This document shows, one piece after another, positions 1 to 64,000 of a stretch of 64,000 nt of DNA. Both the position numbers and the translations under genes were made by a program. The notes under the pieces are model-generated. The model was not told where the DNA came from. It searched no databases and worked only from the letters and a program-made list of their open reading frames with translations. The first letter of the stretch is position 1; every line of letters begins with the position of its first letter. The stretch is from positions 3,056 to 67,055 of the forward strand of contig JANPLD010000068.1 of NCBI GenBank assembly GCA_031426355.1. Direction: 5' to 3'. Origin of the DNA: Alphaproteobacteria bacterium. Lineage in GTDB: Bacteria; Pseudomonadota; Alphaproteobacteria; Rickettsiales; UBA8987.

Positions 1-1
1 C

Positions 2-4197
<4,196 letters not shown>

Positions 4198-4221
4198 CTT
4201 TTCTTCCTAATTATAAAAATT

Positions 4222-4252
4222 TTAACCAATAATTAATAAAATATGATATAAT
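4222..4252 (+). promoter_or_regulatory. CtrA-type box plus extended -10 upstream of virB3
   Basis: TTAA-CCAATAA-TTAA at 4222-4236, then TG-A-TATAAT (hexamer 4247-4252). Confidence 0.6.
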
Positions 4253-4303
4253 ATTATAGTATGAAATATAGTTGATATTCAATAAATTACTAAAAAAAAT
4301 TGT

Positions 4304-4612
4304 ATGGCAAAAAGTGATGCAGGAAAGGTTCAGCGGGATCCATTGTTCTTGGCTCTGACCAGACCGCCTATGATATTTGGTGTAACATACTCATGGTTTG
4401 CGGTAAATTTCTTAACGTGGGTAATGGTTTTCGTTAATATAAAGGATTTTGGTATCTGTATACCGGGGGCTTTCGCGTTGCATGGCGTTGGTTATTATTT
4501 ATGCGCCTATGAACCGCGCTGGATGGAGATAGCAAAGATATGGGGGCTGACAGTTCCAACCTGCCTGAATAGATTTTATCACGGAAACACTTGTTCTTAC
4601 GACCTATATTAA
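4304..4612 (+). CDS. virB3: Type IV secretion protein VirB3
   Basis: DPLFLALTRPPMIFGV signature, two TM segments, directly upstream of virB4. Confidence 0.95.
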   Translation: MAKSDAGKVQRDPLFLALTRPPMIFGVTYSWFAVNFLTWVMVFVNIKDFGICIPGAFALHGVGYYLCAYEPRWMEIAKIWGLTVPTCLNRFYHGNTCSYDLY

Positions 4613-4634
4613 GTTTAAGATTAAAGTTTGAATT

Positions 4635-7037
4635 ATGCTCAAATTTACAAAAAGAAAGGCACTTAAGGCGACAGTTTGCAAAACTGAGGCCAGCCAGACA
4701 AAATTTATACCGTATAAAGGCCATTGGGATGAGAATATAATAATCACCAAAGCCAATGAGATGCTGATAGTGGTGAAGGTTGAAGGATTCTCATTTGAAA
4801 CTGCAGATGATGAAGACCTTGATATTAAAAAGACCATTCTTAACACATTGTTCAAATCTATCTCGGGTGGAAATTACGCTGTGTATTTTCATATAGTAAG
4901 GAAGCGTGATTACAGTGAGCTTGAAGGGAATTTTGAAAATGAGTTCTGCAATGAACTCAATGAAAAATGGAAAGAGAAACACAAAAAGAAAGTAAGTTTC
5001 AAGAATGATATCTACGTTACGATAATCCATAAGGAAGATACTGAGGGAACGGTTTCCGCATCAGTTGGGTTCATCAATAAAATAAACAGGGTTGCGGATA
5101 AAGAGCAGGGAAATAATGACCTTAAGGAAGCTGCGAAAAGCTTGCGTGAGATAGCCAGCAGGCTGGTTGGTTCCTTAAAAAGTTATAAGGCCAGATTGCT
5201 AGGGATCAGGAAAGAAGACAGGGGATATTTCTCTGAAGTGTTTGAATTCCTAGGGTTGATACTTAACGCGGCAACGCCGAGCAATATGCTTGTGCCGACT
5301 GTTAATGCAGACAGGTATCTTTCAAAACAGAGGGTTTATTTTGGTAAAAGGGCGATTGAGATACGCGATGAAAAAGGGAAAAGTAAATTTGGCGGCGCGG
5401 TATCAATAAAAGAATATCCGCCATATACGCATGTTGGAATGTTTGATTCCCTGTTGCATCTGCCATATGAAATGGTTATTACCCACGCGTTTTATTTCAG
5501 TAACCGCTCGGCGGCGATAACTTCAATGCAGCTTCACCAGAACCGCATGAGAAGCGCGGGTGATAAATCTATTTCTCAAACTGAGCATCTTACTGTTGCG
5601 ATGGATATGGCGCAATCAGGTGAGATAGCTTTCGGGCGCCATCATATGACGGTGTTTGTTTATACGCATAGCCTTGAAGACCTTGATATGCAGGTATCTG
5701 AAGTTTATTCTGAACTTGTGAATGTGAATGTAACGCCGGTAAGGGAAACCTTTACATTGCAAGGATCTTTCTGGGCGCAGTTGCCTTGTAATTATTCTTA
5801 CATAGCAAGGCCTTCGATAATTAATACGTTCAATTTAGTTGGAATGTGCCCGCTGCATAATTATCCTTACGGAAAACCAAGGGATAACCACTGGGGGCCA
5901 GCTGTTACGCAGCTTGATACGACATCAGGAACGCCTTTTTATTTCAATTTCCATGTTAGAGATGTAGGGCATACAATGATAGTCGGCCCGACAGGTGCAG
6001 GTAAAACAGTGCTACTTGGGTTTTTATGTGCGCAGTCGCAAAAGTTCAATCCGGACATGTTTATCTTTGATAAGGATAGAGGCGCGGAAATATTTATTAG
6101 AGCAATTGGTGGAAGTTATACGGTTTTGGACCCTTCAGGTAAAATGGGTTTCAATCCGCTTCAGTTAGAAGGCACACCTGAAAATAAAGAGTTTTTAAGT
6201 GACTGGCTGAGCGCGATCTGTTCTGAATCAGGAAAATATGATATCAGCCCGGAAGAAAGGGAAAGGATAGTTGAGGCAATAAACGGGAATTATAAACTTC
6301 CTAAAAAACAAAGGGTATTGAGGAATATAGTTCCGTTTCTTGGGCTTGAAAAACCGGGTTCGATCGCAAGTAGGGTGAGGATATGGCATAGCGGTGAAGC
6401 AAGGGCTGGCGTATTTGATAATGATGAGGATTCGCTTTCATTCAGCGACAGGAAAACACATGGCTTTGAAATGGGGCCTGTTCTTGAATCACAGGAAACG
6501 CTTGGGCCAGTGCTTATGTATATATTCCACAGAATAAACATGACACTCACAGGCTCACCAACAATGATCGTACTTGATGAAGCATGGGCACTGCTTGATA
6601 ATAAAATATTTGCGCCAAGGATCAAGAATTGGCTGAAGGTTCTCAGGAAGCTGAATGGAATGGTAATTTTTGCAACGCAGTCGCCTGAAGATATTTTTAA
6701 ATCTTCAATAAGTGAAACACTGGTTCAGCAGACATCTACGCAAATATTTTTAGCTAATATGAAGGGTACTACGATCTATCAGGATGTGTTCAAGTTATCA
6801 AATCGCGAGTTCGCGATAATAAAATATACTGATCCGGGATCACGTTATTTCTTGGTTAAACAGGGTGAAGATTCCGTTGTGGCAAGGATAGATTTGAACG
6901 GAATGGGAGAGATAATTGAAGTTCTTTCAGCGCGCGCCCATACTGTAAGGTTACTTGACAGGATAAGGGATGAAGTAGGTGATGACCCTGATAAATGGCT
7001 GCCAATTTTTAGAAAGAGGGTTCTAGAAGAAAAATGA
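4635..7037 (+). CDS. virB4: Type IV secretion ATPase VirB4
   Basis: 800 aa; FWAQLP, NHWG, Walker A GPTGAGKT, FDKDRG, Walker B LDEAW, FATQS. Confidence 0.97.
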   Translation: MLKFTKRKALKATVCKTEASQTKFIPYKGHWDENIIITKANEMLIVVKVEGFSFETADDEDLDIKKTILNTLFKSISGGNYAVYFHIVRKRDYSELEGNFENEFCNELNEKWKEKHKKKVSFKNDIYVTIIHKEDTEGTVSASVGFINKINRVADKEQGNNDLKEAAKSLREIASRLVGSLKSYKARLLGIRKEDRGYFSEVFEFLGLILNAATPSNMLVPTVNADRYLSKQRVYFGKRAIEIRDEKGKSKFGGAVSIKEYPPYTHVGMFDSLLHLPYEMVITHAFYFSNRSAAITSMQLHQNRMRSAGDKSISQTEHLTVAMDMAQSGEIAFGRHHMTVFVYTHSLEDLDMQVSEVYSELVNVNVTPVRETFTLQGSFWAQLPCNYSYIARPSIINTFNLVGMCPLHNYPYGKPRDNHWGPAVTQLDTTSGTPFYFNFHVRDVGHTMIVGPTGAGKTVLLGFLCAQSQKFNPDMFIFDKDRGAEIFIRAIGGSYTVLDPSGKMGFNPLQLEGTPENKEFLSDWLSAICSESGKYDISPEERERIVEAINGNYKLPKKQRVLRNIVPFLGLEKPGSIASRVRIWHSGEARAGVFDNDEDSLSFSDRKTHGFEMGPVLESQETLGPVLMYIFHRINMTLTGSPTMIVLDEAWALLDNKIFAPRIKNWLKVLRKLNGMVIFATQSPEDIFKSSISETLVQQTSTQIFLANMKGTTIYQDVFKLSNREFAIIKYTDPGSRYFLVKQGEDSVVARIDLNGMGEIIEVLSARAHTVRLLDRIRDEVGDDPDKWLPIFRKRVLEEK

Positions 7038-8935
7038 GAACTAAGTTCAAATATTTTTTTATTTTAATAATATTCCTACTTTCGTTTTCAGCAGTAGAAA
7101 ACTCTTACGGGCAAAATAATCTAATTGATAAACTTACTGAAGATCAAAAAGTAAAAGGTGTGTGCTTTGCCTTTCCGGGATTTGTGAATAAGATCGTGCA
7201 GTGCATAGTTTATTTAACTTCATATACTCTGGTTGAACAAACACTTGATTCCATGCATAGCGCATTTGTGAGCGCTTCAAATTCACTGGTTATAATTTAT
7301 ATAATGTTATTTGGTATGAAGGTTTCCCTGCACCAGATAAAGAACCTCAAAAAGGAAGCCGTTATTGTTTTGCTGACAGCCTTTTGTATCTTATATTTCA
7401 ACAATACTACCAGCATTACAAAATTCATGAACTTTTTTATAAAAGGGCAGGCTGAATTTGTTAATGCGGTAACATCATCAATAACCACAAAACGAATAGG
7501 GACATCACAGAATGTGAACAGCGCATTTTTATGTGATGGGCATAATGGCAAGCCATACACTATCTGGCAGAGGATAGATTGTGTGATAGGGTATGTACTG
7601 GGTGTGCATCCGCTGGTTCAGTACACTGAAGGGTTTTATGACTGCAGTAAAAATTTCAAAACAACTGATATGGCGCCTAATCCTCTGAAGCCCAATAACG
7701 TTGTGGGATGTTATGATTACAGTGTATTCGCAACTAGCACTGAACCTTGGGCAGACCCGGCAAAAGGGCCTTTTAATTTCCAAAATACGGTGGCAACATC
7801 AAATGAGAAATTCGAGGCAAGCGTTGCATTCTCAATGCTCACCATAATAACTTTGATGATGTTCAGCGATGATTTTGGCCTTATTGTGATGATCACAGGC
7901 ATGGCAATAATAATAATGCTTATAATGGCGTTCGGGCAAGCAGTGTTTGTGTATATAACATCCCTTTTCATGATATTAGTACTAGGGCTTTTTGCGCCTA
8001 TAATCATACCGATGTTCCTGTTCGGGCCGACCAAAGATATCTTTACCAAATGGGTGCAGATGTTCTTCTCAGCAATGTTAACACCTGGAATAATGTTCGC
8101 ATATTTAAGTTTTGTTATATTCGCCCTACAATATGTGCTTGATTTTAAGATCACGATAAATGGCAAGCCCATGAGTATAATTGAATATCATTTTGGCGAT
8201 AAGTATAAGGATGCCTTCAAAGATTATAAAAATGTATTTAACTTAACTTCACAAATAAAAGATACAGATCTGAACAATTCTACTGAGTTCACGAAAACTG
8301 TCCGTGGGGTTATTGAAAGGAAAGCAGAAGTTGCTGACGTTAATAAAAATGTGAATGAAAGCGCTGTAAGGAATACTGGGCTTGATAGGAAAAATTCTTC
8401 AAGCATGATGATGGAGCAGCTTTTAGGCGGCGGGATATGGAGCGCCTTTGCCAATAAAGCCAGCAGAAGCGCTGGTAAAGATGAACAGATGTTGCAACTT
8501 CCACATTTAAGTTTTGCAGATACTGTGCAGTTCGCGAGAGATAGATATTCCTTACTTGGAATGGCAAAAATTGTAGAAAAATTAAAATTGGCAAATAAGC
8601 TTAAACCTGAAGAAGCGGCAAAAATTATTGCAGCAGCTACAAATGCGAACGATATTGATGAATGGATGCGCATTTACCAGTCCAGCCCTGCCCTTCTTGA
8701 TGACCTTAGGGAAGCTATATTGGATCAGGAGCGACAGGATTATAATGATAAACTTGCTTACATGCAGTTGCTGATGATAGTTTTCCTTACGTTGTCTGTA
8801 ACATTCTCTTTCATGAACAATGTGCAGATATTTGCAGCAAACCTTTCTAATGCAGGCGTTCACCCTGCGGGTAAAATGATAGACCTTTATAACACCAGTA
8901 TAAGAAGGATGACCGCGGGGATTAACAGGAAATGA
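7034..8935 (+). CDS. virB6: VirB6/TrbL-like T4SS inner-membrane protein, copy 1
   Basis: Follows virB4 with an ATGA overlap. Signal-like N-terminus and a polytopic core (LFAPIIIPMFLFGPTKDIFTKW) typical of VirB6. Confidence 0.85.
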   Translation: MRTKFKYFFILIIFLLSFSAVENSYGQNNLIDKLTEDQKVKGVCFAFPGFVNKIVQCIVYLTSYTLVEQTLDSMHSAFVSASNSLVIIYIMLFGMKVSLHQIKNLKKEAVIVLLTAFCILYFNNTTSITKFMNFFIKGQAEFVNAVTSSITTKRIGTSQNVNSAFLCDGHNGKPYTIWQRIDCVIGYVLGVHPLVQYTEGFYDCSKNFKTTDMAPNPLKPNNVVGCYDYSVFATSTEPWADPAKGPFNFQNTVATSNEKFEASVAFSMLTIITLMMFSDDFGLIVMITGMAIIIMLIMAFGQAVFVYITSLFMILVLGLFAPIIIPMFLFGPTKDIFTKWVQMFFSAMLTPGIMFAYLSFVIFALQYVLDFKITINGKPMSIIEYHFGDKYKDAFKDYKNVFNLTSQIKDTDLNNSTEFTKTVRGVIERKAEVADVNKNVNESAVRNTGLDRKNSSSMMMEQLLGGGIWSAFANKASRSAGKDEQMLQLPHLSFADTVQFARDRYSLLGMAKIVEKLKLANKLKPEEAAKIIAAATNANDIDEWMRIYQSSPALLDDLREAILDQERQDYNDKLAYMQLLMIVFLTLSVTFSFMNNVQIFAANLSNAGVHPAGKMIDLYNTSIRRMTAGINRK

Positions 8936-10446
8936 AGAAAATAATTCTACATATATTTATAGTATTTTCTCTGCTTTTTGGCGGAACGCAGGCTTATTCC
9001 CAAACTGATCCCCATGCCATAAATTTTATTGATACTTGTAAAGGGAATGATTCAGTATTCAAACCATTCAGTGTTTCAGGAAATATAATAAGATGTATTG
9101 AGCGGGTTATCAATACGGCTTCTGATACTCTGATAGATAATTATATTGCAGGGTTTGCGACCTTTGTTTTTTATATGACTATGATGGCAATTCTGTTCTT
9201 TTCCATCAAGGTAATGTTCGGGGTGGCAAGCACAAGGGGTATAACTTTTGTTTTCATGATGAAGATAGTGTTCGTGCTGGCTTTCACCTCTCCCGGAATA
9301 GCAGATACCTTGAAAGGGTTCAGGGATACTTTTATTGAGGCACCTAAATATTTCTCGGTAGAGATTTTAAAAGCCATAGATTTTGATTCTTCCTTAAATG
9401 TTTCTGAAGATGAACAGAAAGTTGCTACGGATATTTTTGATATGTTCGATATCTATATATTAAAATTATTTGGCGTGGAAAAACCACCTGTAATAGGGGG
9501 AACGCCCGCGCAAGAACCAGAAAATTTTCAACAAGAAATATTCATAGGGTTGGCAGGATTGGTAGCAGGGTTATTCTTTACGGGGCCTGTAGGGTTCTCA
9601 GTTGCAACGATAGCTCTCGGGTTTGTATTCGCAATAATATTTGCCGTGGCTCAAGCAATTCTATTTTATGCGACAATTGTGATCGCCTTGAACTTCTTAA
9701 TTGCGGTTTCACCGCTAGTTGCAACAGCTATATTATTTGAGCCCTTTAAACGAATTACCGGAACGTGGTTCCTATCCTTCATAGGGTATGCCGTGCAGCC
9801 ACTTATATTTGTGGCCTTCATGGGAATAATGCTCAAATGCCTTGATACTGTAGTTGTACTGTTCAAGCCTACATACCAGAAAGTTCAGATGAAACTTGAG
9901 AATGTGAATGGTGATACGAAAACTGAAACAACTTTATTTAACTGTGGAACTTTCAAAGCTTCAGGCAAACCGGAAAGCAAAAATTCCGCGAGTAATATAG
10001 CAAGTGATTATATATTAAATGCCCTTACCGGAGGCGGTTTCAGCAGCTACCAGAAAGGCGCAAGGAAATTTGCAGCCGCTGCGGATACAAAAAATGATCC
10101 TTCAGTTGCGACCACAGAATGTAGTTTTAAAGCTCCGGTAATACTTATAGATTCTGATGACCCAAAAACTGATCCTAAGGCTGCGCAAAAACTTGTGCGC
10201 CTTACTCAGGATAACTTAATAGAGCTTAAGGCTGCAAAATTTACCGTAATTCTTTTAATGATGCTGCTTATGGGCTTTATGAAAGAATTGCCGAAGATTA
10301 TCAACGGTATAACATCACAGGCTGTTATAGCGCCGATAAGCCAAGGCATTGGCGAAGGTGGCGGTTTAGTTGAAGCACCACTGCGCGCGCTTCAACAGGT
10401 TGGTTCAGGTGCAACACAAGCAGTAAGAGGCATGATAGGAAAATGA
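8932..10446 (+). CDS. virB6: VirB6/TrbL-like protein, copy 2
   Basis: Core motif VSPLVATAILFEPFKRITGTW...YAVQP; ATGA overlap with copy 1. Confidence 0.85.
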   Translation: MKKIILHIFIVFSLLFGGTQAYSQTDPHAINFIDTCKGNDSVFKPFSVSGNIIRCIERVINTASDTLIDNYIAGFATFVFYMTMMAILFFSIKVMFGVASTRGITFVFMMKIVFVLAFTSPGIADTLKGFRDTFIEAPKYFSVEILKAIDFDSSLNVSEDEQKVATDIFDMFDIYILKLFGVEKPPVIGGTPAQEPENFQQEIFIGLAGLVAGLFFTGPVGFSVATIALGFVFAIIFAVAQAILFYATIVIALNFLIAVSPLVATAILFEPFKRITGTWFLSFIGYAVQPLIFVAFMGIMLKCLDTVVVLFKPTYQKVQMKLENVNGDTKTETTLFNCGTFKASGKPESKNSASNIASDYILNALTGGGFSSYQKGARKFAAAADTKNDPSVATTECSFKAPVILIDSDDPKTDPKAAQKLVRLTQDNLIELKAAKFTVILLMMLLMGFMKELPKIINGITSQAVIAPISQGIGEGGGLVEAPLRALQQVGSGATQAVRGMIGK

Positions 10447-11825
10447 AAAAATTATTAACTACATTACTTATTTTAATATTATTCCCGCTACTGCTCACCA
10501 GTTGCGCTTCGGAGGAAGAGGAAGGCGTATCGCAAAATGCCACTGATGTCTGCACGCCGGTAAACCAGGTGCTTAAGCCTTCAGATTCAGATTATAAGCC
10601 GCTTACCATACCAGATGGCGGGCAGAAAAAAGGCGTAATCACATGGGTGATAGATAAGGTCACAAGTATATTGGTTACTGCATCACAGGATATATATGAA
10701 GAATTATCACAGGATGAAGAATATAAAGCGATAATCGGCATATGTATAACGCTTGCGATAATGTTCTATGCGGGCTCTATAATGCTGGGTATGAGGCAGT
10801 TGGCGCCGTACGAAGGCTTTATGTTCGCGCTTAAAATAGTACTTATATATAATTTTGCAGTTAACTGGGATACTTTCCAGTTCTATGTACTTGATACTCT
10901 AGAGGCATTTATACGGGACGGTATAAATATGGCCTCCAATACTTTCAGTGGGTATAATTGTATAAGCGAGGCAGATTGCCAAACCGGGGTAGTGAATATC
11001 ACCGTGGTTGGGGAAATTGATAAGATGCTTTCATTCCTGTGGGATTTTGGAATGATGAAACTTGTAATGGCATTAATGCTGACAGGTATCACCGGGTTCT
11101 TCTGGGGATTGGGATTATTTGGCTTTACCATTCTTTACCTGCTTGCTGTTCTTCAAACGATAAAAATTTTCCTGCTGGCACTTATCGGCAGATATGTACT
11201 TTATGCACTTGGGCCAATATTCCTGTCATTCCTGTTATTCAACCAGACACGCGCATTATTTGATGGGTGGATGAGGCAGCTTATAAGCTTTACCCTGCAA
11301 CCGATATTCCTGTTCATATTTTTAGGGATGTTCAATGCGGTTATTGCAGGTTTTGTAAATACCATGTTCATTGATAATTTAAATAACCAAGCACAATATT
11401 TCAAACAGGAAGCCAATGGCCCACCAAATCCTAACGGGCAGGCAATTACAGTAGATTCAAACTATTGTATAAAGAAGGTTAAATTCAGTGATACACCTCT
11501 TGGGGATGTTTACTGGTGGCAGTTATGCTCATCAACTGGCCCTGAAGCAGACAGGTGCAACCAAAGTCTTATAAAACCAACCATACCGATCGATATATGG
11601 ATAATACTTGGCTGTCTTATCATTTGTTATATGATGTTCACTATGACCACATGGATAGTTGAGGTTGCGAATACTCTGGCAAGTGGCGCGATTAGCCTGA
11701 CGGGTATTCATATGCAGGGTATGCCGCAGCTTAAAAAGGCCGGGGGTGACTTAGTAAGAAGCGGTATGAGTTCGTTAAAAACTCAGGCGACAGCTTCCAG
11801 ACCGCCAACGGGAACGGGAAAATAA
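10443..11825 (+). CDS. virB6: VirB6/TrbL-like protein, copy 3 (lipobox LTSC)
   Basis: Core motif LGPIFLSFLLFNQTRALFDGW...FTLQP; ATGA overlap. Confidence 0.88.
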   Translation: MKKLLTTLLILILFPLLLTSCASEEEEGVSQNATDVCTPVNQVLKPSDSDYKPLTIPDGGQKKGVITWVIDKVTSILVTASQDIYEELSQDEEYKAIIGICITLAIMFYAGSIMLGMRQLAPYEGFMFALKIVLIYNFAVNWDTFQFYVLDTLEAFIRDGINMASNTFSGYNCISEADCQTGVVNITVVGEIDKMLSFLWDFGMMKLVMALMLTGITGFFWGLGLFGFTILYLLAVLQTIKIFLLALIGRYVLYALGPIFLSFLLFNQTRALFDGWMRQLISFTLQPIFLFIFLGMFNAVIAGFVNTMFIDNLNNQAQYFKQEANGPPNPNGQAITVDSNYCIKKVKFSDTPLGDVYWWQLCSSTGPEADRCNQSLIKPTIPIDIWIILGCLIICYMMFTMTTWIVEVANTLASGAISLTGIHMQGMPQLKKAGGDLVRSGMSSLKTQATASRPPTGTGK

Positions 11826-11833
11826 TTTAGATT

Positions 11834-13459
11834 ATGGAAAGAGAAATAATGGAATTTGATGTTGTGATAGTGGGCGCCGGGCCAAGTGGGCTTGCGGCTT
11901 CTATTAAACTTGCACAGTTATCACAGGAAAATAATTCTAACCTGACTATATGCGTTGTTGAGAAAGGTTCAGAAGTCGGGGCGCATATTTTATCTGGAAA
12001 TGTATTTGAACCACGCGCGCTAAATGAACTAATTCCTGACTGGAAGGAAAAAGGGGCACCACTAAATACTCCTGTTACAAATGATAATTTTGTTTTGCTG
12101 ACCAAGAAAAAACATTTTAAATTACCTACCCCGCCGCAAATGCATAATGAAGGTAATTATATTATTTCCCTTGGTAATTTATGCAGATGGCTTGCTGAAC
12201 AGGCACAGAATCTGGGAGTGCAAATATTTCCGGGATTTTCGGCGAGTGAAGTTTTGTTTAATAACACAGGCGAAAAAGTTACGGGAATTGTTACCGGGGA
12301 TTTTGGTGTTTCGAAAAATGGTGAAAGGAAAGAATCTTATCAGCCCGGCATTGAACTGCGCGCAAAATATACGATATTCGCTGAAGGTTGCAGGGGGCAT
12401 TTAACTAAGAGGCTAGAGAAAAAATTCAGTCTCCGAAATAATAGTGATCCGCAAACTTACGGTATCGGTATTAAGGAGCTGTGGAGAATTAAAGAAGAAA
12501 AACACCAGAAAGGTAAGGCAATACACACTATAGGCTGGCCGCTTGATACAAAGACTTATGGCGGCAGTTTTATCTATCATCAGGAAGATAATGTACTTGC
12601 CATAGGATATGTGATCGGGCTTGATTACCAGAATACTTATTTGAACCCATTTAAGGAGTTTCAGCGATTTAAAACTCACCCTTTTGTTCGTGATCTACTT
12701 GAAGGTGGGGAAAGGATATCATACGGAGCGCGCGCAATAAATGAAGGTGGTTACCAATCAATTCCAAAACTGACTTTTCCGGGTGGTTGTTTGATTGGTG
12801 ATACAGCTGGCTTTCTCAATGTTCCAAAAATAAAGGGATCACATACTGCGATGAAATCAGGAATGCTTGCCGCAGAAAGTGTATTCGATGCAATAAAAAA
12901 TAGTTCTGATAAATTAGATTACGAAGAAAAACTAAAGGCGTCATGGATATATGATGAGCTTTATAAAGTACGTAATATCCGGCCATCATTCAAATGGGGT
13001 TTGATTCCGGGACTTATATATTCAGCCATTGATACATATATATTCAGGGGAAAAGCGTCTTGGACATTTAGACATCACGTTGATAACAAGCAGACAAAAG
13101 AAAAACATGAATGCAAACCTATAGAGTATCCAAAACCGGATAATGTCGTTAGTTTTGACCTGCTTTCATCTGTGTTCATATCAGGCACAAGCCATGAAGA
13201 AGACCAGCCCGTTCACTTAAAGCTGACTGATCCAAGTAAGGCAGTTGAATATAACCTTAAATATTTTGATGCACCTGAGCAGAGATACTGCCCGGCGGGA
13301 GTTTACGAGATCATTAAAGATGAGAATAATAATGATAAACTACAGATCAATGCGCAAAACTGTGTTCATTGTAAAACCTGCGATATCAAAGATATAACGC
13401 AGAATATCAACTGGGTAACGCCTGAAGGCGGCGGCGGGCCTAATTATCCGAATATGTAA
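11834..13459 (+). CDS. Electron transfer flavoprotein-ubiquinone oxidoreductase
   Basis: GAGPSG FAD motif, GAHILSG, C-terminal 4Fe-4S motif CPAGVYE...CVHCKTCD. Confidence 0.97.
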   Translation: MEREIMEFDVVIVGAGPSGLAASIKLAQLSQENNSNLTICVVEKGSEVGAHILSGNVFEPRALNELIPDWKEKGAPLNTPVTNDNFVLLTKKKHFKLPTPPQMHNEGNYIISLGNLCRWLAEQAQNLGVQIFPGFSASEVLFNNTGEKVTGIVTGDFGVSKNGERKESYQPGIELRAKYTIFAEGCRGHLTKRLEKKFSLRNNSDPQTYGIGIKELWRIKEEKHQKGKAIHTIGWPLDTKTYGGSFIYHQEDNVLAIGYVIGLDYQNTYLNPFKEFQRFKTHPFVRDLLEGGERISYGARAINEGGYQSIPKLTFPGGCLIGDTAGFLNVPKIKGSHTAMKSGMLAAESVFDAIKNSSDKLDYEEKLKASWIYDELYKVRNIRPSFKWGLIPGLIYSAIDTYIFRGKASWTFRHHVDNKQTKEKHECKPIEYPKPDNVVSFDLLSSVFISGTSHEEDQPVHLKLTDPSKAVEYNLKYFDAPEQRYCPAGVYEIIKDENNNDKLQINAQNCVHCKTCDIKDITQNINWVTPEGGGGPNYPNM

Positions 13460-13462
13460 TCT

Positions 13463-13510
13463 TACCAAGTACTAGGTACTAGGTACTAAGTATCTAGTAC
13501 TTGGTACTTA
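13463..13510. repeat. Heptamer tandem plus inverted repeat hairpin (unit TACTAGG)
   Basis: taccaag-tactagg-tactagg-tactaag, then an inverted arm. Perfect 13-bp stem 13463-13475 / 13494-13506, between convergent genes. Confidence 0.85.
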
Positions 13511-14230
13511 GTGTAAGGCTTCAATTGCATCTTTGATGGTGAATGCTTTTTCGTAGATGGCGCGGCCGGAGATAACGCCGATGACTCCGTATTTCTCAAG
13601 CATTTTAACTGATTTGAGATCATTAATATTTGATATGCCGCCTGAGGCGATAATCGGGATTTTTGTTGCGAGGGCCAGGTTGCGTGTGCCCTCAATATCG
13701 GGGCCTTTCATGGCGCCATCATGGGAGATATTTGTGAAGATAATGCTCGCAACGCCTGAATCTTCAAATTTTTTTGCCAGCTCTTCAGAAGTTATTTCAC
13801 TTTCTTTTGCCCAGCCTTCAACAGCTACATAACCGTTCTTAGCATCAACGCCAACAGCGATACGGCGTGGGAATTTTTTGCAGGCTTCTTTTACCAGTTC
13901 AGGATTTTTAACTGCGGCAGTGCCAAGTATGATGCGGGAAACACCTAGCGATAACCAGTGTTCAATAATTTCAAGGCTTCTTATACCACCGCCTAATTGT
14001 ATGGGAATTTCTATTGTAGATATGATATCCCTGACGGCCTGCTGGTTTACCGGTTTACCTTCAAAAGCGCCGTTAAGATCAACCAGATGTAGATAATCAG
14101 CGCCTTCATCTTCAAATAATTGAGCTTGCTCGGCAGGGCTTTTGGAAAACACGGTGGCCTGATTCATATCACCCTGATACAGGCGAACGCAGTTACCATC
14201 TTTTAAATCTATTGCAGGGAAAAATAACAT
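13508..14230 (-). CDS. hisA: ProFAR isomerase
   Basis: PAIDLKDGNCVRLYQG, HLVDL, QLGGGIR, ASGG motifs. Confidence 0.97.
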   Translation of the reverse strand: MLFFPAIDLKDGNCVRLYQGDMNQATVFSKSPAEQAQLFEDEGADYLHLVDLNGAFEGKPVNQQAVRDIISTIEIPIQLGGGIRSLEIIEHWLSLGVSRIILGTAAVKNPELVKEACKKFPRRIAVGVDAKNGYVAVEGWAKESEITSEELAKKFEDSGVASIIFTNISHDGAMKGPDIEGTRNLALATKIPIIASGGISNINDLKSVKMLEKYGVIGVISGRAIYEKAFTIKDAIEALH

Positions 14231-14233
14231 TAC

Positions 14234-14261
14234 TTCGTAAATCGTTTATGGTTAATCGTTA
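14234..14261. repeat. Degenerate heptamer array (ATCGTTA-like x4)
   Basis: ttcgtaa-atcgttt-atggtta-atcgtta fills the hisH-hisA spacer; no inverted arm. Confidence 0.55.
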
Positions 14262-14894
14262 TTATAGTGAGATAAAGTTAGCAAGTAATTTTAAACCGCT
14301 TTCTTGACTTTTCTCTGGATGGAACTGCACACCGAAAATATTGCCTTTTCTGATGGAGGCCGCGAATTTAATGCCATAATCACATGTCGCAGAGATATTA
14401 TCACTCGGAGTATCAAAATAATATGAATGTACAAAATAAAAACTTTGTTTTTCTTTATTTTTTTCTATTTCCTTAAATAAAGGTTCATCTTTTTTAATTT
14501 CGATATCATTCCAGCCCATATGTGGAATTTTTAAGCCTTTGGCTTCTTTGAACTTTTTGACTTCACCCGGGATAAATCCAAAACCACTATGGGTACCGTT
14601 TTCATAGCCTACATCTGCCAAAAGCTGCATACCTACACATATGCCGAGGAAGGGTTTTTGCTTAACTAGAATATTTTCTTTTATGCAATCAAGCATTCCC
14701 GGAATTTCTGTAACGCCTTTATAGCAATCACCGAATGCACCAACGCCTGGCAAAACTATGTGGGTTGCTAGGTTTAAGTCTTTAGGATTATTACTTACTT
14801 CTATTTCTGCATTATTTTCAGAAGCCTTTTGAAGAGCCTTAAAAGCTGAGTGTATATTACCAGAACCGTAATCTATAAGGATTATTTTCTTCAT
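14262..14894 (-). CDS. hisH: Imidazole glycerol phosphate synthase amidotransferase subunit
   Basis: DYGSGN, LPGVG, GICVGMQ, PHMGWN, QFHPEKS. Confidence 0.97.
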   Translation of the reverse strand: MKKIILIDYGSGNIHSAFKALQKASENNAEIEVSNNPKDLNLATHIVLPGVGAFGDCYKGVTEIPGMLDCIKENILVKQKPFLGICVGMQLLADVGYENGTHSGFGFIPGEVKKFKEAKGLKIPHMGWNDIEIKKDEPLFKEIEKNKEKQSFYFVHSYYFDTPSDNISATCDYGIKFAASIRKGNIFGVQFHPEKSQESGLKLLANFISL

Positions 14895-14896
14895 TT

Positions 14897-14928
14897 TTAA
14901 CTATTTATTAATAATTGATCATTATAAT
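14897..14928 (+). promoter_or_regulatory. CtrA-type box plus -10 upstream of orphan ORF 14948
   Basis: TTAA-CTATTTA-TTAA at 14897-14911; TATAAT at 14923-14928. Confidence 0.55.
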
Positions 14929-14947
14929 ACAATAAAACAGAGAATAT

Positions 14948-15454
14948 ATGGATAAAGTTGAAGAAATAGTAAAACAATTTTTGAAGGTAACAAAAACCTA
15001 TTTAGAAGAAAAAAATCCAACTTTTGCTGAATTTAAAAAGGAAATGCCTAAATTAATAGATTCATATACGCAAAAAATCCTAGATCTTGGGCCCCGAGAA
15101 GATGATTATTATGCCAAACTCGCAAAATGCTTTTTTACGGATGTATTTGTAACTACTTCCCAAAACGCAGAATCATTTTTTGATGAAATTATGACATCTA
15201 ATGGAATAAAACCTAATGAGAAAATTTCAGACTATATAATGAAACCAAGTTATTTTGATCTTCTTTCAAGTTTTTTAAATGAAAATTTAGAAATTTTAAA
15301 AAGTGAAGATACCATAAATAATGCTAAAGAAACTTATCAAGAATATTGCATTGGTTCTCTCTGTGATCTAAATTCACAAAAAATAAACTGCAAGATGCCT
15401 TCTCCAATACCTATAGATTTACAGAATAAAGCTTCCTTATCAAAGGGTGGTTAA
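14948..15454 (+). CDS. Orphan soluble protein, candidate T4SS substrate
   Basis: 168-aa AT-rich ORF filling the gap between hisH and aroA on the opposite strand; no recognisable family. Confidence 0.7.
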   Translation: MDKVEEIVKQFLKVTKTYLEEKNPTFAEFKKEMPKLIDSYTQKILDLGPREDDYYAKLAKCFFTDVFVTTSQNAESFFDEIMTSNGIKPNEKISDYIMKPSYFDLLSSFLNENLEILKSEDTINNAKETYQEYCIGSLCDLNSQKINCKMPSPIPIDLQNKASLSKGG

Positions 15455-16768
15455 ATTACAACCTAAACTATTCATCAATTCAACAAATCCCGGGAATGAA
15501 GTTGCTATCATTTCAGGTTTATCAACTGAGATAGGTTTTTCAGAAATCAAACCCGCAACTAAAAAACTCATTGCGATGCGGTGATCCCCATGAGTTGGTA
15601 TTTCTGCGCCGCCTTTTATAGAGCCGCCTTTTACTGATAGGCTATCATTTGCACCGATCTTTGCATCAACACCGCAAAGCTCCAAGCCTTTTCTGATAGC
15701 TTCCAGACGGTTACTTTCCTTAACTTTAAGTTCGGTAAGGCCGTTCATTATTGTAGTGCCCTCTGCTTTTGATGCGGCGATTGAGAGTATAGGATATTCA
15801 TCGATCATTGAAGGTACGCGTTCGGCGGGAACTGAAACTGCTTTTAATTTCGGAGTGTAAGTGGCTTTGATATCCGCAACCTGCTCGCCTGCTTCAATTC
15901 TGATATTATTGAACTCAATATTGGCGCCCATTTCTTTTAAAGTAGTGTAAAGGCCAATTCTTGTAGGGTTTATCAGAATATTTATAACTCTTACTTCTGA
16001 ACCGGGAGTTATGATCGCAGCAACTATTGGGAATGCGGCGGAGGAAGGGTCTGCCGGAACTATTACATCATTTGGTTTGAATTCCTGCTGGCCGAGATAT
16101 TTAATTACTGTTCCATTATCTTTTTCTTCTATGGAAATATTTCCGCCGAAATGTTTTATCATCATTTCGGTATGGTCGCGGGTTTTTTCCTTTTCAATTA
16201 CGGTTGTAACACCCGGCGTGTTGAGCGCGGCAAGAAGTATGGCGGATTTAACCTGAGCCGATGCGACGGGGAGTTCATATGATAATGGCGTCATGTGATT
16301 ACTACCCTGAACTAAAAGCGGGAGGAAATTATCGTCACGTGCTTCAAATTTTGTACCCATTAGGGAAAGGGGTGTTGTTACGCGCTTCATAGGGCGGGAA
16401 CTTAAACTTTCATCACCGGTAAATATTGTTTTGAAATTATATGGCGCAACTAAGCCCATAAGCAGACGGCAACCGGTTCCTGAATTACCGCAATCAAGAA
16501 CGCCTTCAGGTTCTGATAAACCCCCAACTCCAACGCCATCAACTATATATTGGTTATTTTCTTTTTTGATGCCTACACCTAGTTTCTCAAGGCATTTTTT
16601 TGTATTAAGAACGTCTTCACTTTCAAGAAGACCTGTAACTTTAGTTCTGCCAACGGCTTGAGAAGCAAATATAAGTGACCGGTGGGATATGGACTTATCA
16701 CCCGGAACAGTGATCTTGCCTTTTAGGGCAGAGGATGCAGATGATGTTAAAACTCTTCTTCCTTCCAT
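15440..16768 (-). CDS. aroA: EPSP synthase
   Basis: PGDKSISHR, CGNSGT, SAQVKS, RDHTE, KESNR, DHRIAM. Confidence 0.98.
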   Translation of the reverse strand: MEGRRVLTSSASSALKGKITVPGDKSISHRSLIFASQAVGRTKVTGLLESEDVLNTKKCLEKLGVGIKKENNQYIVDGVGVGGLSEPEGVLDCGNSGTGCRLLMGLVAPYNFKTIFTGDESLSSRPMKRVTTPLSLMGTKFEARDDNFLPLLVQGSNHMTPLSYELPVASAQVKSAILLAALNTPGVTTVIEKEKTRDHTEMMIKHFGGNISIEEKDNGTVIKYLGQQEFKPNDVIVPADPSSAAFPIVAAIITPGSEVRVINILINPTRIGLYTTLKEMGANIEFNNIRIEAGEQVADIKATYTPKLKAVSVPAERVPSMIDEYPILSIAASKAEGTTIMNGLTELKVKESNRLEAIRKGLELCGVDAKIGANDSLSVKGGSIKGGAEIPTHGDHRIAMSFLVAGLISEKPISVDKPEMIATSFPGFVELMNSLGCNLTTL

Positions 16769-17196
16769 CTCATGCCTCCGAAAATGTATTTAACATCGCC
16801 CTCACCTTTTCTGGAAGAAAGAGGGTATAGTTTCTGGCGATATTTAACTATTGAGCACATGCTGCTTTCAAACTCGCCTTCATCAACAACTTCTTTTTTG
16901 CTTTTTATAACTTCCTGGAACATACGCGCCATTTTATGGTTCGCCGGCATAGTCATGCCTGTGATCGGAGTATCAAACTTTTCATCATGTACTACTTTAG
17001 AAAGGTTCTCGCCGAGATATGAGAACCTGTAAGGTTCATCAGCTTTTATCAGGAAGCAATCACTCGCAACTTTTTCGATAGCAGAGAACACGATCTGCTC
17101 TTCAGCGGCAATATCATTTTTGGCTTTTTCCCTGAGATCCTTGAAATAATTATCAAGAAAATCAGCGAGCCTCATTCTTCTATATTCAAATGGCAT
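16747..17196 (-). CDS. Stand-alone PAS-like (PAS_5-type) domain protein
   Basis: Pattern YRFSYLGE...YRQKLYPL...YIFGGMRW resembles alphaproteobacterial single PAS proteins. Confidence 0.55.
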   Translation of the reverse strand: MPFEYRRMRLADFLDNYFKDLREKAKNDIAAEEQIVFSAIEKVASDCFLIKADEPYRFSYLGENLSKVVHDEKFDTPITGMTMPANHKMARMFQEVIKSKKEVVDEGEFESSMCSIVKYRQKLYPLSSRKGEGDVKYIFGGMRWKEEEF

Positions 17197-17213
17197 AATT
17201 CAATACAGTATCT

Positions 17214-17660
17214 TTACATCTTACCTAAGAAGTAGTCAGGATAATTAAAAAAACATGCGTAGTATATAGCACGGTAAACCGCAATTAAAACAAGAGTTTT
17301 AAGCCAGTTCATCTTAAGAAATCCTGCAAAAAATGGTACGGTAACATTTATCTGAGGAAAAAGGAGAGTTGCAAAAAAAATTGGGGCTATCTTGTTAAAA
17401 TAATAAGAGAAAGCGCGGGAATTGGAATTATCGGTAAATTTCTTCAACAGGTTTGTGATTAAAAAGCAGAGGAAAAACGTAGACATCAGCCCCATAACTG
17501 AGCCAAAATAGGCCATTGTTATAGCATATAAGTTATTATAGGTTTTATAATAGAAGATCAGCGGCAGGGCTAATTCATCACTGAAGGTAAGTAAGAAATT
17601 TGCGAAAAAGGAATCTTTAAAAACCTCTAGATATTCAGGTTTTAAAAATTCCAGCATCAT
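17214..17660 (-). CDS. Hypothetical membrane protein (possibly DedA/YqaA-like)
   Basis: Several hydrophobic segments; ATGA overlap with ispA. Confidence 0.55.
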   Translation of the reverse strand: MMLEFLKPEYLEVFKDSFFANFLLTFSDELALPLIFYYKTYNNLYAITMAYFGSVMGLMSTFFLCFLITNLLKKFTDNSNSRAFSYYFNKIAPIFFATLLFPQINVTVPFFAGFLKMNWLKTLVLIAVYRAIYYACFFNYPDYFLGKM

Positions 17661-18550
17661 TTCGTTCTGTTTAGAATGAAGGTCGCCAGATCCCTGAGCA
17701 TATCAGCATTCTTACCAAATGGAATTAAGTGGGATATTGCCTGCTCCGTAAGAATTTTTGCCTGCTGGGTCGCTTTTTCTATGCCCATTACCGATACGTA
17801 AGTACCTTTACCAGCGGATTTATCGTGCCTTGGTGTGCCATCAACATTTACATCGGTGGTGGCGTCAAGAAGATCGTCAGTTATCTGGAAGACTAACCCG
17901 AGATTACTGGCGTATCCGCGAAGAGAATTCCTTAAGTTGCGGCTAGCTTTACCAAGTATTGCGCCTGCTTCACAACCAACCTGGAAAAGCTGGCCGGTTT
18001 TGAGCCTTTGCAATCTAGTAATTTGCTCAATTGAAAGTGGTATATTTTCGGATAAAATATCAAGCATTTGACCGCCTATCATACCATCAATACCTATGGA
18101 TTTCGCGAAGGCACATACAAGTTCAGACCTGATTGATGGGTCAACATGTGTGGTATCATGGGAGAGTATCTCAAAGGCATAGCAGAGAAGCGCGTCACCT
18201 GCGAGGATGGCAGTTGCTTCATCAAATTTCTTATGGCAACTTGGCTGACCTCTTCTCTCATCATCATTATCAAGGGCTGGAAGATCGTCATGTATAAGTG
18301 AGAAACAATGGATGAATTCTATTGCGGCTGCAACTTGCAAGGCGCATGATTCACTAACGCCAAATAGTGATGCGGATTTTAAAACCAGAAACGGACGAAC
18401 TCTTTTTCCCGGTGAAAGAGCGGAATATTTAATTGCCTGAATGAGCCTGTTCTCGCCTATTCTGCCGTCGCCTTCTTCAGGGATGAGTGCCTCCATCTTG
18501 GCATTCACCATCTCTTCTACTTTTTCCAACTCTTTAAATAAATGATCCAT
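17657..18550 (-). CDS. ispA: Farnesyl diphosphate synthase
   Basis: GKRVRP, HDDLPALDNDDERRG, FQITDDLLD. Confidence 0.95.
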   Translation of the reverse strand: MDHLFKELEKVEEMVNAKMEALIPEEGDGRIGENRLIQAIKYSALSPGKRVRPFLVLKSASLFGVSESCALQVAAAIEFIHCFSLIHDDLPALDNDDERRGQPSCHKKFDEATAILAGDALLCYAFEILSHDTTHVDPSIRSELVCAFAKSIGIDGMIGGQMLDILSENIPLSIEQITRLQRLKTGQLFQVGCEAGAILGKASRNLRNSLRGYASNLGLVFQITDDLLDATTDVNVDGTPRHDKSAGKGTYVSVMGIEKATQQAKILTEQAISHLIPFGKNADMLRDLATFILNRTK

Positions 18551-18570
18551 ACTAACCCAAAGTCCCTTAT

Positions 18571-18597
18571 AAAGAAAAGGGCGGTGTACCGCCCTTT
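18571..18597 (-). terminator. Intrinsic terminator after TAXI gene
   Basis: Stem AAAGGGCGGT/ACCGCCCTTT followed by a T-rich run on the minus strand. Confidence 0.8.
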
Positions 18598-18606
18598 AAA
18601 TATTGA

Positions 18607-19593
18607 TTATATCCAACCTTTTTCTTTGAAATAACGTTCAGCACCAGGATGTAATGGAGCTGTATTTCCAGATTTTATCAGATCTTTAGGCTGAAGTGTA
18701 GAGAATACCGGGTGAAGGGTTTTGAAATTGTCGAAATTTTCAAACACCGCTTTAACAACCTGATAGACTATTTCCTGATCAGTATCTTGTGATGCTACAA
18801 AAGTAGCTTTCACACCGAATGTTTTAATATCCTGGTCGTTACCATTATACATTCCGCCAGGTATTGTAGTGTAGGCATAGAATGGGAAACGGTTAACCAG
18901 TTTATCAACATCTTTATCTTCAACAGGTATGATCTTAGCATCACAAGTAGTTGTAACTTCCTGCACAGCGCCATTAGGATGACCCGCAGCATAAACCATT
19001 ACGTCGATCTTGCCATCGCAAAGAGCTTGTGCTTGGTCAGATGCTTTAAGTTCAGATGCGATCTTGAAGTCAGTCATTTTCCAGCCTTTAACTGCCATAA
19101 TTGCTTCTAAAGTTGCTCTTTGGCCGGAACCGGCATTACCGATGTTAACCCTTTTGCCTTTAATATCGTCAAAAGATTTTATGCCGGAATCAGAACGGGC
19201 AATAACTGTGAAAGGTTCACTATGGAGCGAGAAAAGAGCGCGGAGTTTTTTGTCAGGCCCGATAGTTTCGAAAGGTCCTGTACCCATGTAATCGTGGTAC
19301 TGCCAGTCAGACTGGGCAATTGCTATGTCAATATCCCCTGCCCTGATAGCATTAAGATTGTAAACTGAACCACCTGTTGATTCAACTGAACACCTGATGC
19401 CGTGGTCTTTCCTACCCCTGTTAACCAAGCGGCAGATCGCTCCGCCAGCAGGATAGTAAACCCCGGTAACACCACCGGTACCGATGGTTACATATTTATC
19501 AGCAGCCTGAACGGGTATAAAATCAGAAAGTAATATTAAAGCAAATAAAGCAACGAACGACTTGGAAACAGATATCTTCATATTTTTCACCAT
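18607..19593 (-). CDS. TAXI-family TRAP transporter solute receptor
   Basis: Signal peptide, IGTGGVTGVYY, STGGSVYN, PLHPGA. Confidence 0.95.
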   Translation of the reverse strand: MVKNMKISVSKSFVALFALILLSDFIPVQAADKYVTIGTGGVTGVYYPAGGAICRLVNRGRKDHGIRCSVESTGGSVYNLNAIRAGDIDIAIAQSDWQYHDYMGTGPFETIGPDKKLRALFSLHSEPFTVIARSDSGIKSFDDIKGKRVNIGNAGSGQRATLEAIMAVKGWKMTDFKIASELKASDQAQALCDGKIDVMVYAAGHPNGAVQEVTTTCDAKIIPVEDKDVDKLVNRFPFYAYTTIPGGMYNGNDQDIKTFGVKATFVASQDTDQEIVYQVVKAVFENFDNFKTLHPVFSTLQPKDLIKSGNTAPLHPGAERYFKEKGWI

Positions 19594-19840
19594 TGATGTT
19601 CCGAAAAGAGAGAGAATGATATTTAATCTAAATTCATAATCAAGAAAAATTAATCTAAAATTAAAAAAAGAAATTTTTAATTGCTATTTCCAATTTTTCT
19701 TTGACCCGAATTAATATTTCTGTTGTCTATGAGATACAGCTTTAAAAATAATACATTGATAAATATTTATACTGCTCCGCTTTTATACAAAGCTTCAAAC
19801 TAGTAACATATACTTCAGGTAGTAAATTTTAATATAGAAT

Positions 19841-20587
19841 ATGAAGATCATAACAGCAGTAAAAAGAGTAGTGGATTATAAAGTTAACGTAAGGCCAAAG
19901 GCTGATGAGAGCGGCGTTGACATTGCCAACGTGAAAATGTCGATCAACCCGTTCGATGAGATAGCGGTTGAAGAGGCTGTTCGCCTTAAAGAAAAAGGTA
20001 TAGCGACAGAGGTTATCGCGGTTTCTATGGGTGATGCAAAATCGGAAGAGATAATCAGGCAATCTATCGCCATTGGTGCAGACAGAGGAATATTGGTTAC
20101 TGCAGATAAAGAGATACAGCCGTTAGCGGCGGCAAAGATACTTGCAAAGATAGTTCAGAAAGAGCAGGCTAATCTGGTTATACTTGGCAAGCAGGCGATA
20201 GATGATGACTCCAACCAGACAGGGCAAATGCTTGCAAGTTTACTTGGCTGGGGACAGGCAACTTTTGCAAGTGAAATAAAAATTGAATCTGACAAGGCTA
20301 TTGTAACGCGCGAGATAGATGGCGGGCTGATAACCATAGCGGTTAAGCTTCCAGCGGTGATAACTACGGATCTAAGGCTTAATGAACCACGTTATGTAAA
20401 GCTTCCTGATATAATGAAAGCGCGTAGTAAACCTCTGGAAAAAATCACGGTTGAAAGTTTAGGTGTGGATATATCGCCAAAAACGGAAAGTATAAAATTC
20501 CAGGCGCCGGGTAAAAGATCAAAAGGAATAAAAGTATCTTCAACTGATGAGCTGGTTGCTGAACTCAAAAAAAGACAGGTGATATAG
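19841..20587 (+). CDS. etfB: Electron transfer flavoprotein beta subunit
   Basis: [26 protein letters not shown]. Confidence 0.97.
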
Positions 20588-20592
20588 GTAAT

Positions 20593-20937
20593 ATGAAGAA
20601 ACTTAATTTAGTTCTTTTTGCTTTTTTATTTACACTGTCTTCCTGTAAACAGGATATTGATCTGCCGGAAGGTATGGAGCTGGTTGGTAATGCAGACAAG
20701 ATACATTTTGTGTATGCGCCTGAGACTTATAAAGGTGAGGAAATAAACCTTAGGGAAGCTGGGAGGGTAATATGTACGGTAAGGTTCCAGCAGCAGGATT
20801 ATTGCCAGATATATTTCTGGTATAATATTAAGGATGTTGCAACCTCTCTGCCGGTTATAAACAGGGCAAGCCTGTTTGCGATATATGAGCTGAGGGATGG
20901 TATTATGAATTTGAAACAAACTAAGGAAAGCAAATAA
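20593..20937 (+). CDS. Hypothetical lipoprotein
   Basis: MKK, hydrophobic stretch, lipobox LSSC; tightly packed between etfB and etfA. Confidence 0.75.
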   Translation: MKKLNLVLFAFLFTLSSCKQDIDLPEGMELVGNADKIHFVYAPETYKGEEINLREAGRVICTVRFQQQDYCQIYFWYNIKDVATSLPVINRASLFAIYELRDGIMNLKQTKESK

Positions 20938-20938
20938 A

Positions 20939-21871
20939 ATGCCTAAAATACTTATAGTAGCAGAACATGATGGTAAGGCGCTGAACCCGAATACAAGATC
21001 AGTAGTAACAGCGGCTAACAAAATTGGAGGAGCGATTGATATACTTGTTGTTGGAAATGGTGATCTGAGCAGCATTTCAGCAAGCGCCGCAAAAATAACT
21101 TCGGCTGAAAAAATACTGGTATGCTCAAATAATTCTTTTGAGCATTTTTTAGCGGAGGCTGTCTCTTCAGCTATTAAAAATATTGCTGAGAATTATGATT
21201 ATATTCTTGCACCAGCAACTACGTTCGGTAAAGATTTTATGCCAAGGCTTGCCGCAACATTAGACATTCAGCAGATATCAGAGATCACCGAAGTGGTGGA
21301 CGAGAAAACTTTTAAAAGACCAATTTACGCGGGAAATATTATTTCTACGGTGAAGACAAACCAGGCAAAAAATATAATCACTATCAGATGTTCCACTTTT
21401 GAAAAGGCGGGTGAAACAGGAAATGCTGCAATTGAAAATATAAATCTTGCAGTGGAAAATAGTCTGACATCTTTCGTTTCAATGAATAAAACTGAAAGCA
21501 CAAGACCAGAATTAACTTCAGCAAGAGTTGTTATATCAGGCGGAAGGGGCGTTGGAAGCGCTGAGAATTTCAAGATAATCGAGGGGCTTGCTGATAAGTT
21601 GAAGGCAGCAGTTGGCGCTTCAAGGGCGGCGGTTGATGCGGGATATGTATCTAATGATTATCAGGTTGGGCAGACAGGGAAAATAGTTGCGCCGGAATTA
21701 TATATTGCGGTTGGCATATCAGGCGCGATACAGCATTTAGCAGGAATGAAAGATAGTAAAGTTATTGTTGCGATAAATAAAGATGAGAACGCACCAATAT
21801 TTGAAATTGCGGATATAGGATTAGTTGGAGATCTGTTCCAGATACTTCCTGAGCTGACACAGAAATTATAG
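20939..21871 (+). CDS. etfA: Electron transfer flavoprotein alpha subunit
   Basis: RPIYAGN, GASRAAVDAG, QVGQTGK, GISGAIQH. Confidence 0.97.
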   Translation: MPKILIVAEHDGKALNPNTRSVVTAANKIGGAIDILVVGNGDLSSISASAAKITSAEKILVCSNNSFEHFLAEAVSSAIKNIAENYDYILAPATTFGKDFMPRLAATLDIQQISEITEVVDEKTFKRPIYAGNIISTVKTNQAKNIITIRCSTFEKAGETGNAAIENINLAVENSLTSFVSMNKTESTRPELTSARVVISGGRGVGSAENFKIIEGLADKLKAAVGASRAAVDAGYVSNDYQVGQTGKIVAPELYIAVGISGAIQHLAGMKDSKVIVAINKDENAPIFEIADIGLVGDLFQILPELTQKL

Positions 21872-21934
21872 TTTGAAGTTGGAAGTTAGTAGTTGGAAGT
21901 AATTCTTCAACTTAAAACTTCAAACTTCAAACTA
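21869..21934. repeat. Heptamer 4+4 inverted repeat hairpin (unit AGTTGGA/TCAAACT)
   Basis: agtttga-agttgga-agttagt-agttgga, then ttcaact-taaaact-tcaaact-tcaaact. Confidence 0.85.
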
Positions 21935-21952
21935 AAAGTATAATATACTTTT

Positions 21953-22591
21953 ATGCTCCCTGCTTTAAGAAAAAACATTAGTGAATTCCAGGTTCCACAG
22001 ATCCATGAAGCTTCTGCGATCGAAGCAAATGCGTTTGCGATAAACCATTATGCACTCGCTCTATCTTCGAAGATCTGCGATATTGACGGTGATATAAACC
22101 TTAGTGAAAAAAGGGCGTTCATTTCCCTTTTTCCTTATTTCGGACAAGATGGGATAGCACTTTTAAAAAATACTGTTGATGAAGGAATATCTACTTATCA
22201 TGCGTGTAGAAGATTCAGTAAATTCGCCAACGAAGATAAATCCACAACGGCAAGGTTATATGCAAGACTGTTCAAATTAGCCGGGTGCGATGATACAATG
22301 AATGTATATGAGATATCATTTCTTGAAAAATTGGCTCCTATGCTTGGGCTTCATTTAGGATTTCTCGAAAAGGCGCTTGAATATTACTTTCTCAATAATC
22401 TGAAGCATCAGCAAAAGTTTACTCCACGTGATGAGCTGCGTAAGTTTTATCTCACACAGATATCAAGACTTCACCCTGATAATTTTGCAGGTGATGATAT
22501 TCTTAGCAAAAGAATAAAATCCACTATAATCTCCCTCGCAAATGAAAGAACAAAACTGCTGAATGAGAATTATAAAAACTCCGTCTCCTAA
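21953..22591 (+). CDS. DjlA-like protein (TerB-like domain plus C-terminal J-like domain), lacking the N-terminal TM
   Basis: KICDIDGDINLSE TerB-like motif; LHPD motif followed by ANERTKLLNENY. Confidence 0.7.
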   Translation: MLPALRKNISEFQVPQIHEASAIEANAFAINHYALALSSKICDIDGDINLSEKRAFISLFPYFGQDGIALLKNTVDEGISTYHACRRFSKFANEDKSTTARLYARLFKLAGCDDTMNVYEISFLEKLAPMLGLHLGFLEKALEYYFLNNLKHQQKFTPRDELRKFYLTQISRLHPDNFAGDDILSKRIKSTIISLANERTKLLNENYKNSVS

Positions 22592-23339
22592 TTTTTCCGA
22601 ACGCCCAGAGAAGGCGAAGATAGATACTATTGTTCTGCATTATACCGGGATGAAATCATCCAAGGAAGCGCTACGCAGAATGTGCGACCCGGCAACTGAA
22701 GTAAGCGCGCATTATTGTATCTCTGAGAAAGGTGATATATACCAGTTGGTTGAAGATGACTCAAAAGCATGGCATTCGGGTAAAAGCTTCTGGCGCGGCA
22801 GGGATAATATAAATAATTATTCCATCGGTATTGAGATCGCCAATTATGGGCATGAATGGGGTTACAGGCCGTTTGAAGATGAACAGATAGATTCAGTGAT
22901 AAATCTATGTAAAAGTCTGATAGAGGAATATGATATAAAGCCATATAATGTTGTCGGGCATAGCGATATTGCACCTGAAAGGAAAGAAGACCCGGGCGAA
23001 TTATTCCCTTGGAAATTACTTGCTGATGAGGGAATAGGACTGTGGCATGATGTTTCAGTAAATCCAGAATATAAAAGTGAATATGACCTTTCTGATAAGG
23101 AAGTTATAAATAATATCTATAAAAAACTTTCCGTTATTGGTTACAAATGTGGCTCTGTAAGTGATTTTGACCTTAACAATAGAAAATCTGTCGCGGCATT
23201 TTACCGAAGGTTCATTCCCGAAAGGATAAAATCATGCCAGAATCTGCGTAATCCTGAAATTATAAAATGGGACTTGGCATCTGACATAATAGCAGATGCA
23301 ATGATACTAAAAATTAGAGAAGTTCTGAAAAAGGACTGA
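22563..23339 (+). CDS. N-acetylmuramoyl-L-alanine amidase (AmpD/AmiD family)
   Basis: VLHYT, VSAHY, AWHSG, SIGIE, GHSDIAPERKEDPGELFPW. Confidence 0.95.
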   Translation: MRIIKTPSPNFSERPEKAKIDTIVLHYTGMKSSKEALRRMCDPATEVSAHYCISEKGDIYQLVEDDSKAWHSGKSFWRGRDNINNYSIGIEIANYGHEWGYRPFEDEQIDSVINLCKSLIEEYDIKPYNVVGHSDIAPERKEDPGELFPWKLLADEGIGLWHDVSVNPEYKSEYDLSDKEVINNIYKKLSVIGYKCGSVSDFDLNNRKSVAAFYRRFIPERIKSCQNLRNPEIIKWDLASDIIADAMILKIREVLKKD

Positions 23340-23362
23340 TAATCTTACCCAAGAGAAGTAAA

Positions 23363-23394
23363 TTAACCTTTTGTTAATCTTTATGTAGTAATAT
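23363..23394 (+). promoter_or_regulatory. CtrA-type box plus -10 upstream of HExxH orphan
   Basis: TTAA-CCTTTTG-TTAA at 23363-23377; TAATAT at 23389-23394. Confidence 0.55.
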
Positions 23395-23429
23395 TAAATT
23401 GCTAGAAAATTATCTTGCATTTATTAGTT

Positions 23430-24308
23430 ATGCCCTTTGGTTGGAAAAAATTGATTGATTTGAGCGAAGTTAAATTTGATGAAGAAAGGGCTTCCGCAAT
23501 TTCGGCACTGGAAACTATTTCTCAGACGGAATATGGCACAAAATTCTTAGAAAATCTAATGACTTTATATAATGGTGATGAATCTAATAAGATTAAATTT
23601 ATCTTCGAGAAAAATATAATTTTACCTACTGGTGAGTTTTCAGGTACGTATTATAGCTCAATTGAGAATAATAAGATTTCTACTTCCTATTTAAATATAA
23701 ATATCCAAGAGGAAAAATCTTATTATTACTATACTGAAGATGGCGCTTTATTAGAACCTTTGCTTGATCTTACTATCGTTCATGAACTGCAGCATGCCTA
23801 TTTTGATCTACTAAGATGTCATTTTAACAATCATACACCTGAAATTGTTAATAACCCTGTTTTTCAAGATGATTATAAGAAAATTATATTAATTGAAAAA
23901 AATCTTGGAAGAGGCGGAGAAGAATTAGAAGCTATATCTCGTGCCAATAATTATTTTTCTGAGTTAGGATTACCTACTAGACGTTCGCACAATGTTGTTG
24001 ATTGGAAGCGTGAAGATTTAAATTATTTTTGTGAAGGGGATAATCCCCAATCCTATGTTTACAGAATGCCGGATAATGAATTAGAAAATCTTAAAACCTC
24101 AATAAAGCCAAATTTACAAGGCAGAAATAACTTTGATAATCTCATTATTTCTCAAATAAAATGGCCTTTAGAACCAGCTGAAAATTATCGGCTTTTATCA
24201 CAAAGATTAATGTTAAAGATTTTAGATAAAGCTGAGGAAATGAATAGTTCTGAACCCACAGAAACCCCTTCTAATTTACCAAACTTTTCGCCTAAACGTT
24301 CTTTCTAA
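23430..24308 (+). CDS. Orphan zinc metalloprotease, M91/NleD-like; candidate effector
   Basis: VHELQHA motif, then E..A...N...ELGLPTR; N-terminal ALETISQTEYGTKFL. ATG at 23430 preferred over TTG at 23415. Confidence 0.65.
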   Translation: MPFGWKKLIDLSEVKFDEERASAISALETISQTEYGTKFLENLMTLYNGDESNKIKFIFEKNIILPTGEFSGTYYSSIENNKISTSYLNINIQEEKSYYYYTEDGALLEPLLDLTIVHELQHAYFDLLRCHFNNHTPEIVNNPVFQDDYKKIILIEKNLGRGGEELEAISRANNYFSELGLPTRRSHNVVDWKREDLNYFCEGDNPQSYVYRMPDNELENLKTSIKPNLQGRNNFDNLIISQIKWPLEPAENYRLLSQRLMLKILDKAEEMNSSEPTETPSNLPNFSPKRSF

Positions 24309-24371
24309 TAGAACTTCACAGCAAAATATTTAGAAAAAAAATTAATAGCAGATATTTTTGCTGTAAAAAGA

Positions 24372-24420
24372 CTGGATTGCTTCGCTAATTCAGGATAAAC
24401 CTTCATTCACTCGCAATGAC
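24372..24420. repeat. REP/RPE-like palindromic element remnant
   Basis: CTGGATTGCTTCGCT...CTCGCAATGAC resembles one arm of a common alphaproteobacterial palindromic repeat. Confidence 0.55.
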
Positions 24421-24432
24421 AATTTATAATTT

Positions 24433-25308
24433 ATGGTACCGTTTCAGGAAATAATTTTAAGGTTACAGAATTTTTGGGCAAAGCAGGGTTGCGTTATATT
24501 ACAGCCTTATGATATTGAGATGGGCGCTGGAACATTTCACCCCGCGACAACACTGCGCGCGCTTGGCTCAAAACCGTGGAAAGCGGCTTACGTTCAGCCG
24601 AGCCGCCGCCCGAAAGATGGCAGGTATGGTGAGAACCCGAACCGTTTACAGCATTATTACCAGTTTCAGGTTATACTGAAACCATCACCTGATAATATTC
24701 AGGAGCTGTATCTTGAAAGTCTGGCGGAGCTTGGAGTTAATGTTAAGGAACACGATATAAGATTTGTTGAAGATGACTGGGAAAGCCCAACACTTGGTGC
24801 ATGGGGCCTTGGATGGGAAGTCTGGTGTGACGGGATGGAAGTTACGCAGTTCACATATTTCCAGCAGGTAGGCGGATTTGATTGCAGGCCTGTTGCAGGG
24901 GAAATAACTTACGGGCTGGAACGTCTGGCAATGTACATACAAGGTAAGGAAAATGTTTACGACCTTGATTTTAACGGCGGTAAAGGCAAAGGGAAAGTTA
25001 CATATGGCGATGTGTTCCTTCAGAATGAAAGGGAATTTTCGGCATTTAACCTTGAGCATGCAGATACTGAAAAACTGCTCAGGAATTTTAACGAAACTGA
25101 AAAAGAGTGCTTTGCACTTTTAGATCAGAGATTAGTGCTGCCTGCATATGACCAATGTATAAAGGCCAGCCATTCTTTTAACCTGCTGGATGCGAGAGGG
25201 GTTATAAGCGTGAGTCAGAGGGCTTCTTATATTTCCCGGGTTCGTGATATGGCTAAGAAATGCTGCGGTGCTTATTTAGAATCACAAGGTGAGATGCCGG
25301 AAATTTAA
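24433..25308 (+). CDS. glyQ: Glycine-tRNA ligase alpha subunit
   Basis: [41 protein letters not shown]. Confidence 0.98.
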
Positions 25309-25324
25309 TTATGGAATATAAATC

Positions 25325-25759
25325 ATGAAAATCTTTGCATTATTATTTCTTTTTTTACTTTCATCATGTGGAAATTACCTGACATCTGATGAAGTAATGC
25401 AGTCTTGGGCAGGAAAAAACATTGATGAAGTAATTAAGGTATGGGGAATTCCTGATGATGAGAAACATATTGCCGGAAAGAAATATTTTTACTGGGAAAG
25501 CAGAGATACGTTAACGGAAGCAGGTTCACTGGATAATTACGGCAGTATTTATAATTATGGTGGCGCCAATTTAAATTATAACCAGACGACCTTTGTGAAC
25601 CCTTCGATTACAAGGGAAATGATCTGCAAAAAATATTTTGAGGTAGATAAGAATAATATTGTTATCTCATGGAATGTTAAAGGCAATGGCTGCTCACGTT
25701 ATGAACATATAAATCTTGTGAACCCAAATTATTTAAATGCAAAACAGCAGCCAAAATAA
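25325..25759 (+). CDS. Hypothetical lipoprotein
   Basis: Lipobox LSSC; SWAGKNIDEVIKVWGIPD pattern. Confidence 0.75.
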   Translation: MKIFALLFLFLLSSCGNYLTSDEVMQSWAGKNIDEVIKVWGIPDDEKHIAGKKYFYWESRDTLTEAGSLDNYGSIYNYGGANLNYNQTTFVNPSITREMICKKYFEVDKNNIVISWNVKGNGCSRYEHINLVNPNYLNAKQQPK

Positions 25760-27245
25760 TTATTTCCTCAAATTATTTTTGATACTTTTTTTGATCACAC
25801 TGGTCAAGATAGGCATTCTTTATATTAATAAAACTCCGCTCTGGGTTGATGAGGCGCAGTATTGGTTCTGGTCTAAATTCCCTGATACGGGATATTATTC
25901 AAAACCGCCTATGATCGCGTGGATCATAGGATTTTTTACAAAATATTTAGGTGATGAGATATTCTGGATACGCCTTCCGGCGGCGCTTTTACATATGGCA
26001 ACCGCAATATATATCTACCTGATCGGGAATAAATTATATGATGAAAAGGTCGGGTTCTATTCGGCGATATCTTATATCACGTTACCTGTAATAAGTTTTT
26101 CAAGCTTCTTTATCTCGTCTGATGTGCCGCTGATGCTTTGCTGGGCGGGCGCTTTTTATCATTTCATCACTGCGATAGAACTGAAAGATGAGAATAGGTT
26201 TTTCAGCTGGATAATATTTGCATTATGGCTGGGGCTAGGGCTAATGAGTAAATACACAACAATATTACTTGCAGGCGGTATCGGGCTTTTTGTGCTGAAT
26301 AACAGATTCGGGTTACTTTTTACTGCGAATTTCTGGTTCTCATTTATATTAGCAGGCTTAGTGTTCTTGCCAAATATATTATGGAATTCGAAGAATGAGT
26401 TTGCCAGTTTTCACCATACACAGGAGAATCTGACCAATAGTGAAACTTCAGTTAGTTTAATTGAAAAATTAAGTAACCTGCATTTCATGGGTTTGCTGGA
26501 ATTCATAGGCGGACAGATACTTATATTAGGGCCAATATTATTCCTGTTTACTTTATTTGCTATTTTCAAAAAAGTTAAAAGTGAAACTTTGCTGATCGCA
26601 GAAGAAAGAACGACCAAAGCAATGTTACTCTATATTTCATTGCCGGTTATAATTGCGGGCATAATATTATCCATAATTTCAGAATCACAAGTTCACTGGA
26701 CTGGCCCTGCATATATTTCCCTTATAATTCTGACCTGCTGGTATTTACTTAAAAAAGACGGAGAATTCTGGATAAAATTATCAATATATCTCGGGATAAT
26801 ATTCTCATTGGTCTTATCTTTTGGTATCGTTACCAGTGATAAAGATTTTGTCAGGCAGATAACCAAGAATAGCCCATTTGACAGGTTATATACATGGTAT
26901 AATCTTGCTGAACCTGTAAGGAAACAGGCTAATTTTTATAATGATGCGCTGATAGCAAGTGATGAGAGAAAAATAATTGCTCCGTTAACCTACGCGCTGA
27001 GAAGTGGCAGCAAACCAAAGATAGTTTACAAATGGACGGGGAATGAAAAGATCCGGGATCATTTTGATCTTAAATACAAGTTATCGAAAGATTACCAAGG
27101 CAATGTAATATTCATAACAAGAAGTGTTGACCAAGTACATTTAAGGAAATTTTTCTACAAGGTAACAACCCTTGATGTTAAGGATAAATTTAAAATATAC
27201 CTGCTGAACGGGCAGAAAAATATTACTTCAGATAATCCCTTATAA
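25737..27245 (+). CDS. ArnT/PMT-like GT-C membrane glycosyltransferase
   Basis: DEAQYW, GYYSKPP, SKY motifs; many TM segments. Confidence 0.9.
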   Translation: MQNSSQNNYFLKLFLILFLITLVKIGILYINKTPLWVDEAQYWFWSKFPDTGYYSKPPMIAWIIGFFTKYLGDEIFWIRLPAALLHMATAIYIYLIGNKLYDEKVGFYSAISYITLPVISFSSFFISSDVPLMLCWAGAFYHFITAIELKDENRFFSWIIFALWLGLGLMSKYTTILLAGGIGLFVLNNRFGLLFTANFWFSFILAGLVFLPNILWNSKNEFASFHHTQENLTNSETSVSLIEKLSNLHFMGLLEFIGGQILILGPILFLFTLFAIFKKVKSETLLIAEERTTKAMLLYISLPVIIAGIILSIISESQVHWTGPAYISLIILTCWYLLKKDGEFWIKLSIYLGIIFSLVLSFGIVTSDKDFVRQITKNSPFDRLYTWYNLAEPVRKQANFYNDALIASDERKIIAPLTYALRSGSKPKIVYKWTGNEKIRDHFDLKYKLSKDYQGNVIFITRSVDQVHLRKFFYKVTTLDVKDKFKIYLLNGQKNITSDNPL

Positions 27246-28257
27246 GAACTTCAGCAATCTGAACTGAGTTAAGAGCTGCGCCTTTCCTGATGTTATCAGA
27301 AACCACCCAGATATTAAGGGCATTAGGATTGGTAACATCTTTCCTGATACGCGAAACAAAAGTCGCGTCATGTCCAGCTGCTTCATATGGGGTTGCATAA
27401 CCACCATTCGCATGTTCATCTATAACTTTTACGCCCGGCGCTTTTTCAAGTGCTTTGCGAGCCTGTTCTACTGAAACAGGTTTTTCAAATTCAATATTTA
27501 CAGCTTCGCTGTGGCCTATGAATACAGGAACGCGTACGCAAGTCGCATTTACCTGAATGTTCTGGTCGCCCATGATCTTTTTGGTCTCAACGGCCATTTT
27601 CCATTCTTCTTTAGTGTAGCCTTCAAACTCACCTTCCATGAATTTATCAATATGAGGGATCACGTTGAACGCTATACGCTTAGTGAATATCTCAGGATCT
27701 TTGATATTGCTGACGTATACACCTTTGGTCTGGTTGTACAGCTCATCCATCGCTTCTTTACCCGCGCCTGAAACAGACTGGTAAGTCGCAACATTTATCC
27801 TTTTTATCTTTGCGATATCGTAAAGGGGTTTCAGCGCAACTACCATCTGTATGGTAGAACAGTTAGGGTTCGCGATTATACCGGTTTTTTTATAGTCTCC
27901 GATTGCTTTCGGGTTAACCTCCGGAACAACAAGCGGGATATCATCATCAGTCCTAAACTGGGAAGTGTTATCTATCACGACGCAGCCGGCTTTTGCAGCG
28001 CGAGGAGCGTGGATCTTCGAAACAGAAGCACCGGGAGAAAACAAGCCGATCTGAACTTGGCTGAAATCAAAATATTCTAGGTTCTCAACTTTTAAAGTAT
28101 CATTTTCGCCGAAGGAAACTTCCCTTCCCGCAGAACGCGAAGAAGCAACCGCGAAAACTTTATCAACGGGGAATTTTCTTTCTGCAAGAACGTCAAGAAT
28201 TTCACGACCAACATTTCCTGTTGCACCTACAACTGCGACATTATATTTTCTGGACAT
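27223..28257 (-). CDS. asd: Aspartate-semialdehyde dehydrogenase
   Basis: GATGNVG, ANPNCST, QSVSGAG, DNIRKGAA. Confidence 0.98.
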   Translation of the reverse strand: MSRKYNVAVVGATGNVGREILDVLAERKFPVDKVFAVASSRSAGREVSFGENDTLKVENLEYFDFSQVQIGLFSPGASVSKIHAPRAAKAGCVVIDNTSQFRTDDDIPLVVPEVNPKAIGDYKKTGIIANPNCSTIQMVVALKPLYDIAKIKRINVATYQSVSGAGKEAMDELYNQTKGVYVSNIKDPEIFTKRIAFNVIPHIDKFMEGEFEGYTKEEWKMAVETKKIMGDQNIQVNATCVRVPVFIGHSEAVNIEFEKPVSVEQARKALEKAPGVKVIDEHANGGYATPYEAAGHDATFVSRIRKDVTNPNALNIWVVSDNIRKGAALNSVQIAEVLIRDYLK

Positions 28258-28333
28258 ATGATACTGTTAGTTTAATTTGCGCTGTATATACAGCGAAATT
28301 CAGGAAACTCAACGATTTTTAGATATAAATAGC

Positions 28334-28627
28334 ATGGAAGCATTTGAACATTTCGGCAAGAACTGGAGTTTTATCCTTTCCGTGATCGTATCCATAGTGC
28401 CGGTATTATCTCTTATAGGGCATATTTTTACATCTGACGGCAGAAGAAGCTTCAAGGAAACCCCGACAGTCATACTCTATTTTATCATAATGGGCGCGTA
28501 TGCCTATTGCTACTGGTTTGACAGGGAAATCATCAGAACATTCCTTGGTTTAAGTTCCATCTGGCAATTTGCAGTATATGTTGTGCTCTGCCTCGGCATT
28601 ATTATTGAGAAGAAAATACCTCAATAA
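28334..28627 (+). CDS. Small hypothetical membrane protein
   Basis: About three TM segments; ATG at 28334 preferred over TTG at 28277. Confidence 0.55.
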   Translation: MEAFEHFGKNWSFILSVIVSIVPVLSLIGHIFTSDGRRSFKETPTVILYFIIMGAYAYCYWFDREIIRTFLGLSSIWQFAVYVVLCLGIIIEKKIPQ

Positions 28628-28740
28628 ATTCCGCAATAATTTAACTTATTGAACTTAAAACTAAAAGTTTTAAGCAATTCTTTTTGCTCGGTTTTGGAGT
28701 TTCACCGCTAAACTTCTGATAAATATGTGGTTAAAACGAC

Positions 28741-28797
28741 ATACTACATATAGTGTCACTACTTCACAACAAAGAATATAAATACCATATCTAGGGG
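28741..28797 (+). promoter_or_regulatory. Tandem NrdR boxes
   Basis: ATACTACATATAGTGT (28741-28756) and ATACCATATCTAGGGG (28782-28797) match acaCwAtATaTwGtgt. They are 41 bp apart and upstream of nrdA. Confidence 0.85.
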
Positions 28798-28912
28798 TAG
28801 AAATATTACTTTGCTTGTTGACTCATGCCTAACAAATATCTAATACTACTCTCCACCCGCTAGCGAAACTAGATTAAGTTTAAGCTAAATAACAGTGAAC
28901 AGGAGAAGTGCT

Positions 28913-30745
28913 ATGGTACATATAGAAATGAATGAATCCCGCTCCGACAAATTGACAGATTTCGGTAAAGCAGTTCTTCAGGATAGGTATTTATTACCGG
29001 GTGAAGATTATCAGGTTCTTTTTGCCAGAGTTGCAGAAAAATACGGTGATGATGCTGCTCATTCTCAGCGTTTATATGATTATATGAGCAGCTTATGGTT
29101 CATGCCGGCGACCCCTATACTTAGCAATGGCGGTACTGAGCGCGGTTTACCTATATCATGTTTCCTTAATGAAACACCTGACTCACTGCAAGGTATCGTT
29201 GACCTCTGGACTGAGAATGTATGGCTTGCCGCACGCGGCGGCGGGATCGGCAGCTACTGGGGTAATTTACGCTCTATTGGTGAAACTGTACGCGGAAATG
29301 GCAAAACTTCCGGCGTTATCCCGTTTTTAAGGGTTCAGGATTCACTTACGCTTGCTATATCACAAGGCTCATTGAGACGTGGTAGTTCAGCAGTTTACCT
29401 GCCAATTGACCACCCTGAGATAGAAGAATTTATTGACCTTAGAAGAACTACTGGTGGCGACCCTAACAGGAAGGCTACTAATATACACCACGGTATTTCT
29501 ATACCTGATGCATTCATGAACGCAGTTGCAAATGACGAGCCTTGGGAACTTAAAAGCCCTAAAGACCGCAGGGTGATAAGCGTTGTTAATGCGCGTGAGC
29601 TCTGGATCAAATTACTTATCGCAAGAATTGAGACTGGTGAGCCATACCTGCTCTTTATAGATAATGTGAATAAAGCTATCCCGGAACATCACAAAAAACT
29701 GGGATTGAAAGTCAAAATGTCGAACCTTTGCAGCGAGATAACACTTGCTACGGGAACTGATCATTTAGGAAAAGATAGGACGGCGGTATGCTGCCTCTCT
29801 TCCATCAACCTTGAATATTATGATGAATGGAAAGATAATCCTATCTTCGTAAAAGATCTGATGCGTTACCTTGATAACGTGCTTCAGGATTTCATTGATA
29901 ACGCGCCGGATGCTATGGAACGTGCACGTTATTCTGCCTTTCGCGAAAGAAGTGTTGGGCTTGGCGTTATGGGCTTCCACTCATTCCTGCAAAGCAAAAA
30001 GATACCTATTGAATCAGTAATGGCGAAAGTTTGGAACAAAAAAATGTTCGAACATATTAAGCGCGAGGCTGATGAGGCTTCGGTTGAGCTTGCTGAGGAA
30101 CGCGGCGCTTGCCCGGACGCGGTTGATGCAGGAGTTATGGAAAGGTTCACCAATAAAATGGCGATTGCACCTACTGCTTCTATTTCAATTATATGTGGAA
30201 ATTCATCTCCGGGGATCGAGCCATATGCAGCAAATAGTTTTACGCAAAAAACTTTAACCGGTTCATTTACTGTTCGTAACAAGCACGTAAAAGCCCTTCT
30301 TGCGGAAAAAGGATATGATAATGATGAAATCTGGTCTTCAATCTCAATGAATGAAGGTTCAGTGCAGCATCTTGATTTCCTGACTGAAGATGAGAAAGCG
30401 GTTTTCAAAACAGCACAGGAGATTGACCAGAGATGGCTTGTTGAACATGCTGCTGACAGAACTAATTTCATCTGTCAGGCGCAATCAATTAACCTGTTCT
30501 TCCCAGGTGATGTGCATAAAAAATACCTGCATGAAGTTCACTGGGCTGCATGGAAAAAAGGCGTAAAAAGCTTATATTACTGCCGCTCTACTTCTATCCA
30601 ACGCGCTGAGAAAACTCAGGAATTCACTGCTTCGCAGCTTGAAATGAAACTTCAGCCTGCTACTTCCGGTGAGGCTCCGAAAAGGAAAACCACTGCTGAA
30701 ATAGCACCGAAACCTAATTATGATGAATGTCTGGCTTGCCAGTAA
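28913..30745 (+). CDS. nrdA: Ribonucleoside-diphosphate reductase alpha subunit (class I, no ATP cone)
   Basis: PATP, SCF, SNLCSEI, APTAS, KSLYYCR, C-terminal CLACQ. AGGAGA RBS precedes ATG 28913. Confidence 0.96.
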   Translation: MVHIEMNESRSDKLTDFGKAVLQDRYLLPGEDYQVLFARVAEKYGDDAAHSQRLYDYMSSLWFMPATPILSNGGTERGLPISCFLNETPDSLQGIVDLWTENVWLAARGGGIGSYWGNLRSIGETVRGNGKTSGVIPFLRVQDSLTLAISQGSLRRGSSAVYLPIDHPEIEEFIDLRRTTGGDPNRKATNIHHGISIPDAFMNAVANDEPWELKSPKDRRVISVVNARELWIKLLIARIETGEPYLLFIDNVNKAIPEHHKKLGLKVKMSNLCSEITLATGTDHLGKDRTAVCCLSSINLEYYDEWKDNPIFVKDLMRYLDNVLQDFIDNAPDAMERARYSAFRERSVGLGVMGFHSFLQSKKIPIESVMAKVWNKKMFEHIKREADEASVELAEERGACPDAVDAGVMERFTNKMAIAPTASISIICGNSSPGIEPYAANSFTQKTLTGSFTVRNKHVKALLAEKGYDNDEIWSSISMNEGSVQHLDFLTEDEKAVFKTAQEIDQRWLVEHAADRTNFICQAQSINLFFPGDVHKKYLHEVHWAAWKKGVKSLYYCRSTSIQRAEKTQEFTASQLEMKLQPATSGEAPKRKTTAEIAPKPNYDECLACQ

Positions 30746-30774
30746 GATTTGGTTAAGTTCTGTAATATCTATTT

Positions 30775-30805
30775 AAATCCCCGCTTTCGCGGGGATTTTT
30801 GTTTT
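30775..30805 (+). terminator. Intrinsic terminator after nrdA
   Basis: AAATCCCCGC-TTTC-GCGGGGATTT followed by T-rich tail. Confidence 0.9.
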
Positions 30806-30809
30806 CAGG

Positions 30810-30849
30810 TTAAAGTTTTGTTAGATTTTTTAACCCTTTGTAATATATT
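30810..30849 (+). promoter_or_regulatory. Degenerate CtrA-type box upstream of orphan 30877
   Basis: TTAA-AGTTTTG-TTAG at 30810-30824, TTAACC half-site at 30830, TATATT at 30844. Confidence 0.35.
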
Positions 30850-30876
30850 ATTTGTAAACAATTTTATGAAAGCAGA

Positions 30877-32157
30877 ATGGAATTAAAAGAAATATTAAGA
30901 AATATGATGGAAGCTGCACTTAAACAAGTGCAGAATAGCAAAGATTTAGAAGTTAGTTTATTACAAAGTATCATTGAAACTTATGAAAAGAATAAAAATA
31001 ACAAAGAACTAACAGGTTTTTTGGATGAGTTTTATAATTATAAAAATAAATCATATAAAAAAGGATATGATTCTAACAATATCCCGGAAAAGATCTTTAC
31101 TAAAATTGATGAAGAATTAGCAAAGGAAAAGGGGGAAATAGCAAGGCAAGAGGAACAACAAAGGAAACAAAATATAAAACAAACTATAATTGAAAAGCTT
31201 GGCTATGAATTTGATGAAAATGAAAAGCTTGAACCAAAAAATAGTTTAGCTCTTCTTTATTATCAAATTGGCAAAGTTTTAGATGATCCTAATAATTTTG
31301 ATAAGCAGAAAAATTCTTATACCAATAAGGCTACAGAACAAGTAAAAAGTTTATTATTGCTTGATCCCAAAGTAGATAGGTTTGGTCTATCTTATTTCGC
31401 TTCAGATGAAACTAAACAACTGATCAATATCATATCAGAGAACCTAAAAGATGGTTTTTTTGACCTTAACGGTGTAAATAATGCCCTTGATACCAGTATA
31501 GTTACTTTGAACACAACAGAGCTTCCCATAAATGCTATTTTATATGTTTTAAATCTTCAAAGAGAAGAGTCCATAAAGAAAAAAATAAAAGAAAAGGATG
31601 AATCCATTGGTCAGAAAGATATATGGGATCTCATTCTTATGACAAAAGGGTCAGGAATAAATAAAACTTGCAACAATGCTGAGCTGGCCACCTATCTTGA
31701 TGAGATATCTAAAAAAACTGAAAGCAAAGCATTAGAGAAATATTTAGAAAATCTAATAGATGCGCTCAATAAAAATGAAATCACTTTTGAGCAAGCAATA
31801 GATTATCTTAGTAATAATCATAAATATAACCCATTTTCTTCAACTAAAGAAAGTAACAAGGATTTTGAGCGACTGGAAGCTGACCTTTTAGATTATTATG
31901 TGATAACCACTGCAACTATTACAAAAGACCCAAAATTTTTCTCTAAAAAAGAAGAGAAATTTGTATTGGAATTGGAAAAAAACTTACGTACTACAGGAGA
32001 AGAATTATCAAATAACGAAAGGAAAAGCTTAGTAAATGTTATAACCCAGTTGATGAGACATGACATTGATACCCCTACAGAAGCAAAAGATATAATTAAA
32101 AACGCGGGATTAGATTTAGATAATATAGATAAAATAGCGAAGGTTTTTAAAAGATAA
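30877..32157 (+). CDS. Orphan helical, charge-rich protein; candidate effector
   Basis: 426-aa very AT-rich ORF, K/E/N-rich, no signal peptide or TM; its stop abuts the pyrG stop. Confidence 0.75.
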   Translation: MELKEILRNMMEAALKQVQNSKDLEVSLLQSIIETYEKNKNNKELTGFLDEFYNYKNKSYKKGYDSNNIPEKIFTKIDEELAKEKGEIARQEEQQRKQNIKQTIIEKLGYEFDENEKLEPKNSLALLYYQIGKVLDDPNNFDKQKNSYTNKATEQVKSLLLLDPKVDRFGLSYFASDETKQLINIISENLKDGFFDLNGVNNALDTSIVTLNTTELPINAILYVLNLQREESIKKKIKEKDESIGQKDIWDLILMTKGSGINKTCNNAELATYLDEISKKTESKALEKYLENLIDALNKNEITFEQAIDYLSNNHKYNPFSSTKESNKDFERLEADLLDYYVITTATITKDPKFFSKKEEKFVLELEKNLRTTGEELSNNERKSLVNVITQLMRHDIDTPTEAKDIIKNAGLDLDNIDKIAKVFKR

Positions 32158-33786
<1,629 letters not shown>

Positions 33787-33855
33787 CTAGGGGTTAGGGG
33801 TTAGGGGTTAGGGGTTGGACTAAAATAAGCCCTAACCCCCAAGCCCTAATACCTA
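33787..33855. repeat. Heptamer 4+4 inverted repeat hairpin (unit GGGGTTA) with G-quadruplex motif
   Basis: (GGGGTTA)3GGGG at 33790-33814; inverted arm agcccta-accccca-agcccta-ataccta at 33828-33855. Confidence 0.9.
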
Positions 33856-34452
33856 TCTTACTGCAATCTTTTTCTTTATCTTATGCAGCCTCAGCATATT
33901 CTCATCGTATATGCCGCCGAAATCTATACGCCCAATATCTGCAAGGCGGATAATTATATTCCTGTCATCCATGGAATGCTTATCACCCATTAGGCGGAGA
34001 AGCATGAATTCCTCATCAATATCCTTTACCTGACCAAAATAAAAATCCTCGGTGCTGTCAGCATCATAAACCGAGATATGGCCGTAAAGAGAATTGATAG
34101 TACGAATAACCTTGAAAAAATGATTGTGAATACTGATATTGGCGATTTTATCAAGGATGTTTTTCCTTGGACCTTTTTCTTCGAGCAATATTTCAAGCTG
34201 CTCAAGCAGTTCGCCTTCCCATGAAAGGGTTGAGATGTTATCAGTGAAGAGAAGTGAAAACCCGTCAAATTCGCCGCTATCGGGCAATATTTTATGGGCA
34301 AGGGTCATCAGTTCATTACTGTCTATTACCTTACAGAAGAAATTATCGTCGGGATGTTCAACTTCTATCTCGCAAAGTTTTTTAGATTTGCTGATATCCT
34401 TTAATGAACGCTGCAATAAAGAGATTTGCGCTATGGGTTCCGGTTGTTTCAT
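33853..34452 (-). CDS. Hypothetical protein with two internally similar beta-rich halves
   Basis: FFCKVIDSNE..DGFSLLFTDNISTLSW resembles YFGQVKDIDE..DDRNIIIRLADIGRIDF. Confidence 0.7.
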   Translation of the reverse strand: MKQPEPIAQISLLQRSLKDISKSKKLCEIEVEHPDDNFFCKVIDSNELMTLAHKILPDSGEFDGFSLLFTDNISTLSWEGELLEQLEILLEEKGPRKNILDKIANISIHNHFFKVIRTINSLYGHISVYDADSTEDFYFGQVKDIDEEFMLLRLMGDKHSMDDRNIIIRLADIGRIDFGGIYDENMLRLHKIKKKIAVR

Positions 34453-34507
34453 AACGGTAATATTGGTTTAGGTAGTTATATAAAGGATTTTTTTGAAAAT
34501 ACATTAT

Positions 34508-35242
34508 TTAATAGCTACCACCTGCCCCGCCGCCGCTAAAGCTGCCTCCGCCGAAACTACTACCACCTCTGCCGCCGCCAAAACTTCTGCCACTGCCCAT
34601 AGCGCCTAAAGCTGAACCGAGCAGCATTGAGCGCGGAGAAATAAAGAAAAATATCAGCCAGATTATTAGAAAAATTATAGGGATCATGGAGCCTTTGCTT
34701 TGCTCTTCTTGGCTTTCCAAATTATTATCCATTTTAAGTTCCGGTGAGAGCAGGTTCATGATCTGGTTAGTGCCTGCATCTAGACCGCCATAGAAATTAC
34801 CTTGTTTGAACTGAGGGAGGATCAACTGCTCAATTATTCTTTTAGAGAGAGCATCTGTAAGTTCCCCTTCAACACCGTAACCTGTTGCGATAAAAACTTT
34901 CCTATCATCAGTTGCCCAGGTTATCAGTACCCCGTTATTTTTACCTTTCTGGCCAATACCCCAGGTGCGGCCGAGTTCAAATGAATAATCTGCTATTTCA
35001 TAATCTCCGGTGGATTTTACAATTACTACAACGATTTGATTGGTTGTCTGAGCGCTGTAGTTTTCAAGTTTCTGATTTAGTTGAGATGTCTGTTCAGATG
35101 TTAAAGCTTTACCCGTAAAATCATTTACGAATTTGGCAGGAGTTGGTTTTGCAGGTAGGGTTATTTCAGCTGATGCAGGGCTGTTAACGTTAACAATTAA
35201 CGTTATGAAAATCAGCGTAATAAATTTCTTAAAAATTTTCAT
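34508..35242 (-). CDS. TPM-domain (YgcG-like) protein
   Basis: VNDF, WGIGQKGKNNGVLI, GYGVEG, TM segment, Gly-rich tail GGGSFSGGGAGGSY. Confidence 0.92.
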   Translation of the reverse strand: MKIFKKFITLIFITLIVNVNSPASAEITLPAKPTPAKFVNDFTGKALTSEQTSQLNQKLENYSAQTTNQIVVVIVKSTGDYEIADYSFELGRTWGIGQKGKNNGVLITWATDDRKVFIATGYGVEGELTDALSKRIIEQLILPQFKQGNFYGGLDAGTNQIMNLLSPELKMDNNLESQEEQSKGSMIPIIFLIIWLIFFFISPRSMLLGSALGAMGSGRSFGGGRGGSSFGGGSFSGGGAGGSY

Positions 35243-35250
35243 TTAATATT

Positions 35251-35670
35251 TTAATGGGAAATAAAATCAGATATCTCGTTTTTGTCACCTGTTTCAAATG
35301 GGAAATGTTCTTTTAATTTCTCACCGACCTTCTGGACTGCCTGCAGAAAACCTTCAGTATATTTACCTTCTGAGAAATTATCTTTCAGAATTTTAAGAAC
35401 ATCATTCCAGTAATGATCGTCTACCAGATCATTAATGCCTTTATCACCGAGAATTGCTATCTGCCTGTCATTATATGATAGATATATCAGAACCGCATTT
35501 CTGTTTTTAGTATTATAGAGTTTTAATTTATCAAACAGTTTCCTTGCCCTTTCGTAAGGCCCGGTTTCTTTACAGGTTTTTTCTATATGTATCTTAATTT
35601 CACTGGAAGTATGGCTTTCAGCGGACTCAATTGCAGAGATAATTGCCTTTTTATCTATAGAGAATTTCAT
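35251..35670 (-). CDS. TPM-domain protein
   Basis: AESHTSSEI, RNAVLIY, GDKGIN, DKNEISD; typical LemA cluster partner. Confidence 0.9.
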   Translation of the reverse strand: MKFSIDKKAIISAIESAESHTSSEIKIHIEKTCKETGPYERARKLFDKLKLYNTKNRNAVLIYLSYNDRQIAILGDKGINDLVDDHYWNDVLKILKDNFSEGKYTEGFLQAVQKVGEKLKEHFPFETGDKNEISDFISH

Positions 35671-36251
35671 TAAAATTCTACTTTAGGTGCTACCTCTGAA
35701 CCTTTTGCAGCCTCAAAATATGGTTTCGGCATGAAACCCATCAGGCGCGCGATCAAAGCTCCTGGAACGCGGCGAGTAGCCTGATTATAATCTTTCACGC
35801 TGGCATTAAAATCATTGCGGGCAACAGCTATGCGGTTCTCAGTGCCTTCCAACTGCGATTGTAATTCCAAGAAATTCTGGTTGGCTTTAAGATCAGGATA
35901 TTTTTCAACTGAAACAAGTAACCTGCCTAAAGCAGAAGTTACGCCGTTCTGAGCCTGCTGAAACTTTTCAAAATTTTCAGGGGTAAGTGAACTCGCATCA
36001 ACCTGAATTGAAGTAGCTTTGGCACGAGCTTCAATTACCTGAGTAAGGGTAGATTTTTCAAAATCAGCAACACCTTTTACGGTACTAACGAGATTCGGGA
36101 TAAGATCTAAACGGCGCTGGTATTGTGATTGAACTGATGCCCATTTTGTTTTTACTTCTTCATCCTTACCAACAAAACCATTATAGCTGCTTACGCTGAC
36201 TGCAATTAACGCAAATATTATACCAACTATTATTATAAATTTTTTACTCAT
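35670..36251 (-). CDS. lemA: LemA family protein
   Basis: QRRLDLIPNLV, EKYPDLKANQNF, LEGTENRI. Confidence 0.95.
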   Translation of the reverse strand: MSKKFIIIVGIIFALIAVSVSSYNGFVGKDEEVKTKWASVQSQYQRRLDLIPNLVSTVKGVADFEKSTLTQVIEARAKATSIQVDASSLTPENFEKFQQAQNGVTSALGRLLVSVEKYPDLKANQNFLELQSQLEGTENRIAVARNDFNASVKDYNQATRRVPGALIARLMGFMPKPYFEAAKGSEVAPKVEF

Positions 36252-36266
36252 TTGATCCCTTAAATT

Positions 36267-37325
36267 TTAATTATTTTCTTCCGGTTCATCCAATTGAACT
36301 TCTTCCTTTATCTCTTCTGCCGGTTCCTGCATTTCTTTGTATTTCTCAACAACGGTGAGTAATTTGCGGAGTACATCTACCGTTCCAGCGCCTGTGACGC
36401 CGGACATTGGGATAACTTTGAAATTGGATTTTCTTTGCAGGGATTTTACTTTTTTTGCAATCTCTTCATCGGTGAGTGAATCGATCTTATTCAGAACTAC
36501 AACTTCCTCTTTATCAGCAAGCACATCACTGTAAGCACGAAGTTCTTTCCTTATTACCGCATAGTTTTTGAGAAAATTTTCATCAGTGCCATCTACCAGA
36601 TGCAAGATAACGCGGCATCTTTCGACGTGTTTCAAAAATCTGTGACCAAGGCCGTGACCTTCAGATGCGCCCTCTATAAGGCCGGGGATATCTGATATAA
36701 CAAATTCTTTCTCATCAATATAAGCAACGCCAAGCTGCGGCTTTAGAGTTGTAAAAGGATAGTCGGCTATTTTTGGTTTTGCGCGAGTAGTCGCCGCTAG
36801 GAATGTCGATTTACCTGCGTTTGGGAGGCCAACAAGACCAACATCAGAGATAAGTTTTAATTTCAGCCATACCCACATATCCTGACCTTTCCAGCCGGGG
36901 GTTGACTTACGGGGAGCGCGATTTGTCGATGATTTATAATGCGTATTACCAAAGCCTCCATCACCGCCTTTAAGCAGAACGCGTTCAAAACTATTTTCCA
37001 TAACGTCAGCTATCATGGTTACCCCATCCTCAAGAAATATCTGCGTGCCGATAGGGATATTCAGGACTATATCATTACCATATTTACCATCACGAAGTGA
37101 TCCTTTACCCTGCTCACCATTTTGCGCGCGAAAATGTTGTGAGTAACGGTAATCAATAAGTGTATTAAGGTCAGTTATTGCCTTGAGTATTATATCACCA
37201 CCATTACCGCCATTACCGCCATTAGGGCCGCCATTAGGCGCGTTAGCTTCCCTGCGGAATGCTATACAGCCATTGCCACCATCACCGCTTTTAAGGTATA
37301 TCTTTGCTTCATCAATAAAGTGCAT
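36267..37325 (-). CDS. obgE: GTPase ObgE/CgtA
   Basis: Gly-rich Obg domain, GLPNAGKS, YPFTT, DIPG, NKID. Confidence 0.98.
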   Translation of the reverse strand: MHFIDEAKIYLKSGDGGNGCIAFRREANAPNGGPNGGNGGNGGDIILKAITDLNTLIDYRYSQHFRAQNGEQGKGSLRDGKYGNDIVLNIPIGTQIFLEDGVTMIADVMENSFERVLLKGGDGGFGNTHYKSSTNRAPRKSTPGWKGQDMWVWLKLKLISDVGLVGLPNAGKSTFLAATTRAKPKIADYPFTTLKPQLGVAYIDEKEFVISDIPGLIEGASEGHGLGHRFLKHVERCRVILHLVDGTDENFLKNYAVIRKELRAYSDVLADKEEVVVLNKIDSLTDEEIAKKVKSLQRKSNFKVIPMSGVTGAGTVDVLRKLLTVVEKYKEMQEPAEEIKEEVQLDEPEENN

Positions 37326-37370
37326 AATATAGTTTTTAGAGTTTAGTATTAGGCCGCATATCTTTTAAAT

Positions 37371-37396
37371 AAAAAAAGGCGGGAGAACCCGCCTTT
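37371..37396 (-). terminator. Intrinsic terminator after rpmA
   Basis: Minus strand AAAGGCGGG-TTCT-CCCGCCTTTTTTT. Confidence 0.88.
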
Positions 37397-37433
37397 GAAT
37401 ATAATATAAAAAATTTTTATTTCCAGTAAGCTA

Positions 37434-37694
37434 TTAAGCTACTGCTGGAATTACAGAAACATATACCCTGTCATCCCATTTAGTGTCAAATTTAACTACA
37501 CCGTCAACAGATGCGTGGATAGTATGATCTTTACCCATGAATACATTGTTACCTGGTTTCCATTTAGTTCCTCTCTGGCGAATCAATATATTGCCAGTTC
37601 TAACAACCTGTCCACCGAATCTTTTTACACCTAACCGTCTACCTGCGGAATCCCTTCCGTTGGAGGTACTACCACCTGCTTTCTTCGTTGCCAT
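37434..37694 (-). CDS. rpmA: 50S ribosomal protein L27
   Basis: [21 protein letters not shown]. Confidence 0.98.
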
Positions 37695-37724
37695 GACTTA
37701 TTACTCCTTAGATTATCAAATATA

Positions 37725-38270
37725 TTACTCTGCTGATGCTTTAGTTTTGCCTGCTGCCTTTTTTCTAGGAGTAGCAGGTTTAGCTTCAGGTTTAGCAGTT
37801 GTTTCTTTCTTAGCTTTAGCTGGTTTAGCTTCTGCTTTTGGCTTCGCAGCTTTAATAGAGCCTTGAGCCTGTTTTTTCTCAGCTTTTGTAGGAGCAGTTT
37901 TCAGATCATTCACTCTCGCTTGATTTTCTTCCGGCTTGAAAGGAAGTATGTTTGCTTTGAGGTCTTTACCTATGCCAGTGATCTTGATCACTGTAACTAA
38001 TTGTCTGTGACCATTTTTACGTCTGTAATTGTGCCTGCGTTTCTTTTTGAAAACGATGATCTTATCAGCTTTTTTCTGGTTGATTATTTCAGCAGCAACA
38101 CCGAAACCTGAAAGACCTGAACCTAAAGCAATATCAGAACCTTGATTAATCATAAGAACTTCGTCAAGAAGTACTATAGAACCTATACCTGCTTCGATCT
38201 TCTCAACTTCGATAATATCGTTGGCCTGAACTTTATATTGTTTTCCGCCTGTTTTAATTACTGCGTACAT
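37725..38270 (-). CDS. rplU: 50S ribosomal protein L21 with Lys/Ala-rich C-terminal extension
   Basis: MYAVIKTGGKQY...GHRQ, followed by an extra tail of about 75 aa. Confidence 0.97.
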   Translation of the reverse strand: MYAVIKTGGKQYKVQANDIIEVEKIEAGIGSIVLLDEVLMINQGSDIALGSGLSGFGVAAEIINQKKADKIIVFKKKRRHNYRRKNGHRQLVTVIKITGIGKDLKANILPFKPEENQARVNDLKTAPTKAEKKQAQGSIKAAKPKAEAKPAKAKKETTAKPEAKPATPRKKAAGKTKASAE

Positions 38271-38360
38271 GGGTATTACTCATTTAATTCTGTTAAGGAA
38301 GGCCTCTTTAGGCATTTACTGGTGGTATGTCAAGTAAATATTGATCACCCCTGTTGTTTT

Positions 38361-38382
38361 TTGCCCACATTTATTATCCACT
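38361..38382 (+). promoter_or_regulatory. DnaA-box-like 9-mers upstream of dnaN
   Basis: TTGCCCACA (38361) and TTATCCACT (38374), compared with consensus TTATCCACA. Confidence 0.35.
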
Positions 38383-38465
38383 TGCAGGGTTACAACTACT
38401 ATATTATAACATATGTAAAGTTTTTTAGTAAAGCTTAGAAATCATATATATTATAAGAGGTTACG

Positions 38466-39608
38466 ATGGCAGAAGCGGCAAGGAAAATTAAGGCCCAAAC
38501 AGCATTTGATATCAACATAGAAAAAAATGCCTTTATCAGGGCACTTTCAAGGATCCAATCAGTTGTAGAAAAAAGAAATACCATTCCTATCCTTGCTAAC
38601 GTGAAAATTGAAGCGGCAAATAATGCTGTTACTTTAACAGTTACGGATATGGACCTTGTTGCCACCCAGCAAATTGAAGCGGCGGTTAATACTGAAGGTT
38701 CACTTACTGTTCCGGCGCTTACATTATACGACATCATACGTAAACTTCCTGAAGGCGCGCAGATTAACTTAAATGCTGATACTGCTTCTTCAAGGCTTAT
38801 CGTTAAATCAGGCAGTTCGAAATTCACGCTTTCATATCTTCCATCAGAAGATTTCCCTGTTATTGCGGAAGGCGACCTCACGCATTCTTTTGAAATGGAT
38901 GTTAAAACTTTCGTAAGACTTGTTGAGAAAACTAAATTCGCGATGAGTAACGAAGAAACAAGATATTACCTGAACGGCGTTTATTTCCATGTGATGAACG
39001 GCAATTTAAGAGCTGTTGCAACTGACGGCCACAGGCTTGCTTCTATTGAGATACCTTCACCTGAAGGCGCGCAAGGGATGCCGGGAGTTATCATTCCGCG
39101 TAAGGCAGTTAATGAACTTGCAAAACTTCTTGAAGGTCAGGATAAAGTTACAATATCTGTTTCTGAATCAAAAATAAAATTCACCGGAAATAAAATTGAA
39201 TTACTTTCAAAAGTAGTTGATGGAACTTTTCCTGATTACCAGAGAGTTATACCTGAGAATAATAAAAAATTTCTTACAACAAATACGCAAGCGATGAAAG
39301 ATGCGGTTGACAGGGTTTCCACTATCTCTGTTGATAAAACCAAAGCTATCAAGATCACTGTTAGCCAGAATAACATCAACCTTTATACGCAAGGTGTTGA
39401 AGGTTCGAGCGGTAATGAAGATGTTCCGGCAAATTATGGTGCTGATACTTTGGAACTCGGCTTTAACTCACGTTACGTTATTGAGATGTTACAGCAGATC
39501 GAAAATACTGAAGTTCAGTTCGCGCTTGATACTCCAAATGCTCCGGCGCTTATTACTGACCCTTCTGACAGTTCAGCTGTTTATATCATAATGCCGATGA
39601 GAGTTTAA
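38466..39608 (+). CDS. dnaN: DNA polymerase III beta clamp
   Basis: TIPILAN, ETRYYLNG, ATDGHRL, FPDYQRVIP, C-terminal MPMRV. Confidence 0.98.
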   Translation: MAEAARKIKAQTAFDINIEKNAFIRALSRIQSVVEKRNTIPILANVKIEAANNAVTLTVTDMDLVATQQIEAAVNTEGSLTVPALTLYDIIRKLPEGAQINLNADTASSRLIVKSGSSKFTLSYLPSEDFPVIAEGDLTHSFEMDVKTFVRLVEKTKFAMSNEETRYYLNGVYFHVMNGNLRAVATDGHRLASIEIPSPEGAQGMPGVIIPRKAVNELAKLLEGQDKVTISVSESKIKFTGNKIELLSKVVDGTFPDYQRVIPENNKKFLTTNTQAMKDAVDRVSTISVDKTKAIKITVSQNNINLYTQGVEGSSGNEDVPANYGADTLELGFNSRYVIEMLQQIENTEVQFALDTPNAPALITDPSDSSAVYIIMPMRV

Positions 39609-39617
39609 TTCTTATAT

Positions 39618-40442
39618 TTATTGTGGTTGCGGGAGATGTTGTTTTAACCTTCCGCCAACCCTTAAATAATCTACTTTTTTTGCAAGTCCTGTTCTTTCAT
39701 CAAGTTCAACATATGTTCCGCACATAGTGCCGTCACCTTCAGCAGGCTCCATTTTATTAGGGCCGCGAATCTTATTTAGAAAATTTGGGATAGAAATATC
39801 TTTTCGGAAACCAATAACGGAATCGTAATCACCACACATACCTGCATCAGTATGGTAAGCCGTACCTTTAGGGAAAATTTGGACATCTGCAGTTGGCACA
39901 TGCGTATGAGTACCGAATACTGCGGAAACTTTTCCGTCTAAATAATGGCCCATTGCCATTTTCTCTGAAGTGGCCTCACCATGGATATCAACAAAAATAT
40001 AATTCACATCTTTGCCAAAGTGATATTTGGAAAGGATATTGGTAACCACTTCAAATGGGCAGTTTACCTGAAAACGCATGAATAGCTGGCACATTAAATG
40101 TATCACCAGTATTTTTTGGCCGTTATTAAGCGAATAAACATTAAAACCTTTTCCTGAAAGCTGCGGCGGCATGTTTGCAGGGCGAAGCATCTGCGGATAC
40201 TGGCCTATGAAAAATTTTGTTTCCTTCTGATCAAAAGTGTGGTCACCGCACGTAACTACGTTAGCGCCGTTAATTATGAAGGTAGTTATTATCTTTTCAT
40301 TAACGCCAAAACCATTGGCTGCATTCTCACCATTAACAACACAAAAATCTATTCCCAGTTCCTTTTTTACGCGACCGAGATGGTTCGCGACAACATCGCG
40401 TCCGCTTTTACCAACCACATCACCTAAAAATAATAATTTCAC
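39618..40442 (-). CDS. YmdB/TIGR00282-type metallophosphoesterase
   Basis: GDVVG, NGEN, HGEATSEK, GTHTHV. Confidence 0.93.
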   Translation of the reverse strand: MKLLFLGDVVGKSGRDVVANHLGRVKKELGIDFCVVNGENAANGFGVNEKIITTFIINGANVVTCGDHTFDQKETKFFIGQYPQMLRPANMPPQLSGKGFNVYSLNNGQKILVIHLMCQLFMRFQVNCPFEVVTNILSKYHFGKDVNYIFVDIHGEATSEKMAMGHYLDGKVSAVFGTHTHVPTADVQIFPKGTAYHTDAGMCGDYDSVIGFRKDISIPNFLNKIRGPNKMEPAEGDGTMCGTYVELDERTGLAKKVDYLRVGGRLKQHLPQPQ

Positions 40443-40453
40443 AACTGCGTTGT

Positions 40454-41716
40454 TTAGTTTTGCTCTTTCTCTCGATAGACCCTAGCGCCAAGCATTTCAA
40501 GCTTTTCTTCGATCTTTTCATAGCCCCTGTCTAAATGGTAGAGGCGGGTTATCTTGGATTTTCCATCAGCATTAAGTGCTGCCAAGATTAGGGAAACTGA
40601 GGCACGCAGGTCAGTTGCCATGACTTCGGCATGCTTGAACCTGTCGATTCCCCTGATCTTTAGTACATTACCACTTATCTCAAGATCAGCACCCATTCTC
40701 TGTAGTTCCGGGGCATGCATGAAACGGTTTTCAAAAATGTTTTCTTCCATGGTGGAAATTCCGTCAGCAAGGCACATCATGGTTGTTATCTGCGCCTGCA
40801 TATCAGTTGGAAAGCCGGGATATGGAGCAGTTGAGATATTGGCGGCCTTAAGCTTTTTAGGGCCTGTAACTTTAAATGAATTTTTATTACGTTTAACAAT
40901 ACATCCCATCTCTTCAAGGACATCAAGAGTAGATGATAAAATAAGCGGGGAGATATTCTGCACTTCAATTTCTCCGCCTGTAACGGCGGCAGCGGCAGCG
41001 AAAGTTCCGGCCTCAATACGATCAGAAATTACTGAATGGGAGCAGCCTTTCAGATCATTCACACCTTCAATTTCTATACGGCTGGTTCCTGCGCCAGAAA
41101 TTTTTGCGCCCATTGCGGTAAGCATATGGGCAAGATCAGTTATTTCAGGCTCACGTGCAGCATTATTTATTATGGTTGTACCGTTTGCCAGAGTTGCGGC
41201 TATCAAAGTATTTTCAGTTGCGCCGACGGAAACTTTCGGGAAGTTTATTTCCGCTCCTTTTAATTTGCCGCGGACTGATGCTTTAACATAGCCGTCTTCC
41301 AGAACTATCTTCGCGCCCATTGCTTCCAGAGCTTCAAGGTGGAAATTCACTGGCCTTGCGCCAATTGCGCAGCCACCCGGGAGGGAAACTTCTGCCTTGC
41401 CATATCTTGCGACTAAACCGCCCAGAACAATAACCGAGGCACGCATTTTGCTGACTATCTCATAAGGCGCGCGCGGCGCTTTAAGTTTAGCGGCTTTTAT
41501 TTCCACGGTGTTTCCCCCGCAGTTAATATCTGCGCCCATATCAGAAAGCAGTTCGCACATAGTGCGAACATCTGAAAGATTTGGAACATTTGAAAGACTG
41601 ACCTTTTTATCAGTAAGCAGACAAGCTGCCATTAAAGGCAATACTGCATTCTTGGAACCTGCGGTTTTCACTTTACCACTGAGGCGCTTTCCGCCTTCTA
41701 CTGAGAGATAGTACAT
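40454..41716 (-). CDS. murA: UDP-N-acetylglucosamine enolpyruvyl transferase
   Basis: KNAVLP, LPGGCAIGARP, FPTDMQ, DLRA, DRGYE. Confidence 0.98.
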   Translation of the reverse strand: MYYLSVEGGKRLSGKVKTAGSKNAVLPLMAACLLTDKKVSLSNVPNLSDVRTMCELLSDMGADINCGGNTVEIKAAKLKAPRAPYEIVSKMRASVIVLGGLVARYGKAEVSLPGGCAIGARPVNFHLEALEAMGAKIVLEDGYVKASVRGKLKGAEINFPKVSVGATENTLIAATLANGTTIINNAAREPEITDLAHMLTAMGAKISGAGTSRIEIEGVNDLKGCSHSVISDRIEAGTFAAAAAVTGGEIEVQNISPLILSSTLDVLEEMGCIVKRNKNSFKVTGPKKLKAANISTAPYPGFPTDMQAQITTMMCLADGISTMEENIFENRFMHAPELQRMGADLEISGNVLKIRGIDRFKHAEVMATDLRASVSLILAALNADGKSKITRLYHLDRGYEKIEEKLEMLGARVYREKEQN

Positions 41717-41783
41717 AATTTGATATTTTAGATTCTTTCTAAATAAAAATATAATATAATCAATACGTTATTTGAACTTAAAC

Positions 41784-41815
41784 TTAACCATTTATTAACC
41801 TTTTTATAGTAAAAT
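41784..41815 (+). promoter_or_regulatory. Full CtrA-type box plus -10 upstream of HExxH orphan
   Basis: TTAA-CCATTTA-TTAAC at 41784-41799; TAAAAT at 41810-41815. Confidence 0.62.
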
Positions 41816-41839
41816 ATTCAAATAGCAATAAGGGTGCTT

Positions 41840-43078
41840 ATGGAATTTTATGATATAGAAATCAAGGCAACAGATGGTCAAACTTATCTTGTACGTATAG
41901 ACAGGAAATCTGATTTATTTACTAAGGCGCCAATCACCAAAGCAGAAAGAGAAAAATATTTGGAAGAAAAGTTGGCTTTTGCCATCAACACATTTAGTGA
42001 CGTAAGTAAGAAAAACAAAAATCTTGCTTCAAACGTAATTTTTATTTTACCGAAAAATAATCCTGATGTGTCTTATGCCGCTATTAATTCTGGATTACCT
42101 GATTCGCCTGAATATAAGGAGCCTTCATTATATTTAAACGAAGTATCATTAAAAGAAAAAAATTATTATGCTTTATATTCCGTATTTGAACATGAATTAT
42201 CCCATGCAAGAAATAAGGATTTATCAGCAGGAGTTTCTTTGAAATTTCTTTCTGATAAAATTGAGCGGTTTGATAATTTTTTTTCTGCCATGGAAAATGG
42301 CGAATTAATATCAATCAAAGATTCAGTTATTAAAGAAGAATTTTCTGATTTTATTACCAAGGCTAAAAAATTTAAAGATTTTTGCGATAGAAACCAACTT
42401 AATCTCAAAGACAGAATGGGATTAAATGAATCATTAAAAAATCAGGGTTTATATGAAGAATATATAAATAATATAAATACACTTGGGCAATTATATATTG
42501 CTAATCTGGTAATGAAACTTCCCGGAGAAAATTCACAAAAAGAGCAGTTTAGTGAAGCTGAATTAATTAAGCAATATAAAGAATTGCAAGGGTTTTTATC
42601 TGATATAAAAGAAATTAAAAAAATCCAGGAATTAAAAGCAGATATTTCGGCATCTTATCCAAATGCTGCTTCAACACTTCTGGAAAAGCTTGATCTTATT
42701 AACCGTGAACATGAATTGAAAGCTATTGAAGAATTTGCAAAACTTATTGAAGGGCTTGCTCTTAAAGGCATTAAATATAGGCCTATTAAGGAATCTCATC
42801 CTAATTTTTCTGAAAGATATGCAGAGCTTGACTGTATAAGAGAACAAAGAACTAAAGAATTGTATAAGAAGTCCATATCGGCGGAATTTGGCAATAAATT
42901 GCCGTCTATTAGCGAAAAAGAGTTAGAGGGAATAATTTCAGCAGGTGGTATAATAAAAGATCATGGTGGAATAGTTGATTTTACTAATACTAAAGAAATT
43001 CAAACTTTAACCATTGGTAGCGACATATATAACGTAGCTTATGAAAATACTGAAGTAGGTAAAAATCTAAAAAGCTAG
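41840..43078 (+). CDS. Orphan soluble zinc metalloprotease, M48-like; candidate effector
   Basis: FEHELSHA, then REHELKA and SHPNFSER motifs; no TM or signal peptide. ATG 41840 (alternative GTG 41834). Confidence 0.65.
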   Translation: MEFYDIEIKATDGQTYLVRIDRKSDLFTKAPITKAEREKYLEEKLAFAINTFSDVSKKNKNLASNVIFILPKNNPDVSYAAINSGLPDSPEYKEPSLYLNEVSLKEKNYYALYSVFEHELSHARNKDLSAGVSLKFLSDKIERFDNFFSAMENGELISIKDSVIKEEFSDFITKAKKFKDFCDRNQLNLKDRMGLNESLKNQGLYEEYINNINTLGQLYIANLVMKLPGENSQKEQFSEAELIKQYKELQGFLSDIKEIKKIQELKADISASYPNAASTLLEKLDLINREHELKAIEEFAKLIEGLALKGIKYRPIKESHPNFSERYAELDCIREQRTKELYKKSISAEFGNKLPSISEKELEGIISAGGIIKDHGGIVDFTNTKEIQTLTIGSDIYNVAYENTEVGKNLKS

Positions 43079-43081
43079 TCT

Positions 43082-43651
43082 CTAAATCTTCGGCAATGTA
43101 ACACCAGTCTGGCCCATATATTTGCCGGAGCGGTTTTTGTAGGATATTTCGCAAGGTTCGTTACCTTTTAAAAAGAGGAACTGACAGGCGCCTTCGTTCG
43201 CGTAAATTTTTGCAGGGAGCGGAGTTGTATTTGAGAACTCTAACGTCACATGCCCTTCCCAGCCTGGCTCTAAGGGTGTAACATTAACTATGATGCCGCA
43301 TCTGGCGTAAGTAGATTTACCAACGCATATGACCAGAACATCTTCCGGAACGCGGAAATATTCTACTGTGCGGGCAAGTGCAAAACTGTTTGGGGGAATG
43401 ATGCAAACATCAGTTTTTCTGTCGACAAAGCTTTTCGGGCAGAAATCTTTAGGGTCAACAGTTGCGGAATCAACATTGGTGAATATTTTGAACTCATCTG
43501 AAACGCGCGCATCATAGCCGTATGATGATACACCGAATGATATAACTCCGGAACCGGCGCCATCTTTTTTGACCTGCCTTTCTGCGAATGGTTCAATCAT
43601 GGCGTGCTCGCGCGCCATTTTTGTTATCCATTTATCTGACATTACCGACAT
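43082..43651 (-). CDS. dcd: dCTP deaminase
   Basis: [29 protein letters not shown]. Confidence 0.97.
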
Positions 43652-43718
43652 AAATTTCTTTTATTTTGACTAAAGTGTGAAATCTTTATAATCTCCCGCT
43701 GGATTTTACAATAATTAT

Positions 43719-44399
43719 ATGACCAAAGATTTAAAAAACCATACGGTTACAGCATTTGACCAAGACCTAAAAAAGATCGGGAAGAACCTTTATGCCATGA
43801 CGGAACTTGTTATTGATTCTGTTAAGATATTCAAGGAATGTCTTGTTTCACGTACGGCTGAGGCTTTGAAAAGTGTAAGATCAATTGATGATAAGATAAA
43901 TGATCTTGAAAAACAGGTTGAAAAGCTTTCGACCAATATAATAGCGCTTCGCCACCCAATGGCGGTTGACCTTCGCTTTGTTATTTCTGCGATAAAGATA
44001 TCAACTATGGTAGAAAGGCAGGGTGATATTGTAGAAAGTGCCGTTCGCAAAACCGTTGCGATCAAGCAGGAAATTCTTGAAGCTTACAAGATGTCCCTTG
44101 AAGAAGTTGTTAATATGGATGTTGAGATGCTTCAAAATGCTATAAAGGGCTTTAATGAGCAGGATATATTGATCGCCAATAAAGTCTGGAGAATGGAAGA
44201 TAAAGTTGATGATTTCTGCGATTCATTATTTGACAGGATCAAAGGCGATATAAGGAATAGCCCTAATGATGTTGATCATTATATATCACTTATGCTAATC
44301 GTTCGCGCGCTTGAAAGGCTTGCGGATTACTGTACAAAAATAACCAAAGCTTTGCACTATGTTACATCCGGTGAGAGAGTCAGCGAAAAAGATTTCTAG
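43719..44399 (+). CDS. phoU: Phosphate signalling regulator PhoU
   Basis: HTVTAFDQDL, PMAVDLR, ERQGD, LERLADY. Confidence 0.92.
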   Translation: MTKDLKNHTVTAFDQDLKKIGKNLYAMTELVIDSVKIFKECLVSRTAEALKSVRSIDDKINDLEKQVEKLSTNIIALRHPMAVDLRFVISAIKISTMVERQGDIVESAVRKTVAIKQEILEAYKMSLEEVVNMDVEMLQNAIKGFNEQDILIANKVWRMEDKVDDFCDSLFDRIKGDIRNSPNDVDHYISLMLIVRALERLADYCTKITKALHYVTSGERVSEKDF

Positions 44400-44673
44400 A
44401 GTTTCGCTCTTTTTATTTGTTTTATTACTTGCAGATAATTCCTTTGCACAGGAGCTTATAAGGATCAATACTTCTGACTTTAAAGACCCGAGATGCTTAA
44501 CGGCGACCACTGTTAGGGATAAAAGAAGGGCAAGATGTGACAGAGGAGAGCTGCCAAGTGTTCTGGTAATATCAAATACAGCAAAAGTTAGAAAATATCC
44601 TGACCCGCAATATAAATATGATGCAAAGCTAGGCGGTTATAAAAGATACCCTATACATAGAAGAAGTAATTAA
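44371..44673 (+). CDS. Small basic, probably exported hypothetical protein
   Basis: Signal-peptide-like stretch ending SFA-QE, two Cys; start uncertain (GTG 44371 or ATG 44359). Confidence 0.45.
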   Translation: MRESAKKISRVSLFLFVLLLADNSFAQELIRINTSDFKDPRCLTATTVRDKRRARCDRGELPSVLVISNTAKVRKYPDPQYKYDAKLGGYKRYPIHRRSN

Positions 44674-44725
44674 ACTACTTCTGTTTTACTTAAATTATTT
44701 TAAGAGAAAATTATTTTGAGGGAAA

Positions 44726-44803
44726 TGGGGCGAGTGACGGGGCTCGAACCCGCGACATCAAGTTCCACAAACTTGCGCTCTAACCAGCTGAACTACACCC
44801 GCC
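44726..44803 (-). tRNA. tRNA-His (GTG)
   Basis: Cloverleaf G-GCGGGTG...TTGTGGA...GGTTCGAGCC...CACTCGC-C-CCA, with G-1:C73 and encoded CCA. Confidence 0.97.
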
Positions 44804-44859
44804 ATATTCAAGCGCCTAAAAAGAGTAATTTCTATAGAAAGTCAATAGAAAGGTTAATT

Positions 44860-44933
44860 TAAGTGGTTAAGTGATTAGGTGGTTAAGTGAATTATAAAAA
44901 ACCACTTAGCCACTTAGGTCACTTAAACACTTA
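44860..44933. repeat. Octamer 4+4 inverted repeat hairpin (unit TAAGTGGT/ACCACTTA)
   Basis: taagtggt-taagtgat-taggtggt-taagtga, then accactta-gccactta-ggtcactta-aacactta; immediately 3' of tolB. Confidence 0.85.
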
Positions 44934-44935
44934 CA

Positions 44936-46261
44936 CTATCTACTAAGTAAGGGGCTCCATGCCGGATCAGAAGCTTGGGTTGAGGTTTCGATACGGCGGA
45001 GGTTATAACCGGTTATATCAACACTGTATATTGAGCTTCTTCCAGGAACTGTTGAAGAGCCGGGAGTTTTTCTGGAGAAGAGGATAACACGGCCATTCGG
45101 GCTCCATGTCGGGCCTTCATCAAGGTAACTTTCAGTAAGCATCCTTTCGCCGCTACCATCAGGTTTCATAACGCCGATATAGAATTTACCACCGAGCATT
45201 TTTGTAAATGCTATCAAGTCACCACGTGGGGACCAGACAGGAGTAGCAAACCTTCCGCGGCCATAGCTTATCCTTTTTACATTACTGCCATCAGCATTCA
45301 TTGTATAAACTTGCTGAACACCAGTTCTGTCAGATTCAAAAGTTATCTGCCTCATATCTGGTGAGAATGAAGGGGAAGTATCAATTGATGGATGGCTGGT
45401 AATTTTCTTAACCCTGCGGGAACCAAGATCCATAACGTAGATGTCGGCATTACCGTTTACGGAAACTGAGAAGATAGCCTTCTGCCCGTCAGGTGAGAAC
45501 CTTGGTGCAAAACTCATACCCGGTAACTGGCCTAATATCTCTTCGCGGCCTGTTGAGAGGTTATAAATGTTAACGCTTGGTGTTCTGGTTCTATAAGAAA
45601 GATAGATAAGCCTCTGCATTGAAGGGTCAAAACGAGGGGTTAAAACTAGGCTTCTGCCAGAAGTTAAGAACATCTGGTTGGCGCCATCCTGATCCATTAT
45701 CGCAAGCCTTTTAATAGGCCTTCTCCAGTCACCAGCTTCACCAATATACACTATGCGGGAATCAAAATAGCCTTTTTCACCGGTTAAATATTCATATATC
45801 TCATCTGATATGAGGTGAGATATCCTGCGCCAGCCACCTGTTGTTGCGCGGTAAGATTTAGCAAGGGTCTGCCTGCCTGTTAGAACATCCCATAACCTGA
45901 ACTGAACTTTTATCCTGTCGCCGCCTTCGCTTTCAATTGAGCCAACTACAAGAGCCTGCGCCCTGATATTTTTCCAGCTTGAAAATTGTGGGATAGAGTT
46001 AATTCCAAGGTTTTTCTGTAGATATGAAGTTTTATTTATTACATTAAAAAGGCCTGACCTGTTAAGGTTATTGGCGAGTACGCCTACCATTTTAGAACCT
46101 ACATCTGACGTAACGCTGTCAGTGCCGGTAAAATCAGGTGTCGCTATACGGATAGGATCATAACTACCCTGGTTTATATCAATTTTAAGAACTGCGTGCG
46201 CTTCATTAACGGCAAAAAATGAAATAAAAAGAAGAAGCGTCAATAATTTAGTGAATCTCAT
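44936..46261 (-). CDS. tolB: Tol-Pal periplasmic protein TolB
   Basis: Signal peptide, [19 protein letters not shown], repeated P.(W/F)SPDG propeller blades, DPAWSP. Confidence 0.96.
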
Positions 46262-46387
46262 AAATATATTCCTGAAAATTTTTTTGGGATTCTACATATA
46301 AGGTTTAAAAAAACAAGTGACAAGTACCTTGATAAATATATTCAAAGCCTATAAAACCTCATTTAATAATAAGGGATAACGCTTAGC

Positions 46388-47173
46388 ATGAGAATTAAAG
46401 ACGAAGAAAAAATACTTTCACATGAATTTTTAATTGAATTAAGAAAGATTCGTGAAGAAAAAGGAATCAGCCTTGAAGAAGTTGCGGAAAGAACCAACAT
46501 CAAACTTGCTTATATAAAAGCAATTGAAGAAGGTAATCTTGATGACCTTCCGGGTGGGATATATAACAGGGCTTATATAAGGAGCGTTTCAGAATTCCTC
46601 GGTGTTGATACAAGGCCATTTGAAAAGAAAATAAATGGTGAGGAGATTTTTGTCCCTCATAAAATGGAAATAGAATTCGGCCGGGATGCTAGCTCTAATG
46701 TGCCGACAAAAACACTTATCACAGTATGCGTACTCTGCATAATTATGGTGTATCTAATGTTCTTCTCGGGGATATCCGATAAGAAAGACGAAATCAAAAC
46801 CTCTGATGGAAAAGATTCAGATATTGAAATTCCAAACCCTGTAACACCACTTGACAGAATCGCGAAAACAAATGATTCTACAATATCAATCGTTGCTTTG
46901 CGTCCGGCAAAAATAACGCTTCTTAATGAAGATGAAGAAGTGATAATTGATAAAGATTTAAAAATGAATCAGGTTTATATTTATACTTTGTCGCAGCAGA
47001 AAATGCAGGAAGAAACCTTGCTTAAAGTAGATAATATTGAAAGTGTTGAGATATATCTTAACGGAATACCTGTTCCAAATACTAATAATTTAGAAAAGGA
47101 TGATGAATATTATATCCTTACATTTGAAAATCTTTTCAAATCCATAAGTATTAAAAATACTCCTAGTAAATGA
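46388..47173 (+). CDS. rodZ: RodZ-like HTH transmembrane protein
   Basis: N-terminal HTH ([21 protein letters not shown]), single TM, conserved position before ispG. Confidence 0.8.
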
Positions 47174-48378
47174 TAGCTCGCAGAAAATCCCTTAAGGTTA
47201 AGGTTGGAAATATCTATGTTGGTGGGGATGCGCCTGTTATTGTGCAGTCTATGACCAATACTGACACTGAAAATGTTGAGGCAACGGTTGCGCAAATATT
47301 GGAATTATCTCAGGCAGGTTCAGAAAAAGTACGCATAACAGTTAATACTGAGAATGCTGCGAAAGCAGTTCCATATATTAAAGAAAAACTCTTACTTAAA
47401 AATTGCGATGTGCCTGTAATTGGTGATTTCCATTATAATGGTCATCGTTTACTTACTGATTTTCCTGATTGTGCCAAGGCATTGGATAAATATCGCATTA
47501 ATCCCGGAAATGTAGGGTTTGGAAAAAAGCGCGACGTACAGTTTGAGGTGATGATACAGAAGGCCATTGAATATAATAAGCCTGTCCGCATTGGTGTGAA
47601 CTGGGGGAGTATGGATCAGGATTTAGTCGTTAAATTAATGGACGAAAATACCAGCTCTGCGAATCCCAAAGAAGCAAATGAGATCATGCGTAATGCTATT
47701 GTGCAATCATGTTTGATAAGCGCAAAAAAAGCAGAAGAGATAGGTTTACCGGCAGATAGAATTATACTTTCAGCAAAGGTTAGCCGTGTGAATGACCTTA
47801 TTGCGGTTTATGAAGATCTAGCTGCTCAATGCGAATATGCACTACATTTGGGATTAACAGAAGCAGGTATAGGTTCAAAGGGAATAGTAGCAACCACAGC
47901 GGGTTTATCATATTTGTTACTCCAAGGAATCGGCGATACAATACGTGCTTCACTCACGCCAAAACCGGGTGAGCCGAGAACTAAAGAAGTGGAAGTATGT
48001 CAGGAGATATTGCAATCAATCGGTATTCGCTCATTTACCCCGCAGGTTACGGCATGCCCGGGATGTGGGCGTACTACATCAACTTATTTTCAAGAGCTTG
48101 CAGACAATATCCAGAATTTCCTCCGTGATTCGATGCCGGTATGGAAAGAGAAATATGATGGTGTTGAAAAACTGAATGTTGCGGTGATGGGTTGCATTGT
48201 AAACGGCCCGGGAGAAAGTAAACATGCTGATATTGGTATATCATTGCCGGGAACAGGTGAAGCACCAAGCGCTCCGGTATTCATTGACGGTGAAAAAGCT
48301 ATGACACTCCGAGGTAATAAAATCGCCGAAGAGTTTCAGGAAATAGTAGAAAAATATATCGAAAAGAGGTTTGGATAA
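47170..48378 (+). CDS. ispG: HMBPP synthase
   Basis: [37 protein letters not shown]. Confidence 0.98.
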
Positions 48379-49594
48379 TATGCAGCCAGTACGCGGAACA
48401 AAGGATTATTTCGGTGAGGATGGGGAAATTTTTGAAACGATAATTAATACGGCAAAAAATATTGCTGAAAATTATAATTTTAAAACGCTTCATACGCCGA
48501 TATTTGAAGAGACGAATGTATTCACCAGAACGCTTGGTGAGGAAAGTGATGTTGTATCGAAAGAGATGTATTCGTTTGATACCAAGGGAGGAGAGAATAT
48601 TACGCTCAGGCCGGAATTTACGGCAGGTGTGGTAAGGGCTTTTATCTCTAATGGGTGGCAGCAATTATTACCTCTGAAATTATTTTCTTATGGCCCGGCA
48701 TTCAGGTATGAACGCCCACAGAAAGGCAGGCAGCGCCAGTTCCATCAGGTTAATTTTGAGTATTTCGGGAATGCAGAACCAACGGCTGACGCGGAACTTA
48801 TTATCTGCGCTGCTAATCTGCTAAAAAACCTTGGGATAACTGAGGGTCTCAAATTAAATATAAATACTTTAGGTGATAAAGAATCACGAGAGAATTATCA
48901 GAATGCTCTGGTTACTTATTTGAGTAAATATGAGAATGAATTATCAGAAGACAGCAAACGCCGCCTGACTAAAAATCCGCTCCGTATATTAGATTCGAAA
49001 GATCAGGGTGACAGGAAAATAGTTCAGAATGCTCCGATTATTACAGATCATTTAAGTGAATCTGCTAAGCAGTTCTTTGAGAAAGTGCAAAGCCTGATCG
49101 AAGGTAGTTTACATTGTCCGGTTATTTTGAATCCGAATATCGTTCGCGGGCTTGATTATTACAGTCATACCGTGTTTGAATTTATCTTAGAGAGTGGGGA
49201 ATTAGGCTCACAGAATACTATTCTGGCAGGTGGAAGATATGATGGCCTTGTGGAGCAGATGGGTGGTAATCCTACTCCGGCAGTAGGTTTTGCAGCAGGT
49301 ATTGAGAGATTAATGATGTCAGCTCGCGTAAGTGAAAAAACAAAACCACTGATAGTGGTAATTTCTGACTTTGAGGATAAAGCCATTAAAGCCGCAAATT
49401 TCTTAAGACAAAATAATATCAGGACTGAAGTAATTTTCTCAGGAAAATTCAGCAAAAAGATCCAGAAAGCAGATAAAATGAGCGCGCGGTATATTGTTTT
49501 TGTATTTGACACTCACCTTGAAATAAAGGATATGCAAAGCGGAGAACAGAAGCAGGCTACCCTTGAACAAATTAATAGTTTAATAAATCAGTAA
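48371..49594 (+). CDS. hisS: Histidine-tRNA ligase
   Basis: [30 protein letters not shown]; start TTG 48371 or ATG 48380. Confidence 0.97.
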
Positions 49595-50661
49595 TGTCTT
49601 TCGAGCAGAAATTAGAATCTATAATAGCAAAACATAAGGAGATGGGTGAAAAGCTCATGAATCCTGAATCCATGCCGTCTAAAGAGTTTGCCAGCCTTTC
49701 AAGGGAATATTCAAACTTAGCTGGTACGGTTGAGGAAATTGAAAAATTCCTAAGTATAAAAAGCTCTATTTCGCAGCTTGAGGAAATGGTTGCTGACCCA
49801 GAGATGAAGGAACTGGCTGAAGCAGAGCTCAAAGAAGCAAAAGATCAAATCCCGGTACTGGAAAAACAGATAAAGATCGCATTACTCCCAAGAGATGCAG
49901 CTGATACAAAGAATGCCATATTGGAGATACGCGCGGGAACGGGCGGTGATGAAGCTGCGATTTTTGTAGGTGATCTATTCAATATGTATCAGCGTTATGC
50001 AACGAAGCTAGGATGGCAGTTTGAGATAATGGAAATATCAGAAAGCGATATGGGCGGCTTTAAGGAAGTTATATGCAGTATTTCAGGAACTAATGTATTC
50101 GCGAAATTAAAATTTGAATCAGGCGTTCACAGGGTTCAGCGTGTTCCAAAAACTGAAACGCAGGGACGTATACATACATCAGCAGCAACGGTTGCAGTAC
50201 TTCCGGAAGCTGAAGATGTTGATATACAGATCGAAGATAAAGATATCCGCGTTGACGTATTCCGCGCGCAGGGTGCCGGCGGCCAGCACGTTAACAAAAC
50301 TGAATCAGCGGTTCGTGTAACTCATATTCCAACGGGCTTAGCCGTTGCGCAGCAAACTGAAAAATCCCAGCATAAAAATAAAGCCCACGCGATGAAACTT
50401 CTTAAATCACGCCTTTATGAAATGCAGAGGCAGAAGCTTGAACAGGAACGCGCATCCGCACGTAAAAGCCAGGTTGGCAGCGGTGACAGAAGTGAGAAGA
50501 TCCGCACTTACAATTACCCGCAAGATAGAATTACTGACCACCGAATTGGCGTAAGCATCTTCAATATTGAGAAAGTTGTTGATGAGGGAAATATCGGTCA
50601 GGTAATTGACGCGCTTATAGTTGATGAGCAGGAAAAATTACTTGCGGAATTGGGAAATTAA
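49594..50661 (+). CDS. prfA: Peptide chain release factor 1
   Basis: PKT specificity tripeptide, GGQ motif, RTYNYPQ. Confidence 0.98.
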
Positions 50662-51911
50662 ACTCTTTGCCACGAAGGGGTTTGTCCTATTCTGATAACC
50701 CGTGCTTTTTCCGATAAAGTTTGAGTTGGTGATGGGGTATCAATTTCATTTTCATTAAAAGAAAATTTTTCTTTAATTGCCTGCCCTTTTTCAATTTCTG
50801 CTACCGGGCTTCTTTTAGGGTTCTTCGTATAATGGCCTATCCTCATCGTGGCTATATAATTTCTGCCATTTTCAAGGAAAAGCTGTAAATGTTTGGCATA
50901 ATCAGCGCCTAGATCAACCACACTAAGCACCCCTTTTAAATAAGCTTTCCCTACCTCATTTAATTTTCCTGTTTCCAGATCAACGCCTTCCCGGGCATTT
51001 ATTCCAACTGCTGCATCTGCTGCGCGATATCCTCTACGGCCCATTTCTTCATTATCAATAATAGTAGAAAAAGATTCATCATTTAAAATATTGTCGTAAT
51101 ATGTATCACAGTGAATGTGGCCTTTAGCCAATTTTGCATGCTGTTTTTTTAATTCTTTATATTTTACCTGTACCTCTCTACATCTATCTATATGCGCAAA
51201 AATAAAATCTTTTGTTAATTCTAAATCATTCTTATCTGACGATATAGGCAGCTCATTTCTTTCTCTTAGGTTTTGTGCAAGAATATTAAGCCTTTCAGAA
51301 AATTCTCCTGTTTCAGGATTATAAATTTTTTTAAGTTTCCTTATCTGATGGGCAGGATCATAAGGATCTTTATTTGCAATTCTTTTTTTTGCTGTTTCAC
51401 TATGGAATATATTATCCAGTACCATCATTCCCGCAGAAAATTCTCTGCCCTGCCTATATGCTATAGCAGGATCAAATTCTTTTGTAGGATCATAAGACAA
51501 AAGTGTGCCTGAGGCTTTTTCACAAATATAAAATGCTTTCTGCAACTCAACTTTTTTACCATCTATAATTTCAGTAACATCAATTATTCCTTTAAGTAAA
51601 ATTTTAGGAAAACGTACTTTTATCTCTTCACCAAACTTATCATATACACTATGAAGCCTCTCCCCTGCTTTCTGAATATGAGTTGTTATGCTCAAACCTT
51701 TTTTAGGAAGGATTCCATGAAATAAATTAGTCTGCGGGGTTTCTATAACAACATAAAAATTCTGCAGTTTTTTATCTTTTTCGGCCTGAATTATATGATA
51801 GTTGATATCGCCAACAGATTTATTGGTGCCATTAGTATTATCTTCAAAGCTAATATTACTATATCCTATTTGTTCTAAATGTTTGGTGATTGCCTGTTTA
51901 TTAGTTGCCAT
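50658..51911 (-). CDS. Orphan APH/homoserine-kinase(type II)-like phosphotransferase; candidate effector
   Basis: [13 protein letters not shown] catalytic loop, IIDNE metal-binding motif, RAADAA. Confidence 0.65.
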
Positions 51912-51955
51912 CTTTTCCCTTCTATTCCTTCAAATTCTTGGTATTACAATCATAC

Positions 51956-51987
51956 AATTTATGGTAAAATGGTTAAGAAATCATTAA
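51956..51987 (-). promoter_or_regulatory. Full CtrA-type box plus -10 upstream of kinase-like orphan
   Basis: Minus strand TTAA-TGATTTC-TTAAC (51987-51972); TAAATT at 51961-51956. Confidence 0.6.
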
Positions 51988-52011
51988 GAAATACAAGCAA
52001 TTTGAACGAAT

Positions 52012-52893
52012 ATGCCGGAACCAGAAAATAAATATCTTAAAACCGCTTGGAAGAACGCTGCGAACAGGCTTCGTAAGGCCGGGGTGAAGACGCCATTGCT
52101 TGATAGCAGGCTGCTTTTACAGAATGTGCTTGGTATCACTTATGAGCAATTGCTGGTTTCTGCAACACGTGAACTTTCTGATGAGGAAAGCCAAGGTTTT
52201 GAATCCTATATAATGCGCCGCCTTAAACGTGAGCCTGTGGCTAAGATATTGGAAGAAAAGGAGTTTTGGGGTTTGAAATTCAAAACTACTCAGGCAACCC
52301 TTGATCCGCGCCCTGATACTGAAACGCTTATTGAGTCGGTTCTCAGGAACTTTAAAGATAAGGAAAGACCGTTCAAAATACTTGATCTTGGTACGGGAAC
52401 GGGATGTATAATAATTTCCCTGCTTAAGGAATATCCTAACGCTACGGGACTTGGCGTTGATAAATCGCTTGATGCTTTACAGGTTGCGCGTGAAAATTCC
52501 GAGAAAAATAATACAGCCAATCGGCTGGATTTTGTTCAGTCTGATTGGTTTTCTAATGTTACGGATAAATACGATATTATCGTTTCTAACCCGCCTTATA
52601 TTAAAAATGATTCAATACAGCATCTCTCGGAAGAGGTTGCTTTGTTTGAACCGAAACTAGCGCTTGAAGGCGGCAATGAAGGGCTTGATGCTTATAAAAA
52701 TATAGCAGAAAAAATAGAAGGTTTTTTAAACCCACATGCCAAAGCTTTTTTTGAGCTAGGAAAATGGCAGGAAGAGCCTGTTGCAGAGATAATAAATAAA
52801 AAAGGGTTTCAGGTAGCTGAAGTATGGGAAGACCTGGCTGGAGTTCCAAGAGTTATGGTTTTCCATAAGCCGTTTTTGAAAGTCGTAAAGTAA
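52012..52893 (+). CDS. prmC: Release factor glutamine methyltransferase
   Basis: PRPDTE, LDLGTGTG, SNPPY. Confidence 0.96.
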   Translation: MPEPENKYLKTAWKNAANRLRKAGVKTPLLDSRLLLQNVLGITYEQLLVSATRELSDEESQGFESYIMRRLKREPVAKILEEKEFWGLKFKTTQATLDPRPDTETLIESVLRNFKDKERPFKILDLGTGTGCIIISLLKEYPNATGLGVDKSLDALQVARENSEKNNTANRLDFVQSDWFSNVTDKYDIIVSNPPYIKNDSIQHLSEEVALFEPKLALEGGNEGLDAYKNIAEKIEGFLNPHAKAFFELGKWQEEPVAEIINKKGFQVAEVWEDLAGVPRVMVFHKPFLKVVK

Positions 52894-54546
52894 TTATCTT
52901 TTAAGCCTTACTGCTGCGGCGCGCGCTTCCTTAGTAACATCAACACCGGCGATCATACGGGCGATCTCTTCATCAGATTCTTTTTTAGTTAATTTTTTAG
53001 CAGTTATTTCCGCTTCATCTTTTGCAGTTATTTTTGAAACCAGAATATGTGAATCAGCTTTGGCGGCCATTTGAGGTGAGTGGGTAATGCAGATTATCTG
53101 CTGGTTCTTGCTAAGGCGTTTAATTCTTTCTCCTACCAGATCAGCTGTAGCGCCGCCAATGCCTGCATCTATCTCATCAAATATCAGACACGCGGAGGAT
53201 TTTATATCTGACAGGGAAATTTTAAGCGCGAGCATCACTCGGGAAGTTTCACCACCTGAAGCAACTTTTGCAAGCTCCGCGAAAGCCTGACCGGGATTTG
53301 TTGACACTTTAAATATTACTTCATCAAAACCGTTTGAACAAAATTTGTTTTCTTTTTCGTTTATATCTACCTGAAACTTTGCACCTTTCATGTTTAGAAT
53401 TGGAAGTTCATCTGAAACTTCATGCCCGAGTTTTTCGGCTGATTGTTTTCTTTTTGCTGATATCTTTTCAGCTAACTCCAGATAATTCTTTTCAACTTCT
53501 TTTTCTTTTTTCTGCAAAACTTTCAAAGATTCATTAGAATTTTTTATATTAGATAATTTTTGTTTAAACTCTGTGATCAAGTTCAGGAGGCCATCACATG
53601 ACGTATTATATTTACGCGAGAATTCGCGTAAAGTGAAAAGCCTTTCCTCAACTTCATCCAAATTATTTTCTTCCGATGAAATTTCTTCGACAAGATTATT
53701 AACTTCATTTTCAATCTTGTCTGTTTCAATAATTGAATTTTCAATTGATGACAGGAGCGAAGATATTTTTTCCTCACCTAAATGAGAAGAAAGTTTATTT
53801 AAGGATTTTTGTATCTGCAGAAGCGAGCGTGTTATCTGCAAAGATTCTAAAGATTTATTAGCAGAATCAAGAATTTCCAGAATTTTATTCTGGTTTGAAA
53901 GTTTTTGTTTTCTATCAAAAAGCCTTGTTTCTTCACCTTCTTCAGGATTGAATTTTTCTAGTTCATTGATGGCATATTGAAGGAAATCTTTTTCTTTTTC
54001 GCGTTCATTTGCCTGCGAAATATTTTCTTCGATTTGGCTTTTCAAATCTTTCAATTCTTTAAAAATGCCTAAAAGCGCAGCTTTCTCTTTTGAAAGACTG
54101 GAATATTGGTCAAGAATCTCAATATGATTTTTTCTATCTAGAAGACCGGTAAAGTCATTCTGGCGATAGGATTCGATCAGATATTCAGAGATATTTTTTA
54201 ATAGGTTTGTGCTTACCGGAGAATCATTAATATAGACTTGAGATTTTGAAGAAGTTACTGAACGCCTGATAATTATATTATCCTCAGCTTCAATATCGCT
54301 TTCACTTAATATCTCTTTTACTTTTTTATTGTTACTAATGTCAAATTCAAGGGATACCGCACCTTTCTCAGTGATCTGGTTATTATTTATCCTGGTGTTT
54401 TTTGAGCCCAGACAAAATGCGATCGTATCAAGCAAAATAGATTTTCCTGAACCTGTTTCACCCGTAATCAAGTTAAAGGAGTCAGAAAAATCCAAATCTA
54501 TTGATCTTATCAGGGATATGTTTTTTATGTTTAGTGAGAGCAGCAT
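52894..54546 (-). CDS. recN: DNA repair protein RecN
   Basis: TGETGSGKS, coiled coil, ASGGE, IFDEIDAG, ITH. Start taken at ATG 54546 (TAATG overlap with the upstream gene). Confidence 0.96.
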   Translation of the reverse strand: MLLSLNIKNISLIRSIDLDFSDSFNLITGETGSGKSILLDTIAFCLGSKNTRINNNQITEKGAVSLEFDISNNKKVKEILSESDIEAEDNIIIRRSVTSSKSQVYINDSPVSTNLLKNISEYLIESYRQNDFTGLLDRKNHIEILDQYSSLSKEKAALLGIFKELKDLKSQIEENISQANEREKEKDFLQYAINELEKFNPEEGEETRLFDRKQKLSNQNKILEILDSANKSLESLQITRSLLQIQKSLNKLSSHLGEEKISSLLSSIENSIIETDKIENEVNNLVEEISSEENNLDEVEERLFTLREFSRKYNTSCDGLLNLITEFKQKLSNIKNSNESLKVLQKKEKEVEKNYLELAEKISAKRKQSAEKLGHEVSDELPILNMKGAKFQVDINEKENKFCSNGFDEVIFKVSTNPGQAFAELAKVASGGETSRVMLALKISLSDIKSSACLIFDEIDAGIGGATADLVGERIKRLSKNQQIICITHSPQMAAKADSHILVSKITAKDEAEITAKKLTKKESDEEIARMIAGVDVTKEARAAAVRLKR

Positions 54547-55397
54547 TAATTTTGTATTTCTTTCTTTATTGTATCCAGAATTTCTGAGGCATTCCAAGTT
54601 ATATGACCGCAATTTTCAAGAGGAAATAATTTTATATCAAGCCCCCTTTCCTCGCCTCTTTTTAGCAGTTCTTCACTATGATGGAAAGGAGTTGTTTGAT
54701 CTTCCACGGGGTGGAATAGTAAAAATTTTCCTTTAAAACTGGTGTTTTCCAAAGTGTTTTTATTATCAAACGCATGATGCAGAACTTTGGTAAGATCAAA
54801 ATCTTTAAATTCAGGATAGGATTCTTTGGTCTTATCAACAAGATTGGTGAAAGACGCGACAATAACAACTGCCAATATATTTTTGTAATCCAAAGTTTCA
54901 TTCATCTTCAGAGCATTTGTAGCACCTAAAGATTCACCAAATATTATTAATTTAGGATAATTTTCTTTTTCCAAAAACTTTGCGACTGCTAGTTTATCTT
55001 TTGCAAAATTCTCTTCAGATGGCCTTCCTGTGGAGGAGCCATAACCACGGTTTGAAACAGCAACAAAGCCATTACCATTTTTTATAATTTCTTTGAGTAA
55101 TTTTAAACGATATTCGCGGTTATAATTTTCGTTTTTACTAGGTTTTCCGACATCGCCCCAATGGCCAGTGTTGCCATGGAAAAGAATGAACATTATGCCA
55201 TTTGGATTTTCAGGTTGTTTTACCCATAATGTCAGCCTGTCATTATCTTCTGTTTCAATAGAAATAGTTGTGGTTTCAGGCAGGGAGTATTCTTCCGCAG
55301 TTTTTACCGCGTCAACATTTGAAGGGTAAGGCCTGAAGATAAACCTATCCTGCAGAAGCGACATTACAAAAAGTTTGATGTGGGAAATAAATCTCAT
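54546..55397 (-). CDS. Alpha/beta hydrolase
   Basis: FHGN, RGYG, GESLG nucleophile elbow, downstream D and GH. Confidence 0.9.
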   Translation of the reverse strand: MRFISHIKLFVMSLLQDRFIFRPYPSNVDAVKTAEEYSLPETTTISIETEDNDRLTLWVKQPENPNGIMFILFHGNTGHWGDVGKPSKNENYNREYRLKLLKEIIKNGNGFVAVSNRGYGSSTGRPSEENFAKDKLAVAKFLEKENYPKLIIFGESLGATNALKMNETLDYKNILAVVIVASFTNLVDKTKESYPEFKDFDLTKVLHHAFDNKNTLENTSFKGKFLLFHPVEDQTTPFHHSEELLKRGEERGLDIKLFPLENCGHITWNASEILDTIKKEIQN

Positions 55398-55424
55398 AAG
55401 ACGGGTTTTCCCTTATCTTACCAA

Positions 55425-56930
55425 TCAATAATGCCTCTGCCTATAGGAAAGTGCTTCAGCAATATGATTTTTTTCTATAATGTCGCTTGCTGCCATATCG
55501 GCAATTGTACGGCCTAAACGCATAACACGAGTATATCCGCGCATGGATAATTTCAGACTTTCAGAACCTTTTTCAAGCAGCGTTTTAGCTTCATTTGTCA
55601 TGACGCAGAATCTTTCAAGGTCAGCGCCAACCAGATCAGAATTGTTCCTGTATGGCAAATCTTTATATCTTTCTTTTTGAATATTCCGGCAATTAACAAC
55701 CCTTTCCTTGATAGTTTTTGAGCTGTCGCCCGTTGTCATATTAAATGCCTGATGAGCGTTCTGCTCAGAAACTTCTATATAGATATCAAACCTGTCAAGG
55801 AGTGGCCCTGATATCTTGCCCTGATATTCGTTAGCGCATTTTGGTGCGCGTGAGCAGGCTTTTGCTGCGTTATCAAGATAGCCGCATTTGCATGGGTTCA
55901 TGGCGGCAATGAACTGGAAATTCGCGGGATAGGTAATGTGGGAATTAACACGCGATATGGTAACTTCACGCGCTTCCAAAGGTTGCCGAAGGCTGTCTAA
56001 AACCTGACGTGGAAATTCAGGAAGTTCATCCAGAAATAAAATGCCGTTATGCGAAAGTGAAACTTCACCGGGTTTAGCGCGCGTGCCGCCACCTGTCATC
56101 GCAGGCATGGAACAATTATGATGCGGGCTTCTGAATGGGCGGGAGGAAATTAAGCCACCCTCTTTTATATGGCCACCAATTGAATGTATCATTGAGGTTT
56201 CCAGAATCTCGCGAGGTTCAAGATCAGGAAGGATACCGGGAATTCTTGCGGCGATCATAGATTTGCCGGAGCCGGGTGGGCCGCTCATAAGTAAATTATG
56301 ACCGCCAGAAGCACATATCTCAGCGGCACGTTTGGCAGATTCCTGACCTCTAATATCTATAAAATCAGGATATTTAATTACTTCAGTTTTTATCTCTAAT
56401 TTGGGGCGAGGTATAACTTGAGTGCCCTTAAAATGGTTTAGCAATTGAACAATGAAAGAGGGTGCTAAAATATCAAGATCATCTCCAGCCCAGCAGGCTT
56501 CCTGAGAATTATCATTAGCGCATATTAAGCCGCGGTTTTTACCTAGTGCCGAGATTGCAGCGGGTAATATTCCACTTACTGGAATTATTCCCGCATCTAG
56601 AGATATTTCACCCATTGCATAGTAGCGGAGAATCTCATCCTGCGGCAATAAATTCATTGAGGTCAGGAGCGCCAGAATTATCGGGAGGTCATAATGGCTG
56701 CCTTCCTTAAATACATCTGCGGGGGAGAGATTCACTACCACACGTTTCGCCGGAAAGCTTAGCCCGAGAGAAGAGAATGCAGCCCTGATACGCTCACGCG
56801 ATTCTGCAACGGCTTTGTCAGGAAGGCCTACAATATGGAAGTTTACCATGCCGGAAGCTATCTGGCATTGCACGTCAACATCTACGGTTTCAATACCGTT
56901 AAAAGAAAATGTTGATACTCTTGAAACCAT
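55425..56930 (-). CDS. comM: YifB/ComM Mg-chelatase-like AAA+ ATPase
   Basis: VGLPDKAVAESRER, GPPGSGKSM, PFRSPHH, LDELPEF, SGPLLDR. Confidence 0.93.
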   Translation of the reverse strand: MVSRVSTFSFNGIETVDVDVQCQIASGMVNFHIVGLPDKAVAESRERIRAAFSSLGLSFPAKRVVVNLSPADVFKEGSHYDLPIILALLTSMNLLPQDEILRYYAMGEISLDAGIIPVSGILPAAISALGKNRGLICANDNSQEACWAGDDLDILAPSFIVQLLNHFKGTQVIPRPKLEIKTEVIKYPDFIDIRGQESAKRAAEICASGGHNLLMSGPPGSGKSMIAARIPGILPDLEPREILETSMIHSIGGHIKEGGLISSRPFRSPHHNCSMPAMTGGGTRAKPGEVSLSHNGILFLDELPEFPRQVLDSLRQPLEAREVTISRVNSHITYPANFQFIAAMNPCKCGYLDNAAKACSRAPKCANEYQGKISGPLLDRFDIYIEVSEQNAHQAFNMTTGDSSKTIKERVVNCRNIQKERYKDLPYRNNSDLVGADLERFCVMTNEAKTLLEKGSESLKLSMRGYTRVMRLGRTIADMAASDIIEKNHIAEALSYRQRHY

Positions 56931-56992
56931 AAATAATTTTAATTTTCTCTACCTATAGTAGACGCACCTTAAAAAGACAAATAATATACATG

Positions 56993-57412
56993 TTATGAAA
57001 CAAGATATTTACTGAAAAATTCTAAAACCTCGGCTGGTATCCTAATAGATTTTATCCTTGAACCTTCATTAGTTACGCAAACTATAAGTATTTTCACATC
57101 TGCGAGCTTGTCGCCATGATGGTTAAAGCAGTTTTGTGTCATTTCTACTGATGAGGCCCCTATTTTAGTTATAATCGTTTCAACCAGTATCTCATCATCC
57201 AGACGGCCAGGGTTCTGATAATCAACCTCTGCTTTCTTGACTACGAAGAATACATTCTTCTCTTCCATCAGTCTTCTATGGTCATAACCGCTCTCACGCA
57301 GGAAATCAGTACGGGCACGCTCGGCAAATTTAAGAAAGTTGGCATAGTAAACTACCCCTCCGGCATCAGTATCTTCATAGTAAACACGGTATTTTTTAGT
57401 GAATTTGCTCAT
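56993..57412 (-). CDS. ybgC: YbgC-family acyl-CoA thioesterase
   Basis: RVYYEDTDAGGVVYYANFLKFAERAR. Confidence 0.92.
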   Translation of the reverse strand: MSKFTKKYRVYYEDTDAGGVVYYANFLKFAERARTDFLRESGYDHRRLMEEKNVFFVVKKAEVDYQNPGRLDDEILVETIITKIGASSVEMTQNCFNHHGDKLADVKILIVCVTNEGSRIKSIRIPAEVLEFFSKYLVS

Positions 57413-57437
57413 TTTGCTTCCTCTTTCTGTTCCTTAG

Positions 57438-59637
<2,200 letters not shown>

Positions 59638-59641
<4 letters not shown>

Positions 59642-60933
59642 AGCCTCACCTTCACTGATAATCCATGTGCATCAAGGTTTTCCTTCTTAGCAAATAACAT
59701 TGCGTGTGGTGCAAGTTCCTCAAAAGATTCTTTAGTACATTTTATCATTGAGGTACGCTTCATGAAATCAAGCACGCCAAGGCCGGAGGAAAATTTTGCA
59801 GTTGCTGAGGTTGGTAGAACGTGGCTTGGGCCTGCTACATAATCACCAATTGCTTCAGGAGTGTAAGCACCTAGGAATATTGCTCCGGCATTATGTATCT
59901 TGCGTGAGAATTTTTCTGGGTCGGCAGTTATTATTTCAAGATGTTCCGCTGCTATCATGTTTGCAATCTCAACGCCTTCCTTATCCAAATTTTCAACGAT
60001 GATTATCGTGCCGTTATTTTTTATACTCTGTGAAGCGATATCAGTTTTGGATATTCGCTCTACCATAACTTCCAGTTCCTTATTCACTTTATCAGCCAGC
60101 TCCTCAGAGTCAGTGATAAGTATTGATCTTGCTGATTCATCATGTTCTGCCTGTGAAAGCAGGTCAGCCGCAACATGTTTAGGATGAGCCGACTCATCAG
60201 CAATAACTAATATCTCGGAAGGGCCTGCAACGGAATCTATCCCCACTTTACCAAATACTTGTCTTTTAGCTTCTGCCACATAGGAATTACCCGGGCCAAC
60301 TATTTTCACGACACGTTTTATGGATTCAGTTCCATATGCAAGTGCTGCAACCGCCTGGGCGCCGCCGATCTTATATATCTCACTTATGCCGCATATTTTT
60401 GCTGCCTGCAGAAGTATAGGATTCAGAACACCTTCCTGCGTTGGTGTCACCATCACTATTCTTTTAACGCCTGCAACAAGCGCCGGAACAGCGTTCATCA
60501 AAACTGAAGATGGGTAGAAAGCTTTACCGCCCGGAACATAAAGTCCCACAGAATCAACCGCGTTCCACTTCCAGCCTAGCTGGTTACCTGATTCGTCTTT
60601 GAATTTCTCATCAGAAGGTTTCTGGCGTTCATGATAATCCCTTATCCTTTTGTAAGAGAATTCCATAGTTTTAAGAAATTCCTTATCAGCTTTTTTGAGA
60701 GCTTCATTTATCTCATCTTCCGTAACCCTGATATTCGATTCATTAATATCAAAATTATCGAATTTCTTGGTATATTCAAAGACCGCAGAATTTTTGCGGT
60801 TTATTACATCAGCAATAATATCTGAAACAGTAGAAGCTATTTTCTTATCAGAAGAAGGGTCTACCGAAAACAGATCTTCAAGTTGTTTGATATCAGCATC
60901 TATTTTATATTTGATCTTCTTAAGCATTTTCAA
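59638..60933 (-). CDS. hisD: Histidinol dehydrogenase
   Basis: GLYVPGG, GGAQA, GPGN, AGPSE, QAEH, GPSHVLPT. Confidence 0.98.
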
Positions 60934-61561
60934 ATTTTTTTATTATCGCTGAAAGCTCTTTTTTACGTGTAGTATAAGCTTGGCGGTTAGCGATCAGCTT
61001 GGAAGACACATCAGCAAGTTTTTCACCTTCCGCCATATCATTAGCCTTAAGCGTTTTGCCGGTACTTACCAGATCAACTATCCTATTACACAGACCGAGC
61101 ATTGGAGCCAGCTCAATTGAGCCGTTAAGCTTAATACATTCTGCCTGAATGCCTTTGCTCTCAAAATATTTTTTAGTGAAATTCACATATTTTGTGGCAA
61201 TACGGATATGGCTCTGGTTCCAGAAATTTTTATCCTGAGCGAGTTTTTTAGGTGCGGCAATGGAAAGCCTACATTTTCCTATTTCAAGGTCTGAGAGCGT
61301 ATAGATATTATCGTAATCGAATTCCAAGAGAACATCACTACCGCAAATACCGATATGCGCTGCGCCGAAAGAGACAAAAGTTGCAACATCAAAACTGCGC
61401 ACTTTTATGAATTTGATATTTTTTTCTGAGCTTTCAAATACTAATTTACGGGAATTTTCTGAATAAAATTCCTTCTCAGGTGTTATACCTGATTTTTTGA
61501 AGATAGGGTCTAACTCTTCAAGTATCCTTCCCTTTGGAACTGCAATTATAATGTCTTTCAC
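60920..61561 (-). CDS. hisG: ATP phosphoribosyltransferase, short (HisZ-dependent) form
   Basis: PKGRI, IATKY, GSIELAP, DLVSTGKTL; 213 aa. Confidence 0.95.
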   Translation of the reverse strand: MKDIIIAVPKGRILEELDPIFKKSGITPEKEFYSENSRKLVFESSEKNIKFIKVRSFDVATFVSFGAAHIGICGSDVLLEFDYDNIYTLSDLEIGKCRLSIAAPKKLAQDKNFWNQSHIRIATKYVNFTKKYFESKGIQAECIKLNGSIELAPMLGLCNRIVDLVSTGKTLKANDMAEGEKLADVSSKLIANRQAYTTRKKELSAIIKKFENA

Positions 61562-61619
61562 GGTCTGAAATGTTTGTGTGCTTGGTTTATAAGGGAAAAC
61601 AGCGTTTTCTTCAAGGCAT

Positions 61620-61646
61620 AAAAAAGGCCGCTCTAAGGCGGCCTTT
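61620..61646 (-). terminator. Intrinsic terminator after rhodanese gene
   Basis: Minus strand AAAGGCCGC-loop-GCGGCCTTTTTT. Confidence 0.85.
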
Positions 61647-61666
61647 GTAATATAATATAAACTAAA

Positions 61667-62095
61667 TTACTTCGTTTCAGTTTTAGTTTCAGCCTTAACT
61701 TCTACTTTATCAGTAGGAAGTTTGTTTTCTTTCCACTCATCAATTCCACCAGGGAATTTGTAGAGGTTCTTAAAGCCAAGCTCGGCTGCTTTATGAGCCG
61801 CTTGTTTGCTAGCCGGGCAATCAGTATTTGTGCAATAAAATACTATAGGATCATTTTCCTTAGCAACTGAAGTAAGATATTCTTTAGTGATCTCAGAAGT
61901 TGGTTTAACAACTGCGCCTTTGATTATAGTGCCGTCACCAAGATACTCATTGCTTCTTGCATCAATCACTAAAAGTTTAGGATTTTCAGCCTGCATTTTT
62001 TGTAATTCTTTAGCAGTGATCTCTTTGTAAGCGCCTTCTGCCATAGAAACAGCAGGTAATATCAATATCGCAAGTAATGTTAAAAGTTTTTTCAT
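61667..62095 (-). CDS. Periplasmic rhodanese-like protein
   Basis: Signal peptide, IDARS, VFYC...C, GGIDEW. Confidence 0.9.
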   Translation of the reverse strand: MKKLLTLLAILILPAVSMAEGAYKEITAKELQKMQAENPKLLVIDARSNEYLGDGTIIKGAVVKPTSEITKEYLTSVAKENDPIVFYCTNTDCPASKQAAHKAAELGFKNLYKFPGGIDEWKENKLPTDKVEVKAETKTETK

Positions 62096-62142
62096 AGATC
62101 CCTTTTGGTTTTGGTTAGGTTAAAACAGATAATCCTAAAAAT

Positions 62143-62913
62143 TTAATTAGCAATCTTACTTTCAATTTTTTTAATTAATTTTTCTATTTCCGAATTTGGG
62201 GTAACGGAAACAAAATCCTTCTCGAAATTTTTTATCTCGCCAGCAAATTCAGTATAAGTTTTATTATTAAGTATATTTCCCGCTTGCTCATATAAAGCAG
62301 AGATAGAATTATAATCGCGTTTTACGAATAATAAGGATAGATCAAGGAATTTTCTCTTAAGGATATATTTAGGATCAGATCTCACATCTTCAGTTTTCCT
62401 CACCTGTACAAATCTGGAAAGTACTTTTCTACTTTTTTCTTTAAGCGTTTCTTCCTGTACTTCATCACTTTCGGATAAAATATTCTTTTTACCAAGCTCA
62501 GCCGAAAGCTGCGCAACTATTTCTTTGCGATAGTTAAATGCTTTTACCCTTAAGGAGTTTAATCTATCATTCTTTTCATTAAGCTTTTTCTGAATGCTTT
62601 TCAGGTTACGTATAACATTTTCGGCAAGCTGAGAATTATTATGGGCGATCATTTCCTGATTCTGCTGCAATACCTCTTCTACGGTCTTCTCACCTGATGA
62701 GGTTTTTTCCGGTAGAGATGAGATTATATTGTTCTGCGCAGAATCAAGCTCTTCAACCAATATCTTTCTGGTAACAGAATACTTATTGCTATGGACATAA
62801 TAAATTATAAGCAAAAGTGAAGCAGCCACAAAAGCTTTATACGCTACAGAAAGATAACATTTATATCTTTTGCAATTTGGTGTTTGAATTTCATTCATGG
62901 GAATCTCATTCAT
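62143..62913 (-). CDS. Single-TM coiled-coil protein, probable divergent Mic60/mitofilin homolog
   Basis: ATGA overlap with hemD; N-terminal TM, coiled coil, C-terminal LSRFVQVRK segment. Confidence 0.55.
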   Translation of the reverse strand: MNEIPMNEIQTPNCKRYKCYLSVAYKAFVAASLLLIIYYVHSNKYSVTRKILVEELDSAQNNIISSLPEKTSSGEKTVEEVLQQNQEMIAHNNSQLAENVIRNLKSIQKKLNEKNDRLNSLRVKAFNYRKEIVAQLSAELGKKNILSESDEVQEETLKEKSRKVLSRFVQVRKTEDVRSDPKYILKRKFLDLSLLFVKRDYNSISALYEQAGNILNNKTYTEFAGEIKNFEKDFVSVTPNSEIEKLIKKIESKIAN

Positions 62914-63623
62914 AGACTTTCAATTAATTTAAGTAAGCTATCGCTATTTGGATATTTCGGAAAAATGACCTTGTTAAAATCAAACCCTTCCAGAACTCCT
63001 GCGATCTTTCCGCTTAAGCATACAGCGTTAATTCGGGAAAATCCATATGGTAGATTTAATACATTTATCTGTTCGAGGAATATCCTGGCAGTACGCTCTG
63101 AAAAGAAAATCACATTTATCTCGTTACGGAATAATTTTACTGCTTCATCGGTAAGCTCTAGCCTATGCGCTTTGTATAAAATCTCACGGATATAATTATA
63201 TCCCTCCCTTTCCATTAATAGCCCCAACCTGCCTTTAGTTATCTCAGCAGAGATATGATAAAAATTCTCTTTTGCAGGGAAATTTTCTTTTATGAAATTG
63301 AATAGGGCAGTCTCACCGCTTTCTTTTGATTTATCATGAGTTGCTGAAAGTATTTTTTTGAATCCAAGTTTTTCTGCCTCCTTAGCTGAAGTTTTCCCAA
63401 CAGTGATTATATTATAATCTTTTTCATTCGTATTTTTTGCAAGTGCTTTAATGCCGTTTGCAGAGGTAATAAGAATGTTGGAATTAGCAGGGATATTTAT
63501 TTTCCTGTCATAGATTTCAATTTCTAAAAGCGGTGAGATCACACATTCATGCTTGGATGAACTTTCTATTTTGTGTTTTAGGGAAACAGAATTCTCATAA
63601 GGTCTTGTAAGTAATATTTTCAT
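62910..63623 (-). CDS. hemD: Uroporphyrinogen-III synthase
   Basis: ILLTRP, TSANG, VGKTS, FFSERTA, CLS. Confidence 0.9.
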   Translation of the reverse strand: MKILLTRPYENSVSLKHKIESSSKHECVISPLLEIEIYDRKINIPANSNILITSANGIKALAKNTNEKDYNIITVGKTSAKEAEKLGFKKILSATHDKSKESGETALFNFIKENFPAKENFYHISAEITKGRLGLLMEREGYNYIREILYKAHRLELTDEAVKLFRNEINVIFFSERTARIFLEQINVLNLPYGFSRINAVCLSGKIAGVLEGFDFNKVIFPKYPNSDSLLKLIESL

Positions 63624-64000
63624 ATAAAGAATATTTCCCCGCTTGATATTTTTTTGATTTCATTTCCAGTTTTAAATAGCATTTCTCCATTCTCATTAAT
63701 TCCTATTATCTCACCTTTAGTTTTTATATCGCCTAATAGAATCTCAGCATTTCCGGTAACAAGCAGAGTTTTAATATCATTTATTATATTAGCTAAACCT
63801 GATTTTTTATATTCTTTAATTATTTTAGAAAGATTTGCCGTGAGCATTCTTAGTGCCTCTTCAATTTGAAAATCTATTTTTAAATTTTTAAAACTGGTAG
63901 TTTTCCTTTCAATTAAATGGTCTGGGCTTGAATCTATATTAATACCAATACCGCAGATTAAAAAATTATTATGCTTCTCTAAAAGTATCCCGGCTATCTT
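63620..64000 (-). CDS. birA: Biotin-protein ligase, 3' part (truncated by window edge)
   Basis: Frame is open from the window end: KIAGILLE...GIGINI; C-terminal GINENGEM...SSGEI. Confidence 0.9.
   Translation of the reverse strand, partial: KIAGILLEKHNNFLICGIGINIDSSPDHLIERKTTSFKNLKIDFQIEEALRMLTANLSKIIKEYKKSGLANIINDIKTLLVTGNAEILLGDIKTKGEIIGINENGEMLFKTGNEIKKISSGEIFFI

Follow-up and report, generated by a model that had tools for sequence, protein, structure and literature searches.

A TTAA-N7-TTAA promoter element shared by a virB3 operon and four orphan genes in an uncultured member of the Rickettsiales, with CtrA as the probable regulator

To our knowledge, Rickettsiales effectors that pass through type IV secretion systems (T4SS) are hard to find, being mostly ORFans without a common signal. 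For PmrA, Zusman et al. reportedly described in 2007 a tandem TTAAT-type repeat whose distance to the -10 element downstream is constant and which replaces the -35 element. In the PmrA/PmrB system of Legionella pneumophila and Coxiella burnetii, about 40 scattered genes for effectors are under the positive control of a winged-helix response regulator (PMC6989116). The 2013 paper on S4TE, a dedicated prediction tool, states that for effectors of Alphaproteobacteria cis-acting sequences were as yet undescribed (PMC3814349). The 'RS-TY' motif of S4TE comes from an earlier attempt to find a cis-element common to the T4SS effector genes of Anaplasma, Ehrlichia, Brucella, and Bartonella; it comprises 10 nt, is rich in purines and T, and bears no relation to TTAA-N7-TTAA (PMC3814349).

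Two CtrA motifs have been published, TTAA-N7-TTAA and the 8-mer TTAACCAT (PMC9791040), and a single box at -35 is described for CtrA-activated promoters of Caulobacter (PMC11264516). CckA and CtrA are conserved across Rickettsiales (PMC7397232). The T4SS genes of Anaplasmataceae are reportedly under regulators of the EcxR/ApxR type; for Ehrlichia, EcxR has been published as the one that controls them, whereas CtrA is assigned there to the late stage (PMC9657007). We compared these systems with a 64-kb window, that is, the whole stretch of Rickettsiales DNA analysed, which carries a virB3 operon and five orphan genes (orph1-orph5).

Boxes, hexamers and chance expectation

The exact motif TTAA-N7-TTAA was found in six copies in the window. 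Box 1, TTAACCAATAATTAA (4222..4236, plus strand), lies before virB3 and is followed after N10 by the -10-like hexamer TATAAT (4247..4252, plus strand), which is preceded by TGA as in an extended -10 element (TGn). Three further boxes on the plus strand are each followed by a hexamer on the same strand: box 2, TTAACTATTTATTAA (14897..14911), before orph1, by TATAAT (14923..14928); box 3, TTAACCTTTTGTTAA (23363..23377), before orph2, by TAATAT (23389..23394); and box 4, TTAACCATTTATTAA(CC) (41784..41798), before orph4, by TAAAAT (41810..41815). Box 5, TTAATGATTTCTTAA(CCAT) (51973..51987), is read on the minus strand before orph5 and is followed there by TAAATT (51956..51961, minus strand). All five match the motif exactly, and the spacing to the hexamer is N11 at boxes 2 to 5. 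These positions and sequences reproduced those claimed in an earlier sequence-only reading of the window. When a -35 element was searched for at 16-18 nt spacing, the five promoters gave 0-3 of 6 matches to TTGACA, the best match at the virB3 promoter being 3/6, and none of them has a usable -35. Among the five, an extended -10, which could work alone, was present only at virB3.

The sixth exact box (19650..19664, strand unassigned) lies between a TAXI transporter gene and etfB and points to no gene. TAnnnT was absent at N9-12 from it in either orientation, in agreement with the earlier claim that it is the only exact box before another gene and has no matching -10. The chance of a box in the 247-nt gap that holds it is 0.11, and it is probably the single chance occurrence expected. 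A copy with one mismatch, TTAAAGTTTTGTTAG (30810..30824, plus strand), stands before orph3. TAnnnT was absent at N9-12 from this copy as well, the nearest hexamer being TAATAT at N16, and it falls outside the architecture. Thus, the proposal of one promoter architecture for the T4SS operon and five orphans stands for virB3 and four orphans, and the degenerate copy at 30810 could not be retained as a member. Another candidate with one mismatch, TTAAATGAGGTTTTA-N11-TATATT (46352..46366, minus strand), precedes tolB. A scan of 35 upstream regions for -35/-10 pairs was otherwise uninformative, and found the box before no other gene.

In the window as a whole the box is not enriched, with six copies against 5.98 expected and at least six in 58 of 100 shuffles. 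This count would suit a coincidence, in which the boxes are chance matches in AT-rich intergenic DNA and their link to orphans reflects AT-rich surroundings. The box-carrying gaps are indeed among the most AT-rich (GC 0.13-0.27), the exact box at 19650 is without promoter context, and the pattern is partly post hoc. However, all six exact boxes lie in intergenic DNA, which makes up 2793 nt (4.4% of the window). Dinucleotide shuffles of the intergenic DNA, done within each gap so that the composition of the gap was kept, gave a mean of 1.15 boxes and reached six or more in 12 of 5000 cases. The box followed by N10/11 and TAnnnT, the latter part of the pattern having been defined after inspection of the sites (n = 5), was observed five times against a shuffle mean of 0.19, and five or more were reached in 0 of 5000. 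When the spacing was varied from N0 to N25 in intergenic DNA, N7 gave six copies, and each of the 25 other spacings gave 0-3 (N6, one; N8, none). Coding DNA contained no box against 2.8 expected (codon permutation, P = 0.055). In the 53-nt gap upstream of orph1, the chance of a box is 0.035 and that of a box plus -10 is 0.005. The virB3 box, moreover, is kept in three genomes whose flanks have diverged, as described below. Coincidence is already disfavoured by these observations, and we consider it very improbable. They support the box as a non-random, position-specific promoter element common to the virB3 operon and four ORFans, and the shared promoter class is real. The sequence-only reading had also judged the recurrence of the box with fixed spacing to be non-random, and the shuffles and the spacing control bear this out, although its arithmetic assumed 75% AT, which was wrong; the window has 61% AT, and only the intergenic DNA is AT-rich (72%).

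TTAACC(A) was apparently enriched in intergenic DNA (14 of 43 TTAACC and 8 of 14 TTAACCA). This enrichment was not relied on, because 3 of the 14 lie in an octamer-repeat hairpin adjoining tRNA-His.

The virB3 operon and its promoter in relatives

The operon behind box 1 spans 4304..11825 on the plus strand. It begins with virB3 (4304-4612; NCBIfam VirB3 NF010474, 86.7 bits against a cutoff of 74) and virB4 (4635-7037; NCBIfam VirB4 NF010473, 1087 bits against a cutoff of 1050), and continues with three VirB6-like genes (7034-8935, 8932-10446, and 10443-11825). Pfam TrbL/VirB6 matched two of the three large VirB6-like ORFs, and the third was paralogous by tblastn. virB3-virB4 followed by several virB6 paralogs is the layout of an rvh system, and it is repeated in three close relatives (L001-L003). 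The rvh system has further scattered islands (virB8-11, virD4, and virB2 copies), which would here fall beyond the window, and virB5 is absent from it.

The relatives compared (L001-L004 and L007) are loci labelled Rickettsiales. In all three close relatives, of which the VirB4 identities are 88, 75, and 75%, the box followed by N10 and TAnnnT was found at the same place before virB3, with one mismatch in the box of L001. A four-way alignment of the virB3 spacer had 24 of its 32 invariant columns within 36 nt, which begin shortly upstream of the box and reach as far as the -10, and the spacer outside this region had diverged among the three relatives. The gene upstream of virB3 in L001 gave no tblastn match to dnaQ, which indicates that the box travels with virB3. 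The architecture was missing before virB3 in both of the more distant Rickettsiales loci examined (L004 and L007). The remaining exact boxes in the relatives were either intragenic (L001 1975, L002 5383, L003 3105) or without a -10 (L001 19803).

Orphan genes behind the boxes

Each ORFan stands alone among housekeeping genes, and the five orphans rank lowest of the window in GC3 (0.18-0.23). Among the 30 genes preceded by a gap of 45 nt or more, four of the five lowest-GC3 genes stand behind box promoters, occupying four of the five such promoters (hypergeometric P = 8.8e-4). By a crude hydropathy test, the maximum over 19 residues on the Kyte-Doolittle scale was 0.38-1.19 for the orphans versus 2.4-2.7 for the VirB6 proteins, and no Sec signal, membrane segment or other hydrophobic segment was found in the five. 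The orphans are thus AT-rich, signal-less and TM-less, as had been said of them from the sequence. orph3 shares the composition of the others, yet is without a proper box.

orph1 (14948..15454, plus strand) encodes 168 aa with a GC3 of 0.18 and matched no family above the cutoff. It is missing from the syntenic relative L002, in which hisH abuts aroA. orph2 (23415..24308, plus strand; 297 aa) probably starts at an ATG 15 nt further in and carries HELQH at residue 123. A search against 5.8 billion proteins returned only orph2 itself. Its match to Pfam Peptidase_M91 (PF14891) had E = 0.0045 and 17.8 bits, below the 25-bit cutoff, and its nearest protein-atlas clusters were also Peptidase_M91 (score 0.95, 183 of 256 shared features), a family of NleD-like metalloproteases that Pfam describes as 'Effector protein'. 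orph4 (41834..43078, plus strand; 414 aa) carries HELSH at residue 120 and likewise gave self-hits only in the protein search; its nearest atlas clusters were viral Peptidase_M48-like (score 0.93, 160 of 256 features), which we take as a lead only. A relationship between orph2 and orph4 was considered and rejected, as BLASTP was not significant (best E 1.4) and only a YLN...EK.YY...HEL.HA stretch aligned.

orph5 (50658..51911, minus strand; 417 aa) is antisense between prfA and prmC, which we take to be normally adjacent. The protein search gave a self-hit only. orph5 matched NF003558 (homoserine kinase) weakly, with E = 3e-7 and 29.6 bits, where the cutoff is 271. A HCDTYYDN motif was seen by eye in orph5. 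When orph1, orph3, orph4, and orph5 were searched in Pfam at E up to 1, only noise was obtained; since Pfam gives no support, a kinase-like reading of orph5 rests on the one weak NCBIfam match and the by-eye motif. The sequence search of the PDB with orph2 and orph5 gave nothing meaningful (best E = 0.088), and AlphaFold2 without an alignment gave unusable models with mean pLDDT of 31 (orph2) and 36 (orph5).

Their ORFan status, atypical composition, lack of signal and membrane segments, and the HExxH motif in two of them make the orphans plausible candidates for secreted substrates, and the ORFans may then be secreted by the T4SS. It is somewhat unlikely, to our judgment, that the co-regulation is real while the orphans are something other than secreted effectors, be it stage-specific proteins of another kind or cargo, selfish or mobile, that has acquired a host promoter. 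For this speak the position of orph1 and orph5, which lie antisense within gene sets that form operons elsewhere, and the viral M48-like proteins nearest to orph4. A translocation signal could not be demonstrated either: the net charge of the C-terminal 25 residues (K+R minus D+E) was +3, -2, +1, -1, and +3 in the five orphans, so that two of the five pass the S4TE C-terminal criterion (a charge of 2 or more over 25 residues), and the charge is not distinctive. On the other hand, PHROGs and PADLOC gave no match for any of the five, the search for repeats that would bracket them as a sign of mobile elements found chance-level repeats only, orph2 resembles M91 effector proteases, and they have their promoter class in common with the T4SS operon. 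We keep the orphans as candidate substrates, and an effector regulon is plausible.

The predicted regulator and comparison with known systems

The TTAA-N7-TTAA direct repeat has a period of 11 nt and, provided that the hexamer represents the -10 element, would span roughly -37 to -23. We infer that the hexamers are genuine -10 elements. The repeat would then take the place of the usual -35, with the -10-like hexamer 10-11 nt on. It is predicted that a dimer of a winged-helix response regulator from the OmpR/PhoB family, most likely phosphorylated CtrA, binds the repeat and recruits RNA polymerase, and that the virB3-virB4-virB6 operon of the rvh-like T4SS would thereby be transcribed in concert with four or more lineage-specific ORFans. 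The effect on transcription is presumably activation. Repression by CtrA or another factor would instead hold the T4SS, and AT-rich genes of recent acquisition, inactive during some portion of the cell or infection cycle. It is conceivable in that the sign of regulation is not readable from sequence and that -35 boxes of Caulobacter both activate and repress (fliQ, fliL, and hemE Ps; PMC11264516). Nevertheless, the lack of a -35 in all five promoters is typical of activator-dependent promoters, and the extended -10 is confined to virB3, so we regard repression as improbable.

Over the ten half-sites, the consensus is TTAACCATTT (TTAA-C(6)-C(6)-A(7)-T(8)-T(9)-T(7)), which equals the CtrA 8-mer. 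The exact 8-mer was present in 2 of the 10 half-sites, and TTAAT, which we take to be the PmrA-type half-site, in 4 of 10. The location of the box relative to the -10-like hexamer is fixed at 10-11 nt without a -35, which would correspond to the predicted -35 overlap. The sequence-only reading had called TTAA-N7-TTAA(C) the CtrA site that overlaps -35 at activated promoters, and this matches PMC11264516 and PMC9791040. The activator-dependent class is thus probably CtrA-dependent. Neither ctrA nor cckA lies within the 64-kb window, and the lack of ctrA there makes CtrA indistinguishable from another winged-helix response regulator. A genuine shared element with another binder, namely a PhoB-, OmpR- or PmrA-like response regulator or an EcxR/ApxR-type regulator, seems unlikely to us, though less so than repression. 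An 11-nt direct repeat suits any tandem winged-helix dimer, and the TTAAT half-sites would fit as well; phoU within the window suggests a Pho two-component system, EcxR is the published T4SS regulator of Ehrlichia (PMC9657007), and a genome less reduced than those of classical Rickettsiales (his, aro, and isp genes) may encode more regulators. This is countered by the identity of both the repeat and the 8-mer with published CtrA motifs, by the retention of CckA/CtrA across Rickettsiales (PMC7397232), and by a CtrA ChIP peak at virB3 in Ehrlichia. Supplementary Table S2 of the E. chaffeensis ChIP-seq study assigns peak_104, at 3.16-fold, to the promoter of virB3, whereas the validated targets ctrA, bolA, surE, and gshB show 1.6-1.7-fold (PMC9791040). 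Among 28 of the 257 peaks of this table, 7 reach at least 3.16-fold, and thus the virB3 peak is not exceptional within that part.

CtrA thus stays our preferred binder. The combined reading, in which the five sites form one activator-dependent promoter class, CtrA is the most likely binder, the virB3 operon and the ORFans are transcribed in concert, and the ORFans are candidate substrates, has in our estimate an even chance of being right. The data suggest that one regulator switches on the T4SS operon and four orphans together, and the interpretation proposed by the sequence-only reading is, as a whole, partly supported. If the promoter signature holds, it would allow a cheap listing of candidate effectors in uncultured Rickettsiales from sequence alone. 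Secretion would then also be linked with the CtrA developmental switch, and it would become visible how newly acquired genes enter a virulence or symbiosis regulon. In our literature search, CtrA was nowhere explicitly connected with the rvh system or with effectors of that system, the sole trace being one row of a supplementary ChIP-seq table. More tentatively, and with doubt, we can imagine that CtrA, the cell-cycle master regulator, has been rewired in a little-reduced uncultured Rickettsiales as a master switch of host interaction that turns on the rvh operon, and that new ORFan effectors join by way of a 15-nt box replacing the -35. The box with N10/11 and the -10 might then serve as a genome-wide finder of Rickettsiales effectors, and the regulon might be the equivalent, in Alphaproteobacteria and for type IVA, of the Legionella/Coxiella PmrA regulon.

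A close likeness is to the promoters that CtrA activates in Caulobacter crescentus and in other Alphaproteobacteria (TTAA-N7-TTAA(C) and the 8-mer), with which the present sites share the repeat, the spacing, the extended half-site, and, putatively, the -35 overlap (PMC11264516, PMC9791040). The targets differ, being cell-cycle, flagellar, pilus, and methylase genes there and a T4SS operon and ORFans here. The CtrA regulon of E. chaffeensis (ompA, bolA, surE, gshA/B, and gst) is similar in that CtrA acts as a global stage regulator in Rickettsiales and in the virB3 peak of Table S2 (PMC9791040). In the passages searched, virB3 is not taken up in the main text of that paper and no link to effector genes is claimed, and the T4SS regulator of that organism is EcxR (PMC9791040, PMC9657007). 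The PmrA regulon belongs to Gammaproteobacteria and serves a type IVB Dot/Icm system under a different regulator, whereas the present genes are of VirB3/VirB4/VirB6 type IVA, rvh-like, and come from an alphaproteobacterium. By analogy, the likeness to the PmrA regulon would be one of mode of working, not of membership.

Placement and anatomy of the TTAA-N7-TTAA boxes

A whole-window motif search recovered six exact TTAA-N7-TTAA boxes at precisely the coordinates of the sequence-only reading: 4222, 14897, 19650, 23363, 41784 and 51987-51973 (minus strand). Five of them are followed by the hexamers TATAAT (at 10 nt, box 4222), TATAAT, TAATAT, TAAAAT and TAAATT (at 11 nt each), which are aimed, as had been described, at virB3 and at four unnamed genes, orph1, orph2, orph4 and orph5. 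The box at 19650 indeed lacks a matching hexamer, TAnnnT being absent in either orientation, and fits the one chance box expected in intergenic DNA. The supposed degenerate copy at 30810, upstream of orph3, departs from the motif at one position and lacks a -10 at N9-12, its closest TAATAT being 16 nt away; it was left out of the count.

The chance frequency had been reckoned from 75% AT, which is wrong for this densely coding window of 38.9% G+C. The whole-window box count was not enriched (6 versus 5.98 in shuffles; 58 of 100 shuffles reached 6). All six boxes lie in intergenic DNA, which by our gene map comprises 2793 nt (4.4% of the window; G+C 28%), and none in coding DNA, where 2.8 were expected under codon permutation (P = 0.055). 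The box signal is positional. When each gap was dinucleotide-shuffled internally (n = 5000), the mean was 1.15 boxes, and 12 of the 5000 shuffles reached the observed 6; for the box followed by N10/11 and TAnnnT, the mean was 0.19 against 5 observed, a count that no shuffle reached. The chance per gap was 3-12% for the box and 0.3-2.9% for the box with its -10. When the spacing in TTAA-Nk-TTAA was varied from k = 0 to 25 across the intergenic DNA, k = 7 gave 6 sites and every other k gave 0-3. Since k = 7 alone stands out, neither simple AT-richness nor loose phasing of A/T tracts can account for the pattern. The within-gap shuffles and the spacing control thus agree with the earlier claim of non-random placement at gene starts with fixed spacing, and we regard it as highly probable that the shared promoter element is real.

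The box halves are direct repeats with a period of 11 nt, and the ten half-sites give the consensus TTAACCATTT (TTAA, then C 6/10, C 6/10, A 7/10, T 8/10, T 9/10, T 7/10). No -35 was found in the five box promoters: 16-18 nt ahead of the hexamer, 0-3 of 6 bases agree with TTGACA. The promoter of virB3 carries the extended -10 TGA-TATAAT. The predicted position of the box is approximately -37 to -23. Comparison of the five promoter regions revealed nothing in common except the box and the hexamer, so the possibility that they are copies of one mobile sequence was rejected; a search for repeats bracketing the downstream genes found none. In the virB3 and orph4 promoters the first TTAA is itself preceded, at a distance of exactly 11 nt, by a degenerate half-site (TTAT within 4211-4225 and TGAA within 41773-41787, respectively), making three phased half-sites.

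A one-mismatch box, TTAAATGAGGTTTTA, lies upstream of tolB (46352-46366, minus strand), followed at N11 by TATATT, and could belong to this promoter class as well; CtrA targets in Ehrlichia include the pal-type ompA (PMC9657007, excerpt). The gap after tolB contains tRNA-His (GTG; 44726-44802, minus strand) and, between the tolB stop and the tRNA, octamer repeats of the TTAAGTGG type with an 8-nt period and inverted copies (44845-44940). On the minus strand these fold into a long hairpin (-28.8 kcal/mol, z = -5.85; equalled by none of 200 shuffles), probably a terminator or REP-like element, which accounts for several intergenic TTAACC matches. Elsewhere, a 267-nt gap ahead of nrdA holds a near-palindrome, ACATACTACATATAGTGTCAC (28738-28760), ~135-155 nt before the gene, which resembles an NrdR box.

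The source genome and the virB3 box in its relatives

Most window genes were named through NCBIfam and Pfam profiles. They include the propionyl-CoA carboxylase beta subunit gene, ligA and dnaQ; virB3, virB4 and three VirB6-like genes, then an ETF-ubiquinone oxidoreductase gene; genes of histidine, aromatic amino acid and isoprenoid biosynthesis; and nrdA, pyrG, ribosomal proteins, dnaN, murA, tolB, prfA/prmC, recN and guaB. VirB4 scored 1087 bits against the Rickettsia-type equivalog NF010473, above the cutoff of 1050. A VirB4 search with one genome per species returned nine loci: the nearest three, at 88, 75 and 75% identity, bear the titles of uncultured Rickettsiales MAGs, two further ones are Rickettsiales or Rickettsia MAGs (50-52%), and the remainder are Micavibrio or Rhodospirillales (39-48%). 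The VirB4 score, these relatives and the biosynthesis genes identify the source as an uncultured Rickettsiales-like alphaproteobacterium whose metabolism is little reduced and which carries an rvh-like type IV secretion system. The ETF-ubiquinone oxidoreductase gene (11826-13459) begins 8 nt past the last virB6 paralog, an order kept in the close relatives L002 (18091-19710) and L003 (8478-9404), and may be co-transcribed with the secretion genes.

When relatives were compared over 10-kb flanks, each of the three close ones had the box, N10 and a TAnnnT hexamer ahead of virB3. The window reads TTAACCAATAATTAA-N10-TATAAT, L001 TTAACCAATTATTAG-N10-TATAAT, L002 TTAACTAATTATTAA-N10-TATTGT and L003 TTAACTAATTTTTAA-N10-TATATT. 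The four-way alignment has 32 invariant columns, and 24 of these belong to a 36-nt stretch (window 4217-4252) that starts immediately ahead of the box and runs through the -10; the other 70-140 nt of the upstream region are diverged and of unequal length. No dnaQ match was found upstream of virB3 in L001, so the box goes with virB3. The architecture was absent upstream of virB3 in the more distant Rickettsiales loci L004 and L007 and in the Micavibrio or Rhodospirillales loci; thus, the element is demonstrated for the close-relative clade only.

Genes downstream of the boxes

The description of the orphans as AT-rich and free of transmembrane segments held for orph1-orph5, which have the five lowest GC3 values among 62 tabulated genes (0.18-0.23 versus mostly 0.27-0.45) and no hydrophobic segment in any of the five. 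Four of the five box promoters drive four of these five genes (hypergeometric P = 8.8e-4, for the 30 protein genes whose upstream gap measures 45 nt or more, a set chosen after viewing the data). Among 5.8 billion proteins orph2, orph4 and orph5 hit only themselves, as did orph4 among 1.84 billion representatives (phmmer). The absence of orph1 from the syntenic L002, where hisH directly follows aroA, indicates that orph1 is an insertion in the source lineage. It separates aroA from hisH (region 14895-15454), is encoded on the strand opposite to theirs and shares 15 nt with the 3' end of aroA. In L002 (20732-22395) aroA, hisH and hisA run uninterrupted along a single strand with a gap of 18 nt, and the insertion has split this apparent operon; the DNA upstream of hisH is now only 53 nt, shared with the orph1 promoter. 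The genes prfA and prmC adjoin in many bacteria, and orph5 is antisense between them (region 50658-52011), its stop overlapping that of prfA by 4 nt; the prmC promoter must therefore lie in the same 100-nt gap as the orph5 box.

Functional hints for the orphans are weak. The orph2 product gave a sub-threshold match to Pfam Peptidase_M91 'Effector protein' (E = 0.0045), and the protein-atlas clusters closest to it are M91 (score 0.95, 183/256 features); for orph4, M48-like viral atlas clusters are a lead only. The orph5 product has a weak homoserine-kinase-type match and an HxDxxxxN motif, and a Pfam search gave no support for that match. Phage and defence libraries gave no matches to the orphans. 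Both orph2 (23415-24308) and orph4 (41834-43078) encode HExxH near the same N-terminal distance (HELQH at residue 123 and HELSH at residue 120), preceded by a similar YLN...EK.YY stretch; BLASTP found no relationship between them, and they may be very distant paralogs. The four box-linked ORFans are plausible, if tentative, candidates for secreted substrates.

Comparison with CtrA and PmrA regulation

The box passes sequence-level CtrA-box tests. As had been proposed, TTAA-N7-TTAA(C) is one of two published CtrA motifs, the other being TTAACCAT (PMC9791040, excerpt), and the stated -35 position holds for most CtrA-activated promoters in Caulobacter, which have a single near-consensus box there; boxes at -35 can also repress (PMC11264516, excerpt). 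CckA/CtrA is conserved throughout Rickettsiales (PMC7397232, excerpt). CtrA of E. chaffeensis regulates globally at a late stage, and the regulator published for the T4SS genes of that species is EcxR (PMC9657007, excerpt). Table S2 of the E. chaffeensis CtrA ChIP-seq study places peak_104 at the virB3 promoter with 3.16-fold enrichment, versus 1.6-1.7-fold for validated targets, and a 2.03-fold peak inside virB6; 7 of the 28 rows examined, from a total of 257 peaks, are at least 3.16-fold (PMC9791040, excerpt). The virB3 peak appears supportive of the CtrA reading, not decisive. Provided that the element is real, a putative CtrA site is the best single guess and, on balance, a probable one. 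For the whole picture, a CtrA-type promoter shared by the secretion operon and effector ORFans, we consider the case evenly poised.

According to S4TE, no cis-regulatory sequence was known for alphaproteobacterial type IV effectors (PMC3814349). Our literature search turned up no paper that explicitly links CtrA with the rvh system and its effectors. For PmrA, Zusman et al. reportedly described in 2007 a tandem repeat of TTAAT type, set at a constant distance from the -10. The analogy drawn with PmrA stands in that this winged-helix regulator of Legionella activates about 40 scattered effector genes (PMC6989116, excerpt). It does not extend to the regulon itself: with a type IVA secretion system in an alphaproteobacterial host, the candidate regulon is not a member of the PmrA regulon but would work alike.
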